Shown here piece by piece: positions 1-64,000 of a stretch of 64,000 nucleotides of DNA; positions within the stretch are counted from its first letter, which is position 1, and every line of letters starts with the position of its first letter. Made by a program: the position numbers and the translations under genes. The stretch is from Alphaproteobacteria bacterium (GTDB taxonomy: Bacteria; Pseudomonadota; Alphaproteobacteria; Bin95): positions 800,001 through 864,000 of the forward strand of contig CBDBGH010000003.1 in assembly GCA_965205265.1 (NCBI GenBank), given 5' to 3'. Under the pieces are notes generated by a model, which had not been told where the DNA came from, made no database searches, and saw only the letters and a program-made list of their open reading frames with translations.

Positions 1-1
1 A

Positions 2-568
2 TGCCGCGGTCCAGGCGAATGCGGGGTGCGCGGTCAGCCGCTCCAGCATCCAGTCGAGGTAGTCGCCATGGTCCGTTGCCACGCGAAGCTCCGCACCTTC
101 CCGCATGGTGCGCGCGAGCCGGTCCAGCATCGGGCGCGCGACGATCCGCCGATGGCGGTGCCGCACCTTCGGCCAAGGGTCGGGAAACAGGACGAACGCC
201 CTGCCCAGCGCATTTCCGGGCAGCCGGTCCAGCACCGAAACCGCGTCGTCGCAGTGAATGCGGAGATTGGCGAGGCCTTCCGCATCCGCCCGTGCGGCCA
301 GGCTCGCCACCCCGTTCATGTAGGGTTCGGCGCCGATGAACCCGATATGCGGATGGCGCGCGGCCTGCCATGCGAGATGTTCGCCGGCTCCGAAGCCGAT
401 TTCGAGCCACAGGTCGTCTATGTCGAAACCGAACAGCGCCGCCGGGTCGAGCGGCCCGTCGGGAAGGCGCAGGGCCGGCAGGACCGTTTCCAGCGCCCGC
501 CTGCGCCCGGGATTGAGAGGCCGGCCCCGCCGCCGGCCGTAAAACCGGTAGTCGGTCGGTTCGGTCAA
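2..568 (-). CDS. trmB: tRNA (guanine-N7)-methyltransferase, 3' end beyond window
   Basis: Not in the ORF track; translated by hand from TTG at 568, overlapping the metK stop: [15 protein letters not shown]...[12 protein letters not shown]...FIGAEPY...[15 protein letters not shown]...LRVATD, the TrmB motifs. Confidence 0.93.
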
Positions 569-1755
569 GTAAGCGCGGCCTGCAGGTCCTTTGCGAGATC
601 GGTCCGTTCCCAGGAGAAACCGCCGTCGCTGTCCGGCTCGCGGCCGAAATGGCCGTAGGAGCTGGTGCGCTTGTATATCGGACGGTTGAGCCCGAGCCGC
701 ATGCGGATGCCTCTCGGGCTGAGATCGACCGCTTCGCGCACCGCATCGGCCAGCGTCTCGTCCGAAACCCGGCCCGTGCCCTGCGTGTTGAGCAGCACGG
801 AGACGGGATTTGCGACGCCGATGGCATAGGCCACCTGCACGACGCATTTGTCGGCGAGTCCCGCCGCGACGACATTCTTGGCGACATAGCGCGCCGCATA
901 GGCGGCGGAGCGGTCCACCTTGCTCGGGTCCTTGCCGGAAAACGCGCCGCCGCCGTGCGGTGCTGCGCCGCCATAGGTATCGACGATGATCTTGCGCCCC
1001 GTGAGGCCCGCATCGCCGTCCGGTCCGCCGATCACGAAGCGGCCCGTCGGGTTCACATGGAAGTCTTCCTCCGGGCACATCCAGCCTTCGGGCAGGACCT
1101 GCTCGACGAAGGGGCGGACCAGCTCCTTCACCCGGCGCTGGTCCAGACCGGGGCTGTGCTGGGTGGAAACGACTACCGAAGTCGCGCGCACGGGCCGTCC
1201 GTTCTCGTAGAGCAGCGTTACCTGGCTCTTGTTGTCCGGGCCGAGGTCGTCGCCGAACGCGCCCCGGTGCCGGGCCTCGGCCATCCTGCGCAGGATTTCA
1301 TGGCTGTACTGGATGGCGGCGGGCATCAACTCCGGGGTTTCCCGGCAGGCGTAGCCGAACATCAACCCCTGGTCGCCCGCGCCTTCGTCCTTGTTGGCGC
1401 CTGCCCCCGTCGAGCCATCGACGCCCATGGCGATGTCGCCGGACTGCTGGTGGACCACGCAAAGCACGGTGCTGTCGCGCCAGTGGAAGGTGGGCTGCTC
1501 GTAGCCGATTTCGCGCACCGCCTCGCGGGCGAGTTCGCTCATTCGCTCCCGAGTGATGGTGGAAGGACCCCGGACTTCCCCGCCGATGACGATCAGATTG
1601 GTCGTCACCATGGTCTCGACGCCGCAGCGGTTCAGTTCCGGTCGGTCCTCGGCCATGAAGGCATCCACGATCGAATCCGAAATCCGGTCGCAAATCTTGT
1701 CCGGATGGCCTTCGGACACCGACTCGCTGGTGAATTGGTAATTGCCTTCGAGCAC
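565..1755 (-). CDS. metK: S-adenosylmethionine synthetase
   Basis: [35 protein letters not shown] motifs. Confidence 0.98.
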
Positions 1756-2353
1756 GGGGCGGACGCTCCCTCAATATGGCATGGCACAGGCCCGCCGGAC
1801 GATGCGGGTCGATGACCCGTTGTCGCAAGCCGGGGCCGGGAGGGTCAAGTGTGTTGGCGTCGCATATGCGGGGCGGCCGCTATCGGGGGAGCATCGCCAT
1901 TTTGCACTTGATTATATACCTATATATTCTGTTCATGTTCCGAAGAGTCCTTGAGGGAACGAACGAGGCCATGACCTGACTGTGCGGTGGAAGCGCCGCC
2001 TGAGCGCCCTGCTTCCGCACTTGACCCGGAGCTGGAGTGGCGGCGCCCGTTGCCGGGCCCGCCAGCCCTCCGAGCCCGGTGGACGCGATAGGCGGTGGTT
2101 GCCGGGGAGTGCGCATGATATTGTTTTCTTTGGCTCCCGCAGGGGGCCAAAGGTTCTCGGTCGGGAGGTTGGGCAAGCTGTTGGACAAATCGGGATTGAT
2201 TTGGAAATATTCAATATTTTCCAAATGTTATGGTGAAATCCTGCCTCTCTCCCTGTCCGCCGGCTTCTTCCGCTTGTCCGGCTCTCGGCGAAGAGCGTTT
2301 GCGTCTCGCCTTCGGCCCCCTGTCGCAGGCGTCCGGCTCTCCAGGAGATTTGC

Positions 2354-3508
2354 ATGATCCGCAAGTTCACCACCGTCTATCCCGGCCATATCGATCTCCC
2401 GGACCGGGGGCAGGATGCGACCCCTGCCGATGAGCGGCGCTACTCCAACGAGGCGCTCGCATCCGTATTCGCCAAGACCGACGCGGTGGCGAAGAAGCTG
2501 GACGAGATCGGTTTCGACACGCTCTGGCTGGCCGAGCACCATTTCCAGCACGAAGGTTATGAGTGCATCCCGAACATCCTCATGTGCGCGGTGCATCTCG
2601 CCCATATCACCCGCTCGCTCAGGATCGGCTGCGGCTTCAACATCGCGCCGATGTGGCACCCGCTCCGCTTGGCGGAGGACTTCGCCACTGCCGACATCCT
2701 GACGCAGGGGCGCACCGTGTTCGGCGTCGGGCGCGGCTACCACACCCGCGAGGTCGAGACCTTCGGCGCGCCGATGCAGGACCAGACGGCCAACCGGGAC
2801 CTGTTCGAGGAGCAGGTCGAGATCATGTTCAAGGCGTTCAACGAGGAGAGCTTCCGCCACGAGGGCAGCCACTACACCCTGCCGCCGCGCGTGCCCTATC
2901 GAGGCTACGACCTGCAGGAGATCACCCTGGTGCCGCGCCCGGTCAACCTGCCGGTGGAATGCTGGCAGCCGGTGGTGAGCGCCAATCCGCGCGGGCTGGA
3001 CTTCATGATCCGGCACGGCATCAAGGGCGCCGTCGGCGGCGGCGCGGCGACCATGGCGGAAGGGCCGATCCAGGGCTACCGGGACGCGGCCGCCCGCGCC
3101 GGACTGGACCTGGAACTCGGCGAGAACCTGACGATCGGGATTTTCTTCTATCTCGCCGACACGAAGGAACAGGCGGTCCGCGAGATGACGCCGCTCTATG
3201 AGGAGCATGTGAAGATATTCGCGCCGCTGGGCTTCGTGCCGGGCATTTCGCCGGAGGGCGTCAGGGCGGTGTCGCGCCGGGGCGGCTGGTACGAGAACGG
3301 CGTGCCGAGGCTGGAGCACTTCATGGACCTCGGCGCCTGGTTCGCCGGCACCGCCGAAGAGCTGGTCGGACGCCTGAAGCAACTGGAAGAGCGCTACCCC
3401 GGCATGGAGCACATCAACCTCTCCACCAGCATGGGCACGCCGACCGCGCAGATGCTGGAGCAATTCGACCGCGTGGCGAAGGACGTCATGCCCGCCTTCG
3501 GGCATTGA
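2354..3508 (+). CDS. LLM-class (luciferase-like) flavin-dependent oxidoreductase
   Basis: GFDTLWLAEHHF, HPLRLAEDFATADIL..GR..FGVGRGY; GGAG upstream. Confidence 0.9.
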   Translation: MIRKFTTVYPGHIDLPDRGQDATPADERRYSNEALASVFAKTDAVAKKLDEIGFDTLWLAEHHFQHEGYECIPNILMCAVHLAHITRSLRIGCGFNIAPMWHPLRLAEDFATADILTQGRTVFGVGRGYHTREVETFGAPMQDQTANRDLFEEQVEIMFKAFNEESFRHEGSHYTLPPRVPYRGYDLQEITLVPRPVNLPVECWQPVVSANPRGLDFMIRHGIKGAVGGGAATMAEGPIQGYRDAAARAGLDLELGENLTIGIFFYLADTKEQAVREMTPLYEEHVKIFAPLGFVPGISPEGVRAVSRRGGWYENGVPRLEHFMDLGAWFAGTAEELVGRLKQLEERYPGMEHINLSTSMGTPTAQMLEQFDRVAKDVMPAFGH

Positions 3509-3596
3509 GTCGGGCAAGCGCTGCCGGCAGATTGCCGGCCGCGCCCCGTCCGCTATGTTCGCGGGGAGTGCAACGACCCGACAGAGGAACGCGCCG

Positions 3597-4427
3597 ATGG
3601 CTTTTCAGCATCTGATCTTCGATGTGGCCGACGAGATTGCGACGATTACGCTCAACCGCCCGGAGGCGCGCAATGCGCTCTCGGAGCCCATGCGGTCCGA
3701 ACTGGACGCCGTGCTGGCCGAGCTCAAGCGCGAGGGCGGGCGCAGCGTCAAGGCGGCGATCGTCACCGGGGCGGGCCGGGCGTTCTGCGCCGGGGGCGAT
3801 GTGAAGGCGATGCAGTCGCGCCAGAAGGGCGCGGAGTTCAACCGGCGCCGGATGCGCGAGGGCCACAACCGCTTCTACGACCTCATGAACCTGGAAATGC
3901 CGGTGATCGCCGCGGTCAACGGCGCGGCCGCCGGCGCCGGCTGCAATCTGGCGCTCGCCTGCGATTTCATCCTCGCCACGCCGCGCTCGATCTTCATGCA
4001 GGCCTTCGGGCGCATCGGGCTGGTGCCCGACTGGTCGGGCTTCTACCTGCTACCGCGCATTGTCGGACTGCAAAGGGCGAAGGAGCTGATCTTCAGCGCC
4101 CGCAAGCTCGGCGCAGCCGAGGCCAGGGAATACGGCATCGTCTATGAAATCCACGAGGAAGACGCGCTCATGGACGCGGCGCGGGCGCTGGCGGGGCGTT
4201 TCACAAAGGCCTCGACGACCGCCATCGGACTTTCCAAGACCATCCTCAACCAGTCGTTCAACCTCGATCACCGCACCATGCTGGAGATGGAGGCCTTCGC
4301 CCAGTCGGTCGCGTCCGGGTCCGAATACCACGCGGCGGCGGTCGCCCGCTTCGTCGGGAAGCAGCCCGCGCTGTTCGACTGGGAAGCAATGGACCGCGCG
4401 CAAACCGACGCGCTGGCCGCGGAGTAG
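3597..4427 (+). CDS. Enoyl-CoA hydratase/isomerase family
   Basis: LNRPEARNAL, AFCAGGD, AAVNGAAAGAG, GLVPD; ATG 3597 follows GAGG. Confidence 0.9.
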   Translation: MAFQHLIFDVADEIATITLNRPEARNALSEPMRSELDAVLAELKREGGRSVKAAIVTGAGRAFCAGGDVKAMQSRQKGAEFNRRRMREGHNRFYDLMNLEMPVIAAVNGAAAGAGCNLALACDFILATPRSIFMQAFGRIGLVPDWSGFYLLPRIVGLQRAKELIFSARKLGAAEAREYGIVYEIHEEDALMDAARALAGRFTKASTTAIGLSKTILNQSFNLDHRTMLEMEAFAQSVASGSEYHAAAVARFVGKQPALFDWEAMDRAQTDALAAE

Positions 4428-4493
4428 CGCGCGAAGGGAAAAAGCCGGCGCGGCCTCGCCACTGCCGGCCTTGGGAAGTCGATGGCGGGGCGG

Positions 4494-4832
4494 CTACTCG
4501 GCCGCCTCGTCGTAGGCCGCGCCCTCGTCGTAAACCGTGTCGTATTCCCGGTCCATCGTGATCGGCATCTCATACATCTCGATCTGCGGCGGATGGTCGT
4601 ATTTCGCCGTCATGTAGGCGACCCACTCCGCGTTGTAGCCCTTCTCCGCCGCCTCTCGGGACTCCCAGAGATAGATTCCCCCGCCGAGGCCGTCCCGGTA
4701 GAGCACGTTCTTGCGGATCAGCCCCTCGGTCGCCATGTAGCGCGGGATCGAATCGCGGAACATCTGCACGGCGGTTTCCCGGTCGGTGCCTTCCGGCAAT
4801 CCGTAGGTGACAACGGCGATCATCCTCGTCAT
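4494..4832 (-). CDS. Small YdhR-like putative monooxygenase (dimeric alpha/beta barrel)
   Basis: C-terminal part of ORF 4494..5405: GLIRKN...GGGIYLWESREAA. Confidence 0.7.
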   Translation of the reverse strand: MTRMIAVVTYGLPEGTDRETAVQMFRDSIPRYMATEGLIRKNVLYRDGLGGGIYLWESREAAEKGYNAEWVAYMTAKYDHPPQIEMYEMPITMDREYDTVYDEGAAYDEAAE

Positions 4833-4976
4833 GGCCCGTCTCCCGTCATTTGCGGGCAAGCATAGCAGAACGGCCGCGCCAGCGGCCGCCCCCTCGTATG
4901 CTGCTTGTCGCGTTCCTTCCGCCGGGGTATCGATGCAGGATCGCCCGGCATTTCCGGAAGAGAAGGGAGCATCCGA

Positions 4977-5300
4977 ATGGCGTTTTACGAGCTTCGCCGG
5001 TACACGGTCCGGCCCGGCAAGATGGATGAGTGGCTCGAATTCATGGAGGGGACCATCATCCCGTTCCAGGTTTCCAAGGGCATGGTCATCACCGGAAGCT
5101 ATCGCGGCGAGGAGGACGACTCGGTCTATTTCTGGACGCGCCGCTTCGAGAGCGAAGCAAGCCGCGAGGCGCTCTACGCCGCCGTTTACGAGAGCGATTT
5201 CTGGAAGAACGAGGTCGCGCCCAAGGTCGTGGACCTCATCGACCGCGACCTGATCCAGGTCACCCGCGTGGTGCCGACAGCGCGCTCTGTGGCGCAGTGA
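4977..5300 (+). CDS. NIPSNAP family protein
   Basis: FYELRRYTVRPGKMDEW...VYFWTRRFES; GGGAG RBS. Confidence 0.85.
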   Translation: MAFYELRRYTVRPGKMDEWLEFMEGTIIPFQVSKGMVITGSYRGEEDDSVYFWTRRFESEASREALYAAVYESDFWKNEVAPKVVDLIDRDLIQVTRVVPTARSVAQ

Positions 5301-5325
5301 CGCAATAAATCCGGGCGGCCCCCGG

Positions 5326-5715
5326 TCAGGCGGCGCGGGCCTCGAAGAGCGGACGCGCCGTCTTGGCGTAAGTGTGCTTGGCGACGATCCGGCCGCCTTC
5401 GACATGCAGCAGGTCCAGGCCGCGCCAGGCGCTCGACCGTTCCGGCGTGGTGAGCACGCAGGACCAGGAAATCATCGCCTTGCCGTCTTGCGCGTCGAGG
5501 AACAGGTCCTCCTCCTCGAAGCGCACCTTGCCGAACTTGCCCGCGAACATCGGCTCGAACGCCGCCCTGATCGCTTCCTTGCCCTCGTGCCGGGCCCCGT
5601 GGAACTCGTCATAGACCGCGTCCTCGGCGAACCAGGCCATGACGCCGTCGAGGTCGTCGCGGTTGAAGGCGTCGGTGAACTGGAGCGTGATTTGCTTGAG
5701 CTCGTGGCGGGTCAT
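5326..5715 (-). CDS. NTF2/SnoaL-like protein
   Basis: FTDAFNRDDLDGVMAWFAEDAVY...GLDLLHVEGGRIVAKHTY. Confidence 0.8.
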   Translation of the reverse strand: MTRHELKQITLQFTDAFNRDDLDGVMAWFAEDAVYDEFHGARHEGKEAIRAAFEPMFAGKFGKVRFEEEDLFLDAQDGKAMISWSCVLTTPERSSAWRGLDLLHVEGGRIVAKHTYAKTARPLFEARAA

Positions 5716-5747
5716 GCGCGGTCCTCCGGGGCAGGTGTCCGGGCCCA

Positions 5748-6896
5748 TTATAGCCGCTCCGCCGGCGCGGGGGCGCGCGGCGTGAAGGGGCGGCGCTGGC
5801 CGGCCGCCTCCATCAGCGGCATCACCTCCTCGATCCACTGGCGGCACTCGCCGAGATAGTCCACCCAGGAGAGCAGCAGCCCGTCCACGCCCATGTCCGA
5901 AAGCCGCTCCAGCTCCTCGACGATGTCCTCCGCCGTCCCGATCAGCGGATAGCCGCCATGGCCTGCCTTGAAGTGGAAGCGGAAGGCGTCCATCACGGCC
6001 GGCTCCAGCGTACCGGACTGGAGCCCGAAGATTTCCAGCATGTTGGCGACCGCCGCATCGTCGCCGCGCTCGACGACATAGTGGCGGAGATAGTCTTCGG
6101 CCTCGCGCCGCGTCGGGCGGCAGACGACATAGCCGTGGATCCAGCATTGCGAGGAGCGCCCGAGATCGGCAGCCATGGCCTTGAGATGCGAAATCTGCGC
6201 CCGGTCGCTGCCCTCGTCCTTCTGGCGCAGCATGACGAAATTCATGTCGGCATGGGCGGCTGAGAAGGCCTGTCCGGCGGGCGAACTGCCGGCGTTCATG
6301 ATCGGCGGCCGCGGGCGCTGGAGGGGTTTCGGCTCGCTCCAGAGCGCCCTGCCGCTGAAGAAGCGCCCGTCCAGGTCGAACGGCTCCGTCTCGCTCCAGA
6401 GGCGCTTCACCAGGGAAAGCCATTCTTCCGCATAGACGTAGCGGTCGTCATGGCCGCGCATGTCGAGCCCGAACATGTCGAACTCGTTCTTGAACCAGCC
6501 GGCGACGAGGTTGAGCGCGAAGCGGCCCCCGGAGATATGGTCCACCGTCGCGCCCATCTTGGCCGCCGCGACCGGGTGGACCAGCGGCGCGTGGACTGTC
6601 GAGAAGACGGTGGTGTGCGAAGTCTCGGCCGCGATGCCGGCCGCCCAGGTCAGGCTCTCGAAGGTCCGGTTGTTGAAATTAGTCTCGCCGCCATAGCCCT
6701 TCCAGCGGCCGACCGGCAGCAGCGCCTCGAAACCGGCGGCGTCCGCCATGCGGGCGAGCGCCCGGTTGTCCTCCCATGTCATCGGCCAGGCGCCGTCCGC
6801 CGTCGTCACGGTGGAGCCGTGCGAGCAGTTGAACGCCATCACGCCGAGCCCGATGCGGTTGTCGTTGAAGAGCGGGCTCCGCGGCGCGTCGATCAT
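5748..6896 (-). CDS. LLM-class flavin-dependent monooxygenase (SsuD/RutA-like)
   Basis: GFEALLPVGRWKGYGG, DHISGGRFALNLVAGW, AGSSPAG. Confidence 0.88.
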   Translation of the reverse strand: MIDAPRSPLFNDNRIGLGVMAFNCSHGSTVTTADGAWPMTWEDNRALARMADAAGFEALLPVGRWKGYGGETNFNNRTFESLTWAAGIAAETSHTTVFSTVHAPLVHPVAAAKMGATVDHISGGRFALNLVAGWFKNEFDMFGLDMRGHDDRYVYAEEWLSLVKRLWSETEPFDLDGRFFSGRALWSEPKPLQRPRPPIMNAGSSPAGQAFSAAHADMNFVMLRQKDEGSDRAQISHLKAMAADLGRSSQCWIHGYVVCRPTRREAEDYLRHYVVERGDDAAVANMLEIFGLQSGTLEPAVMDAFRFHFKAGHGGYPLIGTAEDIVEELERLSDMGVDGLLLSWVDYLGECRQWIEEVMPLMEAAGQRRPFTPRAPAPAERL

Positions 6897-8098
6897 GGTT
6901 CTGCGGCCGTCGCCGTCACGCCCGCCTCGACCAGCGCCCGGATTTCCACCGCGTCGAGCCCCGCCTCGCGCAGCACTTCCTCGCTGTGCTGGCCGGCCTG
7001 CGGCGCCTGCAGGCGGATCGAACCCGGCGTCCTGGAGAAGGAGACGGGCGGGCGCATATGCACGAGGCGGCCTTCCGAGGGGTGGTCGAGGGTCTGGAAG
7101 AACTCCACGGCCTGCAGATGCGGGTCGTCGAACAGCGTCTCGGGAGAGTGCATCGGCATGCAGGGAATATCGGCGGCCTCCAGCTTCTCCAGCCAGTCCG
7201 CCGTCGTCCGGCCCCGCATGATGTCCGCGAGGATCCGGTAAAGCGCCTCGATGTTCCGCGAACGGGCGGTCATGGTCGCAAAGCGCTCGTCCTCCGCAAG
7301 CTCCGGCCGCCCCGCAATCCCGAAGAAGCGGCGCCAGTGGCGGTCGTTGTAGGGCAGCACGCAGAGATGGCCGTCAGCGGTCTCGTGCGGGCGGCGCCAC
7401 GGCGTCAGCAGGCGTTCGTATCCGGCGGGCCCCAGCGGCGGGTCGAAGACGCGCCCCTGCTGGTGCTCGTTCATCACGAAGGAGGCGAAACACTCGAACA
7501 TGCCGCAGTGGATCTCCTGTCCCTCGCCGGTCCGGGCGCGGTGGTGGAGCGCCATCAGGATCGAGAAGAGCGCGAACAGGCCGCTGGTCTTGTCGGCCAG
7601 CACGGAGGGGGCGTAGCGCGGCGCGCCGCCGGTCTGCGCGCCCTCCAGCCAGGCGAGCCCGGAGACGCCCTGGATCAGGTCGTCATAGGCGGGCTTGTCG
7701 GCGTAGGGACCGTCCTTGCCGAAGCCGACGGCGGTGCAATAGACGATATCGGGCCGGTGCTCTGCGATCGCCTCATAGTCGATGCCGAGCCGGGCGGCGG
7801 GCTTCGGCCGCATATTGTGGATGAATACGTCGGCCGTCCGGGCCAGCCGGTAGAGCGCCTCGCGGCCGGCGGCCTGCTTCAGGTCGAGCACGAGGCTGCG
7901 CTTGTTGCGCGCCTTGGTGAGGATGCCGGCCGCCATGCCCCCGTTGCGGCGCGGCCCCACCTGGCGGCTGATATCGCCGCCCGGCGGTTCGATCTTCACC
8001 ACATCGGCGCCGTAGTCGCCCATCAACTGGGTGCAGTAGGGGCCGTACATCACGGTCGTGAGATCGAGCACGCGCAATCCGGCAAGCGGTCCGGACAT
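6893..8098 (-). CDS. CaiB/BaiF family III CoA-transferase
   Basis: GPLAGLRVLDLT..GP...GADVVKIEPP.GD, RNKRSLVLDLK. Confidence 0.92.
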   Translation of the reverse strand: MSGPLAGLRVLDLTTVMYGPYCTQLMGDYGADVVKIEPPGGDISRQVGPRRNGGMAAGILTKARNKRSLVLDLKQAAGREALYRLARTADVFIHNMRPKPAARLGIDYEAIAEHRPDIVYCTAVGFGKDGPYADKPAYDDLIQGVSGLAWLEGAQTGGAPRYAPSVLADKTSGLFALFSILMALHHRARTGEGQEIHCGMFECFASFVMNEHQQGRVFDPPLGPAGYERLLTPWRRPHETADGHLCVLPYNDRHWRRFFGIAGRPELAEDERFATMTARSRNIEALYRILADIMRGRTTADWLEKLEAADIPCMPMHSPETLFDDPHLQAVEFFQTLDHPSEGRLVHMRPPVSFSRTPGSIRLQAPQAGQHSEEVLREAGLDAVEIRALVEAGVTATAAEP

Positions 8099-8161
8099 TC
8101 CGCTCCTCCGTTTGTTTTGCACATTCTGGCCCGCCGGCCGGAAGCGGGGAAGGGCGGGCCT

Positions 8162-9235
8162 TCAGCCCGTCTGGGCGCGGTGCCTCAGCAGGTGGTCGGC
8201 CAGCACCAGCGCCATCATCGCCTCGCCCACGGGCACCGCGCGGATGCCGACGCAGGGATCGTGGCGGCCCGTGGTGACGATCTCGACCGCCTCGCCCGCT
8301 TCGGTGACCCCCCGGCGCGGAATGAGGATCGAGCTGGTCGGCTTGACCGCAAAACGCGCGACCACGGGCTGGCCCGAGGAAATGCCGCCCAGCACGCCGC
8401 CGGCATTGTTGGAGAGGAAGGCAATGCCGCCTTCGCCGTCCGGGGCCATCTCGTCATGGGCGGCCTCGCCGCGTTTCGCCGCCGAAGCGAAGCCGTCGCC
8501 CATCTCGACGCCCTTGACCGCGTTTATGCTCATCATCGCCGCGGCAAGGTCGCCGTCGAGCTTGCCATAAACCGGCTCGCCGAGGCCGGCCGGCACGCCC
8601 TCCGCGACGATCTCGATGACCGCGCCGACGGACGATCCGGCCTTGCGGACCGAATCGAGATAGTCCGCCCATTCCTCCACCGCGGCGGCGTCCGGGCAGA
8701 AGAAGGGATTGTTGCCCACGGCATTCCAGTCCCACCGGGCGCGGTCCACGGTCTTCTCGCCCATCCGGACCAGCGCGCCGCGAATCGAGACGCCCTCGCC
8801 CAGCACCTTGCGCGCGATGCCTCCGGCCGCCACCCGCATGGCGGTCTCGCGGGCCGAGGACCGCCCGCCGCCGCGATAGTCGCGAATGCCGTATTTCCGC
8901 CAGTAGGTGTAGTCGGCATGGCCGGGGCGGAAACGGTCGGCGATCTTCGAATAATCCCGGGAGCGCTGGTCCACATTCTCGATCGCGAGGCCGATAGGGG
9001 TGCCCGTCGTCCGCCCCTCGAACACGCCGGAGAGGATCTTCACCCTGTCGGGTTCGCGGCGCTGGGTGGTGAAGCGGGACTGGCCGGGCCGGCGCTTGTC
9101 GAGCCAGACTTGGAGGTCGTCCGGGACCAGCGGAATGCCGGGCGGGCAGCCGTCCACCACGCAGCCTATGGCCGGCCCGTGGCTCTCTCCCCAGGTGGTG
9201 AAGCGAAAGGCCTGCCCGAATCCGTTCGACGCCAT
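8162..9235 (-). CDS. aroC: Chorismate synthase
   Basis: [34 protein letters not shown]. Confidence 0.97.
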
Positions 9236-10077
9236 CAGCCGTATTTCGGCTTGAAGCTCGCCAGCAGGTCCGACGTGTCCCCCGCCCGGTGCGGGTTCAT
9301 CATGCCGACGGTGTGGTAGCCGCAATCCACATGATGCACCTCGCCGGTGACGCCGGCGCTCATCGGGCTGAGCAGATAGAGGGCGGACTGGCCGATCTGC
9401 TCCAGGGTGACATTGGCCTGCAGCGGCGAGTTCAACTCGTTCCACCTCAGGATGAAACGGAAATCGCCGATCCCGGACGCGGCGAGGGTCTTCACCGGCC
9501 CGGCCGATATGGCGTTGACGCGGATGCCGTCATTGCCGAAATCGGCCGCCATGTAGCGCACGCTCGCTTCCAGCGCGGCCTTGGCGACGCCCATGACGTT
9601 GTAGTGCGGCATCACCTGCTCGGCGCCGTAATAGGTGAGGGTCAGCATCGCCCCGCCCGGCTCCATCAGCGCCGAGGCCCGGCGGGCGAGGTCCGTGAAG
9701 GAGAAGCAGGAGATGTCGAGCGACATGCGGAAGTTCTCGCGCGTCGTATCGACATAGCGGCCCTTGAGTTGGTCCTTGTCGGAAAAGGCGATGGCGTGGA
9801 CGACGAAATCGAGCCGGCCCCATTCGGCCGCGAGCGTCTCGAACAGGGCGTACATGCTGGCGTCGTCGGCGACATCGGCCGGCAGCACCAGCGCCGCGCC
9901 CAGCGACTCGGCGAGCGGGCGCACGCGCTTGACAAGCTGCTCCGTCTGGTAGGTGACGGCGAGTTCGGCGCCGCTCCCCGCCAGCGCCTGCGCGATCCCC
10001 CAGGCTATGGAGCGGTCGTTCGCCATGCCCATGATGAGCCCGCGCTTGCCGGTCATGGCGGCCGATGATGCGGTCAT
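9235..10077 (-). CDS. fabI: Enoyl-ACP reductase
   Basis: [39 protein letters not shown]. Confidence 0.96.
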
Positions 10078-10102
10078 GGCGTTCTCCGGGGTCGGGTGAG
10101 GC

Positions 10103-10771
10103 TCAGCTTTCGCCCCCGGTTGCGACCAGACGCCAATTCGGGTCGGGCGACCGCGTGTCCCGGGCGAAGGTCCACACGTCGGTGATCTCCTCGATGGCGT
10201 TGGTCGCGCCGGAGAGCGTCTGGCCCTCGGAATCGCGCAGCACGCCGACCTGCTCCGAGACGAAACGGACCGTCGCCCAGGCCTCATGGCCGTCCAGCCC
10301 GGCATCGGTGAGCTCGGCTTCCTTGATGCCGATCAGCGTCGCCTCGAGGATATGGCCCTTCTCCTCCCGGTCGGCGATGGTGCGCTCGAAATTGCCGAAC
10401 ACCTCGGCGCTGGTCAGCGGCCGGAGCGTGTCCCGGTCGCCGCCGGCAAACGCGTTCACGATCATCTCGAACGCCGCGCGCGCGCCCGAAGCGAACAGCT
10501 CCGGGTCGAAGCTCGCGTCCACGCCCCGGATCTGCCGTATGCCGTCTCCGAGCGGCGTGCCGTCGCTCTCTTCGTCCTCGCCCTTGTTGCGGTCGGGCAG
10601 CGCTATCACATTGTCGTTGGAGTTCGCGTCGCCGGCGGCGTTCGGCTCCGCCTGCGGGGGCGCCTGGTGATGCCCCTGGCGGCGGCCCAGGACGCTGCGC
10701 AGCCGGAAGACGAGGAACGCCGCCACCATGGCGAAGAACAACAGGTCGAAGAACGGAATTCCGCCGTCCAT
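10103..10771 (-). CDS. Tim44/TimA family protein
   Basis: N-terminal TM segment plus RLRSVLGRR, F..GARAAFEMIV, DVWTFARD...DPNWRLVAT. Confidence 0.9.
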   Translation of the reverse strand: MDGGIPFFDLLFFAMVAAFLVFRLRSVLGRRQGHHQAPPQAEPNAAGDANSNDNVIALPDRNKGEDEESDGTPLGDGIRQIRGVDASFDPELFASGARAAFEMIVNAFAGGDRDTLRPLTSAEVFGNFERTIADREEKGHILEATLIGIKEAELTDAGLDGHEAWATVRFVSEQVGVLRDSEGQTLSGATNAIEEITDVWTFARDTRSPDPNWRLVATGGES

Positions 10772-10813
10772 GGGCGCTCACTACCGGCCGTTGCGGCCGA
10801 TCCCTTCACTCGA

Positions 10814-10842
10814 TTGACCAGAGATAAGCCCAAGTCTAGGAA
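10814..10842 (+). promoter_or_regulatory. Candidate fxsA promoter
   Basis: TTGACC-N17-TAGGAA, 9 bp upstream of the fxsA ATG. Confidence 0.35.
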
Positions 10843-11287
10843 AGGGCAAGTATGGCCTTCGCAATCCTTTTGGCGCTGATCGGGGTTCCCCTGGTCGAGA
10901 TCGCCGTTTTCATCGAGGTCGGCGGCTGGATCGGGTTGTGGCCGACGCTCGCCGTGATCGTGCTGACGGCCGTCGTCGGGACCTGGCTGATCCGCGCGCA
11001 GGGGGTGGGCGTATTGATGCGCGCCCGGCGGACGATCGCCGAGGGCGGCGCGCCGATCCGCGAGATGTTCGACGGGGTATGCCTTATCGTGGCGGGCGCC
11101 CTGCTGCTGACGCCGGGCTTCTTCACCGACGCCGCCGGGTTCCTGCTGCTGCTGCCGCCGTTCCGGGACCTCGCAGCAGGATGGGCCTGGCGGCGCTGGG
11201 GCGGCGAGGTCCGCGTCCGGCGGGCCGGGGCCGGCGTCATCGAAGGCGAGTATCGCGACGACACGCCGGGAGAGCCCCGATGATCCT
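10822..11287. repeat. 466-bp direct repeat, left copy (target duplication of the IS)
   Basis: Appears identical to 13204-13669 (offset 2382); ends exactly at the IS left inverted repeat. Confidence 0.95.
10852..11283 (+). CDS. fxsA: FxsA family membrane protein, copy 1
   Basis: PLVEIAVFIEVG..IG, GALLLTPGFFTD, VIEGEY. Confidence 0.93.
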   Translation: MAFAILLALIGVPLVEIAVFIEVGGWIGLWPTLAVIVLTAVVGTWLIRAQGVGVLMRARRTIAEGGAPIREMFDGVCLIVAGALLLTPGFFTDAAGFLLLLPPFRDLAAGWAWRRWGGEVRVRRAGAGVIEGEYRDDTPGEPR

Positions 11288-13203
11288 CCTGACTTCGACG
11301 GTTGGGCTGACTTCTGACCGATCTCGCGTCTGGAGTTTTCAGTAAAGCCAATGAGTTGGCAGTTGCGGTGCGGTCAAGCTGCGTTGTAGTGCCTAGTAAA
11401 TCTTTGAGACTGTCAATGCCTCCGCCACGCGCTACACTCCCCCCATGTTCGTGCGCATCAAGACCTCCCCCAACAGCCCGCGACGCTCGGTCCAGATCGT
11501 CGAGGCCGTGCGCGACGGCGGCAAGGTCCGACAGCGCATCGTCCGCCATGTCGGCGTGGCCATGGACGAGGACGAGCTCGAGCGCCTGAGGCAGCTCGGC
11601 GAGTACGTCAAGGCGAAGCTGGAGGACGAGCGTCAGCCGGCATTGTTTGCGCCCGAGAAGATCGCTGAGCAGGCGATCCGTGTCGGCCGCCGGGGGGACG
11701 GCAAGGAGGAACTCCCGGTCGACCTCAAGCAGCTTGAAGAGGAGCAGCGCCTGATCACAGGCATCCACGAGGTCTATGGCGAGATCTACCGGCTGCTGGG
11801 CCTCGACGCGCTGCTGCCGCGCTCGCGCTACCGGGCCTCCCATGACGCGCTGTTCCATGTGGTGATGGCGCGGGTAGCCAACCCCGACAGCAAGCGGGGC
11901 AGCGTGCGCCGGCTCGAGGAGGACTTCGGCGTGAGTCTTCCGCTCGAGAAGGTCTACCGGATGATGGATCAGCTCGACGCGACGGTGATCGAGCGACTGC
12001 GCACGCGCGTCGGCGAGGCGAGCCGGTCGCTGCTGCCGGAGCCGGTCGCGATCCTCTTCTTCGATTGCACCACGCTCTACTTCGAGACGGCCGCCGAGGA
12101 CGAGCTTCGCCAGCACGGCTTCAGCAAGGACGGCAAACACAAGGACTCGCAGGTTCTGCTGGCGCTGATGGTGACGCGCGAAGGGCTGCCGATCAGCTAC
12201 GAGGTCTTCCCCGGCGCCACCTACGAGGGACACAGCATGGTCCCGGTCCTGCAGGACATGCAGCGCCGCCACCAGGTGGAGCGCACGGTATGCGTGGCCG
12301 ACCGGGGCATGCTGAGCGCCGACAACCTCGACGCCATGGACGCCATCGGCGGCGAGTATGTCGTCGGCGCGCGGCTGCGCAAGCTGCCGCTCGCGCTGCT
12401 GGGGCAGGTTCTCGACCCCGGGACCTATGCCCCGCTGGAGGGCTCACAGGACCGCCGGGTCGGCGAGTGGGAGTACAAGGGCCGTCGCCTGATCGTCGTC
12501 TTCTGCCCCCAGCGCGCACGCAAGGACGCGCACGAGCGCCGCCATCAGGTGGAACGCCTGCTCGACAGGCTGGCCCGCAGCGACAATCCCAGGGAACTGC
12601 TCTCCAATCACGGGGCGAAGCGCTTCATCGCCGTCGAGGGCGACGCACGGCTCACGGTGAACCCGGAGAAGATCGCCGAGGCCGCACGATGGGACGGGCT
12701 CACCGGCGTCATCACCAATCTGCGCGACGCGCGCGTCACCGAAGTGATGGCTCACTACCAGGGGCTCTGGCAGGTCGAGGAGAGCTTCCGGATCACCAAA
12801 CACGACCTGAAGATACGTCCCATCTGGCACTGGAACCCGGACCGGATCCGCGCTCACATCGCCATCGCCTTCCTGGCCTTCGCCTGCGTTCGACACCTTG
12901 CGTACCGCGTCGCCATCCAGAAGCGGCGGATGTCCCCGGAGGTCATCCGCTCCGCCCTCGTCCACCGCCAGTGCTCCCTGCTGCGCTGTCGGCAATCGGG
13001 CAACCGCTACGTCATCCCCTCGAAGCCGACACCGGCGGCGGAGCAGATTTACGCAACCATGGGGCTGCCCCTGACGATCACCCCGTATCAACTCGCCTGA
13101 CCGTCGACGAAGCACGGCTCGAAGAAATGCCGGATGTAGTGCCTAGCCGAAATGAGAACCAGGCAATATCAACTACTTATGCGAATCAACCGTCGAAGTC
13201 AGG
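11288..13203 (+). mobile_element. IS1634-family insertion sequence, 1916 bp
   Basis: Perfect 17-bp TIRs: CCTGACTTCGACGGTTG (11288-11304) and CAACCGTCGAAGTCAGG (13187-13203); one DDE transposase; long flanking direct repeat. Confidence 0.93.
11445..13100 (+). CDS. IS1634-family DDE transposase
   Basis: FFDCTTLYFE, GFSKDGK, VADRGM, YQGLWQVEESFR..K..LKIRPIWHW...RIRAH. Confidence 0.93.
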   Translation: MFVRIKTSPNSPRRSVQIVEAVRDGGKVRQRIVRHVGVAMDEDELERLRQLGEYVKAKLEDERQPALFAPEKIAEQAIRVGRRGDGKEELPVDLKQLEEEQRLITGIHEVYGEIYRLLGLDALLPRSRYRASHDALFHVVMARVANPDSKRGSVRRLEEDFGVSLPLEKVYRMMDQLDATVIERLRTRVGEASRSLLPEPVAILFFDCTTLYFETAAEDELRQHGFSKDGKHKDSQVLLALMVTREGLPISYEVFPGATYEGHSMVPVLQDMQRRHQVERTVCVADRGMLSADNLDAMDAIGGEYVVGARLRKLPLALLGQVLDPGTYAPLEGSQDRRVGEWEYKGRRLIVVFCPQRARKDAHERRHQVERLLDRLARSDNPRELLSNHGAKRFIAVEGDARLTVNPEKIAEAARWDGLTGVITNLRDARVTEVMAHYQGLWQVEESFRITKHDLKIRPIWHWNPDRIRAHIAIAFLAFACVRHLAYRVAIQKRRMSPEVIRSALVHRQCSLLRCRQSGNRYVIPSKPTPAAEQIYATMGLPLTITPYQLA

Positions 13204-13669
13204 AGATAAGCCCAAGTCTAGGAAAGGGCAAGTATGGCCTTCGCAATCCTTTTGGCGCTGATCGGGGTTCCCCTGGTCGAGATCGCCGTTTTCATCGAGG
13301 TCGGCGGCTGGATCGGGTTGTGGCCGACGCTCGCCGTGATCGTGCTGACGGCCGTCGTCGGGACCTGGCTGATCCGCGCGCAGGGGGTGGGCGTATTGAT
13401 GCGCGCCCGGCGGACGATCGCCGAGGGCGGCGCGCCGATCCGCGAGATGTTCGACGGGGTATGCCTTATCGTGGCGGGCGCCCTGCTGCTGACGCCGGGC
13501 TTCTTCACCGACGCCGCCGGGTTCCTGCTGCTGCTGCCGCCGTTCCGGGACCTCGCAGCAGGATGGGCCTGGCGGCGCTGGGGCGGCGAGGTCCGCGTCC
13601 GGCGGGCCGGGGCCGGCGTCATCGAAGGCGAGTATCGCGACGACACGCCGGGAGAGCCCCGATGATCCT
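13204..13669. repeat. 466-bp direct repeat, right copy
   Basis: Starts right after the right TIR; same sequence as 10822-11287. Confidence 0.95.
13234..13665 (+). CDS. fxsA: FxsA family membrane protein, copy 2 (identical)
   Basis: Translation identical to 10852..11283. Confidence 0.93.
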   Translation: MAFAILLALIGVPLVEIAVFIEVGGWIGLWPTLAVIVLTAVVGTWLIRAQGVGVLMRARRTIAEGGAPIREMFDGVCLIVAGALLLTPGFFTDAAGFLLLLPPFRDLAAGWAWRRWGGEVRVRRAGAGVIEGEYRDDTPGEPR

Positions 13670-14213
13670 GCTGCGCCACGGCCAGACGCTGTGGAACCTG
13701 CATTACGGCCAGACGCGCATCGATCCGGGCCTTCCCGATCCGGGGCTGACGGAGGAAGGCTGCCGGCAGGCCGAGGCGGCCGCGGCCGCGCTCGCCGGGC
13801 GCGGCATCTCGCTGCTCTTCGCAAGCCCCTACCGGCGCACGCTCGAAACGGCGGCTGCCATTGCCCGGCGCCTCGACGTCCCGATTTCGATAGAGCCGCT
13901 GCTGCGCGAGCGGGCGGGCTTTTCCTGCGATGTCGGGACCCGCGCGGGCATGCTGGCCGGGGCCTGGCCGGACCTCGACTTCTCCGCCCTCGACGAGCAG
14001 TGGTGGTGCGAACTCGGGGAAACGCATGAGCGGGTGCTGGACCGCGCCCGCGCCTTCCGCGCCGCCGTGGCCGAACGCCCGGACCGCGACCGTATCTGCG
14101 CGGTGACCCATTGGGGCGTTATCCGCGCGCTGACCGGCGAGACCGTCGAGAACGGCGCCATCCGCAAGCACGACCCCTCCGGTCCGCTTTCTCCCTTTGC
14201 CGCCCCGTGCTAG
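13662..14213 (+). CDS. Histidine phosphatase (phosphoglycerate mutase-like) family
   Basis: MILLRHGQ, SPYRRTLETA, VTHWGVI; ATGA overlap with fxsA. Confidence 0.9.
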   Translation: MILLRHGQTLWNLHYGQTRIDPGLPDPGLTEEGCRQAEAAAAALAGRGISLLFASPYRRTLETAAAIARRLDVPISIEPLLRERAGFSCDVGTRAGMLAGAWPDLDFSALDEQWWCELGETHERVLDRARAFRAAVAERPDRDRICAVTHWGVIRALTGETVENGAIRKHDPSGPLSPFAAPC

Positions 14214-14223
14214 ACGGGCGGCC

Positions 14224-14736
14224 ATGACCGGGAACGGCGCAAACGGGGCGGCCGACGCGAAGCCGCGGGTGACCATCGGCGCGCAATATCTGAAGGACCT
14301 CTCCTTCGAGAGTCCGAACGCGCCGATGAGCTTCAACGAGCTCGAAACGCGGCCCGAGATCGGCATCGACCTCAATGTCGAGGCGCGCCCCCTGCAAGAC
14401 AACCACTTCGAGGTGCTGCTGCATGTCACGGCGCGGGCGAAGCGCGGCGAGACGGTCCTCTTCCTGGTGGAGCTGTCCTACGCCGCGGTCGCCTCCGTGC
14501 CGCCCCTGCCGGACGAGGTGAGGACCAGGGTGGTCGGGTCCGAGGTGCCGAAGCTGCTGTTCCCCTTCGCCCGTGGCATCATCGCCAATGCGGTGCGTGA
14601 CGGTGGCTTCCCGCCCTTCCTGATCGACCCCATCGACTTCGATGCGCTGTTCGAGCGCGCGGCGGCCGCGCAGGCGGATGGGCGCCGGCAGGAGGCGGGC
14701 GGGCAGGCCGCGCAGGAGGAGGGAGGCGGCGATTAG
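14224..14736 (+). CDS. secB: Protein-export chaperone SecB
   Basis: QYLKDLSFESPNAP, LLFPFAR, GGFPP..IDPIDF. Confidence 0.95.
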   Translation: MTGNGANGAADAKPRVTIGAQYLKDLSFESPNAPMSFNELETRPEIGIDLNVEARPLQDNHFEVLLHVTARAKRGETVLFLVELSYAAVASVPPLPDEVRTRVVGSEVPKLLFPFARGIIANAVRDGGFPPFLIDPIDFDALFERAAAAQADGRRQEAGGQAAQEEGGGD

Positions 14737-14938
14737 CCGGGACCGCGAATACGCGCCGCCCGAGGCGGAGGAAGCGGAGGTCTGGGGCGACCTGCTGCGG
14801 TCCTTCCTGCGCGGCGCCGCATTGCTGGGGCTGGCTGCGGCCGGCGCCGGCGGCGGGCTCTGGTATCTCTACTACCTGATGAGCACCGGCCGGATGGAGC
14901 ACTTCCCCCTCGTCTGCGGCGCCATCGGCCTGGAGTGA
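14732..14938 (+). CDS. Small single-pass membrane protein, start uncertain
   Basis: Hydrophobic stretch GAALLGLAAAGAGGGLWYLYYL fills the gap between secB and the hydrolase; possible ATT start after GGAGG. Confidence 0.45.
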   Translation: MSRDREYAPPEAEEAEVWGDLLRSFLRGAALLGLAAAGAGGGLWYLYYLMSTGRMEHFPLVCGAIGLE

Positions 14939-14942
14939 ACGG

Positions 14943-15836
14943 TCAGCCTCCCGGCAGGAAGGCGAGGAGTTCGGCGAGCAGTTCTTCCGGCGCTTCCTCG
15001 GGGATGAAGTGGCCGCAATCGAGCGCGCGGCCCCGCACGTCGTCGGCGCGGGCGCGCCAGACATCCAGCATGTTCAGCTTCGCCCCGGTCTGCCAGCCGG
15101 GCCGCTTCGGCATGTTGCCGGCCCAGAGCGCCAGCACGGGGCAGGCGAGTTTCCGGCCCCGGTCGGCGGCGTCATGCTCCATGTCGAGCGCGACGGCGCG
15201 GTAGTCGGCGCACATGGCGCGCACCGTTTCCGGGTCGGAAAAGCAGCGCAGATACTCCCCGTAGGCCGCTTCCTCGAAGGCTCCCGGAACCGCGCTCCAC
15301 TGGTCGAGGAAGAAATCCAGGAACAGCTTCGGGCTGGTGGAGAACACCGTCTCGGGAAGCGGCGAAGGCTGGCGCATGAGGTTCCAGTGGAACCACGAGA
15401 ACGCCAGGGAAGCGTCCATGTTCTCGAACGCTTCCAGAGACGGGACCACGTCCAGATTGGTGAAGCTCAGGACCCGCCCCGGATGGTCGAGCGCGAGGCG
15501 GAGCCCGACGCGCACGCCCCGGTCGTGGCCGACGAGGTGGAAGGCCTCGAAGCCGAGCGCCTGCATGACGGCCACCTGGTCGCTCGCGGTTGTGCGCTTG
15601 CAGTAGGTCGTGTGGTCGCCCGGTTCCGGGCGCGGCTTGTCGCTGTCCCCATAGCCGCGCAGGTCCGGGCAGACGACCGTGAACCGTTCCGCCAGGCGGG
15701 GCGCCACCTTGTGCCATTCCGCATGGGTCTGGGGATAGCCGTGCAGCATCAGCAGCGGCGGCCCTTCGCCCCCGTGCACGACATGGATCCCGCACCCTCC
15801 GGCGTCGATCCCGGACCTCTCGAATCCCTCGAACAT
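14943..15836 (-). CDS. Alpha/beta hydrolase, haloacetate (fluoroacetate) dehalogenase-like
   Basis: LHGYPQT, GHDRG nucleophile elbow, WFHW, CADYRA, CGHFIPEE. Confidence 0.85.
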   Translation of the reverse strand: MFEGFERSGIDAGGCGIHVVHGGEGPPLLMLHGYPQTHAEWHKVAPRLAERFTVVCPDLRGYGDSDKPRPEPGDHTTYCKRTTASDQVAVMQALGFEAFHLVGHDRGVRVGLRLALDHPGRVLSFTNLDVVPSLEAFENMDASLAFSWFHWNLMRQPSPLPETVFSTSPKLFLDFFLDQWSAVPGAFEEAAYGEYLRCFSDPETVRAMCADYRAVALDMEHDAADRGRKLACPVLALWAGNMPKRPGWQTGAKLNMLDVWRARADDVRGRALDCGHFIPEEAPEELLAELLAFLPGG

Positions 15837-15926
15837 GCGCTGCTCCAACACCCCGTTTCCCGGATCAGGCGTCGGAGGGGCGCGCCTTGTCAACGAAACA
15901 GCGCCCCGCCGCGCCCTCCGCCTCGA

Positions 15927-15955
15927 TTGACCCGGTCGTTTGCGCCCTGTATTCA
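15927..15955 (+). promoter_or_regulatory. Candidate sigma70 promoter of the fur-permease pair
   Basis: TTGACC-N17-TATTCA. Confidence 0.4.
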
Positions 15956-15986
15956 ACGCTATCGGGCGGATACCGGACGGCGGGAC

Positions 15987-16400
15987 ATGGCTGAGGAAAC
16001 CGGCATCGAGAGGCTGTGCCGCGAGAGAAACCTTCGCCTGACAGGCCAGCGTCGGACGGTGGCCCGCGTCCTCTCCGACAGCGCCGACCATCCCGATGTC
16101 GATACGGTCTATCGGCGCGCGAGCCGGATCGACCCGAATATCTCCATCGCCACCGTCTATCGCACGCTCAAGCTCTTCGAGGACGCCAATGTGCTGACCC
16201 GGCACGATTTCGGCGGCGGCCGGGCGCGCTACGAGGAGGCCGGCGAGCATCACGACCATCTGATCGATGTGGAAACCGGGACGGTGGAGGAGTTCTACGA
16301 CGCCGAGCTCGAAGAGATGAAGAGCAGGATCGCCGAACGCCTCGGCTTCGACCTGGTGGATCATCGTCTCGAGCTCTATGGCCGTCGCCGGCGCAGCTAG
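15987..16400 (+). CDS. fur: Fur/Mur family transcriptional regulator
   Basis: RLTGQRR, DHPDV, ISIATVYRTLKLF, HHDHLID. Confidence 0.9.
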   Translation: MAEETGIERLCRERNLRLTGQRRTVARVLSDSADHPDVDTVYRRASRIDPNISIATVYRTLKLFEDANVLTRHDFGGGRARYEEAGEHHDHLIDVETGTVEEFYDAELEEMKSRIAERLGFDLVDHRLELYGRRRRS

Positions 16401-18087
16401 CGCCCGGCGCCGGGCCTGGCGCACCGCGACACCGGACGGCTGGACCTGGGTAACCCTGTCGGTGGCGGCGCTGGCGGCAGCGCCGATCCTGGCCGTCATC
16501 TGGATGGCCGTCACGCCGACCCTCGACATCTGGCGGCACCTCGCCTCGACCGTGCTGCCGGGCTATGTCTGGAATTCCTTCCTGCTTGCGCTCGGCGTCG
16601 CGGTCGGCACGGTGGCTATCGGCGTCGCGGCGGCCTGGCTGGTCACCATGTGCCGGTTCCCGGGAAGCCGGGCCTTCGAGTGGCTTTTGCTGCTGCCGCT
16701 CGCCATGCCCGCCTATGTCGTCGCCTATGTCTATACCGACCTTCTGGAATATGCGGGCGCGGTGCAGGTGTTTCTGCGCGCCTCGTTCGGCTGGACCACC
16801 GCGCGCGACTACTGGTTTCCCGAGATACGTTCGCTCGGCGGGGCGGTCTCGCTGTTCTCGCTGGTGCTCTACCCTTACGTTTATCTGCTCTCCAGAGCGG
16901 CCTTCATCGAGCAGAATGTCTGCGTGCTGGAAGCGAGCCGCCTGCTCGGCTGCACGCCCTGGCAGGCCTTCCGGCGCGTGGCGCTGCCGCTCGCCCGCCC
17001 GGCGGTGGCCATCGGCGTCATCCTCGCCCTGATGGAAACCTTGAACGATCTGGGCGCAGTCGAATTCTTTGCGCTACAGACATTTACGGTCGGTATCTTC
17101 GACATCTGGATGAACATGGGCAATGCCGCCGGCGCCTCCCAGCTCGCGCTTGTGCTTCTGGTCGTCATCGCCGGTCTTATCTGGGCCGAACGTGCGGCCC
17201 GGCGTCAGCGGCGTTTCCACCACACGAGCGGACGCTACCGGCGGCTGGCGCCGCCCCGCCTTTCCGGCTGGGCCGCCGCCGGCGCGTTTCTGGCCTGCGG
17301 GCTGCCGGTGCTGCTCGGCTTCCTCCTGCCCTCGGCAGTGCTCGCCTGGTATGCGGTGACGGCCTGGCAGCCGGACCAATTGTCCGACTTCCTGAAATAT
17401 GCGGAGCACAGCCTCACGCTGGCCGGTATCGCCGCGCTGGCGGCCTCGGGATTCGGGCTTGTGCTCGCCTATGGCGCGCGGGCCGGCGCCCCGCCGGTTG
17501 CGCAGGGCGCGGCGCGTTTCGTGTCGCTCGGCTATGCGGTGCCGGGGGCGGTGCTGGCGCTCGGCGTGATGATTCCGCTCGCCGGCCTCGACCGCGGCAT
17601 CGACGCCTTCGCGCGCGCCGAATTCGGCGTCTCGACCGGGCTGGTTTTCAGTGGGACGCTGTTTGCGGTCTCGGCTGCGCTGACCGTGCGTTTCCTGGCA
17701 CTCGCCTACGGCACCATCGACGCCGGCCTCTCGAAGGTGACGCCGAATATCGACAGCGCGGCGCGCACGCTCGGCCACGGGCCGTTCGCGCGGCTGTCGC
17801 GCGTACATCTGCCCATCGTGCGCGGCAGCGTGCTGACCGGGGCGCTGCTGGTCTTCGTCGATTCGATGAAGGAACTGCCGATGACGCTTATCCTGCGGCC
17901 CTTCAACTACGAAACGCTGGCGACGAATGTCTATCAGTTCGCCTCGGACGAGCTTCTGGAGGAATGCTCGCTCTCGGCGCTCGCCATCGTGCTGGCGGGC
18001 GTGCTGCCGGTGCTGTTGCTGACCCGCATCATCGGCCACTCCCGCGCCGGCGAGGAGCTGATCCCTCGCCGGGCCGATGAGCCGTAG
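16378..18087 (+). CDS. Fe(III) ABC transporter permease (FbpB/FutB type)
   Basis: PLAMPAYV.AY.Y, LYPYVYL, two EAA loops, MKELP.TL.LRPFN.ETLA. Confidence 0.9.
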   Translation: MAVAGAASARRRAWRTATPDGWTWVTLSVAALAAAPILAVIWMAVTPTLDIWRHLASTVLPGYVWNSFLLALGVAVGTVAIGVAAAWLVTMCRFPGSRAFEWLLLLPLAMPAYVVAYVYTDLLEYAGAVQVFLRASFGWTTARDYWFPEIRSLGGAVSLFSLVLYPYVYLLSRAAFIEQNVCVLEASRLLGCTPWQAFRRVALPLARPAVAIGVILALMETLNDLGAVEFFALQTFTVGIFDIWMNMGNAAGASQLALVLLVVIAGLIWAERAARRQRRFHHTSGRYRRLAPPRLSGWAAAGAFLACGLPVLLGFLLPSAVLAWYAVTAWQPDQLSDFLKYAEHSLTLAGIAALAASGFGLVLAYGARAGAPPVAQGAARFVSLGYAVPGAVLALGVMIPLAGLDRGIDAFARAEFGVSTGLVFSGTLFAVSAALTVRFLALAYGTIDAGLSKVTPNIDSAARTLGHGPFARLSRVHLPIVRGSVLTGALLVFVDSMKELPMTLILRPFNYETLATNVYQFASDELLEECSLSALAIVLAGVLPVLLLTRIIGHSRAGEELIPRRADEP

Positions 18088-18089
18088 CA

Positions 18090-18560
18090 TTTTGAACATG
18101 AAATGTTCGTTTATTCTGAAATAATTCAGAAATAACTTGACATTGATGATATACACCTCAATATAAGGCGGGAGGGAAGGAAGCGGCATCCGCGGGTCCG
18201 CTTCGTTTTCCGTTTCGCGCCGGCGCGAAAACAGCCCCCGATTCGGCCAACGGGCGAGGTGCGCCCTGCGCCCGGCTCGCGCGCGCAAGCGCATGCGGGC
18301 AATCAGGCGCGCGAACCGCGCCGGCGCGAAACGCCCGCCCGCGGGCGCGGGCGCCCGCGGGCGGGGTACGCGCGAATCAAGGTCCCGCCGCAGGGGGCAG
18401 CCCGATGGCGGGGAGGAGGGAGCGGAGTGGAACGAAACGGGAGAAAGGAACGACATGAAGGAAGCCGACGGACACAGCTTCGAGGAAGGACGGACCTCAT
18501 GCCCCAAACGGCTACAGCATATGCCCCGTTCGCATGCGGATCATGACATCGCATGACATG
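18090..18560 (+). other. Dispersed non-coding element, copy A (AT-rich promoter, GC-rich core, 61-bp terminal repeat)
   Basis: Core 18217-18445 is about 80% identical by eye to the reverse complement of 50930-51143; CTTGAC-N17-CAATAT at 18136-18164; ends in CATGACATCGCATGAC at 18542-18557. Confidence 0.8.
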
Positions 18561-18763
18561 CCGTAACACTCCCGGCGGGAGGGGACAAAACAGGCTGGCG
18601 GCGGCGAATGGCGGCGCTTGACAACGGGCGCGTCCGGGGCTTCCCTTCGACCGGGGTATCGTGCCCGCGCACGTGGGGGATCGAATTGGAGCGTGGTCAT
18701 GGGGCGTTTGCGTTTCGCCGACGAGGGCTTGACATGGGTGTCTCGTTGGCTCGTGTATAATTT

Positions 18764-18846
18764 AGCGCCGAGCGCCGAGCGCCGAGCGCCGAGCGCCGAG
18801 CGCCGAGCGCCGAGCGCCGAGCGCCGAGCGCCGAGCGCCGAGCGCC
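18764..18846 (+). repeat. Heptanucleotide tandem repeat (AGCGCCG)x11 plus AGCGCC
   Basis: 77 bp of perfect units plus a partial unit, just 5' of the adhesin ORF. Confidence 0.97.
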
Positions 18847-18864
18847 CAACCTGCGTCTTCAGTC

Positions 18865-21800
18865 TTGAGGCCGCTCCGCCGGGCCGTGGCGGCGCCCGCC
18901 TCTCTCGTCTGCCATCGCTCCCCGCGCCGGGGCCGCTGCTCTGAGGTAGCCCTTTCCGGTTCGCGCGGCGGGTCCGCTTCCCGCTTCCTCCTTTCGGTCT
19001 TCGCCGAACTCCGGCCGCGCGCGGCCGCGATACCGCTGCTCGCCGCCGCCATCCTGTTCGCGGCGCCGTTCCTGCCCGGCGCGGGCGGCGCGGCGCAGGC
19101 CCAGCAAACCCAGGTGCTGGTCAGCAACTTTAATCAACCCGGCGGCGTCGGCGCCACTTTGGCCAATTTCGACCATGCCCTGGCGTTCACCACCGGCCGC
19201 CACAGCGGCGGTTACACGCTGACCAGCGTCAAACTCGCATTCGATTTCGGCAATCTGAGCTTCACCGCGAGCATCAACGCCGACAACAACGGGGAGCCGG
19301 GAAGCGCGCTGGGTACGTTGACAAGGAGCGCATCGGAATCCGGCCTGCTCACCCACGCCGGCATCAACCTGGCGGCGAATACCACTTACTTCCTGGTCTT
19401 CGACGTCGCTTCCGGTAACCGTGACGGCGCCACCACCGCCAGCAACGCCCAGACCGGGTTGACCGGCTGGAGCATCGCCGACGGCAACCTGTATCGGAAC
19501 AGGGACGCGACGAGCGGATCGTGGACAACCTGGTCAAACTCCTTCCGGATGCGCATCAGCGGCATCGCGAAAGGGACGGTGCCGACGCCGACCGCGACCA
19601 TCTCGCCGGTGACCTCGCCGGTGACCGAGGGGGCGGCGGCGAGCTTCATGGTGACCCTGTCGAGCGCGGCGCCGTCGGAAGGGGTGACCGTGAACCTTTC
19701 GGTGTCGGAGGCGGCGGGCAGCGACTACGTAACCCCGGGCAACGAGGGATCGAAGAGGGTGACGTTCGCCGAGGGAGAGACGCGCAAGACCTACCGCGTC
19801 GCCACGGTGGACGACGGGAACGACGAGCCGGACGGCTCGGTGACGGCGACGCTCTCCTCGGGCGCGGGTTACAACCTGGGATCGCCGGCGAGCGCCTCTG
19901 TCACGGTGCGGGACAACGATCAGGACACCCAGCCATCGTTCGGCGACAGGAGCATCGCGAACCAGTCGTACACGGAGAACGTCCCGATCCCGGCCCTGAC
20001 GCTGCCGGCCGCCGCGAGCGGCGACGGGACGCTGCGCTACAGCCTGTCGCCGGCGCCGCCGGCAGGCCTCTCCTTCGACGCCGGAACCCGCAGGCTGTCG
20101 GGCGCGCCGAGCGGCACCCAGGCGGCGGCGACCTACACCTACACGGCGACGGACGACGACGGCGATACCGACACGCTCACCTTCACCATCGCGGTCGCGG
20201 CGGCGCCGCCGGGCGCGACGCCGACCTTCGGCGCCCGCAGTATCCCGAACCAGTCCTACACGCAGGGCGTGGGGATCGCGGCGCTGACGCTGCCCCGGGC
20301 CACGGGCGGCAACGGGACGCTGCGCTACAGCCTGTCGCCGGCGCCGCCGGCGGGACTTTCGTTCGACGACGCGCCGCGCCGGCTGACCGGCGTGCCGACC
20401 GCAATCCAGGACGCCGCGGCATACAGCTACACGGTGACGGACGCCGACGGCGACACCGCCACGCTCAGCTTCACCATTGCCATCGAGGACGGGGCGACGG
20501 AAATCGAGGTGCCCGACGACCTGCCGGCGGAGCTCCGGCGCGTGCCGCGCAACGCCGCCCTGTCCGCGGACGGGGTCGTGACCTGGGACCTGGACACCGC
20601 GACCGAGCCCGACCGCTGGACCACCTACTGGGTGCAGTGGGTTTGGGACGAGCAGCCGCCGACGCGCATGGTCCTGGGACGAGCGCATGCCGGCGACGCG
20701 ACGCTGCGGGAGACCCGGTGTTCCGGCGGGAGTTGCGAGGTCCGGATCGAGGAGTTCGATCCCGGGCGGCACTACCTGGTCCACGTGACCACGCTGGAGC
20801 GGGCCTTGCGGCGCCTGCCGGCGGCGACGCTGCGGCATGTGCCGGCGCCGGATGAGGAAGCGCCGAAGGTTTCCGGCCTGCCGGAGGACGTGGCGGTCTC
20901 GGGCACCGGGCTGGTGACCTGGCGGGTGCCGGTCTCGGAGGGCGACTACACGGTCGCCTGGGCGAGCGGCGACCGCCGGCTGGAGACGGTGCCCACGCGG
21001 GGCGGGCAGCGCGGCGGGCTCGATACCGTGCGGGCCCGCGATTGCGAAGACCGGCTCTGCCGGTTGCAGATCCCGCGCTTCGACGCGGCGCGGCACTGGG
21101 TGGTGGAGGTGAACGCGCTCGACCGCAAGTTCCGGGGGCGCGAGCCCGTGCGGGTGCGGCACGTGCCGGAGGCGGCGCCGGGCGAGACCGTCGCCGGGGG
21201 TCCGGCCCGGTTCCGTGTCTATCACGACCCGTCGGACGGGACGGCGGTGGAGCGGTTCGACGAGGCCATGGCGGCGTTCCGCGCGGCGGGGATCGTGCCC
21301 GAGGTGATCGTGGCGGCGCCGCACGGCGAACCGGCGTTCCTCGCGGGCTATCCGTATGTGCGCATGCCGCGTTTCTTCGTGGGCGAGCCGTTGGCGAACG
21401 GCCGGTATCCGGGCGCGTGCAACGGCGGCCTGCGCTGGCTGAAGACTTATCTTGCGAACCTGCCGGGGGTATCGGCGGCCGACGCCCGCGTGCGCGAAGC
21501 GGACGGCGCGACGGTGGACTTCGCGGTAACGCTCGACAAGGCGGCGGCGACAGCGGCGACGGTGGATTTCGCGACCGCCGACGGCACGGCGACGGCGGGC
21601 GAGGACTATACCGCGGCGAGCGGCACGCTCACCTTCGCGGCGGGCGAGACCTCGAAGACGGTCTCGGTGGCGGTGCTGGACGATGCGTATGACGAGGGCG
21701 AGGAGACGTTCACGCTCACCCTCTCGAACGCCGCCGGGCTGCGCATCGCGGACGGCGAGGCGACGGGGACCATCGTGAACACCGACCCGCTGCCGCTGCC

Positions 21801-23850
21801 TGGGGCGGCGCCGCCGACGGGCGGCGGGACGGCGCCCCGGTTCACGATCTACCACGACCGGTCCGATCCGGCGGCGGTGGCCCGGTATGGGCAAGCCGTG
21901 CGGGCGCTCGGCGATGCGGGCGTCAGCCACCAGACGCGCCATGCAACCGGCGCCGAGGCGGGCGCCCTCGCGGGCGTCGGCCACTCGGTCATGCCGCGGT
22001 TCTTCCTTGGCGACCCGGCGGCATCCGGCTGGGGGCCGTCGCAGCCGAAGGTGAACAACGGCGGGCTGCGCTGGCTGCTGGCGTATATCGGGAACCTGCC
22101 CGGGCTGTCGGTGGCCGACGCCCGCGTGACGGAGGCGGAGGGCGCGAGGCTCGACTTCGCGGTGACGCTCGGCAGGGCGGCGACGGCGTCGGTGACGGTG
22201 GCCTGGGCGACCGCCGACGGCACGGCGCGGGCGGGGGCGGACTACACCGCCGCGAGTGGCACGCTCACCTTCGCGCCGGGCGAGACCTCGAAGACGGTCT
22301 CGGTGGCGGTGCTGGACGACGCCCATGACGAGGGCGCGGAGACGCTGACGCTCAGGCTCTCGAACGCGGCCGGCGCGCGCATCGTCGACGGCGAGGCGAC
22401 GGGCACGATCGGCAACGCCGACCCGCTGCAGAAGGACTGGCTTGCGCGGTTCGGGCGCGCGGCGGCATCGGGCGCGATCGCGGCGATAACGACGCGGCTG
22501 GAGATCCCTCTGGACGCGGGCTCGCACCTGACGCTGGGCGGGCAACGCATCGCGCTGGACGGTTCCGGGGGCGCCGGGGCCCAGCCCGGCGAACCGGTTG
22601 GCGCGTCCCGGCCGTCATGGTCTGGGGGCCCGGACCGGGCCGAGTCGCAAACCATGAACTGGCGCGAGCTGCTGATGGGGACCTCGTTCCGCGCGGTCTT
22701 CGGCGGCGGCGCGGGGCCACAGTTCACGAGTTGGGGCCGGGGCGCATCGGTGTCACAGTTCTCCAGCGCCGGTTCGGGTCTGTCGTTGAGCGGCGAGACC
22801 GCGACGGGATCGCTGGGAATGGACTACGAGCGGGGCCGCCTGCTGACCGGGTTCGCGATGACCCACAGCATTGGCGAGGGCACGGCACAGGGCGCGGGCC
22901 GGAGCTACGTCATGGGGAGCACGGTGACGACGATGCTTCCCTATGCGCGGCTGGCGCTCTCGGAGCGGGTGTCGGCCTGGGGTCTGGTGGGGACGGGCAG
23001 CGGGCAGCTCTCGCTCGATCTCGACGGCGGCGCGGCGGAGCGCTACCGCGCGGACCTCACGATGACGCTGACCGCGATGGGTGTGCAGGGCGCGCTGCTG
23101 ACGCCTGCCGAAGCAGGCGGGTTCGCGCTGGCGCTCAAGGCGGACGGGTTCTGGGTGCGCACGGAGTCCGACGGTGTCTCGACGCCGGGCGTAGGGAACC
23201 TGGTGGGGGCACAGGCCGAGGCGAGCCGCCTGCGGGCGGTGCTGGACGGCTCGCGGCGGTTTACGCTCGCGGGTGGCCGGACGCTGACGCCGTCGGCGGC
23301 GCTCGGGCTGCGCCATGACGGTGGCGACGCGGAGACCGGGACGGGCGTGGAGGTCGGCGCCGGCCTCGGCTATGCGGACCCGTCGCGAGGCCTGGACATG
23401 GGGCTCCGCCTGCACGGGCTCGCGGCGCATGCCGAGGAGGGCTACTCCGAATGGAGCGTGTCGGGCTCGCTCAGGCTGGTGCCGGGCGGCCGGGGGCGCG
23501 GCCTGTCGGCGTCGCTCACGCCCTCATACGGGGCGGACCCGGGCGGCGCGGACCGGCTGTGGACGATGCCGGACGCGCACGCGCTGGCGGCGAACGACGA
23601 CACGCCACTGTCGCGCCGGCTCGACGGGGAGCTCGGATACGGCCTTGCGGTGTTCGGCGGCCGGCTCACCGGCACGCCGCATGTCGGGTTCGGCCTGTCG
23701 GACACGGCGCGCGAGCTCCGCCTGGGCTGGCGTCTGACCCCGGCGGGCGGATCGGGCTTCGAGCTCGGTCTCGACGCCGCTCGGCGCGAGGCTGGCGGCG
23801 GCGATATGCCCGAGCACCGCATCGGCGTCGGCTTTACCGCGCGGTGGTGA
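18865..23850 (+). CDS. Large surface adhesin: signal peptide, VLVSN-type N-domain, 3 Calx-beta, 2 putative Ig (He_PIG), 2 FN3-like and 2 Grx-like repeats, C-terminal autotransporter-like beta-barrel
   Basis: AQA signal cleavage; TADGTATAGEDY..ASGTLTF.AGETSKTV.V.VLDD (Calx-beta); LRYSLSPAPPAGLSFD (Ig); WLARFGR...LRHDGGDAETG...terminal RW. True start uncertain. Confidence 0.85.
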   Translation: MRPLRRAVAAPASLVCHRSPRRGRCSEVALSGSRGGSASRFLLSVFAELRPRAAAIPLLAAAILFAAPFLPGAGGAAQAQQTQVLVSNFNQPGGVGATLANFDHALAFTTGRHSGGYTLTSVKLAFDFGNLSFTASINADNNGEPGSALGTLTRSASESGLLTHAGINLAANTTYFLVFDVASGNRDGATTASNAQTGLTGWSIADGNLYRNRDATSGSWTTWSNSFRMRISGIAKGTVPTPTATISPVTSPVTEGAAASFMVTLSSAAPSEGVTVNLSVSEAAGSDYVTPGNEGSKRVTFAEGETRKTYRVATVDDGNDEPDGSVTATLSSGAGYNLGSPASASVTVRDNDQDTQPSFGDRSIANQSYTENVPIPALTLPAAASGDGTLRYSLSPAPPAGLSFDAGTRRLSGAPSGTQAAATYTYTATDDDGDTDTLTFTIAVAAAPPGATPTFGARSIPNQSYTQGVGIAALTLPRATGGNGTLRYSLSPAPPAGLSFDDAPRRLTGVPTAIQDAAAYSYTVTDADGDTATLSFTIAIEDGATEIEVPDDLPAELRRVPRNAALSADGVVTWDLDTATEPDRWTTYWVQWVWDEQPPTRMVLGRAHAGDATLRETRCSGGSCEVRIEEFDPGRHYLVHVTTLERALRRLPAATLRHVPAPDEEAPKVSGLPEDVAVSGTGLVTWRVPVSEGDYTVAWASGDRRLETVPTRGGQRGGLDTVRARDCEDRLCRLQIPRFDAARHWVVEVNALDRKFRGREPVRVRHVPEAAPGETVAGGPARFRVYHDPSDGTAVERFDEAMAAFRAAGIVPEVIVAAPHGEPAFLAGYPYVRMPRFFVGEPLANGRYPGACNGGLRWLKTYLANLPGVSAADARVREADGATVDFAVTLDKAAATAATVDFATADGTATAGEDYTAASGTLTFAAGETSKTVSVAVLDDAYDEGEETFTLTLSNAAGLRIADGEATGTIVNTDPLPLPGAAPPTGGGTAPRFTIYHDRSDPAAVARYGQAVRALGDAGVSHQTRHATGAEAGALAGVGHSVMPRFFLGDPAASGWGPSQPKVNNGGLRWLLAYIGNLPGLSVADARVTEAEGARLDFAVTLGRAATASVTVAWATADGTARAGADYTAASGTLTFAPGETSKTVSVAVLDDAHDEGAETLTLRLSNAAGARIVDGEATGTIGNADPLQKDWLARFGRAAASGAIAAITTRLEIPLDAGSHLTLGGQRIALDGSGGAGAQPGEPVGASRPSWSGGPDRAESQTMNWRELLMGTSFRAVFGGGAGPQFTSWGRGASVSQFSSAGSGLSLSGETATGSLGMDYERGRLLTGFAMTHSIGEGTAQGAGRSYVMGSTVTTMLPYARLALSERVSAWGLVGTGSGQLSLDLDGGAAERYRADLTMTLTAMGVQGALLTPAEAGGFALALKADGFWVRTESDGVSTPGVGNLVGAQAEASRLRAVLDGSRRFTLAGGRTLTPSAALGLRHDGGDAETGTGVEVGAGLGYADPSRGLDMGLRLHGLAAHAEEGYSEWSVSGSLRLVPGGRGRGLSASLTPSYGADPGGADRLWTMPDAHALAANDDTPLSRRLDGELGYGLAVFGGRLTGTPHVGFGLSDTARELRLGWRLTPAGGSGFELGLDAARREAGGGDMPEHRIGVGFTARW

Positions 23851-23869
23851 GCGCGGCGCGGCGGCTTCC

Positions 23870-23930
23870 TCATGCCCGAAGCAGCGGTGGGATATGCGCC
23901 ATGCGCATACAAAACATGACATCGCATGAC
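23870..23930 (+). repeat. 61-bp terminal repeat of the dispersed element
   Basis: Gapless match: 46/61 to 18497-18557 and 49/61 to the reverse complement of 50809-50869. Confidence 0.85.
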
Positions 23931-23995
23931 GCTGCCGGCAGGCGTTCCGCGCGGCCCCGCCGGAGCCCGGTCATCGGCCCGTCCGTTCCGGGCCG

Positions 23996-26248
23996 CTATC
24001 CCGCGTCCTGCGTCCGGTCCCTGAGGGCGCGCCAGACCCGTTCCGGCGTGGCGGGCATCTGGACGCAGGCGGCCCCGGCCGAGGCGAGCGCATCCGCCAC
24101 CGCGTTCATCGCCGCCGGCAGGGCGGCCGTGGTGCCGCTTTCGCCGACGCCCTTCACGCCGAGCGGGTTGGTCAGGCAGGGGGTCCGGCTCCGCTCCAGC
24201 GCAAAGGAGGGAATGTCGGCTGCGCGCGGCATGGCGTAGTCCATGAAGGAGCCGGAGAGGAGCTGGCCCGTCTCCGGCTCGTAAACCATGTGCTCCATGA
24301 GCGCCTGGCCGACGCCTTGCGCGATGCCGCCATGCAACTGGCCTTCCAGCAGCATCGGGTTCACGACGACGCCCGCATCGTTGACCAGGCTGTAGCGCTC
24401 CAGCGAGACCCGCCCGGTCTCGGGGTCGATCTCGACCTCGGCGACATGGGTCCCGTTCGGGAAGCTGTAGGTGCGCGCAATGAAATGTCCGGCGGCGTCG
24501 AGCCCCATATCCATATCCTCGCCGAGGAACGCCGGGTTGAAGCTGGCCCCCGCCACCTCGCGCAAGCCGACCCGCCTGTCCGTGCCGACAACCTCGAAGG
24601 CGCCCTGCCCGAAGGCGATATCGTCCTCGCTCGCTTCCATCATGGCCGCCGCGATGCGCCGGCCCTTCTCGACGATGCGCTCGCTGGCCCGCACCACCGC
24701 CGCGCCCGCCACCGTGGTGACGCGCGATCCGCCCGCCCCGCTGCCGCGGCCGACAATGTCGCTGTCGCCGGTCAGCACCCGTATGGCCTCGACCGGCAGG
24801 CCCAGTTGCGCCGCCGCGATCTGGGAGAAGGTGGTCGCGAAGCCCTGGCCGTTGCTGGAAGCGGTGAGCGTAACGGTGAGCAGGCCCTCCTCGTCGAAGC
24901 GCATCGTCACGCGCCCGTCCTTGTAGCCGTCGGGCTCGGTATAGGAGGCGAAGCCGAAACCGCGCAGCTTCCCGGCGGCCTCGCTGGCGCGCCGCCTCTC
25001 CGGGAAGCCCGCGCGGTCCGCCAGTTCCAGCGCGGCGTCGAGATTGGCGGCGAAGTCGCCGCTGTCATAGACGAGGCCCGTCGGCGTGCGCCAGGGCATC
25101 TCCTCGGGGCGGATCATGTTGCGCCGGCGGAGCGCCGCCGGGTCGATGGCCAGCCGGCGCGCCGCCTCGTCCACAAGGCGCTCGACGATATAGCCGTATT
25201 CCGGCTTGCCGGCGCCGCGATAGGCGGTGATCGGGGTGGTGTGGCTCAGGCGGCAGACCGTCTCGGCATGGACGGCCGGGATGCGGTACACATTGGCGAG
25301 CATCCGCGAGCCGCCGTCCGTCGGGATGACGGGTCCGGCGCCCGTGGCATAGGCGCCGAGGTCGGAGCGCGTCGAGGTGCGGATGGCAAGGAAAATCCCG
25401 TCGGCGTCCAGCGCAAGCTCGGCCACCGTGTCGTGGTCGCGGGCGTGGTAGTCCGAGAGGAAGGCCTCGGCGCGCTCGTCGATCCATTTCAGCGGCCGCC
25501 CGAGCAACCGGGCCGCGTGGGCGAGCAGGACCTGTTCGGCGAAGATGCCGTTCTTCATGCCGAAGCCGCCGCCGACATCGGGCGTGATGACGCGGACATC
25601 GGCCCGCGCCGCGCCGAGCGCCTTCGCCAGCGCCTCCTGCACCTGGCCCGGGCCCTGGGTCGGCGCAAACAGCGTATAGCGCCCGTCGCGCGCGTCCCAT
25701 TCCGCCAGCGCGCCCCGCGTTTCCAGCGGCGCGGCCGAGATGCGGTTGTTCGCAAGCGGAATCCGGATGCGATGGGCCGCGCGCGCGAACCGCGCCTCGA
25801 CCTCTGCGGCGTCGCCGGTCGCCCATTCGAACAGTTCTTCGGTTTCGGCCGGGTCGAGCGGGCGGTAGTCCACGGCGACGGCTTCGGCCATGTCGCGCGC
25901 CGCCGCCGCCGTCTCGGCCACCGCCATGGCGACGATCTCGCCGGCATAGCGCACCCGTTCGCGCGCATAGGCGGGGAAGGGCGGCGGCGCCAGCGGCGTG
26001 CCGTCGCGGCGGCGCACCGGCGAGCGATTGTCGAGCGGCCCGGCGTCGAGGCCGTCGCGCAGCAGCGCGACCGCGCCCGGCACGGCCAGCGCCTCGCGGT
26101 CGTCCACGCCGAGTATGTCGGCATGGGCATAAGGCGAGCGCAGGAAACGCACCCATGCCTGGCCGGCGAGGTCTATGTCGTCGATGAAGCGGCCCCGGCC
26201 GGTCAGCAGCGCCGCATCCTCGAGGCGCGGAAGGCTTTCCCCGATCAC
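23996..26248 (-). CDS. Xanthine dehydrogenase family molybdopterin-binding subunit (form II CoxL-like)
   Basis: [13 protein letters not shown]-type start, [36 protein letters not shown]. Confidence 0.9.
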
Positions 26249-27135
26249 CGCATGCGCCCGCGCAGGAAGGCCCCGGCGCGGGCGATCGCCTCGCCCGCCT
26301 CGTCCAGCACCGGCTCGAACAGGTGCCAGACATGCATCATGTCATGAGCGACATCGAGGCTGACATCGACGCCTGCTTCGCGAGCGCGCTCGGCGAGCCG
26401 GAGCGAGTCGTCGAGCAGCACTTCGGCGGTCCCGACCTGGACCAGCAGCGGCGGCAGGCCCGCAAGGTCGGCGTAGATCGGCGCGGCGAGCGGCGCGCGC
26501 GAATCGACGCCCGCAAGATAGCGCTCGGAGAACCAGAGCAGCGCCTCGTGGTTCAACATCGGGTCCTCGTCTTCCTTGGCCGTCATCGAGGCGCCGACGC
26601 CCTCCATATCGACCCAGGGCGACAGGCAGAGCCCCGCCGCCGGCATCGGCTGGCCGCGATAGCGCAGCGCGACGAGCGCGGCGACGGTGAGCCCGCCGCC
26701 CGCCGAATCGCCCGCTATCGAAAGCCGGCCCGGCGCATAGCCCTCGTCGAGCAGCCAGCAATAGGCGGCGACCGCGTCGTCCACCGCGGCGGGGAAAGGC
26801 GATTCCGGCGCGAGCCGGTAGTCGAGAAGCAGGACTTTCGCCTTCGACGCCGCAGCGATGTTCCAGGCGAGGTTGCGGTGCGAATCGCAGGAGCCGATGA
26901 CATAGCCGCCGCCATGCAGATAGAGCACGGCGCGGTCCGCCAGGCCGCCGGGCGCGGCGACCCACTCCGCATAGCGCCCGGCGACGGTCACGGGCGTAAC
27001 TTCCGCTTCCGCCGGCGCGGGGAACCGCTCGCCTACTTCCGCGATCCGCGCGCGCATTTCGGGCACGGTCGGGTTCTCGGGCTTGCCGCGTTCCCGAAGC
27101 AGGGTCTTCAGGGCCGCCAATTGCTCCGAACTCAT
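26245..27135 (-). CDS. HSL-family esterase/lipase
   Basis: LHGGGY, DYRLAPE, GDSAGG, EVLLDD, HVW. Confidence 0.9.
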
Positions 27136-27246
27136 CTGGGCGCTGCCTCCTTGCATGCCGTGCAGGCCCCTAGCCTAGACCGTTTCCGTGCGGCGCAGAA
27201 AGGCTCTAGAGTGCCTCGCTCGAAGACGGGAGAGGGAGGGAAATCC

Positions 27247-27984
27247 ATGCCGGTCGCCATCGTTACCGGCGCCGGGTCGGGCGTCGGCCAGGCCGCTGCG
27301 GAAGCACTCTTGGGCGCAGGCTACCAGGTGGCGCTCGCCGGGCGGCGCACGGAGCCGCTGGAGGAGATCGCCCGGCGCTGGCCGGAGAGCACGCTGGCGC
27401 AATCGACCGATGTCGGCGACGAGGCGCAGGTCAAGGCGCTGTTCGAGGCGGTGGTCGCACGCTTCGGGCGGCTGGACCTGCTGTTCAACAATGCCGGGTT
27501 CGGCGCGCCGCCCGTGCCGCTGGAGGAGCTCTCGCTCGCCCAGTGGCAGGCGGTGGTGGACGCCAATCTCACCGGCAGCTTCCTCTGCACGCGGGAAGCC
27601 TTCCGAGTGATGAAGTCGCAGGACCCGTCCGGCGGGCGGATCATCAATAACGGGTCGATCTCGGCCCATGTGCCGCGCCCCAACTCGGCGCCCTACACCG
27701 CGACCAAGCATGGCGTGACGGGGCTTACCCGCTCGACGATCCTGGACGGGCGCGCCTTCGGCATTACCTGTGGCCAGATCGACATCGGCAATGCCGAGAC
27801 GCCGATGACGCAGCGTATGCACAAGGGCGTGCTGCAGCCGGACGGCTCGACGAAGGTGGAGCCGACTATGGATGTGCGCCATGTCGCCGACGCCGTGCTC
27901 TACATGGCCGGCCTTTCGCCGGACGCCAATGTGCCGTTCCTGACGGTGATGGCGAACGGCATGCCCTTCATCGGTCGCGGCTAG
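27247..27984 (+). CDS. SDR family oxidoreductase
   Basis: [17 protein letters not shown]. Confidence 0.9.
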
Positions 27985-28023
27985 GGCGGCCCGAACCGGG
28001 ATGGGTGCAAACCGCCGCAGCGG

Positions 28024-28566
28024 GTGGAGACGGCCATGATACGGCGCTGCACGGCGGACGACTTCGACCGCATCCTGGCGATCGTCAACGATGCCGCCCG
28101 GGCCTATCGCGGCGTCATACCGGACGACCGGTGGAAGGACCCCTACATGCCCGCCGGGGAGCTGGCCGAAGAGATTGCAGCCGGCATCGACTTCGACGGA
28201 TACGAGATCGAAGGGGCGGGACTGGTCGGGGTGATGGGTATCCAGCCGGTCGAGGATGTGACGCTGATCCGTCATGCCTATGTGGCGACCGCCTATCGGC
28301 GGTCCGGAATCGGCTCGGCGCTGCTGGAAGGATTGCTCGCGCGCCAGGACCGCCCGGTCCTTATCGGCACCTGGGCCGCCGTCGGCTGGGCGATTGCGTT
28401 CTATCGTCGGTATGGGTTCGAGACGGTTCCGGAGCCGGAGAAGACGAGGCTGTTGCAGCGCTACTGGACCGTTCCCGAGCGCCAGATCGAGACCTCCGTG
28501 GTCCTCGCCGATTCTCGTTGGCGCAGCAGGGCGCATGGAGCTGGCGAAACGGGGGCGGGGGATTGA
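28024..28566 (+). CDS. GNAT acetyltransferase
   Basis: LIRHAYV..RRSGIGSALL, AIAFYRRYGF. Confidence 0.85.
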   Translation: METAMIRRCTADDFDRILAIVNDAARAYRGVIPDDRWKDPYMPAGELAEEIAAGIDFDGYEIEGAGLVGVMGIQPVEDVTLIRHAYVATAYRRSGIGSALLEGLLARQDRPVLIGTWAAVGWAIAFYRRYGFETVPEPEKTRLLQRYWTVPERQIETSVVLADSRWRSRAHGAGETGAGD

Positions 28567-28621
28567 AAAGCGGGCGGGCGCGCCGTAAGTCTCGCCGGCC
28601 ATTCGCGAAGGACACGAGCTC

Positions 28622-29632
28622 ATGGGCTACAGGGTCGCCATAGCCGGCGCGACCGGAGCCGTCGGCTACCAGCTTCTGGAAGGACTGCATGAGGCAGCCT
28701 TCCCCGTGGACGACATTGCGGCGCTGGCCTCGCGCAAATCCCAGGGCCGCAAGGTGTCCTTCGGCGATGACGAGCTGGATGTGCAGGTCCTGGACGAGTT
28801 CGACTTCTCCGGCTGGGACATCGCGCTGTTTTCGCCCGGCGGCGCGGTCTCGAAAGCGCATGCGCCGCGCGCCGCCGCTGCGGGCTGCGTCGTCATCGAC
28901 AACACTTCGACTTTCCGCATGGAGCCGGACGTGCCGCTGGTCGTGCCGGAGGTGAACCGGGAGGCGCTCGCGGGCTATTCGCAGCGCAACATCGTCTCGA
29001 ATCCCAACTGCTCGACGATCCAGATGGTGGTGGCGCTGAAGCCGCTGCAGGACGCGCAGCCGATCCGGCGCATCGTGGTCTCGACCTACCAGTCGGTCTC
29101 CGGCGCGGGCCGGAAGGGCATGGACGAGCTCTGGGGCCAGACCCGCGGCGTCTATCAGCTCGAGGACGCGGAGCCGGCCGAATTCACCAAGGAGATCGCC
29201 TTCAATGTCGTGCCGCATATCGACGTCTTCATGGAGGATGGCTCGACGAAGGAAGAGTGGAAGATGGTGAACGAGACCCGGAAGATCCTGGACGCCGACA
29301 TCGCGGTCACCGCGACCTGCGTGCGGGTGCCGGTCTTCGTCGGCCATGCCGAGGCGGTGAATGTCGAGTTCGACGGGCCGATGGACGAGGAAGAGGCATA
29401 CGAGCTGCTGAGCGCGGCCCCCGGCGTGGAGGTTGTGGACCGGCGCCAGGACGGCGGCTATGTCACGCCCAAGGAAGCCGCCGGCGACGACACCGTGTTC
29501 GTCTCGCGCATCCGCCGCGACCCGACGGTGGAGCACGGCCTCAACCTCTGGGTCGTCTCGGACAATCTCCGCAAGGGGGCGGCGACCAACGCCGTCCAGA
29601 TCGCCCGCGAACTCGCCGACGCCTGGCTTTGA
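28622..29632 (+). CDS. asd: Aspartate-semialdehyde dehydrogenase
   Basis: GATGAVG, NPNCST, STYQSVSGAG, DNLRKGAA.NAVQIA. Confidence 0.97.
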   Translation: MGYRVAIAGATGAVGYQLLEGLHEAAFPVDDIAALASRKSQGRKVSFGDDELDVQVLDEFDFSGWDIALFSPGGAVSKAHAPRAAAAGCVVIDNTSTFRMEPDVPLVVPEVNREALAGYSQRNIVSNPNCSTIQMVVALKPLQDAQPIRRIVVSTYQSVSGAGRKGMDELWGQTRGVYQLEDAEPAEFTKEIAFNVVPHIDVFMEDGSTKEEWKMVNETRKILDADIAVTATCVRVPVFVGHAEAVNVEFDGPMDEEEAYELLSAAPGVEVVDRRQDGGYVTPKEAAGDDTVFVSRIRRDPTVEHGLNLWVVSDNLRKGAATNAVQIARELADAWL

Positions 29633-30117
29633 GCATCTGGCCGGAGGGGTTCGCGCCGGAGATTCCGGCGGCCTGGGCGGGGCCGGACGGCTTCATGGCG
29701 CGGGTGCGCTATCTGGAGCTCTTCGAGGCCGTGCTGGAGCCGTTCGGCCGGGCGCTCGGCCTGCCGCCGGACTATCTGGAGCGAACCAATTGCAGCACCT
29801 TCGCGCTGGAGAGCCATGTCGTCTATCTGGACGACGCCCGCCCCGGCGAGCGGCTGCTGTGCCGGTTCCATTTCGCCGATGCCGACGCGAAACGCGTCCA
29901 CTATCTGCAGACGCTCCACCGCGCGCCCGACGGCCCGGCGCTCGCCGCCTATGAGTGCCTGTGCATGCATGTGAACCTGGAACTGCGCCGGGGCCTGCCG
30001 TTTCCCGAAGCGGCGGCAGCACGCGCGGGGAAACTGGTCGAACTTCACCGCCGCCACCCCTGGCCCGTCGGCCCCCGCCTCGCCATCCGCTTCCATGCGG
30101 AGGACGTCGCGGCATAG
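29629..30117 (+). CDS. Hotdog-fold thioesterase family protein
   Basis: TTG start overlapping the asd stop; TFALESHVVYL, DADAKRVH, CMHVNL. Confidence 0.7.
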   Translation: MSIWPEGFAPEIPAAWAGPDGFMARVRYLELFEAVLEPFGRALGLPPDYLERTNCSTFALESHVVYLDDARPGERLLCRFHFADADAKRVHYLQTLHRAPDGPALAAYECLCMHVNLELRRGLPFPEAAAARAGKLVELHRRHPWPVGPRLAIRFHAEDVAA

Positions 30118-30123
30118 GCGGCA

Positions 30124-31044
30124 TTACCCTCTGGCAGCGCGGCGAAGGCGGTCGTTGATCGCCCGGCCGAGGCCGCGCTCCGGAATTGCGGCGACGGCGA
30201 TGCCGCCCCCGCCATCGAGCCGGCGCAGCATGGCGAAGAGATTGGCGGCGGCCTCCACGAGGTCGCCCGACGGGCTGAGGTTCAGATCGCCTTCCACGGC
30301 CCCGAAGCCGAGCAAGGCTTCACCCGGGCGGGCCGAGGCCGCGTCCATCCTGAGCGGGCTGTCGGGCGCATAGTGGCGCAGCAGCATGCCGGGGGAGGGG
30401 CGCGGCGCATTGCCGGCCGAGGAGGCGGGCTCGGCGAGCGGACCGGTCTCCGCCTCGATGGCGTCGGCGTCCAGCGCGCCCGGCCTCAGCAGGACCGGCG
30501 GGTCCTCGCCGAGCGCGACCACGGTCGATTCGAGGCCGATCCGGCAGGGGCCGCCGTCGAGCACCGTCGCTGCGCTCTGCCCGAGCTCAGCCGCCGCGTG
30601 GGTCGCCGTCGTGGGGCTGAGGCGCCCGGAGCGATTGGCGCTCGGGCCGACCAGCGGCCGTCCGGCGGCGCGGATCAGCGCTTCCGCCAACGGATGGGCC
30701 GGCCAGCGCAAGGCCAGCGTGTCGAGGCCGGCCGATGCGAGCCAGGAGACCGGGGAGTCCGGCGCGCGCGGCAGCACCAGGGTGAGCGGGCCGGGCCAGA
30801 ACCTGTCCGCAAGGCGGCGGGCGCGGTCGTCGAAGACCGCCAGCGCTTCGGCCTCCTCCCGGCCCGCCACATGGACGATGAGCGGGTTGAAGCGCGGCCG
30901 GCCCTTGGCCTCGAACACGGCGGCGACGGCGCGGTCACAGGTGGCGTCGGCGCCCAGCCCGTAAACGGTCTCGGTCGGGAAGGCGACCAGCCCGCCGGCG
31001 CGGATCGACCGAGCGGCCTCTTCGATAGCCGCCCCCGAGGTCAC
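30124..31044 (-). CDS. tsaC: L-threonylcarbamoyladenylate synthase (Sua5/TsaC)
   Basis: VAFPTETVYGLGADA, KGRP..NPLIVH, PSANRSG, SPGML.RHYAP. Confidence 0.95.
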   Translation of the reverse strand: MTSGAAIEEAARSIRAGGLVAFPTETVYGLGADATCDRAVAAVFEAKGRPRFNPLIVHVAGREEAEALAVFDDRARRLADRFWPGPLTLVLPRAPDSPVSWLASAGLDTLALRWPAHPLAEALIRAAGRPLVGPSANRSGRLSPTTATHAAAELGQSAATVLDGGPCRIGLESTVVALGEDPPVLLRPGALDADAIEAETGPLAEPASSAGNAPRPSPGMLLRHYAPDSPLRMDAASARPGEALLGFGAVEGDLNLSPSGDLVEAAANLFAMLRRLDGGGGIAVAAIPERGLGRAINDRLRRAARG

Positions 31045-31808
31045 GACCCGCCCCAGGCGATGAACCAGGGGTTGGAGAAGCGGGCCTTGCCATAGAGCAG
31101 TTCCGGGCCGTCGTTGATTTCGCGCACGGAGCCGCCGGCGGCCGCCAACACGGCGTGGCCCGCGGCCGTGTCCCACTCGTTACTGCCGCCGTAACGTGGA
31201 TAGACATCCGCCTCGCCGCGTGCGATCAGGCAGAATTTGAGCGAGCTGCCGGCGTCGATCTGCCGCGCCACGTCGTAGCGGGCGAGGAAGCGGTCGATTT
31301 CGGTGCCAGCGCCGTATGTGCGGCTGACCGTGACCGTGATGCCGGATGCGGGGAATCGCCTCGTGCAGATTGCGCGCCGGCCGCCGCCGTCCTCCAGGAA
31401 GGCGCCGCCACTCTCCCGGCCCGCATAAAGCTCGCCCGAGGCCGGCAGATAAACGGCGCCCAGCACTGGCCGCCGTTGCTCGATGAGCGCAATGTTGACC
31501 GTGAATTCGGGGATCTTGCGGATGAACTCCTTGGTGCCGTCGAGCGGGTCGACCAGCCAGAACGGCGCGTCGTCGACCTCCGGGACCCGGCCTGCCGCGA
31601 CGCTCTCCTCGGCCACGACCGGTATGTCGGGCGCCAGAGCGGCAAGGCGCTCGATGATCAGGCGTTCGGCGGCCTCGTCCGCCTCCGTCACCTGGCTGCG
31701 GTCTGACTTGCGGCGGGCCTGAAGGTCCGGCGCGCGGAACCAGGGCATGATCAGCTCGCCCGCCTCGCGCGCGATCCGGCAGACGGACTCGAGCAGCTTT
31801 TCCTGCAT
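31041..31808 (-). CDS. cysQ: 3'(2'),5'-bisphosphate nucleotidase
   Basis: WLVDPLDGTKEF, GSSLKFC, EWDTAAG. Confidence 0.92.
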   Translation of the reverse strand: MQEKLLESVCRIAREAGELIMPWFRAPDLQARRKSDRSQVTEADEAAERLIIERLAALAPDIPVVAEESVAAGRVPEVDDAPFWLVDPLDGTKEFIRKIPEFTVNIALIEQRRPVLGAVYLPASGELYAGRESGGAFLEDGGGRRAICTRRFPASGITVTVSRTYGAGTEIDRFLARYDVARQIDAGSSLKFCLIARGEADVYPRYGGSNEWDTAAGHAVLAAAGGSVREINDGPELLYGKARFSNPWFIAWGGS

Positions 31809-31834
31809 GAGCGCGTTCCGTGCCTCGTCCGGCT

Positions 31835-32776
31835 CTAGCCGGCCCGCTCGTTCAGGTAGTGGAGCGGCAGGCCGGCCTCTGGCCAGTCGCAGGAAACCAG
31901 CCTGCCGGAATGGGAGAGCGTGATGAAGGCGGTGCGCAGGTCCGGGCCGCCGAAGCAGATATTGGTCGTGTAAGGGTCCGGCATCGGCACATGCTCCAAC
32001 CCCGACCCGTCGGGCCGGACGATGGAGATGCCGGGGTCCATCAGGGTGGCGACACAGATGTTCCCGGCCGCGTCCAGGGCCAGGCTGTCGAGCATGCGGT
32101 AGCCGTGCGTCTGGTTCACCAGCCGCCCGCCATGCGGGCTCGGCCAGGGATGCTTCTTCAGCACGCCCGGAGCCTCGATGTCGAAGGCCCAGATGCGCCC
32201 GGTCTGCGTCTCGGCGACATAGACCGCGCTGTCGTCGGGCGAGAGGCCGATGCCGTTCGGCGTGATGAGCGGGAAGGCCGCTTCGACGATGAGGGACCCG
32301 TCCGCGCGGGCATAGTGGATGCCGGTGCGATCCCAGGTCCGATCCCAGTCGCGAACCTTGCCGAGATCGGTGAACCAGAAGCCGCCCTCGCCGTCGAACA
32401 CAAGGTCGTTCGGGCTCTTGAGCCGGCGGCCCCCGCATTCGGTGTAGAGCGTCTCGACAGCGCCGGTGTCGAGGTCCACCGCCTCGATCCGGCCGCCGCT
32501 GTAGTTCCGCCCCTGCCCGACGGGGCGCATCAGCCCGCCCGGCTCGTCGAGCCATTCATTGCCGCCATTGTTGCAGATATAAACCCGCCCGTCGGGCCCC
32601 AGCGCCGCGCCGTTCGGCCCGCCGCCCGGCTCCGCCACGACCTCCTTGCGCCCGTCGGGATGGACGCGCGTCAACGTGCCGCGACGAATCTCGACAAGCA
32701 GCACTGAGCCGTCCGGCATGGCGATCGGCCCTTCGGGAAACATCAGCCCGTCGGTGACGGTCCGCAATTCGGTCAT
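31835..32776 (-). CDS. SMP-30/gluconolactonase family
   Basis: FPEGP, SPNDL, PNGIGLSPD, TTNICFGG. Confidence 0.9.
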   Translation of the reverse strand: MTELRTVTDGLMFPEGPIAMPDGSVLLVEIRRGTLTRVHPDGRKEVVAEPGGGPNGAALGPDGRVYICNNGGNEWLDEPGGLMRPVGQGRNYSGGRIEAVDLDTGAVETLYTECGGRRLKSPNDLVFDGEGGFWFTDLGKVRDWDRTWDRTGIHYARADGSLIVEAAFPLITPNGIGLSPDDSAVYVAETQTGRIWAFDIEAPGVLKKHPWPSPHGGRLVNQTHGYRMLDSLALDAAGNICVATLMDPGISIVRPDGSGLEHVPMPDPYTTNICFGGPDLRTAFITLSHSGRLVSCDWPEAGLPLHYLNERAG

Positions 32777-32819
32777 GTCGGCTCCCGTGGCAGCGCGTTG
32801 GGCCAATGGCGGCGGGCGC

Positions 32820-33617
32820 TCAGGCACCCCTGAAGACGGGCCGGCGCTTCTCCAGGAAAGCGTTGACGCCCTCAGCGTGATCGTCCGTCGTCATCGACAC
32901 CGCCATATGCTCGCCCTCCCACTGCAATTGCTGCTCCATGGGCGTGTGGAAGGCGGTGTTGAACAACGACTTGGCCTGGGCATAGGCGACCGTCGGTCCG
33001 GCGGCCAGGCGTTCGGCGAGTGTCCGCGTCTCCGTCTCCAGATCGGCTGTCGGCACGACCCGGTTCACGATGCCGAGCTCCAGCGCGCGCTCCGCGCCGA
33101 AACGGTCGCCGAGCAGCGCCAGTTCCATGGCCTGCTTCATCCCGAGCGTCCGGGCGAGGAAATAGGAGGAGCCGCCGTCCGGGCTTGCGCCGATATGGCA
33201 ATAGGCGAGCGTGAAGAAGGCGTCGTCGGCGGCGATCGCCAGGCCGCAGGCCGCAACCAGCCCGAGGCCGAAGCCGGCGGCGGCGCCCTGGACGCTCGCG
33301 ATCACGGGCTTGCGCATCCGGCGGATGGCGAAGATCGGCAGATGGATCGCATGGATGCCCTCGACCACGACGCGCTTGCGGGTCTCCCTGTCGATTTCGA
33401 GGCGCTCCTGCATGGCGCGGATGTCGCCGCCCGCCATGAAATGCCCGCCCGCGCCGCGCAGCACCACGCAGCGCACGGACCCGTCATGCTCCAGGTCGCC
33501 GATGACGTCCCGCATGTCGATGCGCATTTGCGGACTGAGCGCGTTGCGCGCCTTCGGGTTGTTGAGCGTGACCCAGGCGATTCCCTTGTCGATCTCGCAA
33601 AGCACCGTGTCGCCCAT
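32820..33617 (-). CDS. Enoyl-CoA hydratase/isomerase (PaaG-like)
   Basis: FMAGGD, IGASPDGGSS, EGVNAFLEKR. Confidence 0.9.
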   Translation of the reverse strand: MGDTVLCEIDKGIAWVTLNNPKARNALSPQMRIDMRDVIGDLEHDGSVRCVVLRGAGGHFMAGGDIRAMQERLEIDRETRKRVVVEGIHAIHLPIFAIRRMRKPVIASVQGAAAGFGLGLVAACGLAIAADDAFFTLAYCHIGASPDGGSSYFLARTLGMKQAMELALLGDRFGAERALELGIVNRVVPTADLETETRTLAERLAAGPTVAYAQAKSLFNTAFHTPMEQQLQWEGEHMAVSMTTDDHAEGVNAFLEKRRPVFRGA

Positions 33618-33684
33618 TTCGGCTTCTCCTTGTCTCGGGGCGGCCCAGATTGTAAGCGAGGCGGAACGCTTCGGGAAATCAGCG

Positions 33685-34887
33685 ATGCATCGGTACGGCG
33701 TGTTCGTCGTCATCGCCGGCGGCCTCGTGCTGGCATTCACCTTCGGGTCCCGCCAGTCCTTCGGCATCTACCTTGGCCCGATCAGTGCCGACCTCGGATG
33801 GTCGATTGCGGTCATGTCGTTCGCGCTCGCGGTCCAGAGCCTGTTCTGGGGGCTGAGCCAGCCTTTCTTCGGCTGGGTAGCCGACCGGTTCGGCACCGGC
33901 CGGACGCTGGTCATCGGCGCCGCGATCTATGCCGCCGGGCTGTTTTTCGCCAGCCGCATGGCAACCCCCGAAGGCGCTTATCTGTCGCTCGGTCTGCTTG
34001 TCGGCCTCGGCGCGGCCGGCTGCGGTATGCCCATCGTGATGACGGCCGTGGCGCGCACCTTTCCGAAGGAGCGCCATCCACTGGTCATGGCATTGACGGC
34101 AACCGGCGTTTCGCTCGGGCAGTTTTTCGTGACGCCGGCCGCGCCCGTCGTCATCGAGGCGTATGGATGGCGGGTCGGGCTGCTGGGCCTCATGGGCCTT
34201 GTCGGCCTTGTCGTGCTGCTGGCGATCGTGCTGCGGAGCCGGCCGGTGACAGCGGAGCGCGCCATGGAAGCGGAGCAATCGCTGCGCGAAGCGCTGACGG
34301 AGGCCTGGGGGCATTCCGGCTACCTGCTGCTGACCGCGGGCTTCTTCGTTTGCGGCTTCCATGTGCAGTTCATCGTGACGCATCTGCCGACTTTCATTGC
34401 GGAATGCGGACTGCCGGCCACCACCGGCGGCTGGGCAATCTCGGCAATCGGCATTTTCAACCTCATCGGCACGACGGCGGTGGGATTCCTCGGCAGCCGC
34501 TACCGCAAAAAATACCTGCTGAGCATCCTTTACGCCCTGCGCGCGCTCATGTTTGCGGTTTACGCCTTCACGCCCGTCACCACGACAACAACGCTCGTCT
34601 TCGCCGCCGGCCTCGGCTTGGCCTGGCTCAGCACGGTGCCGCTTACCTCGGCACTGGTCGGGCAGATTTTCGGCATCCGTTATCTGGGCACGCTGTTCGG
34701 CATCGTGTTTCTCAGCCACCAGGCCGGCTCGTTTCTCGGCTCCTGGCTCGGCGGCTATATTTTCGAGCTGACGGGCAGCTACGATACGGTCTGGCTCATC
34801 AATATCGCGCTTGCCCTGTTCGCCGCGATCATTCACCTGCCGATTGCCGACAAGCCTATCGAACGCCCGCTGGCCCAGCCGGCATAA
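33685..34887 (+). CDS. MFS transporter
   Basis: About 12 TM segments, GWVADRFG, GFFVCGFH, FLSHQ.GSFLG. Confidence 0.9.
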   Translation: MHRYGVFVVIAGGLVLAFTFGSRQSFGIYLGPISADLGWSIAVMSFALAVQSLFWGLSQPFFGWVADRFGTGRTLVIGAAIYAAGLFFASRMATPEGAYLSLGLLVGLGAAGCGMPIVMTAVARTFPKERHPLVMALTATGVSLGQFFVTPAAPVVIEAYGWRVGLLGLMGLVGLVVLLAIVLRSRPVTAERAMEAEQSLREALTEAWGHSGYLLLTAGFFVCGFHVQFIVTHLPTFIAECGLPATTGGWAISAIGIFNLIGTTAVGFLGSRYRKKYLLSILYALRALMFAVYAFTPVTTTTTLVFAAGLGLAWLSTVPLTSALVGQIFGIRYLGTLFGIVFLSHQAGSFLGSWLGGYIFELTGSYDTVWLINIALALFAAIIHLPIADKPIERPLAQPA

Positions 34888-34959
34888 CAGGAAAGTGATT
34901 GGCGGCCGGGGCGTTTCCTGCGCATTTGTTGCGTCAAGATGTGCAAAGGAGTGCATGGC

Positions 34960-35928
34960 ATGCAGATCCTGAGACGACGGGGCTGGGAACTGCCCGAGAG
35001 CGAGGCGACGCCGGAGGCGGTATTCCGCGACAGGCGCCGCCTGATCCAGGCGGCGGCGCTGGGCAGCATCGCGGCCGCTGCGGGTCCGATAGCGGCGCGG
35101 GCGGCCACGACCGAAGCCGACCCGACCGCCGACCTCTATCCCGGGCCGCGCAACCCGGCCTATACCCTCGACCGGCCGCTGACGCCGGAGAAGGTCGCGA
35201 CGACCTACAACAACTTCTACGAGTTCGGCTCCAGCAAGGGCATCTGGAAGCGCGCGCGCGACAATCTGCGCATCCGCCCCTGGACCGTGCATCTCGACGG
35301 CGATGTGGAAAAGCCCATCGAGATCGGGTTCGACGACCTGGTGCGCAGGATGGGCGTCGAGGAGCGCCTCTACCGCCACCGCTGCGTCGAGGCCTGGGCG
35401 ATGGCGGTGCCGTGGTCCGGTTTCCCGATGGCGAAGCTGGTCGAGTTCGCGAAGCCGCTCGCCAAGGCGAAATATGTCCGCATGGAGACCTTCAACGACC
35501 CGGACATGGCATCGGGCCAGAAGGAGTTCTGGTATCCGTGGCCCTATGTCGAGGGCGTCACAATGGAAGAGGCCACCAACGACCTCGCTTTCATCGTCAC
35601 CGGACTTTACGGCAAGCCGGTGCCGGCCCAGAACGGCGCGCCGCTTCGTCTGGCGCTGCCGTGGAAATACGGCTTCAAGTCGATCAAGTCGATCGTCCGC
35701 TTCACCTTCACGGACGAGCGGCCCAAGAGCTTCTGGGAGAAGGTGCAAGGCCGCGAATACGGCTTCTGGGCCAATGTGAACCCGGAGGTGCCGCACCGGC
35801 GCTGGAGCCAGGCCACGGAACGCATGATCGGCACCGACGAGCGCCGCAAGACGCTGCTCTACAACGGCTATGGCGAGTTCGTGGCCCATCTCTACGAGGG
35901 AATGGACCAAAGGAAGCTCTTCTACTGA
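34960..35928 (+). CDS. msrP: Protein-methionine-sulfoxide reductase catalytic subunit
   Basis: Tat-like RRR, YNNFYEFG, HRCVEAW, PWKYGFKSIKSI. Confidence 0.95.
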   Translation: MQILRRRGWELPESEATPEAVFRDRRRLIQAAALGSIAAAAGPIAARAATTEADPTADLYPGPRNPAYTLDRPLTPEKVATTYNNFYEFGSSKGIWKRARDNLRIRPWTVHLDGDVEKPIEIGFDDLVRRMGVEERLYRHRCVEAWAMAVPWSGFPMAKLVEFAKPLAKAKYVRMETFNDPDMASGQKEFWYPWPYVEGVTMEEATNDLAFIVTGLYGKPVPAQNGAPLRLALPWKYGFKSIKSIVRFTFTDERPKSFWEKVQGREYGFWANVNPEVPHRRWSQATERMIGTDERRKTLLYNGYGEFVAHLYEGMDQRKLFY

Positions 35929-35934
35929 GGACCG

Positions 35935-37314
35935 CTATTTCCCGTAGCGCCGGCGGAGCATGGCCATCGCGCCGCGGATGAACTGCGCTTCGCCGCCGCG
36001 GGGCCGGCCGGGCCGGTTCTCGCGGTTCCACGCCATCATGTCCACATGCGCCCAGGGAACGCCCGGCTCGATGAAGCGTTCCAGGAACAACGCCGCCGTT
36101 ATCGCGCCGGCAAGCGGCCCGTCGGACACATTGTTCATGTCCGCGACATCGCTGGAAAGCAGCTTGCGGTAGGGCTGGAAGAGCGGCATCCGCCAGACCG
36201 GGTCCTGCTCCGCCTCGCAGGATTCCAGCAGCGCGGCGGCCGCAGCGTCGTCATTGCAGAAGAGCGCCGGCAGGTCGGCGCCGAGCGCGGTCCGGGCGGC
36301 GCCCGTCAGGGTCGCGCAGTCGAGGATCAGGTCGGGTGATTCGCCGGAGGCCTCCGCCAGCGCGTCGCAGAGGATGAGCCGGCCCTCGGCATCCGTATTC
36401 CCGATCTCGACCGTCAGCCCCTTGCGCGTGCGGATCACGTCCATGGGCCGCATGGCATTGCCCGAAACGCTGTTTTCGACCGCCGGCACCATCAGCCGCA
36501 GCCGGACCGGCAGGGCAGCTGACATCACCATATGCGCGAGTCCCAGCATGTTCGCCGCGCCGCCCATATCCTTCTTCATCAGCCTCATGCCGGCAGGGGG
36601 TTTGAGGTCTAGGCCGCCCGTGTCGAAGCACACGCCCTTGCCGACGAGGGTGAGTTTCGGCCGGTCCGCTTCCCCCCAGACGAGGTCGATCAGCCTCGGC
36701 GCGACGGCAGCGGCGCGGCCGACGGCGTGGACGGTCGGGTAATTCGCGGCCAGCAGGTCATCGCCGACGATGGAGGAGACCCGCGCGCCGTGGCGGGTGC
36801 CGAGTTCCCGGACGGCGGCTTCCAGCCGCTCCGGCTCCATGTCGTTGGCAGGCGTATTGATGAGGTCGCGCACCATTGCCTGCGCCTCGACCGTCGCCAG
36901 CGCGGCGTTCCGGTCCGCATTCGCGGGCCAGACGAGGCTCGCATGGCCGCGGCCTTTGCTGTCGGAATAGGCATCGAACGCATAGCAGCCGAGTCCCCAG
37001 GCCGTCGCCGCCCGCGTCGCTTCCGCCGCGTCGAGATCGTTTTCGATGCGGAACGCGCCGCTGCGAAGCCTGCGCGGCAGGCCGCCCGGGGCCCACATGT
37101 CACCGGGCCCGTCCGAGCCGGCGAGCACGCGGGTCGGCCTGCCGTTCGCATCCGGGAGCACCAGCGCGCTGCCGGCTTCTGCCTCGAAGCCGTTGGCGGC
37201 CACCCAGTTGCATGCGGCAGGTGCTGCGCTCTCGAGCCAGCCTTGCAGGCTTTCCTTGTCCAGCATGAGGACGGGGATGGCATCGGGCGCATCGGCGAGA
37301 AAGATATCGCTCAC
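35935..37314 (-). CDS. M17 leucyl aminopeptidase family
   Basis: VGKGVCFDTGGLDLK, MKKDMGG, NTDAEGRL. Confidence 0.93.
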   Translation of the reverse strand: MSDIFLADAPDAIPVLMLDKESLQGWLESAAPAACNWVAANGFEAEAGSALVLPDANGRPTRVLAGSDGPGDMWAPGGLPRRLRSGAFRIENDLDAAEATRAATAWGLGCYAFDAYSDSKGRGHASLVWPANADRNAALATVEAQAMVRDLINTPANDMEPERLEAAVRELGTRHGARVSSIVGDDLLAANYPTVHAVGRAAAVAPRLIDLVWGEADRPKLTLVGKGVCFDTGGLDLKPPAGMRLMKKDMGGAANMLGLAHMVMSAALPVRLRLMVPAVENSVSGNAMRPMDVIRTRKGLTVEIGNTDAEGRLILCDALAEASGESPDLILDCATLTGAARTALGADLPALFCNDDAAAAALLESCEAEQDPVWRMPLFQPYRKLLSSDVADMNNVSDGPLAGAITAALFLERFIEPGVPWAHVDMMAWNRENRPGRPRGGEAQFIRGAMAMLRRRYGK

Positions 37315-37336
37315 GGGTCGGTCGTCTCCTGCCGGC

Positions 37337-38710
37337 TCAGAATTCGTAGTGCTCGTCAGTGAGCAGGGCGTCGAGTTCCGGGTCGTCTTCGCCCGGCACA
37401 TGGACGACGGTGTAGGTGAAATCGTCGCGGTCGAGCGGCATGGTGGCGTCGAGACCGAGCTTGTCCGAGACGCCGTTGTCCGCCGAGGGGTCGAGCTTCG
37501 AGCCCTGGGCACGCGGAACGACGAACAGGTCGCGCGCGGCCTGGAAGCGCGTTGCCACCGCCCATTCCACCGCCGTCGGGTCGTGGACATCGACATCCTC
37601 GTCCACCACCGTCACCTGCTTCACATCGGCATGGGCGGCGAAGGCGGCCATGATGACATTGCGCCCCTGGCCTTCCTGCGTCTTCCGCAGCTTCACATAG
37701 AGGTGGTAGCGGCACACCCCGCCGCGCGAGAGATGCACGTCGAGCACGGTCGGGCAGGTGCGCTGCAGATGCGCCGCGATGGTGGCCTCGCGCGGGATCG
37801 CGCCAAGCAGAAGATGCTCCATCGCCGCCGGCACGATGGTGTGGAAGATGGGTTTCGCACGCGTCGTGACCGCCTGCACCTCGATGGCCGGGTGCTTGCC
37901 GGCAGGCCCGTAATATTGCGGGAACTCTCCGAACGGCCCTTCGGTCTCGCGCACGCCCGGCAACAGGCGTCCCTCGATGACGATCTCGGCGCCGGCGGGC
38001 ACGCGCACCTCGTTGGTCGCGCATTTCACCACATCCAGCGGTGCGCCGTGCAGCGCGCCCGCGACCTCCAGCTCGTCATGGTCGACAGGCAGGATCGCCT
38101 GGCTGGCGAGCAGGGTCAGCGGGTCGACGCCGACCGCAACGGCTACATCGAGCGGTTCCTCGGCCGCTTCGGCGGCAGCGAAGAAATGATGCAGGTCCCG
38201 CGGCAGGATGAGAATGCCCATCCGCCTCGGCCCCGTGATCTGAAGGCGGTTGATCGAGACGTTCTGGATGCCGGTTGCCGGGTTGCGCGCGATGACGAGC
38301 CCGGCGGAGATATAGGCCCCGGCGTCGAGCGCATTGTGCTTCGGGATCGGAAGCGCGGCGGTGAGGTCGGGGCTGCGGTCGATGCGTTCCTGGCACGCGC
38401 CGTCGGCCACCTCCCGCCAGGGGAGCGGCTGCTCTGCCGCGGCCCGGAACCGGTCGAGCACCGCGCCGGGCTCGACGCCCATCGCCTCGGCAATCCAGCC
38501 CCGGTCCGAGACGAGGCCCGAGACGACCGGGATCTCGTGGCGGCGGCCGTCGAGGCCGAGCGGTTCGGGGAACAGCACTGCCTTGCGCGCGTCCCACCGC
38601 TTGGCGAGCGCGGCGAGGGTGAAGTCCAGCGAAACCCCCGGCCGGGCAACGGCGAGCCGGTCCGTGGCCTGCAGCCGGCCGAGCCAGGAACGGAGGGTGC
38701 GGTAGGTCAT
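37337..38710 (-). CDS. UbiD family decarboxylase
   Basis: DAGAYI, NVSINR, EIVIEG, EGPFGE, KLGLDAT. Confidence 0.9.
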   Translation of the reverse strand: MTYRTLRSWLGRLQATDRLAVARPGVSLDFTLAALAKRWDARKAVLFPEPLGLDGRRHEIPVVSGLVSDRGWIAEAMGVEPGAVLDRFRAAAEQPLPWREVADGACQERIDRSPDLTAALPIPKHNALDAGAYISAGLVIARNPATGIQNVSINRLQITGPRRMGILILPRDLHHFFAAAEAAEEPLDVAVAVGVDPLTLLASQAILPVDHDELEVAGALHGAPLDVVKCATNEVRVPAGAEIVIEGRLLPGVRETEGPFGEFPQYYGPAGKHPAIEVQAVTTRAKPIFHTIVPAAMEHLLLGAIPREATIAAHLQRTCPTVLDVHLSRGGVCRYHLYVKLRKTQEGQGRNVIMAAFAAHADVKQVTVVDEDVDVHDPTAVEWAVATRFQAARDLFVVPRAQGSKLDPSADNGVSDKLGLDATMPLDRDDFTYTVVHVPGEDDPELDALLTDEHYEF

Positions 38711-38777
38711 GCGGAAAGGCGTCCTCCAGCCGGATTGCGCATGTTAGCCGACAACGGTTTCATTGCGCTCATACGGG

Positions 38778-39653
38778 TCAGCCCCGGCGCGCGGCGACGG
38801 CTTCGGCGAGCGCGACCGTCCGTTTCGCCATTTCGACATGCAGGTTCTCGATCAGCCGCCCGTCCACCACGACGACGCCCCGGCCGGCCGCCTCCGCTTC
38901 GCCGTGGGCGGCGATGATCCGCTCCGCCTCGGCAAGGGCGTCGGGACCGGGCGAAAAGGCATCATTGCAGGGACCGACCTGTTTCGGGTGAATCAGCGTC
39001 TTGCCGTCGAAACCGAGTTCGGCCCCCTGGCGGCAGGCGGCGGCGAATCCCTCGTCGTCGGCGAAGTCCAGATGGACCCCGTCCAGGACGGCGAGGCCGT
39101 GCGCGCGCGCCGCCAGCAGGCAGAGGCCGAGCCCGGTGATGAAGGGCAGCCGGTCCGGCGTGTGGGCGGCGCCAAGCTCCTTGGCGAGATCGGACGTGCC
39201 CATGACCAGGGCGGCGAGGCGGTGGCCGGCCCCGGCGATGGCGTCCGCGCGGAGCATGGCGAGCGGCGTTTCCATCATGGCCCAGACGGCCATGCCGGCA
39301 GGAGCGCCTTGCCGTTCGAGCAGGGCGGCGGCCTGGCGGACCGTCGCCTCGCTTTCGACCTTCGCCAGCAGCGCCGCATCCGCGCCCGAGCCGGCGATGG
39401 CCGCGAGGTCGTCATGCCCCCAGGGCGTATCGAGGCCGTTGGCGCGAATGACGATCTCGCGCGGGCCGTAGGCTCCCGAACGCGCCGCCGCCACCGCCTG
39501 CGCGCGGGCCGTTTCCTTTGCATCGGGGCTGACGGCGTCTTCGAGGTCGAAGATCAGCACGTCGGCCGGCAGCGTCTTCGCCTTCTCCAGCGCGCCGGCG
39601 CGGGAGGCCGGCATGTAGAGGGCGCTGCGGCGCGGCTTGACGGCTTGGGGCAT
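38778..39653 (-). CDS. CoA ester lyase (CitE / malyl-CoA thioesterase-like)
   Basis: RRSALYMP, FDLEDAV, MMETP, GFDGKTLIHP.Q. Confidence 0.9.
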   Translation of the reverse strand: MPQAVKPRRSALYMPASRAGALEKAKTLPADVLIFDLEDAVSPDAKETARAQAVAAARSGAYGPREIVIRANGLDTPWGHDDLAAIAGSGADAALLAKVESEATVRQAAALLERQGAPAGMAVWAMMETPLAMLRADAIAGAGHRLAALVMGTSDLAKELGAAHTPDRLPFITGLGLCLLAARAHGLAVLDGVHLDFADDEGFAAACRQGAELGFDGKTLIHPKQVGPCNDAFSPGPDALAEAERIIAAHGEAEAAGRGVVVVDGRLIENLHVEMAKRTVALAEAVAARRG

Positions 39654-39702
39654 GAAGGCGGATTCCTTGTGCGGGCGAGTCGTCGGCAACAGGGCGGACA
39701 TC

Positions 39703-40503
39703 ATGCACATTCTATCGATCCAGTCCTCGGTGGCGCGCGGTTTCGTCGGCAACCGCACGGCCGTCTTCGTGCTCCAGCGCCTCGGCCATCGGGTCACCTG
39801 CATCGATACGGTCGCCTATTCCAACCATCCCGCCCATGGCGGCTTCCGGGGCGAGGTGCATCCGGCGGAAAGCATCGACCGCATCGTGAGCGGGCTCGCG
39901 GAGCGCGGTTTCCTGGCGGACATCGATCTCGTCCTTTCCGGCTATCTGGGCTCGGCCGCCAATGCGGAAGCGGTGGCGCGCACGGTGGACCGCGTCGGCG
40001 CGCCCTACCTGCTCGACCCGGTGATGGGGGACGATCCGAAGGGACTGTTCGTGGCCCCCGACCTGCCCGATGCGATCCGGCGCGAACTGCTGCCGAGGGC
40101 CGCGGCCGCAACGCCCAACCGCTTCGAGCTTTCCCTGTTCGGGGCCCGCGAGGTGGACGGGCCGGCGCGAGCCGCCGAGCTTGCCGCCGGGCTCGGGCCC
40201 TCCCTCGTCGTGGCGACGAGCGTGCCGGCGGGGGAAGGGCGGATCGCCTGTGTCGGCGTATCGCAGGGTGAGGCCCGGCAGGCCGCAGTGCCGCGCATCG
40301 CGCATCCTGGTTACGGGGCGGGCGACCTGTTCGCGGCGTTGTTCGCGGCCCGGTGGCGGGAAGGCTGGGCGGAGGCCATGGCGCTCGCCGCCGGCACCGT
40401 CCACGCCACCATAGCCCGCTCGCCGGGGCGCGACCTCGATATCGTGGGAGCGCAGGCCCTTTTCGCCGACCCGCCGCCCCCGCCGCCGCTGGAGGCGGTC
40501 TGA
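39703..40503 (+). CDS. Pyridoxal kinase (PdxK/PdxY)
   Basis: ILSIQS.V..GFVGN, SNHP, LSGYLG, DPVMGD, TPNRFE, GAGDLF. Confidence 0.9.
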   Translation: MHILSIQSSVARGFVGNRTAVFVLQRLGHRVTCIDTVAYSNHPAHGGFRGEVHPAESIDRIVSGLAERGFLADIDLVLSGYLGSAANAEAVARTVDRVGAPYLLDPVMGDDPKGLFVAPDLPDAIRRELLPRAAAATPNRFELSLFGAREVDGPARAAELAAGLGPSLVVATSVPAGEGRIACVGVSQGEARQAAVPRIAHPGYGAGDLFAALFAARWREGWAEAMALAAGTVHATIARSPGRDLDIVGAQALFADPPPPPPLEAV

Positions 40504-40588
40504 CGCCGCCGGCCGGGTCCCGGAACCGACAAACCGCGGCCCGAATCCGGCAGAGGTGGCGCGGCAGGGCTGCGAAGACCCATCGGGC

Positions 40589-40606
40589 ATGTCATGAGAT
40601 GTCATG
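40589..40606 (-). repeat. 18-bp direct repeat, identical to 50807-50824
   Basis: ATGTCATGAGATGTCATG at both positions. Confidence 0.85.
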
Positions 40607-40689
40607 TTCGGGGCTCATATAGTCAGGTTGACAACAGGTTTGCGAGGCTTCGCACTTTCTCTCCGGCGCTACGCACGGGTGCCCCCTCC

Positions 40690-41290
40690 GTCATGCCCGG
40701 ACTTGTTCCATTGCTGTCCGGTTCAGCCATTGGGTGAGGCTGAACGGGGGTCCGCCGGGGGTTTCGGGGGCGCGCGGCGTCTGCGATCCGCCCCTTGCCC
40801 GTGAGGCTCGAACGCCCCCCTTCGGCAGGCTCAGGGCAGGCTCTTTCGTCATACCCGGACTTGTTCCACGGCTGTCCGGTTTAGTCATCGGGGGGAGCCG
40901 AACGGGGTGTCGGGAGCGCACTGCGTCTGCGATCCGCCCCTTGCCCGTGAGGCCCCAACGCCCTCCTTCGACAAGCTCAAGACAGGCTTCTCCGTCATAC
41001 CCGGACTTGTTCCGGGTATCCACACGGCCGCCCGGCTGAGCCGCTTGAGAGAGATACCCGGAACAAGTCCGGGTATGACGATATGGGGCGGGTATGACGA
41101 TGTGAGGGTAGGGACGCCGGGCGTCGATCCGGGTCCCGGTCCCGCCGAACCCCTCGAAACCCGGTTGAATTCGAGCCATACGTCCTGTCCATAAAATCTA
41201 AACCGGACAGCAATGGACTTGTTCCGGGCATCCCTCTCGACCGCTTCCGCCGGGCTGCAGCATGGATGGCTGGAACGAGTCCGGCCATGA
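40690..41290. repeat. Cluster of REP-like palindromic units (GTCAT[AG]CCCGGACTTGTTCC)
   Basis: Units at about 40690, 40848, 40993 and 41215, with an inverted partner at about 41055-41080; same family at 59135-59213. Confidence 0.85.
40709..41215. mobile_element. Non-autonomous MITE inserted in a REP-like palindrome
   Basis: 15-bp TIRs CATTGCTGTCCGGTT / AACCGGACAGCAATG, flanked by a 9-bp duplication GACTTGTTC (40700-40708, 41216-41224). Confidence 0.75.
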
Positions 41291-41889
41291 TGGAAGAAGT
41301 GTTGGCGGCCTCCCCATCCACCTGTCCACACAAGCTCCTCATGTTTTGTCATGAGGTCCGGCGGATGGAGACACTGTGCGATGTGTCATGATCTGCCAGT
41401 AGGAAACATAATTTATTTTGTTTTCAACGAGTTGCAAATGTATGGATTGAATTCGTCTTCATAGCGCAAGCGGATTCGATCAATCTCCGGTCGAGCCTTG
41501 TCAGATCCGGTCTGTCAGCCTGTGACGGCTATCGTGGCCGACTGTCACCAGTATTCGTGCGAGGCCGACAATTGGCAGCCTGCGGCAGTACGCCCTCAGG
41601 CTCGGTGATGCATACCGTGCCTTGCAGGTAGCAATGACCATAACCGAGTTTCTGGTTCGAACGAAGATCGTAGCGGTGCGCCACCCCCAAATTATCTGTC
41701 GCCTCCGTCTCAGGCGCTCCGGTGCCAATCGACGCGCCTTAACTCTTCCGAACAACGACCGTGCCCCTTCAGTCGGCGCCGATCTTGAAAAGCCGTCGAA
41801 CCCGTACCTGCTGCCCATGCGATCGGGAGCGTCCCCGCTGCCGGTTGAGGGGCACAATTCGCTATCGGCAGGCATACCCCTGCGGCTTG

Positions 41890-42152
41890 AACGGCAGGCC
41901 GACCTGCCCGACGATCTGGTGCTCATCCCCGGTGTGATCGACAGCACCACCAACTATGTCGAGCACCCGCGCAACGTCGCCGACCGCATCCTGCGCTTCG
42001 CCGACATCGTCGGACGGGAACGGGTGATCGTCGGAACCGACTGCGGATTCTCGACGTTTGCGGGATACGGCGTTGTGGACCCCGAGATTGTCTTCGCAAA
42101 ACTCCGGGCGCTTGCCGAGGGGGCGGCAATCGCAAGCGAAGAGCTGTTCTGA
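41890..42152 (+). pseudogene. 3' fragment of a cobalamin-independent methionine synthase II-family gene
   Basis: LIPGVIDSTTNYVEHP..VADRI, GTDCGFSTF, KLRALAEGA; the upstream frame is not homologous. Confidence 0.8.
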
Positions 42153-42404
42153 AGCGATTTGCCGCTCTGCGAATTGCGGTTGCCGCCGAGCCGTCAGACC
42201 GAACCGGAAGCCGTGTTTCGGTTCCTTATTCCCGTTAACGCGTTCCCGGCGGGCCGTCGCATCGGCGACAGTCCACAAGAGCGTCGCAGAGTAGTTGCCA
42301 TAGCCTGACGCCAGGCTCCACAGGTCTGCCTGGCGCATTCGCCGCTTCGCCCGTTCCTTCTTGTATGCTGAGACTCCATCGGTCACGGAATACGGCAGAT
42401 TGAT

Positions 42405-43346
42405 ATGATTCTGAGCTGTGGCGAGGCGCTCTTCGACCTTTTTCCTTCTACAGCAACGGATACGGGCTTTGTCTTCGATGCGCGCGTCGGCGGCTCGCCC
42501 TTCAACGTCGCCGTCGGTCTCTCGCGCCTGGGCCGCGAGGCTGCGCTCTTTACGGGCCTATCCACGGATCCGCTGGGACGCCGGCTCGAACGGACGCTCC
42601 AGGAAGAGGGCGTGGATACGGCATATATCGTCAGCAAGCAGAACCCGACGACGCTGGCGCTTGTCGGCCTCGATGCCGGGGGCATTCCGCACTACAGCTT
42701 TTACGGCCACGACGCTGCCGATTGCTCGATCAGCGAAACGGATTTGCCCGATCTGCAGCAGTCGGTAACGGCCATCCATTTCGGTTCCTACTCGCTGGTG
42801 GTCGAGCCTACCGGCACCTCACTACTGGAGTTCGCCCGGCGCCATCGTGGCCGGAAGCTCATCTCGCTCGATCCCAATCTCCGCTTGACGGTGGAACCGG
42901 ATATGGGCCGGTGGCACCGACGGGTCGAGGCGTTCTCGGCGATCGCGGACCTTATCAAGGCAAGCGACGAAGAGCTCGAACTGTTGTTCCCCGGCGACGG
43001 GATCGACAGCGCGGTCGGTCGCTGGAGCGCCCGGGGCGTGCAACTTGTCGTGGTTACCCGCGGCGGCGAGGGGGCCCTGGTTTCCCTCCGGGGCGAAGTC
43101 TTCGAGGTGCCGGGCCGCACGGTCGAGGTTGTCGATACGGTTGGTGCCGGCGACAGCTTTCAGGCCGGGCTGCTCTCTGGCCTGGACGGGCTCGGCAAGG
43201 CGACGAAGCAGGGCCTCGCGCAGCTGTCGCTTGAGGAATGCCGCGGGGTTGTCGCCTTCGCCACGGAGGCGGCGGCCGTCACCTGCACGCGCCGCGGCGC
43301 CGACCTGCCCCGTCGCCCCGACCTGCCGGCGCTCCGAACCGGATGA
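42405..43346 (+). CDS. PfkB carbohydrate kinase (fructokinase-like)
   Basis: CGEALFD, GGSPFNVA, DPNLR, VDTVGAGDSF. Confidence 0.92.
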   Translation: MILSCGEALFDLFPSTATDTGFVFDARVGGSPFNVAVGLSRLGREAALFTGLSTDPLGRRLERTLQEEGVDTAYIVSKQNPTTLALVGLDAGGIPHYSFYGHDAADCSISETDLPDLQQSVTAIHFGSYSLVVEPTGTSLLEFARRHRGRKLISLDPNLRLTVEPDMGRWHRRVEAFSAIADLIKASDEELELLFPGDGIDSAVGRWSARGVQLVVVTRGGEGALVSLRGEVFEVPGRTVEVVDTVGAGDSFQAGLLSGLDGLGKATKQGLAQLSLEECRGVVAFATEAAAVTCTRRGADLPRRPDLPALRTG

Positions 43347-43479
43347 CCCGTCCGGGCTGCGGCATGCGCTGCGGGCCGCCCATTGTGTGAAATCGCGCCG
43401 CTATGTGAACTCGCGGGAATATGTTTGAATTTGCGGCTGCATCGGCACGGCCCCATAGTCGCGAGGGAACCAGGACGGG

Positions 43480-44736
43480 ATGGGAGGCGGAGAGTCCACC
43501 GGCCTCAGGGCCTATAACGAGCGTCTGATGATCGCCGCAATCAGGCAGGCGGGCGCCTTGTCGAAGGCGGAAATCGCGCGCACGACCGGGCTCAGCGGCC
43601 AGGCCGCCACGGTAATCGTGAACTCCCTGCTCGACGACGGGCTCCTCGTCAAGCGCGAGAAGGTACGCGGGCGGGTCGGAAAGCCCATCACGCCGGTCGC
43701 GCTCAATCCCGAAGGGGCCTTTTCCCTGGGCGTCAAGATCGGCCGCCGCAGCCTCGAGGCCCTCCTGGTCGATTTCGGCGGCGCTGCTGTCGCGTCCCGG
43801 TCCGTGCCCTATCCGGCCCCGCTTCCGGCGCAGACAATGGAGCTGGCGAAAGAGACGGCCCTGGAGCTCGTCGGCTCCCTGGAACGCCGCCTGCGCGACC
43901 GAATTGTCGGACTCGGCGTTGCCATGCCCTGGGTCATGTACGAATGGTCGGACGTGCTCGGCCTGGAACGCGAGGCAATCGCGGCATGGCGCGAAATCGA
44001 TGTCGCTACCGAGTTCGAATCCGCAACCGATCTGCCGGTGTCGCTCTACAACGATGCTACCGCCGCCTGCGCCGCGGAGATGATCGCCGGTAACGGGATC
44101 GACCGGGGCAGCGCGCTCTACATCTATCTCGGCACCTTCGTCGGCGGCGGGGTCGTCATCGACGGCCGGCTCTACCGGGGCCGGCAGTTCAATGCGGGCG
44201 CGCTCGGCTCAATGCCGATGGACGGGACCGACGGCGACGGGCGGCCCCATCAGCTCATTCACCAGGCATCGGTGATCGATCTGGAACGGGCGCTGGCAGC
44301 GGGCGGATTCGACGCCTCCGAGATGCTGAGTCCGCAGGTCACCGTGAAGGCCGAGGCCATCTTCGACGCCTGGCTGCAGCGCGCGGTCGCCGCCCTTGCC
44401 CGCGCCGTCGTATCGGCCATGAGCGTGGTGGACTTCGAAGAAGTGGTAATTGACGGGCTTCTCCGCCCCGACTGGCGCCGCCGCGTGGTCGAGGGCGTGA
44501 GCCGCGCATACGCCCGGTTCGACCGCACCGGCCTTTCGCCCATCGAAATCGCGACAGGCTCCATCGGGCCGCAGGCGCGGGTCCTCGGCGCTGCGCTGCT
44601 ACCCCTGATCGGACGGTTCTCCCCGGACACGGAGTTGCTGGTGAAGGCCGCGGGAGGCCCAAAAGCGGCCACCCCCCGGTCCCCGGCCGATACGGGAAGA
44701 CCGGAGCCGACAGGAGCAGCGGGAGACGCGGCATGA
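43480..44736 (+). CDS. ROK family transcriptional regulator
   Basis: N-terminal HTH (SKAEIARTTGLS), YNDATAAC.AE, GTFVGGG, NAGALG. Confidence 0.9.
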   Translation: MGGGESTGLRAYNERLMIAAIRQAGALSKAEIARTTGLSGQAATVIVNSLLDDGLLVKREKVRGRVGKPITPVALNPEGAFSLGVKIGRRSLEALLVDFGGAAVASRSVPYPAPLPAQTMELAKETALELVGSLERRLRDRIVGLGVAMPWVMYEWSDVLGLEREAIAAWREIDVATEFESATDLPVSLYNDATAACAAEMIAGNGIDRGSALYIYLGTFVGGGVVIDGRLYRGRQFNAGALGSMPMDGTDGDGRPHQLIHQASVIDLERALAAGGFDASEMLSPQVTVKAEAIFDAWLQRAVAALARAVVSAMSVVDFEEVVIDGLLRPDWRRRVVEGVSRAYARFDRTGLSPIEIATGSIGPQARVLGAALLPLIGRFSPDTELLVKAAGGPKAATPRSPADTGRPEPTGAAGDAA

Positions 44737-44840
44737 GCACTGCGCAGGCGGCCGGCCCAAATTGCTCTTGACTCGCTGGCGCATGCGTCATTTAGTCAAT
44801 CAGATTGGGAAACTTGGGACAATCACGGGAGAGAAACCGG

Positions 44841-46160
44841 ATGCGGTTGAAGACCACAATCTGTGCGGCCGGCGCGGCCGCGCTTCTGGCGGCGACCGGA
44901 GCCTACGCCGACTCGCACGCCACGACCGTCACCATTGCGACCGTCAACAACGGCGACATGATCCGCATGCAGGGGCTGACGGAGGACTTCACGTCCCGGC
45001 ACCCCGATATCGAGCTCGAATGGGTGACGCTGGAAGAAAACGTTCTGCGCCAGCGCGTTACCCAGGACATCGCTGCGAAGGGCGGCCAGTTCGACGTTCT
45101 GACCATCGGCACCTACGAGGTTCCGATCTGGGGCAACAACGGCTGGCTCGTCTCGCTGAACGACCTGCCGGCGGAATGGGATGTCGACGACCTTCTGCCG
45201 GCCATCCGCTCCGGCCTGACCGTCGATGGCGAACTCTATGCCGCGCCGTTCTACGGCGAGAGCTCCATGGTGATGTACCGGACCGACCTGATGGAAAAGG
45301 CCGGCCTGGAGATGCCGGATGCGCCGACCTGGGCCTTCATCAAGGAAGCCGCGGCGGCGATGACCGACAAGGACGGGGAAATCTACGGCGTCTGCCTGCG
45401 CGGCAAGGCCGGCTGGGGCGAGAACATGGCGTTCCTGACCGCCACCTCGAATTCTTTCGGCGCGCGCTGGTTCGACGAGGACTGGAAGCCCCAGTTCGAC
45501 AGCGAGGCCTGGGCTAACACGCTCAACTTCTACATGGACCTTATGACCAACTACGGTCCTCCGGGCGCCTCGACCAACGGGTTCAATGAAAATCTGTCGC
45601 TGTTCCAGCAGGGCAAGTGCGGCATGTGGATCGACGCGACCGTAGCAGCCTCCTTCGTGACCAATCCGAAGGACTCGACCGTGGCCGACAGTGTCGGCTT
45701 CGCTCTGGCGCCGGACAATGGGCTCGGCAAGCGCGGAAACTGGCTCTGGGCGTGGTCGTTGGCGATCCCGGCGGGCTCGGACGCCACGGACGCGGCGAAA
45801 AAGTTCATCGCTTGGGCGACCGGCAAGGGCTACACTGAGCTGGTAGCGTCGAAGGAAGGCTGGGCCAACGTTCCGCCGGGCACGCGGACCTCGCTCTACG
45901 AGAACGCGGCCTATCTCGAGGCGGCACCGTTCGCCCGGATGACGCTAAATTCGATCAACGCGGCCGACCCCAAGCAGCCGACCGTCGATCCGGTGCCCTA
46001 TACCGGCGTGCAGTTTGTCGCGATCCCGGAATTTGCGGGAATCGCCACGCAGGTGGGGCAGGAGTTCTCGGCCGCGCTCGCCGGCCAGCAGACCGTCGCC
46101 GAGGCGCTCGAGAAGGCGCAGGCCCTGACGGCCGACGAAATGGAAGCCGCCGGCTACTAG
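44841..46160 (+). CDS. smoE: Sorbitol/mannitol ABC transporter substrate-binding protein
   Basis: TIATVNNGDMIRMQ, WVTLEENVLRQ, RGKAGWGEN, GVQFVAIPEF. Confidence 0.9.
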   Translation: MRLKTTICAAGAAALLAATGAYADSHATTVTIATVNNGDMIRMQGLTEDFTSRHPDIELEWVTLEENVLRQRVTQDIAAKGGQFDVLTIGTYEVPIWGNNGWLVSLNDLPAEWDVDDLLPAIRSGLTVDGELYAAPFYGESSMVMYRTDLMEKAGLEMPDAPTWAFIKEAAAAMTDKDGEIYGVCLRGKAGWGENMAFLTATSNSFGARWFDEDWKPQFDSEAWANTLNFYMDLMTNYGPPGASTNGFNENLSLFQQGKCGMWIDATVAASFVTNPKDSTVADSVGFALAPDNGLGKRGNWLWAWSLAIPAGSDATDAAKKFIAWATGKGYTELVASKEGWANVPPGTRTSLYENAAYLEAAPFARMTLNSINAADPKQPTVDPVPYTGVQFVAIPEFAGIATQVGQEFSAALAGQQTVAEALEKAQALTADEMEAAGY

Positions 46161-46340
46161 CGATTCCGCCCACAAATCCCTGTCGACCGAAAGTCGCAGA
46201 GTTCCGCCAACCCGAAAGGCCGAAGACAAGAATAAGCAGGTCTTTCCAGCCAACCGCCGCGCCGGAGGGCGGCACCGGTCTCCCTCCGGCGCGGCAATCG
46301 TCTCCGGTTTATCCCGGTCCGGTCCGGAAGGAGATGCGTC

Positions 46341-47207
46341 GTGGCTACCCAGCATTCCAGATCCGCCGCCCGAGCGATGATGGCGCCCGCGGTCTTCCTG
46401 CTCCTCGTCTGGATGCTGGTGCCGCTTACCATGACGCTCTACTTCTCGTTCAAACGCTACCTGCCACTTCGCGGCGGCGACCTGGGATGGGTCGGCTTCG
46501 ACAATTACATCCGCTTCGTCACGTCGAGCTCCTTCTGGCCGAGCGTGCAGACCACGCTCGTCATCGTGGGCGGCGTGCTCGCGGTCACGGTGGTTCTGGG
46601 AGTGCTGCTGGCGCTCCTGCTGGATCAGCCCATGTGGGGGCAGGGCGTCGTCCGGATCCTGGTTATCGCGCCGTTCTTCGTGATGCCGACGGTTTCCGCG
46701 CTGGTCTGGAAGAACATGTTCATGGACCCCGTAAACGGGCTGTTTGCGCATCTCTGGAAGTTCTTCGGCCTGGCGCCGCTGGAGTGGCTCAGCCAGGCTT
46801 CGCTCCTATCCATCATCCTTATCGTGTCCTGGCAATGGCTGCCCTTCGCGACGCTGATCCTGCTGACGGCAATCCAGTCGCTCGACAGCGAGCAGCTGGA
46901 AGCGGCGGAGATGGACGGCGCCGCTCCGCTGTCACGGTTCGGCCACATCATCCTCCCGCACCTCAGTCAGGCCATCACGATCGTCATTCTGATCCAGACG
47001 ATCTTCCTCCTGTCGATCTTTGCCGAAATCTTCGTCACCACGCAGGGCTCTTTCGGAACCCGTACGCTGACCTACCTGATCTTCCAGCGCGTGCTGGAGA
47101 GCCAGAATGTGGGGCTTGGGTCGGCAGGCGGCGTCTATGCGATCATTCTCGCCAATATCGTGGCGCTCTTCCTCATGCGCATCGTCGGCAAGAACCTGGA
47201 TTCGTGA
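46341..47207 (+). CDS. smoF: Polyol ABC permease
   Basis: MATQHSRS, IAPFFVMPTV, EAAEMDGA. Confidence 0.9.
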   Translation: MATQHSRSAARAMMAPAVFLLLVWMLVPLTMTLYFSFKRYLPLRGGDLGWVGFDNYIRFVTSSSFWPSVQTTLVIVGGVLAVTVVLGVLLALLLDQPMWGQGVVRILVIAPFFVMPTVSALVWKNMFMDPVNGLFAHLWKFFGLAPLEWLSQASLLSIILIVSWQWLPFATLILLTAIQSLDSEQLEAAEMDGAAPLSRFGHIILPHLSQAITIVILIQTIFLLSIFAEIFVTTQGSFGTRTLTYLIFQRVLESQNVGLGSAGGVYAIILANIVALFLMRIVGKNLDS

Positions 47208-47219
47208 GGAGCAATAGCT

Positions 47220-48050
47220 ATGGCACGAGCTGTCACGAACCAGCGCAAGACCGTCAACACCGCCATCGCCTGGGCAATCGGCCTGTTGATCTTCTTCCCG
47301 GTCCTCTGGACGATCCTGACGAGTTTCAAGACCGAGGCCGAGGCGATCGCCGACCCGCCGGTCTTTCTCTTCTTCAACTGGACCCTGGAGAATTACTCGG
47401 TTGTCCAGGAGCGTTCGGACTATATGCGCTTCCTGTGGAATTCGGTGATCATCGCCGGCGTCTCCACGCTTGTCGGAATCGTCGTCGCCGTTCCCGCCGC
47501 ATGGTCCATGGCCTTCGTACCGTCGAGGCGGACCAAGGACGTCCTGCTCTGGATGCTGTCGACCAAAATGCTGCCGGCGGTGGGCGCCCTCTATCCGATC
47601 TACCTGATCTTCATCGAACTCGGGCTCCTCGACACGCGCGCCGGCCTCGTCCTCGTGATGATGCTGATAAACCTGCCGATCATCGTCTGGATGCTCTACA
47701 CCTATTTCAGGGAAATCCCCGGCGAGATCCTGGAAGCGGCGCGGATGGACGGCGCATCGCTCAGGAACGAGATTCTCTACGTGCTGACGCCCATGGCCGT
47801 TCCGGGCATCGCCTCTACCCTTCTTCTGAATTTCATCCTGGCCTGGAACGAGGCATTCTGGACGCTGAACCTGACCGCGGCCAAGGCCGGCCCGCTCACG
47901 GCCTTCATCGCCAGCTATTCAAGCCCCGAGGGTCTGTTCTACGCCAAGCTGAGCGCCGCCTCGACCATGGCCATCGCGCCGATCCTCATCCTTGGATGGT
48001 TCAGCCAGAAACAACTCGTCCGCGGCCTGACCTTCGGCGCGGTGAAGTGA
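47220..48050 (+). CDS. smoG: Polyol ABC permease
   Basis: [32 protein letters not shown]. Confidence 0.9.
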
Positions 48051-48060
48051 GGACAAAGCT

Positions 48061-49065
48061 ATGGGACGCATCGTTCTCGACAAGGTGGAAAAGTCCTTCG
48101 GCGACGTGAAGGTAATTCCACCTCTCGACCTCGAGATCGAAGACGGCGAGTTCGTCGTCTTCGTCGGCCCGTCCGGTTGCGGCAAGTCCACACTCCTTCG
48201 GTTGATTGCGGGGCTTGAGGACGTTACCGGAGGCACGATCCGGATCGATGGGGAGGACGCGACATCGGTGCCACCGGCCCGACGCGGCCTCGCGATGGTG
48301 TTCCAGTCCTACGCGCTCTATCCGCACATGACGGTCCGCAAGAACATCAGCTTTCCTCTGCGGATGGCGAAGCTGGACAAGGCCGAGCAGGACCGGCGCG
48401 TCGAACAGGCGGCCGGGGTCCTGAACCTGACCGACTATCTCGACCGCCGGCCGGGCCAGCTTTCGGGCGGTCAGCGCCAGCGAGTCGCCATCGGTCGCGC
48501 CATAGTTCGCGAGCCGGCGGCCTTCCTCTTCGACGAACCCCTCTCGAACCTGGACGCGGCGCTGCGAGTGGGCATGCGCCTCGAGATCAGCGAGCTGCAC
48601 AAGCGCCTTGAGACCACGATGATCTATGTCACCCACGACCAGGTCGAGGCGATGACCATGGCCGACAAGATCGTCGTCCTGCAGGCCGGGAGGATCGAGC
48701 AGGTCGGCTCACCGCTGGAACTCTATCGTTCGCCCCGGAACAGGTTCGTGGCGGGTTTCATCGGCTCTCCCAAGATGAACTTTCTGGAAGGGCCGGAAGC
48801 GGAGAAACTCGACGCGCAAACGATCGGCATCCGGCCCGAGCACATTGCGCCGTCGCCGGACAAAGGCGCGTGGAAGGGTCGTGTAGGCGTATCGGAGCAT
48901 CTCGGCTCGGACACGTTCTTCCATGTCCACATGGAAGGTTATGCCGACCCGATCACCGTGCGGTCGGGCGGTGAAGTGGATATGCACCACGGCGACACGA
49001 TCTATCTGACCCCGGATGCGGGGCACATCTACCGGTTCGACAGCCAGGGTCTGAGGATCGCCTGA
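48061..49065 (+). CDS. smoK: Polyol ABC ATPase
   Basis: [25 protein letters not shown]. Confidence 0.92.
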
Positions 49066-49094
49066 GGCGGCTCGAAGGGAAATCGACCCGAGCC

Positions 49095-50597
49095 CTACGG
49101 GGCGATGTAGGTCTGCAAGGCGGCTTCGCAGCCGCCCGACCAGATCTTTTCGAGCCAGCGCCCGAACGCCCCGGCGAAACGCAGCGCCTCTGCCAGGTCG
49201 CCGTAGAACTGGCGTTGCGCCAGCCAAGCGCGCGGATCGGCCCGCGCTGCATTCGCGGCGGAGCGAAGCGCGTCCCAGTGCGGGTCGTTCGGTTCAATTG
49301 CGGAGCCGTCCTCGCGCGTCCCCGCGCACATGCGCGCCCAGAGCGCCTCGACCAGCGCAAGCCCCTCGACCGGCGCGCCGGTCCTGAGACCGTCACGAAT
49401 GCTCGGCAGCACGAAGCCCGGATGGCGTGACGATCCGTCGAAGGCGACGCGCCGCACCGTGTCACCGATGGCGGGGTTCGAAAAGCGGCGGTCGATCAAG
49501 TCCACATATTCGTCCGGGGTAAAGCCGGGAACCGGTTTGACATGAGGCGCAATCTCATAGCGCTGCACCTTGCGAAAGAAAGTGCGAAGCAAGGACTCGG
49601 CCATGCAATCCGATATGGTTTCGATAGACAGGAGTTCGCCCACGTTCGAAACGATCTGGTGTCCCCCGTTGAGGATGCGGATCTTCATCGCCTCGTAATC
49701 GTGGATCCTGTCCGAGAAAGTGGCGCCCACACGCTCCCAGTCCGGACGCCCGACGCGGAAATCGTCCTCGATGACCCACTGGCGGAAGTTCTCGTGCGTG
49801 ACGGGAACCGCGTCGTCGATGCCGAATGCCTGCGAAAGCGCCAGCTCCTCCGGTCCGGTTCGCGGCACGATGCAATCGACCATCGAGTTCGGAAACGAGC
49901 AGTTCGCGTCGATCCACGCGGCAAGGCCGGGATCGGACGCCTGTGCGAGCGAGACCACGGCCTGGCGCAGCGCAGCGCCGTTGCCGACGAGATTGTCGCA
50001 GCTCTGGCCGGTGAACGGGTTAATGCCCTCCTCGCGCCTGAGCCTGAGCGCCGCAACCATCGCGCCGAACGCCGTTCGCGGGCGGTCCGGGAATGCTATG
50101 TCGTGCCGGATGTCGGCATGCGTCTCGTCGAAGCCCTTTGTTGCGGGATCGACATAGTATCCGCTCTCGGTCACCGTCAGTGAGACGATCCGGATTGCGG
50201 GGTCGGCCATTTGGCGGATCAAGGCAGCGTTGCCTGATTCGACTGGCAGATAGTCGATCATCGCGCCGGCCACCTCCGCCGACTTGCCGGACGGGTCGAG
50301 TTCGATCAACGTCGACAGGCAGTCCTGCCTCAAGAGCTTCTCGCGCTGGAGCGCATCGTATTGACGGACTCCGGCCCCGACGATTGCCCAGTCGCGGTCG
50401 AGGCCGAGCTGAAACAGCCGGTGCAGATACCAGGCCTGGTGCGCGCGGTGGAAGTTGCCGAGCCCGATATGGACGATCCCCGGTGTCAGAGCCGCCCGGT
50501 CGTAGATCGGCCGGGCAACCGTTTCCGGCAGGTCATTCAGCGTGGCGTCGGAGAGTTGGATCAAAGTCGGGCTTTCGAATTCCGATCGACCGATCAT
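49095..50597 (-). CDS. mtlK: Mannitol dehydrogenase family (mannitol 2-dehydrogenase-like)
   Basis: GIVHIGLGNFHRAHQA, SCDNL, FPNSMVD.IVP, QWVIED, KIRILNGGH; start may be TTG at 50564. Confidence 0.88.
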   Translation of the reverse strand: MIGRSEFESPTLIQLSDATLNDLPETVARPIYDRAALTPGIVHIGLGNFHRAHQAWYLHRLFQLGLDRDWAIVGAGVRQYDALQREKLLRQDCLSTLIELDPSGKSAEVAGAMIDYLPVESGNAALIRQMADPAIRIVSLTVTESGYYVDPATKGFDETHADIRHDIAFPDRPRTAFGAMVAALRLRREEGINPFTGQSCDNLVGNGAALRQAVVSLAQASDPGLAAWIDANCSFPNSMVDCIVPRTGPEELALSQAFGIDDAVPVTHENFRQWVIEDDFRVGRPDWERVGATFSDRIHDYEAMKIRILNGGHQIVSNVGELLSIETISDCMAESLLRTFFRKVQRYEIAPHVKPVPGFTPDEYVDLIDRRFSNPAIGDTVRRVAFDGSSRHPGFVLPSIRDGLRTGAPVEGLALVEALWARMCAGTREDGSAIEPNDPHWDALRSAANAARADPRAWLAQRQFYGDLAEALRFAGAFGRWLEKIWSGGCEAALQTYIAP

Positions 50598-50799
50598 GGG
50601 CGCAACGCTGGCTTCTGCTGTCACGTGGGCAACATCGAGATACGACGCGCAGACCACAGGTCGCACATGTCAGGTCAGCGGGTGGCGTAACTTGACATCC
50701 AGGAGCGGGTCAAGATTTCAGATTTGATATCTCGACCCATGGCCGCCCCCTCCGGCCGCCATGTGAATAGCACTCCATAGCGGCCACCTAAAGAAATTC

Positions 50800-51255
50800 G
50801 CATTTTATGTCATGAGATGTCATGATCTGCATGCGTAAGGCACATATCCCACTGCCTGTTCGGGCATAAGCTGCGGATATTTCATCCGGTTCCGGTAGCA
50901 TTCTGTCTTCGGCACAGATCCGTCCCTTCACTCCAGTTTCGTTCCATTCACCCCGCCGCCGACTGGCCGGCGGCGGGACCCTAATCCGCGCGTATCCCGC
51001 GTGCCGGCGCTCGCGCCCGCGGGCGCGCATTTCGTGGCGGCGCGAATCGCGCGCCTGATTGCCCGGGTGCGCCCGCGCGCGCGAGCCAAACGCAGGGCGC
51101 ACTTCACCCGCTGGCCGAATCGGGGGCTTTTTCGCGCCGGCGCCGACGCGGAGGACGAGGCGGCCTCCGGACACCGCCCATCCAGCCCAATATAGGTTCT
51201 GATTATTTTTGTCAACTATAATCAGGAATTATTACTAAAATTTAAGGAACAATAC
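50800..51255 (-). other. Dispersed non-coding element, copy B
   Basis: Reverse complement has an AT-rich TTGACA region, the same GC-rich core as 18217-18445, and the 61-bp terminal repeat (50809-50869). Confidence 0.8.
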
Positions 51256-51528
51256 TTCTTGTCCAGTCGCACACGCAATCCTGCCAAAGCGGAGCGCCTG
51301 CGTTTCCCCGCTAGGACGCCAATATCGGGGGCGACTCCGGGGCTGGGCCGTGCCGGAGTGCCGGGCACCGGCGGAAGGCGCGATTTTCCGGTCTTTGCCC
51401 TGACGCTTGCTTTGCGGTCGTTCCGGGATTGGACTACGCTTCCCCGAGACATCCGGTCCGGCGGAACCGGGTTCGGGAGCGCCGTCCAATCGGGGTGCGG
51501 CGGAACCATCGACGGGGAAGGACAAACC

Positions 51529-52527
51529 ATGAAGAAACTTCTGCGTCCGGTCGCGGCCATAGCCGCTTGCGCGCTGGCCGGCATCGCCGCGCATGCACAG
51601 GCGGCCGATGTCACGGTCGGCTACCAGCTCGTTTATGGGCCGTGGAAGGCCAAGATGGAGGAGCTCAAGGCGAACGGCCTCGGCGGCAAGAGCATCGAGT
51701 TCGTGAAATTCACCTCCGGCACCGAAGTCATCAACGCGATGGCGTCGGGCTCGGTGGACATCTCGCTCAACGGTTCGTCGCCGACGGCGGCGGGATACAG
51801 CCGGGGCGTCGATCTCCAGGTCATCTACATCTACGACAACATCAACAATGCCGAAGCGCTGGTCGTGGACGATTCCATCACCGCGCCGCAGGACCTCAAG
51901 GGGAAGACGATCGCGGTTCCGTTCGGCTCCACGACGCATTTCCACATGATGTTCGCGCTGGAGCAGTTCAACATCCCGACCGGGGACCTCGAAGTTCTCG
52001 ACATGTCGCCGCCGGACATGGTCGCGGCCTGGGAACGCGGCGACATCAATGGCGGGTTCGTCTGGGACCCGGCCCTCGGCCGCATGAAGGAAAAAGGCCG
52101 GGTGCTGCTGACCTCCGGCGATCTCAGCAATTGGGGCAAGGCCACCTTCGACGCCATGGTGGCGCGCAAGGGTTTCACGGACGAGAACCCCGAGTTCGCC
52201 TGCCAGTGGGTCAAGATGGTCTCGTCGGCCGACGCGGACTACCGCATGAACCCGGGGGCCTACGGGCCGGGCACGGACAATGCCATGGGGATCGCCAACG
52301 CGGTTTCCGGCAATGCGGACCAGGTGGGCGGCGTGCTGGCGCTCTACGACTATCCGACGCTTGAGGAACAGGTGTCGGCCACCTGGCTCGGCGGCGGGGT
52401 GCAGAACGCGCTGATGGCGGCCTCGGAGTTCCTGGTGTCGCAGGGCAAGCTGGATAGCGTCCTCGACGACTATTCCGCTTCCGCAACGCCCGAATTCGCC
52501 CAAATGGTTCTGGACGGCGGCTGCTGA
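51529..52527 (+). CDS. tauA: Taurine ABC transporter substrate-binding protein
   Basis: Signal peptide, VTVGYQ, AMASGSVD, GSSP, AEALV, VPFGSTTHF, WDPAL, TFDA. Confidence 0.85.
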   Translation: MKKLLRPVAAIAACALAGIAAHAQAADVTVGYQLVYGPWKAKMEELKANGLGGKSIEFVKFTSGTEVINAMASGSVDISLNGSSPTAAGYSRGVDLQVIYIYDNINNAEALVVDDSITAPQDLKGKTIAVPFGSTTHFHMMFALEQFNIPTGDLEVLDMSPPDMVAAWERGDINGGFVWDPALGRMKEKGRVLLTSGDLSNWGKATFDAMVARKGFTDENPEFACQWVKMVSSADADYRMNPGAYGPGTDNAMGIANAVSGNADQVGGVLALYDYPTLEEQVSATWLGGGVQNALMAASEFLVSQGKLDSVLDDYSASATPEFAQMVLDGGC

Positions 52528-52589
52528 ACGGCCTCGGGCTATCCGGCTTCCGGGCCGGGCAGCCTGCTTCGGCCTTCAGGCGCGCAGAC

Positions 52590-53390
52590 ATGACTGCGAT
52601 CGTCAGCCTCGATCGCGTGACCGTGGAGTTTCCGGCGGTGGAGGGCGAGGGTGTGGTCCGGGCGCTCGACAATGTGAGCCTGGACTTCCGCGACAACGAG
52701 TTCGTCGTCGCCCTCGGCGCGTCGGGCTGCGGCAAGACGACATTACTCAATGTCATAGCGGGCTTCCTGCAGCCGACCTCGGGCGAGGTCCTTCACAAGG
52801 ACACGCCGATCCGCGGCCCGGGACCCGACCGCGGCGTGGTCTTCCAGAAACATGCCCTTCTGCCCTGGCTCAATGTGCTGGAAAACACCGAGTTCGGGCT
52901 GAAGCTCCAGGGCGTTGCGAGGGAGGAACGCCTCTCCAGGGCGCGCGAATATCTGGCCCTGGTGGGCCTGTCGGACTTCGAGCGCTATCCGATCTACCAG
53001 CTTTCCGGAGGCATGCAGCAGCGCGTCGGCCTCGCCCGGGCCCTGACCTGCAATCCGGACATGCTGCTCATGGACGAGCCGCTGGGCGCGCTCGACGCCT
53101 TCACGCGGGAGAACATGCAGGAGCTGGTTCTGGATGCGTGGAGCAAGACCCGGAAGGTGGTGTTCTTCATCACGCACAGCGTCGAGGAAGCCCTGTTCAT
53201 GGCGACACGGCTGATCGTGATGTCGCCCAGGCCGGGCCGGATCACGCACAGCTACGATATCGACTTCTGCAACCGCTTCTTCGAGACCGGCAATGCGAGG
53301 GCGATCAAGTCGTCGCCGGACTTCATCGCGCTTCGCGAAGAGGTGTTGTCGATCATCTACGGCGAAGAGATCGGCGACGGACCGCCATGA
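52590..53390 (+). CDS. tauB: Taurine ABC ATPase
   Basis: [39 protein letters not shown]. Confidence 0.88.
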
Positions 53391-54280
53391 GGTCCGGAAT
53401 TTTCAGACGGCGCGCGGCGCAAGCGGTGGAGCAATACGGCGCGCCGGGGCGCGGCTCCGCCACCGTCATCAGCGCGGTCACCATCGTCCTGCTTCTCGGC
53501 GGCTGGTGGGCGGTCACGCAGCTCGGGCTGATCCGGCCCCTGTTCCTGCCGGCGCCCGAAATGGTGATCTCGAAATTCGCCAAGATCGCCTGCACCGACC
53601 ACTATTTCGAGCGGCTGCTGGTCACGGTCGGCGGCATGGAGAAGGTCGAGGCAAAGTGCTTCGGCTTCAGCGACCACGCGCTGCACGAGCACATTCTCTG
53701 GAGCCTCTACCGCGTTTTCGGCGCCTTTGCGCTGGCGACAGCGACCGCGGTCCCGATCGGCATCGCGATGGGCATGAACCGTCACGCGCGCGGCATTTTC
53801 GATCCACCCATCGAGTTCTACCGTCCGATCCCGCCGCTCGCCTACCTGCCGCTGACGATCATCTGGTTCGGGATCGGCGAGGGCGGCAAGCTGTTCCTGA
53901 TTTACCTCGCCTGTTTCGCGCCCATCGCCATCAACGCCCGCGCGGGCGTGCGCTCCGTGTCCATCGAGCAGATCCATGCGGCCTATTCGATGGGGGCGAG
54001 CCACCGCCAGGTCCTGCGCCAGGTCGTGCTGAAAGGCGCGCTTCCGGAGATCTTGACGGGCATGCGGGTCGCCATTGCGTTCGGATGGACGACGCTGGTC
54101 GCCGCCGAGATGGTGGCCGCCAAGGCCGGGATCGGCGTGATGGTGCTGAATGCCGCCCGGTTCCTCGCCACCGACATCGTGTTTCTCGGCATTATCGTCA
54201 TCGGCGCCGTGGCCTTCGTCTTCGACCTCATCATGCGCCGGATCGAACGGTCTCTCGTCCCGTGGAAGGGCAAGATATGA
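53387..54280 (+). CDS. tauC: Taurine ABC permease
   Basis: RPIPPLAYLPL, GWTTLVAAE, VPWKGK. Confidence 0.88.
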   Translation: MRSGIFRRRAAQAVEQYGAPGRGSATVISAVTIVLLLGGWWAVTQLGLIRPLFLPAPEMVISKFAKIACTDHYFERLLVTVGGMEKVEAKCFGFSDHALHEHILWSLYRVFGAFALATATAVPIGIAMGMNRHARGIFDPPIEFYRPIPPLAYLPLTIIWFGIGEGGKLFLIYLACFAPIAINARAGVRSVSIEQIHAAYSMGASHRQVLRQVVLKGALPEILTGMRVAIAFGWTTLVAAEMVAAKAGIGVMVLNAARFLATDIVFLGIIVIGAVAFVFDLIMRRIERSLVPWKGKI

Positions 54281-54990
54281 AGCTGCTCGTTTTCCAGCAT
54301 GTGGAGTGCGAACACCCCGGGTCGCTGCGCCGGCTACTGGCCCGGGACGGTGTCCAGTGGGATGCGGTCGAACTGGATGAGGGCGACGCCATTCCCGGCC
54401 TGGACGATTATGACGCGCTGTGGGTCATGGGGGGCCCGATGGACGTCTGGGACATCGAGGACAACCCTTGGCTGGTGGCCGAGAAAGCGGCGATCCGCCG
54501 ATGGGTGCAGGAGATGGGGAAGCCGTTTCTCGGCATCTGCCTCGGCCACCAGTTGCTGGCGGACGCGCTCGGCGGCACATGCGGCCCCCAGGCGCCGCCG
54601 GAGATCGGCATTCTGGACATCGAACTGACGGAGGACGGGCGCAACGACCCGCTGATGAAGGGATTGCCGGTCCGGCAGAAATGCCTCCAATGGCACGGCG
54701 TCCGGGTTGCCCAGGCCCCGGAAGGAGCCACGGTTCTCGCACGGTCCCCGCTATGCGCAATCCAGGCCATGCGGGTGAACGGGAACGCTTGGTCGATGCA
54801 GTACCATGTCGAGGTCGAGCGGGACACGGTGGAGAAGTGGGCCGCGATCCCCGATTATCTGGAAGACCTGGTCGAGGTAATGGGCGAAAACGGCGTTGCA
54901 GAGTTGCGCGCGGAGGCGGAGCGGGAAATGCCCGGCTTCCTCAGCGCCTCGGAGACCCTCTACGGGAACTTCATGGAGGCGGCCCGGTAA
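54277..54990 (+). CDS. Class I glutamine amidotransferase-like protein
   Basis: VMGGPM, GICLGHQ (nucleophile Cys), QYHVE. Confidence 0.88.
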   Translation: MKLLVFQHVECEHPGSLRRLLARDGVQWDAVELDEGDAIPGLDDYDALWVMGGPMDVWDIEDNPWLVAEKAAIRRWVQEMGKPFLGICLGHQLLADALGGTCGPQAPPEIGILDIELTEDGRNDPLMKGLPVRQKCLQWHGVRVAQAPEGATVLARSPLCAIQAMRVNGNAWSMQYHVEVERDTVEKWAAIPDYLEDLVEVMGENGVAELRAEAEREMPGFLSASETLYGNFMEAAR

Positions 54991-54997
54991 GGGGCGG

Positions 54998-55810
54998 TCA
55001 GACCGGCCGGTCGCCCTCCAGGATGATGCGCCAGAGCGTCCGGGAATGCCGGCGGTCGTAATCGCCGTGGGCCCGGTGCATCGCGGCGCGGTTGTCGCAG
55101 ACCACCATGTCGCCCTGCCGCCAGCGATGGCGATAGACGATGCCGTCATGGATCGTGCGGTCCAGCAGGTCCTGCATGAGTGCGCGCGAGGCCTCGGGCG
55201 TCATGTCCTCGATGTAATGCGCCTTGGAGATGTGGAAATAGAGCGCCTTCGAGCCGTGCTCGGGATGGGTGCGCATCATGGGATGGACGGCGGGGATGTC
55301 GTATTTCTCGCGGTCCTCCTTCAGCGTCCGGTCCAGAAGGTGCCGGTCGAGCCGGTTGACGGTCCGCAGGCCCGCCAGGCGCTGCTGCTCTTCGGCATCG
55401 AGGCCGTCTCAGGCCGCGCGCATGTTCGCGAAGCTGGTGTCGCCGCCCTCCGGCGGGATTTCCACGCCGTAGAGGATCGTCGCCTTGGGTGGGCGCTCGC
55501 GGTTGGTGTGGTCGGTGTGCCACATGGCCGCCGGGCGTTGGCCGTTGCGGTGCCAGATGCGCCCGATCATCGGCTGGTCGGGCATGTTGTGCTGGCTGAA
55601 ATGCTGCGCCATCGGCGCGCCGAGCTGCGAGCAGGCGGCCAGATACTCGGCCGGCGTGAAGGTCTGGTCGCGGAACACCAGCACGATGTGCTCGGCAAGC
55701 GCGGCGGCCACCGCGGCCCGGTCCTCCGGAGACAATGTCTCCCGCAGGTCGAGTCCGCGGATTTCCGCGCCGAGCGAGGGATGCAGCGGTTGCGGCGCCG
55801 GGATGGTCAT
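54998..55810 (-). pseudogene. TauD/TfdA dioxygenase with an in-frame TGA at 55409-55411
   Basis: WHTD...GGDTSFANMRAA*DGLDAEEQ...HPMMRTHP...HRWRQGD..DNR..MHR, all in one frame (271 codons). Confidence 0.85.
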
Positions 55811-55843
55811 GCGCGGCTCCTCATGGCTCCGTCCCCCCGGTCC

Positions 55844-57082
55844 TCACTCCGCGGCCTGGGCGGTGCGGGGCGGCCAATCGACCTGGCGGCGCATTTCGAG
55901 CCGCGCGATCTGCTGGCGGTGCACCTCGTCCGGGCCGTCGGCGAAGCGCAGCGCGCGCATCCGCGCCCACATGAAGGAGAGCTTGAAAGCCTGGCTCATC
56001 GCCCCGCCGCCATGGGCCTGCATGGCGTCGTCGATCACCTGCAGCGCCATGTTCGGCGCCGCCACCTTGATCATGGCGATTTCCTGCCGCGCGGCCTTGT
56101 TGCCGACCGTGTCCATCATGTAGGCGGCCTTGAGCGTCAGCAGGCGGCACATCTCGATATTGATGCGCGCATCGGCGACGCGCTCGCGGAAATTGTCGCG
56201 GTCGCCGACCGGCGTGCCCCAGGTCACCCGCTCGGTGCCGCGCCGGCACATCATCTCGAGCGCGCGCTCGGCCACGCCGATGATGCGCATGCAGTGGTGG
56301 ATGCGGCCGGGGCCGAGGCGGCCCTGCGCGATCTCGAAGCCGCGGCCCTCGCCGAGCAGCATGTTCGAGGCCGGCACGCGCACATCCTTGAAATCCACCT
56401 CGCCATGGCCGTGCGGCGCGTCGTCGAAGCCCATCACGTTCAGCATCCGCACGACCTCGATGCCGGGCGCGTCGGTCGGCACCAGAATCATGGACTGCTG
56501 GTTGTAGCGCGGGCCGGTCGGGTCGTTCTTGCCCATGAAGATGAGGATCTTGCAGCGCGGGTCGCCAATGCCGGAGGTCCACCATTTGCGCCCGTTGATG
56601 ACATATTCGTCGCCGTCGCGCTCGATCCGGCTCTCGATATTGGTGGCATCGGAGGAAGCGACGCGCGGCTCGGTCATGGCGAAGGCGGAGCGGATTTCGC
56701 CGGCCAGCAGCGGGTCCAGCCACTGCTTCTTCTGCTCCGGCGTGCCGTAGCGCTCCAGCACTTCCATATTGCCGGTGTCCGGCGCGGAGCAGTTGAACAC
56801 TTCCGGCGCCCAGTTGATCCGCCCCATGACCTCGCAGACCGGGGCGTATTCGAGATTGGTGAGGCCGCCGCCGAGCTCGCTTTCGGGTAGGAAGAGGTTC
56901 CAGAGCCCCTCCTCGCGCGCCTTCTCCTTCAGCTCCTCCAGGACCGGAATGACCTTCCAGCGGTTGTCGCCTTCCTCCAGCTGCTCGTAATAGACCTCCT
57001 CGTTCGGATAGACGTAGCGGTCCATGAAGTCCTGGACGCGGCCGACCAGCTCCTTGGTGCGGTCGTTGTATTCGAAGTCCAT
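55844..57082 (-). CDS. Acyl-CoA dehydrogenase
   Basis: [45 protein letters not shown]. Confidence 0.93.
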
Positions 57083-57158
57083 CGGGCGGGTTCCCTCTCC
57101 GGCGTTCACAGTCGGTCGGACGGACCCTAGCGCAAGACGGCGGGTCCCGGAAGCCGCG

Positions 57159-58169
57159 CTACCCCCTGCCGGCCAGTTCGCAGACGGTGGCGTAGAGCCT
57201 GTCTTCGACCGTAATGCCCTCTTCGGCCGTGCGGGCGCGGTTCGCAAGGCGCCGGTCGCCCGGCAGCCGCGCATCGCCGTCGGCAAGCAGCCGCTCGAAC
57301 AGCGCCTCGACATGCGCGCGGAACCCGGGGCCTGCCAGCCGGACCGGGTCGATGGCGACGAAGGACTGGCAGGTGTTGGCAGGCCCGCCGTCATCGTTGT
57401 AGGCGGCCCTGCTCTCATAGCCGAAGAACCCGCCGGAGAGGCCGCCCGTCATCAGTTCCACCATGAGCGCGATCGCCGAGCCCTTGTAGCCGCCGAACGG
57501 CAGTTGCACGCCTTTCAGGATCTCGGAGGGATCGGTGGTCGGCCGGCCGTCCGGGCCGAGGCCTGCGCCGGGCGGCGCCTCGTGGCCGTCGCGCGCCGCG
57601 ATCTGGAGTTCCCCCCGCGCGGTCGCCGAAGACGCCTGGTCGAAGGCCATCGGCGGCCGGCCGTCGGCGCGCGGACAGGCGAAGGCCATCGGATTGGTGC
57701 CGAACAGGGCCTGGGTGCCGCCAGCGGGCGCCACGAAGCTCTGCGAGTTTACGAAGGTGAACGCCACGAACCCCTCCTCGGCCAGGGGTTCGATATCCGG
57801 CCAGAGCGCAGAGAAATTGAGCGAGTTGCGGATCGTCATGCACGCGATGCCCTGGGAGCGGGCCTTCGCGGCCAGCAGCACGCGCCCACGCGCGACCGAC
57901 AGCGGCGCGAAGCAGCGCCGGCCGTCTATGGCGACGAGGCCCGGAGCGGCGTCCAGGATGTCCGGTTCCGCCTCCGGGTCCGCGCTGCCGCTGCGGACCG
58001 AGGCGATAAAGCCCGGCAGGCGGAAAAGGCCATGGCTCTTGCAGCCGTCGGCTTCCGCGCGGGTGATGTGGTCGGCGGTCTCCTCGGCCTGGGCGCGGCA
58101 GACGCCGGCGTTGGAAAAGGCGTCGAATGCAAGCGCGCGGCACTCCTCCAGCGAAATCGTGGCGGCCAT
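57159..58169 (-). CDS. Ldh_2 family oxidoreductase (ComC/DpkA-like)
   Basis: SHGLFRL, FGTNP, PFGGYKG, RLPGDR. Confidence 0.88.
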
Positions 58170-58246
58170 GTTCGATCTTCCCCCATATGATTGCGAAGCC
58201 GGTTCCGCAGCATAGACTTGCCGTTTCGCGATGAGGAAGCCGTGAG

Positions 58247-58999
58247 ATGCGCATCCATTCCGAGGACCTTGGCGGGCATGTGGCGCTGGTGCGGATCGAG
58301 AACGAGGCGCGCCGCAACGCCATGACCCGCGCGATGATGGTCCGCCTCGCCGATCTCTGGGACGAGTTGGAGGCGGGGCCTGCGCGCGCCATCGTGCTCA
58401 CCGGCGCAGGCGATAAGGGCTTCTGCAGCGGCGCGGATGTCTCGGGAGACCTGTCGGCCTCGCCGGAGACGGCCGCGGCGGTGGCGCGCGCGCTGCTCAA
58501 GACGAAGCGCTACCGCAAGCCCATCGTGGCGGCCGTCAACGGCGACTGTGTCGCCGGCGGGGTCGAATTGCTGATCTCGACCGACTTGCGCGGCGCCGCG
58601 CCCCACGCCCGCTTCGGGCTGCCCGAGGTCAAATGGGGCATCTATCCCTTCGGCGGCGCGGCGACCAAGCTCGTGCGGCAGATCGGCCATGTGCATCTTA
58701 TGGACATGATCCTGACCGGCCGCCTGCTGGACGCGGAGGAAGCCCGCACCATCGGGTTGGTGAACGCGGTGCTGCCGGCCGGGGAGCTTTTGGACTGGGC
58801 GGTCGGGAAGGCGCGGTCGATCGCCGCCAATAGCCCGGCGGCCGTGCAGGCGGTCAAGGAGCAGATCACCGCCGGGCTGGAGGAATGGACGCTCTCCCAG
58901 GAAGCGCGCGAACAGGCGCTCGGCGACCGGGTGCGCGCCTCTCCCGACTTCCGGGAGGGTGTGGCCGCTTTCCTGGAGAAGCGCCGGCCTGAATATTAG
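58247..58999 (+). CDS. Enoyl-CoA hydratase/isomerase
   Basis: FCSGAD, AGGVE, GLPEVKWG, EGVAAFLEKR. Confidence 0.9.
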   Translation: MRIHSEDLGGHVALVRIENEARRNAMTRAMMVRLADLWDELEAGPARAIVLTGAGDKGFCSGADVSGDLSASPETAAAVARALLKTKRYRKPIVAAVNGDCVAGGVELLISTDLRGAAPHARFGLPEVKWGIYPFGGAATKLVRQIGHVHLMDMILTGRLLDAEEARTIGLVNAVLPAGELLDWAVGKARSIAANSPAAVQAVKEQITAGLEEWTLSQEAREQALGDRVRASPDFREGVAAFLEKRRPEY

Positions 59000-59134
59000 C
59001 CCGCGCCCCATGGACCTCCCGGCCCGCCTGCGCCATATGTTTGCCCCATTCGGCAGTCCGCCGCTAAGAGGCCGTTTGAAAATAGTGTCCATGCAAGGTC
59101 CGGTCCGGTTCCGTCATACCCGAACGCCGCTCCG

Positions 59135-59213
59135 CGTCATGCCCGGACTTGTTCCGGGCATCCATGCGGCCGCCCGGTGGAGAGAGATGCCCGGAACAAG
59201 TCCGGGCATGACG
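59135..59213. repeat. REP-like palindrome
   Basis: CGTCATGCCCGGACTTGTTCCGGGCATC...GATGCCCGGAACAAGTCCGGGCATGACG form a perfect inverted pair. Confidence 0.9.
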
Positions 59214-59293
59214 GGAAAAGGGACGGGGCAACGCCTCCAGCCCTGCCTTGAGGCACCCGGACGCCAATTCCCGAACGGACACCAGGGTCGCGC

Positions 59294-61717
59294 ATGATGG
59301 AACTCCTGCAATATATCGACCGACGCCCGGAGCCCGGCGAAGCGCTGGCGCTTGCCGGTTGCGGCGACCTCGAAGGCCTGATGGATGCCGCGTCGCAGTT
59401 GCGCGACCGGCTGCACGGGTCGCGCATCAGCTATTCGCGCAAGGTGTTCATCCCGCTGACGCATCTCTGTCGCGACGTCTGCCACTACTGCACCTTCGCC
59501 AAGCCGCCGCGCCGGGGCGAGAGCGCCTATATGACGCCGGAGCAGGTGCTCGAGGTCGCGAGGGCGGGTGCTGCGGCCGGTTGCAAGGAAGCGCTGTTCA
59601 CCTTGGGCGACAAGCCGGAGCGGCGCTACCGCGCGGCGCGGGAGGCGCTCGCCGGACTCGGCTACGAAACGACGCTCGACTATCTGAAGGCCATGGCGCA
59701 ACTGGTCTTCGAAGAGACCGGCCTGCTGCCGCACCTCAATCCCGGCCTGATGACGGCCGACGAACTGGCGGGGCTGCGCGGCGTCTCGGCCTCGATGGGC
59801 ATCATGCTGGAAAGCGCCTCGGACCGGCTATGCGAAAAGGGCATGCCGCATTACGGCTCGCCGGACAAGCTGCCCGCGCGCCGCCTGGAGACCATCCGGC
59901 TCGCCGGCGAGGCGAAGGTGCCGTTCACCTCCGGCATCCTGATCGGCATCGGCGAAACGCGGCAGGAGCGCATCGAGGCGTTGCTGGCGCTGCGCGAGAT
60001 CGACGACGCGACAGGCGCGGTGCAGGAGATCATCGTTCAGAACTTCCGCGCCAAGCCGGACACGAAAATGGCCGATGCGCCGGAGCCCGGCCCGGACGAA
60101 CTGCTCTGGACCATCGCCGTCGCACGGCTGGTCTTCGGCCCGGCCGCCTCGATCCAGGCGCCGCCCAACCTGTCGCCCGGCGCGCTCGGCCCTATCGTGG
60201 CGGCGGGCATCGACGACTGGGGCGGCGTCTCGCCGGTGACGCCGGACTTCGTCAACCCGGAAGCGCCCTGGCCGCATCTGGAAGTGTTGGCGCGCGAAAC
60301 GGCCGCAGCCGGCAAGCAACTGGTCGAGCGGCTGACAGTCTATCCGCCCTATCTGAACGACGAGTGGCTGGCGCCGGCCATGCTGACGCGGGCGCTGCAG
60401 CTTTCCGATTCCGAGGGTCTGGCGCGGCCGGACGACTGGTCGCCGGGCGAGCTGACGGCGCCCGAGCCGATCCTGCGGCGGGGTGCTGCGAGCGCGGATG
60501 TCGCGGCGGTCCTTGCGGACGCCGAAGCGGGCGCGGCGCTGGACGAGGCCGCCATCGTGCGGCTGTTCCAGGCCCGCGACGACGACTTTCACGCCGTAAC
60601 GGAGGCCGCCGACCGGGTCCGGGAGCGGCTCGCGGGCGATACCGTCACCTATGTGGTGAACCGCAACATCAACTACACCAATGTCTGCTACTTCAAATGC
60701 CAGTTCTGCGCGTTCTCGAAGGGCAGGCTCTCCGAGAACCTGCGCGGCCGCCCCTACGACTTGGACCTCGATGAAATCCGCCGCCGCGTCTCCGAGGCCT
60801 GGGATCGGGGCGCGACCGAAGTCTGCATGCAGGGCGGCATCCACCCGGACTACACGGGCCGGACCTATCTCGACATTCTGGATGCGGTGAAGTCGGCGGC
60901 GCCCGATATCCATGTCCACGCCTTCACGCCGCTCGAAGTGTTCCAGGGCGCGCACACGCTCGGCGTCCCGGTCGAATCCTTCCTGCGCGACCTGAAGGCC
61001 GCCGGCCTCGGCACCCTGCCGGGCACGGCGGCGGAAGTGCTGGACGACGAGGTGCGCCGGATCATCTGCCCGGACAAGATCGACACGCAGCAATGGCTGG
61101 ATGTCATGGAGACCGCGCACGGCCTCGGCATCCGGTCCACGGCGACGATCATGTACGGCCATGTCGAGCGGCCGGTCCACTGGGCCCGCCACCTGCTCCG
61201 CTTGCGCGCTCTCCAGGCGCGTACGGGCGGCTTTACCGAATTCGTGCCGCTGCCCTTCGTTCACATGGAGGCGCCGATCTACCTGAAGGGCCGGGCGCGC
61301 AAGGGGCCGACCTTCCGCGAGGCGGTGTTGATGCATGCCGTCGCGCGCCTCGCGCTGGCGCCCCATTTCGTCAATATCCAGACCTCCTGGGTCAAGATGG
61401 GGCCGGACGGCATTGCGGCGGCGCTGGCGGCCGGCGCGAACGACCTAGGCGGCACCTTGATGAACGAGAGCATCACCCGCGCCGCCGGCACGGTCCACGG
61501 GCAGGAAATGGCCCCGCACCGCATGGAAGAGACCATCCGCGCGGCCGGGCGCCGGCCGGTGCAGCGAACCACGGATTACGGCCGTCCGCCGGAAAGGCAG
61601 GTCCTGCGCTCCCGCCAGGCCGCCCCGCTCGCCGATGTGGTGGAAACGCCCGCCCGCAAATACGAACGCGCCGCCCCCCGCGTCCTTTACCGACCGGGTT
61701 TGACCGCGGCGGAGTAG
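59294..61717 (+). CDS. fbiC: FO synthase, fused CofG-CofH (F420 chromophore biosynthesis)
   Basis: Two radical SAM motifs (CRDVCHYC, CYFKCQFC); CofG motifs YSRKVFIPLT and QAPPNL; CofH motifs NRNINYTN, PGTAAE, GGTLMNESI. Confidence 0.93.
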   Translation: MMELLQYIDRRPEPGEALALAGCGDLEGLMDAASQLRDRLHGSRISYSRKVFIPLTHLCRDVCHYCTFAKPPRRGESAYMTPEQVLEVARAGAAAGCKEALFTLGDKPERRYRAAREALAGLGYETTLDYLKAMAQLVFEETGLLPHLNPGLMTADELAGLRGVSASMGIMLESASDRLCEKGMPHYGSPDKLPARRLETIRLAGEAKVPFTSGILIGIGETRQERIEALLALREIDDATGAVQEIIVQNFRAKPDTKMADAPEPGPDELLWTIAVARLVFGPAASIQAPPNLSPGALGPIVAAGIDDWGGVSPVTPDFVNPEAPWPHLEVLARETAAAGKQLVERLTVYPPYLNDEWLAPAMLTRALQLSDSEGLARPDDWSPGELTAPEPILRRGAASADVAAVLADAEAGAALDEAAIVRLFQARDDDFHAVTEAADRVRERLAGDTVTYVVNRNINYTNVCYFKCQFCAFSKGRLSENLRGRPYDLDLDEIRRRVSEAWDRGATEVCMQGGIHPDYTGRTYLDILDAVKSAAPDIHVHAFTPLEVFQGAHTLGVPVESFLRDLKAAGLGTLPGTAAEVLDDEVRRIICPDKIDTQQWLDVMETAHGLGIRSTATIMYGHVERPVHWARHLLRLRALQARTGGFTEFVPLPFVHMEAPIYLKGRARKGPTFREAVLMHAVARLALAPHFVNIQTSWVKMGPDGIAAALAAGANDLGGTLMNESITRAAGTVHGQEMAPHRMEETIRAAGRRPVQRTTDYGRPPERQVLRSRQAAPLADVVETPARKYERAAPRVLYRPGLTAAE

Positions 61718-61750
61718 GCGAGACCGCGTCCCCGATCGGGGAATGCGTCT

Positions 61751-62080
61751 TTAGCTGAGCAACTCCACCGGCTCGTCGAGCGGGTGGCGGCCTTCGCGGT
61801 CTTCTATTTCGAGCACCCAGATGTCGGGGTCGCGGGCGGTTTCGCGGGCGATTTCCTCGTCGGCCTCGGCCTCGGGGCCCGGCGGGCGGGCGAGCCAGCG
61901 GCGATGGTCGCCGTCGGTCCAGGCCGGGCGGAGGAGTTGGGCGGTGCCGTCGAGGCGGTTGAGCTTCAGCAGCACCGCGCCCGCCCCGTCGAAGCCGCGC
62001 CGCGCCACCTGTGCCGCGCAGCCCCGGACCGAAGCCGCGCGGATGCAGGCCTGGATATAGACGCGGGGCGTCAGCGCCAA
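61751..62080 (-). CDS. DUF1491 family protein
   Basis: V.RRG...AGAVLLKLNRLDG...DPDIWVLEIEDREGRH. Confidence 0.8.
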   Translation of the reverse strand: MALTPRVYIQACIRAASVRGCAAQVARRGFDGAGAVLLKLNRLDGTAQLLRPAWTDGDHRRWLARPPGPEAEADEEIARETARDPDIWVLEIEDREGRHPLDEPVELLS

Positions 62081-62094
62081 GGCGGCACCGGAGC

Positions 62095-62970
62095 TCAGGC
62101 GTGGCCGGGCACGATGTGCCGGGCGGGAGACGGCCGGAAGGTCGCGCGCTTCAGCCAGCGGTTTTGCGCCGGGTCGAAATCGTCGCGCTTGTGCAGGAGG
62201 AAGCCGTTATCCCAGAGCACGGTGTCGCCGACCTGCCAGCGGTGCCGGTAGACGAAGCGCGGCTCGGTCGCATGCGCGATCAACCGGTCGAGCAGGGCGC
62301 GGCCCTCTTCCGCCTCCATGCCCTCGATACCGGACATGGTGCCGGGATCGAGATAGAGCGCCTTGCGGCCGGTCACGGGATGGGTGTGCACCAGCGGATG
62401 GGTGACATCCGGCGTGCGCCGGCGGATTTCCTCCTCGGCCATCTTGTCGATCTCGCCATAGCCGGCCACCCGCACGGCGTAGCTGAAGACGCCGCGCCTG
62501 CCGTCGATCCGGGCCTTCGTGTCGTCGTCGAGAGCCGCATAGGCGGCTTCCAGGTTCGCCCAGCTTGTCGGCGCCTGCCCGGCCCGGGACTCGACGCAGT
62601 AGAGCAGCGAGCCGGTCGCCGGATCGGTCATGTAGGACTGGTCGGAATGCCAGGCGAGCTCGCCCTGGCCGATGCCCCCGATGGTGTCGCCGCCGGGGCT
62701 GCGCATGTTGGAGATATAGGTGATCTCCGGCTGGTATTTCGACGCCCAGTCCTCGCGCACGATCAGCTCCAGCGCGCCGAACCAGGAGGCGGCCTCCGCA
62801 ATTTCGGCCTCGGAGAGCGCCTGCCGGCGGAACACCAGCACGCCGTGTTCGGCAAGCGCCAGATCGAGCGCTTCCCGCGTCTTCTCGTCCTGCGGCTCGT
62901 GAAGGGCGATGCCCTCCACGAGTCTCGCAAAGCCGCCGTCGGCAGGCGTGAGTTTCAGCATGGCCGTCAA
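62095..62970 (-). CDS. TauD/TfdA family dioxygenase
   Basis: WHSD, HPLVHTHPVTGRKALY, HRWQVGD..LWDN..LLH.R. Confidence 0.9.
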   Translation of the reverse strand: MTAMLKLTPADGGFARLVEGIALHEPQDEKTREALDLALAEHGVLVFRRQALSEAEIAEAASWFGALELIVREDWASKYQPEITYISNMRSPGGDTIGGIGQGELAWHSDQSYMTDPATGSLLYCVESRAGQAPTSWANLEAAYAALDDDTKARIDGRRGVFSYAVRVAGYGEIDKMAEEEIRRRTPDVTHPLVHTHPVTGRKALYLDPGTMSGIEGMEAEEGRALLDRLIAHATEPRFVYRHRWQVGDTVLWDNGFLLHKRDDFDPAQNRWLKRATFRPSPARHIVPGHA

Positions 62971-63908
62971 AGCTCCTTCAACAGCGCCTCGATATCGTCC
63001 GGACCCTCCACCGCGACGCCCGACATCTCCCTGTCGATACGCCTGACCAGCCCGGAGAGCACCTTGCCCGAGCCCAGCTCGACCACCCGGTCCACGTCAT
63101 TGTCGCGCATGAACGTCATGCTTTCCCGCCAGCGGACCGTCGCCGTGACCTGGCGCACCAGCAGGTTGGGCAGGTCCGCGGCGCTCTCCACCGGCTGCGC
63201 CGTGACATTGGCGACCAGCGGCACCGAGGGATCCTGCATGGCGACGGAATCGAGCGCCTCCGCCATGGCGTCGGCGGCGGGCTGGAGCAGCGAGCAGTGG
63301 AAGGGGGCGCTCACATCCAGCAGGATCGCCCGGCGCGCGCCCCGCGCCTTCGCCAGCTCCACCGCGCGTTCGACGGCGGCGCGGTCGCCGCTCACCACGA
63401 CCTGGCCGGGGGCGTTGTCATTGGCCGGGTCGCAGACCTCGCCCTCCGCGGCTTCGCGCGCGACCTCCGCTACCTGCTCGAAATCGAGGCCGAGCAGCGC
63501 GGCCATGGCGCCGGCGCCGACGGGCACCGCGCCCTGCATCGCCTGTCCGCGCAATTTCAGAAGCCTGGCGGTATCGGCAAGCCGGAAGCCGCCGGCCGCC
63601 GTCAAGGCCGAATATTCTCCGAGCGAGTGCCCCGCCAGATAGAGACAGGAGGCGGGCAGCGAAACGCCGCCTTCGCGCTCCAGCACCCTGAACACCGCCA
63701 TGCTGTGCGCCATCAGCGCCGGCTGCGCGTTCTCGGTCAGGGTGAGTTCGTCGCCGGGGCCTTCGAACATCAGGCGCGAGAGGCTCTGCCCGAGGGCGTC
63801 ATCGACCTCCTCGAAAACCTCGCGCGCCGCCGCCGAGGCCTCCGCCAGCGCGCTGCCCATTCCGACCGCCTGCGATCCCTGTCCCGGAAAGACGAAAGCT
63901 CGTGCCAC
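62967..63908 (-). CDS. fabD: Malonyl-CoA:ACP transacylase
   Basis: FPGQGSQ, GHSLGEY, VSAPFH, ELGSGKVL. Confidence 0.97.
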   Translation of the reverse strand: MARAFVFPGQGSQAVGMGSALAEASAAAREVFEEVDDALGQSLSRLMFEGPGDELTLTENAQPALMAHSMAVFRVLEREGGVSLPASCLYLAGHSLGEYSALTAAGGFRLADTARLLKLRGQAMQGAVPVGAGAMAALLGLDFEQVAEVAREAAEGEVCDPANDNAPGQVVVSGDRAAVERAVELAKARGARRAILLDVSAPFHCSLLQPAADAMAEALDSVAMQDPSVPLVANVTAQPVESAADLPNLLVRQVTATVRWRESMTFMRDNDVDRVVELGSGKVLSGLVRRIDREMSGVAVEGPDDIEALLKEL

Positions 63909-64000
63909 GGCCCCCTCCCGATGCCTCTTCGCGCGAGAGCAATCAAGGCGCGGGGGCGGGGGCTGTCAAGGGCGCATTCCGGCAGCTTGCGCGCATTGCG

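Follow-up and report, generated by a model that had tools for sequence, protein, structure and literature searches.

A dispersed modular repeat with CATGAC tails at breakpoints between species at two alphaproteobacterial loci

Two gene blocks of unrelated content, an adhesin-like gene and a polyol cluster, lie in a stretch of 64,000 nucleotides from an Alphaproteobacteria genome (hereafter the window), each preceded by a homologous non-coding element that ends in a 16-bp motif and each followed by that same motif. What placed matching motifs on both sides of such different cargos? The initial annotation read the islands as one special architecture in which each motif pair had arisen by duplication at insertion, and offered either an integron-like or att-like platform served in trans or a dispersed repeat whose recombination helps cargo to be gained and lost. 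The four 16-mers and the degenerate fifth copy on which it built all lie where it had placed them, elements A and B are homologous as it had stated, and the islands do appear free of recombinases and transposases, as it had noticed: neither gave a Pfam match among 20 island or flanking ORFs, a set that covers the small ORFs in part. The features of the two islands are the following:

18094..18567, + strand: element A, a complete ORF-less unit (nhmmer, hmm 3-487, E=1.2e-134; alignment with element B)
18542-18557 and 23915-23930, + strand: motif CATGACATCGCATGAC of island 1 (sequence match)
18865..23850, + strand: adhesin-like ORF of 1661 aa with Calx-beta and He_PIG domains (Pfam), the cargo of island 1
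23870..23930, + strand: solo 3' module, a hairpin plus the tail CATGACATCGCATGAC (23915-23930)
40591..40606, - strand: distal tail CATGACATCTCATGAC of island 2, adjoining a putative pyridoxal-kinase gene (39637-40503)
40640..41300, - strand: copies of a MITE-like multi-copy repeat with GTCATRCCCGGA...TCCGGGYATGAC palindromes
41340..41396, - strand: decayed tail (the fifth copy), made of gcagatCATGAC, a spacer and CATGACaaaaCATG (sequence)
41384-41396: the degenerate fifth copy itself, TGTCATGATCTGC, adjoining an AT-rich tract (sequence)
42303..50727: polyol/sugar cluster with a PfkB kinase, a ROK regulator, a sugar ABC transporter and a mannitol dehydrogenase (Pfam), the cargo of island 2
50824-50809 and 40606-40591, - strand: motif CATGACATCTCATGAC of island 2 (sequence match)
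50800..51255, - strand: element B, a complete ORF-less unit (nhmmer, hmm 20-477, E=3.5e-98), with its tail CATGACATCTCATGAC at 50824-50809
51259..54280, + strand: tauABC-like genes, namely an NMT1/TauA-like binding protein, an ABC ATPase and a permease (Pfam), divergent from element B

The repeat unit and its tail

The window holds four matches to the 16-mer versus none in 100 shuffles of its sequence, and for the island-2 pair the identity extends to 18 bp (CATGACATCTCATGACAT). Across the whole genome we found 58 exact 16-mers, and the pattern CATGAC-N4-CATGAC, whose repeats are phased at a 10-bp period of about one helical turn, gave 136 overlapping matches that make up 103 arrays. The element itself gave 106 nhmmer matches in the whole genome (41 full, 33 5'-only, 25 3'-only, six other and one at a contig edge). 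The exact 16-mers, like all 136 pattern matches and all 106 element matches, lie on the chromosome (contig C3), and no pattern or element match falls on the 236 kb of plasmid contigs. The 16-mer is the tail of a dispersed repeat family of about a hundred copies in this genome. The initial annotation had looked to a genome-wide search for further copies; the motif proves frequent, at 103 arrays. The variable base of the motif is G in 24 copies, C in 23 and T in 11, and the chance of a shared base is p=0.36 per pair and ~0.13 for both pairs; the agreement of G/G in island 1 and T/T in island 2, read earlier as a sign of duplication, is thus expected by chance and carries little weight.

The unit is a self-contained module of ~0.45-1.3 kb that occurs across most of the genus, the element family being found in 13 of 16 same-genus genomes. 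It opens with an AT-rich promoter-like head and a 5' hairpin, followed by a GC-rich core of ~130 nt, which is the best conserved part in the HMM conservation profile, and by an RBS; a single ORF may come next, and the unit closes with two to four CATGAC repeats at 10-bp spacing, the tail, in most cases preceded by a 3' hairpin. The parts of element A are:

18097-18102, + strand: CATGAA
18104-18109, + strand: TGTTCG box
18120-18127, + strand: AATAATTC box
18137-18142, + strand: TTGACA
18160-18166, + strand: -10-like hexamer
18180-18204, + strand: 5' hairpin
18259-18391, + strand: conserved GC-rich core
18410-18422, + strand: RBS-like GGGGAGGAGGGAG
18497-18541, + strand: 3' hairpin module
18542-18557, + strand: tail CATGACATCGCATGAC
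18562-18567, + strand: degenerate third tail unit CGTAAC

Elements A and B are complete ORF-less units with tails of their own, and form, as first proposed, one non-coding element family with the 16-mer as its 3' end. Aligned over their full length they share 80% mean column identity (73% over 390 bp by BLAST), and ORF-less copies are 70-90% identical among themselves. Of 75 heads, 63 have an array no more than 1.35 kb downstream on their own strand, and a head lies within 1.5 kb upstream of 89 of the 103 arrays. Since A and B are complete units of this common kind, the idea that the two islands share one special architecture finds no support. Some units are followed by serial 3' modules (C3:1270392/1271013, C3:2926300/2926759/2927028 and C3:3879047/3879803).

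Alignment of six copies showed unit boundaries that are sharp on both sides, and the same six copies with 200-bp flanks displayed neither a target-site duplication nor inverted repeats, the ends being an AT-rich head and a CATGAC tail. In a sigma-70 scan, 36 of 72 distinct heads passed, versus 13 of 72 shuffled controls; an extended -10 TG was present in 26 of the passing heads. A left-end CATGA[AC] was considered as a second att core and set aside as weak (16 of 72 heads versus 10 of 72 in the reverse-complement control). We also rejected the units as leaders or promoters of host genes, as full copies have no orientation bias (18 same versus 23 opposite, counted with a crude GC3 gene finder, its coverage being 71% of C3). 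For the RNA, RNAalifold on 66 copies and a pair scan on 68 hmm-aligned copies returned only GCGCGC stretches with many alternative pairings, and at most two covarying pairs per helix were seen in either alignment. Rfam 15 gave no match at gathering score in the window; its sole match at E<=1, element A as U3 RNA, was a chance match (20 bits versus 34).

Proteins of the units and candidate enzymes

Some units carry a small ORF directly 3' of the RBS of the head, and in both types of ORF the stop falls within the tail (...HDI*). In this genome (G000), an ORF of 198 aa is present in nine intact copies and one of 307-325 aa in seven; among the same-genus genomes, they recur in 13 and 12 of 16, respectively. 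Within G000, ORF-bearing copies share 90-98% identity with the query copy, versus ~55-76% for those in other species. The N terminus of the longer ORF matches Terminase_2 (PF03592; E=4e-13, 50.6 bits versus a cut-off of 26.1) as well as phrog_51 (E=5e-14), and its structure model matches the DNA-binding domain of SF6 G1P (4zc3) with a TM of 0.82 and 40% identity over 50 aa, although the E-value of the whole-model match to SF6 G1P is only 0.034. We predict that it is a small-terminase-like helix-turn-helix DNA-binding protein. No catalytic domain is predicted, pLDDT is low outside residues 10-100, and the long acidic C-terminal part has an unassigned fold; H304 and D305 are invariant in 36 homologues. 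The unit that bears this gene is 1.26 kb long and has its own promoter-like head. The 198-aa protein gave a weak match to a phrog whose function is unassigned, with no match in Pfam, NCBIfam or PADLOC and neither a fold match nor an Atlas lead above 0.85. No phage context was present around any copy examined, and the large-terminase families PF03237, PF03354, PF04466 and PF17289 had no matches in G000.

None of the units encodes a known recombinase. In the whole genome, the best match to the integron integrase TIGR02249 scored 72 bits versus a cut-off of 265, and the tail lacks an attC-like form; both results tell against the integron-like reading that the initial annotation had offered. Generic tyrosine-recombinase matches number 54 in the genome, none of them in the islands of the window. 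The Y1 transposase PF01797 had no match in G000, the control search being positive in six of 14 control genomes. IS110 (PF01548) has eight matches in the genome, none inside a unit, and a link to it was rejected, the single match beside a solo 3' module being inserted in a different palindrome. Two IS-sized ORFs are abundant, one of 551 aa with 60 copies and another with 14; the former adjoins six units, an adjacency that is unremarkable given its 60 copies and that we did not take as a link.

The two loci in related genomes

At the island-1 locus, G000 has the unit, the adhesin, the solo tail and then the right flank, whereas in G007 the unit runs directly into this flank, the tail marking the breakpoint; the sequence beyond 23930 is the ortholog of what directly follows the G007 unit. 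The adhesin is absent from the locus in both G007 and G012, the latter having an empty site. The terminus of element A, CATGAC-ATGC-CGTAAC, is found in four other copies, so that its tail is a canonical, intact end and the left junction of island 1 lies after the tail and not inside it. The solo 3' module that closes the island belongs to the mere 14 arrays, out of 103 in the genome, that lack a head in the 1.5 kb upstream. The joints 18558->23909 and 18523->23903 were examined as evidence of a circle or deletion and discarded as paralogue artefacts, because their extra letters match the two-part tails of other copies. The closest adhesin copies, in G004 and G005, are 84% identical in nucleotides at the 3' end, and the flanks fetched with them contain no element or array.

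The island-2 locus is more variable. Nine genomes (eight relatives and G000) have a unit beside the putative pyridoxal-kinase gene with differing head-to-tail content, and two relatives have empty sites; the content ranges from nothing through small inserts and a putative isochorismatase-like ORF (G016) to 10.2 kb. In G007 the locus reads putative pyridoxal-kinase gene, tail and unit, with no polyol cluster. The tails of G005 and G007 at this locus each consist of two sub-arrays, both of which read CATGACatctCATGAC in G005, and the distal tail of island 2 is orthologous to the second of them. Both T-type 16-mers thus appear to be older than the cargo, being present in the two-part tail of a relative, and duplication at insertion does not explain the pair. 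The ortholog of element B adjoins the tauA-like gene in G005, in a block of 2.7 kb with 85% identity, and in G007 the tauABC-like genes are mostly missing at the locus, with similarity resuming at window position 54097. The polyol block is found at other loci in G014 (97%), G012 (96%), G008 (88%), and G011 and G016 (84%), with no element or array within 1.5 kb save one element beside the G008 block.

Relatives with empty or one-motif sites, which the initial annotation had anticipated, therefore exist, as in the unit without adhesin of G007 and the empty site of G012, but the tie of cargo to motif does not hold: the adhesin and the polyol cluster both occur motif-free elsewhere in relatives, an outcome that the annotation itself had named as contrary to its view. 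Each island consists of a complete unit, a stretch of ordinary chromosomal genes and a further tail, and is not a cassette bounded by insertion duplications; the part of the further tail is played by a solo 3' module in island 1 and by the second sub-array of an older two-part tail in island 2.

Other mobile DNA inserts beside tails. The end of the MITE-like element, ...AACCTGTTGTCAACCT..GAGCCCC, abuts the distal tail of island 2, and in 10 of its 22 copies it abuts a CATGAC array, five in each orientation. The decayed tail of island 2 lies downstream of an AT-rich stretch at 41400-41460, and its spacer 'acatcgcacagtgtc' matches the one that follows the tail at C3:2839775.

At the two loci compared in detail, tails coincide with the breakpoints at which DNA was gained, lost or relocated between species. 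The explanation that we favour, with modest confidence, is that the tails act as hot spots of recombination and insertion. This agrees with the second option of the initial annotation, namely that recombination at a dispersed repeat promotes the gain and loss of cargo, which fits both the breakpoints and the variable content of the loci. The tail would be a putative protein-recognition site, and its best candidate binder may be the unit-encoded small-terminase-like helix-turn-helix protein, whose gene ends inside the tail. Recombination from tail to tail might delete DNA in cis or integrate excised circles in trans, and we propose that neighbouring gene blocks could be moved in this way. The direction is ambiguous, as a deletion between two tails in G007 gives the same picture as an insertion in G000, and with many IS copies in a much rearranged genome some breakpoints may coincide with repeats by chance.

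Should the tails prove to be true recombination sites, they would offer a new route for shuffling ordinary blocks of genes, adhesins and sugar-uptake clusters among them, with neither transposases nor integrons, and an orphan small-terminase-like protein would gain a role outside phage packaging. On an ordinary reading, this is a high-copy promoter-bearing repeat family with no Rfam match and one ORF without a Pfam family, which marks hot spots of structural variation and will confuse annotation and assembly in these genomes.

Alternative readings and known systems

A more ambitious version, which we regard as doubtful, is an undescribed modular DNA-mobility system. The terminase-like protein, perhaps together with the 198-aa protein, would sit on the phased tail and direct the site-specific joining of tails by a host or other recombinase, units and the DNA between tails would be excised and re-integrated at about a hundred sites, and an RNA of the promoter-driven core would control or guide the process. 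A search of the literature at the level of titles and the beginnings of abstracts found no description of such an element.

Equally unlikely in our judgement is dedicated gene capture of the integron or att type, with the head serving as expression platform and the tail as the att site into which a site-specific recombinase, supplied in trans, would insert circular cassettes. In two unrelated ORF families of G000 the succession is head, RBS, ORF and tail, and the putative isochorismatase-like ORF of G016 occupies the same place; this recalls integron platforms with attC gene cassettes, and attC clusters without an integrase, where a promoter-bearing platform precedes an ORF whose end is a structured site of the recombination type; so do the serial 3' modules after some units and the content of a single locus that differs between species. 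The array is moreover the only stretch identical between both ends of each island, in G007 the island-1 cargo is missing precisely from the motif onward, and the 54 tyrosine-recombinase-like matches could act in trans. However, no integron integrase (IntI) exceeds the cut-off (72 versus 265 bits), no recombinase was found in or next to the islands among the scanned ORFs, and, unlike in any known integron, ~75 platforms are present per genome, each unit with its promoter-like head. The large cargos are ordinary chromosomal genes that are motif-free elsewhere in relatives, both T-type 16-mers appear to predate the cargo, and the orientation of units to host genes is random (18 same, 23 opposite, by the crude gene finder). 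The site itself also differs: attC is an imperfect palindrome with inverse core sites, whereas the units here end in a short hairpin and direct CATGAC repeats with a 10-bp period.

It is rather improbable that the repeats are static, inert or purely regulatory (small-RNA genes or leaders), that the islands are chance neighbourhoods made by IS, general or illegitimate recombination, and that the tails have no special role. The abundance of the motif suits this account, with 103 arrays and a gap of at most 12 kb between 36 of 101 same-strand neighbouring arrays, as do the match of the variable base by chance (p=0.36 per pair), the IS-sized ORFs in 60 and 14 copies, and the age suggested by 70-90% mutual identity of ORF-less copies; conservation of the core rather than the ends also befits a functional RNA or DNA site more than a transposon. 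It is countered by sharp edges of presence and absence at orthologous sites, by the 90-98% identity of ORF-bearing copies within G000 versus ~55-76% between species, by the MITE-like end that abuts arrays at 10 of 22 copies, by the breaks of both window islands at tails relative to G007, and by the restriction of all 136 pattern and 106 element matches to the chromosome, with none on the 236 kb of plasmid contigs. Correia, ERIC and REP-BIME elements are dispersed intergenic repeats that carry promoters or shape rearrangements. The units resemble them in their high copy number, intergenic position, restriction to a genus, diverging copies and ties to insertions and rearrangements, but they have no terminal inverted repeats, their ends are dissimilar, their centre is most conserved, some copies hold a whole gene and, unlike with REP/BIME, the genome has no RAYT/Y1 transposase.

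Very improbable is that the tails are pac-like packaging sites, at which the small-terminase-like protein would bind the CATGAC repeats and recruit a phage large terminase, allowing packaging and hence transduction of host DNA from about a hundred sites: the N-terminal domain matches Terminase_2, with its helix-turn-helix, the model resembles the pac-binding domain of SF6 G1P, and the gene ends in an array of repeats phased at about one helical turn, as in SPP1/SF6-type small terminases (several pac phages have their pac site within the small-terminase gene or next to it), but the gene is here an orphan in seven copies with a long acidic C-terminal part, no large terminase (PF03237, PF03354, PF04466 or PF17289) was found in G000, most units have no ORF, phage context is absent around every copy examined, and the shared promoter-like head and conserved core are left unexplained.

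The family also invites comparison with autonomous and non-autonomous IS/MITE pairs, in that longer ORF-bearing copies and many shorter ORF-less ones share both ends and copies are similar within one genome. It differs from them in that the ORFs of the units match no known transposase family and that six copies had neither a target-site duplication nor an inverted repeat. Two near-identical heads, C3:690265 and C3:695372, were considered as an autonomous form and rejected; the DNA between them carries IS4-like and IS21-like genes.

Anatomy and abundance of the repeat units

The four 16-mers on which the initial annotation had based two cargo islands were confirmed in position and strand (0 in 100 window shuffles), as were the 18 identical bp of the island-2 pair, the degenerate fifth copy and its AT-rich neighbor. 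Elements A and B proved homologous over their full length, with 80% mean column identity in the alignment and 73% by BLAST.

18090-18560 (+): element A, which starts island 1
23915-23930 (+): second 16-mer of island 1, beyond the adhesin ORF
51255-50800 (-): element B, which starts island 2
40606-40591 (-): second 16-mer of island 2, beyond the polyol cluster and other cargo
41340-41396: decayed tail inside island 2

The window corresponds to C3:800001-864000 of the source assembly G000 (5.70 Mb, 68% G+C, three contigs). In this assembly, the pattern CATGACATCNCATGAC occurs 58 times, and 136 occurrences of CATGAC-N4-CATGAC form 103 arrays, every one on the chromosome contig C3. The arrays keep a strict 10-bp period and hold two (71 arrays), three (31) or four (1) repeats. 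Iterated nhmmer seeded with A returned 106 matches (41 full length, 33 5′ parts, 25 3′ parts, 6 other and 1 at a contig edge). An array lies on the same strand within 1.35 kb downstream of 63 of the 75 matches that include the promoter-like head, and a head lies within 1.5 kb upstream of 89/103 arrays. It follows that the real unit is short and that both A and B are complete ones. The genome-wide search suggested in the initial annotation found an abundant motif (58 exact copies, 103 arrays). The window's two second copies are among only 14 solo arrays of the 103.

The order of parts was derived from the HMM profile and the aligned heads.

Parts of the unit, 5′ to 3′
1: TTGTTC box
2: box AATAATTC or AATATTTC
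3: TTGACA, 15-16 bp, TATGAT-like hexamer, often preceded by TG
4: hairpin GGAAGCGGC...GCCGCTTCC
5: GC-rich core of ~130 nt, the most conserved part
6: GGAGGAG-type RBS
7: variable region
8: hairpin ATGCCC..GGC..GCATATG..CGCATGC
9: tail

A sigma-70 scan passed 36 of 72 distinct heads, 26 of them with an extended TG, versus 13 of 72 shuffled controls. In six aligned copies, the unit boundaries were sharp at both ends, the flanks were unrelated and no target duplication was visible. Units as leaders of host genes were rejected because their orientation relative to the next host gene, called with a crude gene finder, was about equal (towards/away, 18 versus 23).

The hexamer CATGAC itself is ~2.7x over-represented on C3 (4661 copies versus 1733 expected from base composition). 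A recurrent two-part tail consists of two CATGAC repeats, a ~27-nt spacer (acatcgcaGGGGaGg..ccgccggg..) that includes an RBS-like GGGGAG and two or three further repeats, with sub-array starts 53 bp apart.

Two-part tails on C3
1897317-1897385
125463-125531
1223564-1223632
2266966-2267034
4158864-4158932
1488349-1488416

Unit matches average about one per 50 kb of C3, and ~780 kb (4633216-5413545) holds neither unit nor tail; IS-sized ORFs are present there. Two unit copies have exact twins (C3:193-649 and 4632760-4633216; C3:42553-43194 and 5413545-5414186). The twins and the unit-free stretch suggest duplication on a large scale or an assembly join; G000 has a CheckM-type contamination of 7.28%.

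Unit ORFs and the search for an acting enzyme

Units differ in their variable region: A and B have an empty one, whereas others carry an ORF there, either of 198 aa (nine intact copies plus truncated ones in G000) or of 307-325 aa (seven copies plus fragments). The longer ORF encodes an N-terminal Terminase_2 domain (E=4e-13) and also matched small-terminase phrogs. Its AlphaFold model is confident for residues 10-100 only; these superimpose on the SF6 small-terminase DNA-binding domain (4zc3) with a TM of 0.82 and 40% identity over 50 aa, with a whole-model E-value of 0.034. The 198-aa protein had no family, defense-system or fold match. Both ORFs extend into the tail and end in ...HDI(S/A/P)*, and H304 and D305, "invariant" in 36 homologs, reflect the DNA motif and not the protein. 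A CTCCCCGCTTGCGGGGAG-type palindrome family also follows some 198-aa ORFs.

No recombinase or transposase was found by Pfam scan among 20 island or flanking ORFs, in agreement with the initial annotation. Searches of G000 for an enzyme acting on the tails gave no candidate: there was no Y1/RAYT transposase, no integron integrase above the cut-off and, with four Pfam families, no large terminase. IS110-family genes were rejected as a partner, having no relation to the units. The terminase-like protein is the sole unit-encoded DNA-binding candidate, and it would bind the phased repeats of the tail.

G000 holds many IS-sized repeats. Among them is an IS110-family pair, identical copies with a common core of 1136 bp (one within C3:4156337-4159759); one of the two interrupts a CTCCCCGCTTGCGGGGAG-type palindrome that immediately precedes a solo 3′ module (hairpin and tail lacking a head). 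A 551-aa ORF starting MFVRIKTSPNS (60 copies on C3, one at window 11445-13100) and a 549-aa ORF (14 copies on C3) are presumably IS transposases. There were 54 generic tyrosine-recombinase matches in G000, many in adjacent pairs or trios on C3 (e.g., 437226/439122/440350, 2385187/2386342 and 2398374/2399517), which we take to resemble recombinase-in-trio elements.

The island loci in related genomes

The 569-aa ORF ending at 18087 (putative fbpB) has one ortholog in each of 16 genus genomes. In G012 (96% aa identity), it runs directly to the convergent molybdopterin-subunit gene, with unit, adhesin and CATGAC all absent. In G007 (95%), a full unit ending in CATGACATCTCATGACATGCCATGAC is followed at once by the flank that follows 23930 in G000. 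In G005, other DNA cuts the head short; G015 carries two units, G014 reaches a contig end and the 11 other genomes have no unit within 1.5 kb downstream. Set against G000, these layouts make 18568-23930 (adhesin and solo 3′ module) an indel, gained or lost: its right edge is a tail and its left edge lies directly after one. The comparison proposed in the initial annotation yielded an empty site and a cargo-less site with a unit, but the closest adhesin copies (G004 and G005, 84% nt identity) lie at other loci, and the flanks fetched for them held neither unit nor array. The adhesin ORF is preceded by a tandem GCGCCGA(G) repeat (window ~18755-18850); near-identical short stretches occur in G004, G005, G009 and at C3:2759858, and C3:2598062-2598273 is the upstream region of a paralogous adhesin (85% identity).

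At island 2, eight genomes (G004, G005, G006, G007, G009, G012, G015 and G016) carry a unit downstream of the putative pyridoxal kinase gene (39637-40503), its tail facing that gene; in G008 and G011 the intergenic region there is short and empty. The stretch from the head to the gene-proximal tail is empty in G006, G007 and G015; it holds small inserts along with another 3′ module in G004, G009 and G012, an ORF that is putatively isochorismatase-like by its sequence in G016, and 10.2 kb in G000. The tails of G005 and G007 comprise two sub-arrays with a spacer, both sub-arrays being CATGACatctCATGAC in G005, and the G000 cargo sits between the corresponding sites; the T/T identity is therefore older than the cargo. 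The initial annotation had read the matching variable base (G/G, T/T) as duplication at insertion; this argument fails, as T/T predates the cargo and genome-wide frequencies (G 24, C 23, T 11) give a 36% chance of a match.

In G007, the order is kinase gene, tail, unit and window 54097 onward; the polyol cluster is absent, as is most of tauABC. In G005, a B ortholog adjoins tauABC on a different contig. In G007:C165:43000-60000 (positions 3068-3561), tauA, tauB and most of tauC are missing, and similarity restarts at 54097, within the 3′ end of the permease gene and right beside the unit head, which looks like a deletion adjoining the head. Five relatives (G014, G012, G008, G011 and G016) hold the polyol cluster (42303-50727) as a conserved block at other loci (97-84% identity). 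Apart from one unit next to the G008 copy, neither a unit nor an array lies within 1.5 kb of it; it is a relocated ordinary chromosomal cluster, not a cassette.

Of the two readings offered initially, a dispersed repeat that promotes cargo gain and loss by recombination fits best. The other, an integron- or att-like platform served in trans, fails the defining tests of integron identity, the integrase included; the tails may work in an integron-like way.

Distribution and other DNA at the tails

The element occurs in 13 of 16 other genus genomes, with many copies each, and is nearly absent from the other genera searched (three weak single matches in eight same-family genomes). The terminase-like ORF is found in 12/16 and the 198-aa ORF in 13/16, multi-copy nearly everywhere. 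Within G000, copies of the ORFs share 90-98% identity, compared with ~55-76% between species; ORF-less copies in G000 are only 70-90% alike. The family has no Rfam match, one of its two ORFs has no protein family and no comparable element was described among the literature titles listed; the repeat family appears to be undescribed to date.

Tails attract other DNA. An unrelated MITE-like repeat has 22 copies, and in 10 of them, five per orientation, one end directly adjoins a CATGAC array; the window's distal 16-mer is one such junction. In two further copies, mutual duplicates, this end adjoins a unit head. This repeat (window 40640-41300, ~22 C3 loci) bears GTCATRCCCGGA...TCCGGGYATGAC palindromes and so itself holds the CATGAC/GTCATG hexamer.
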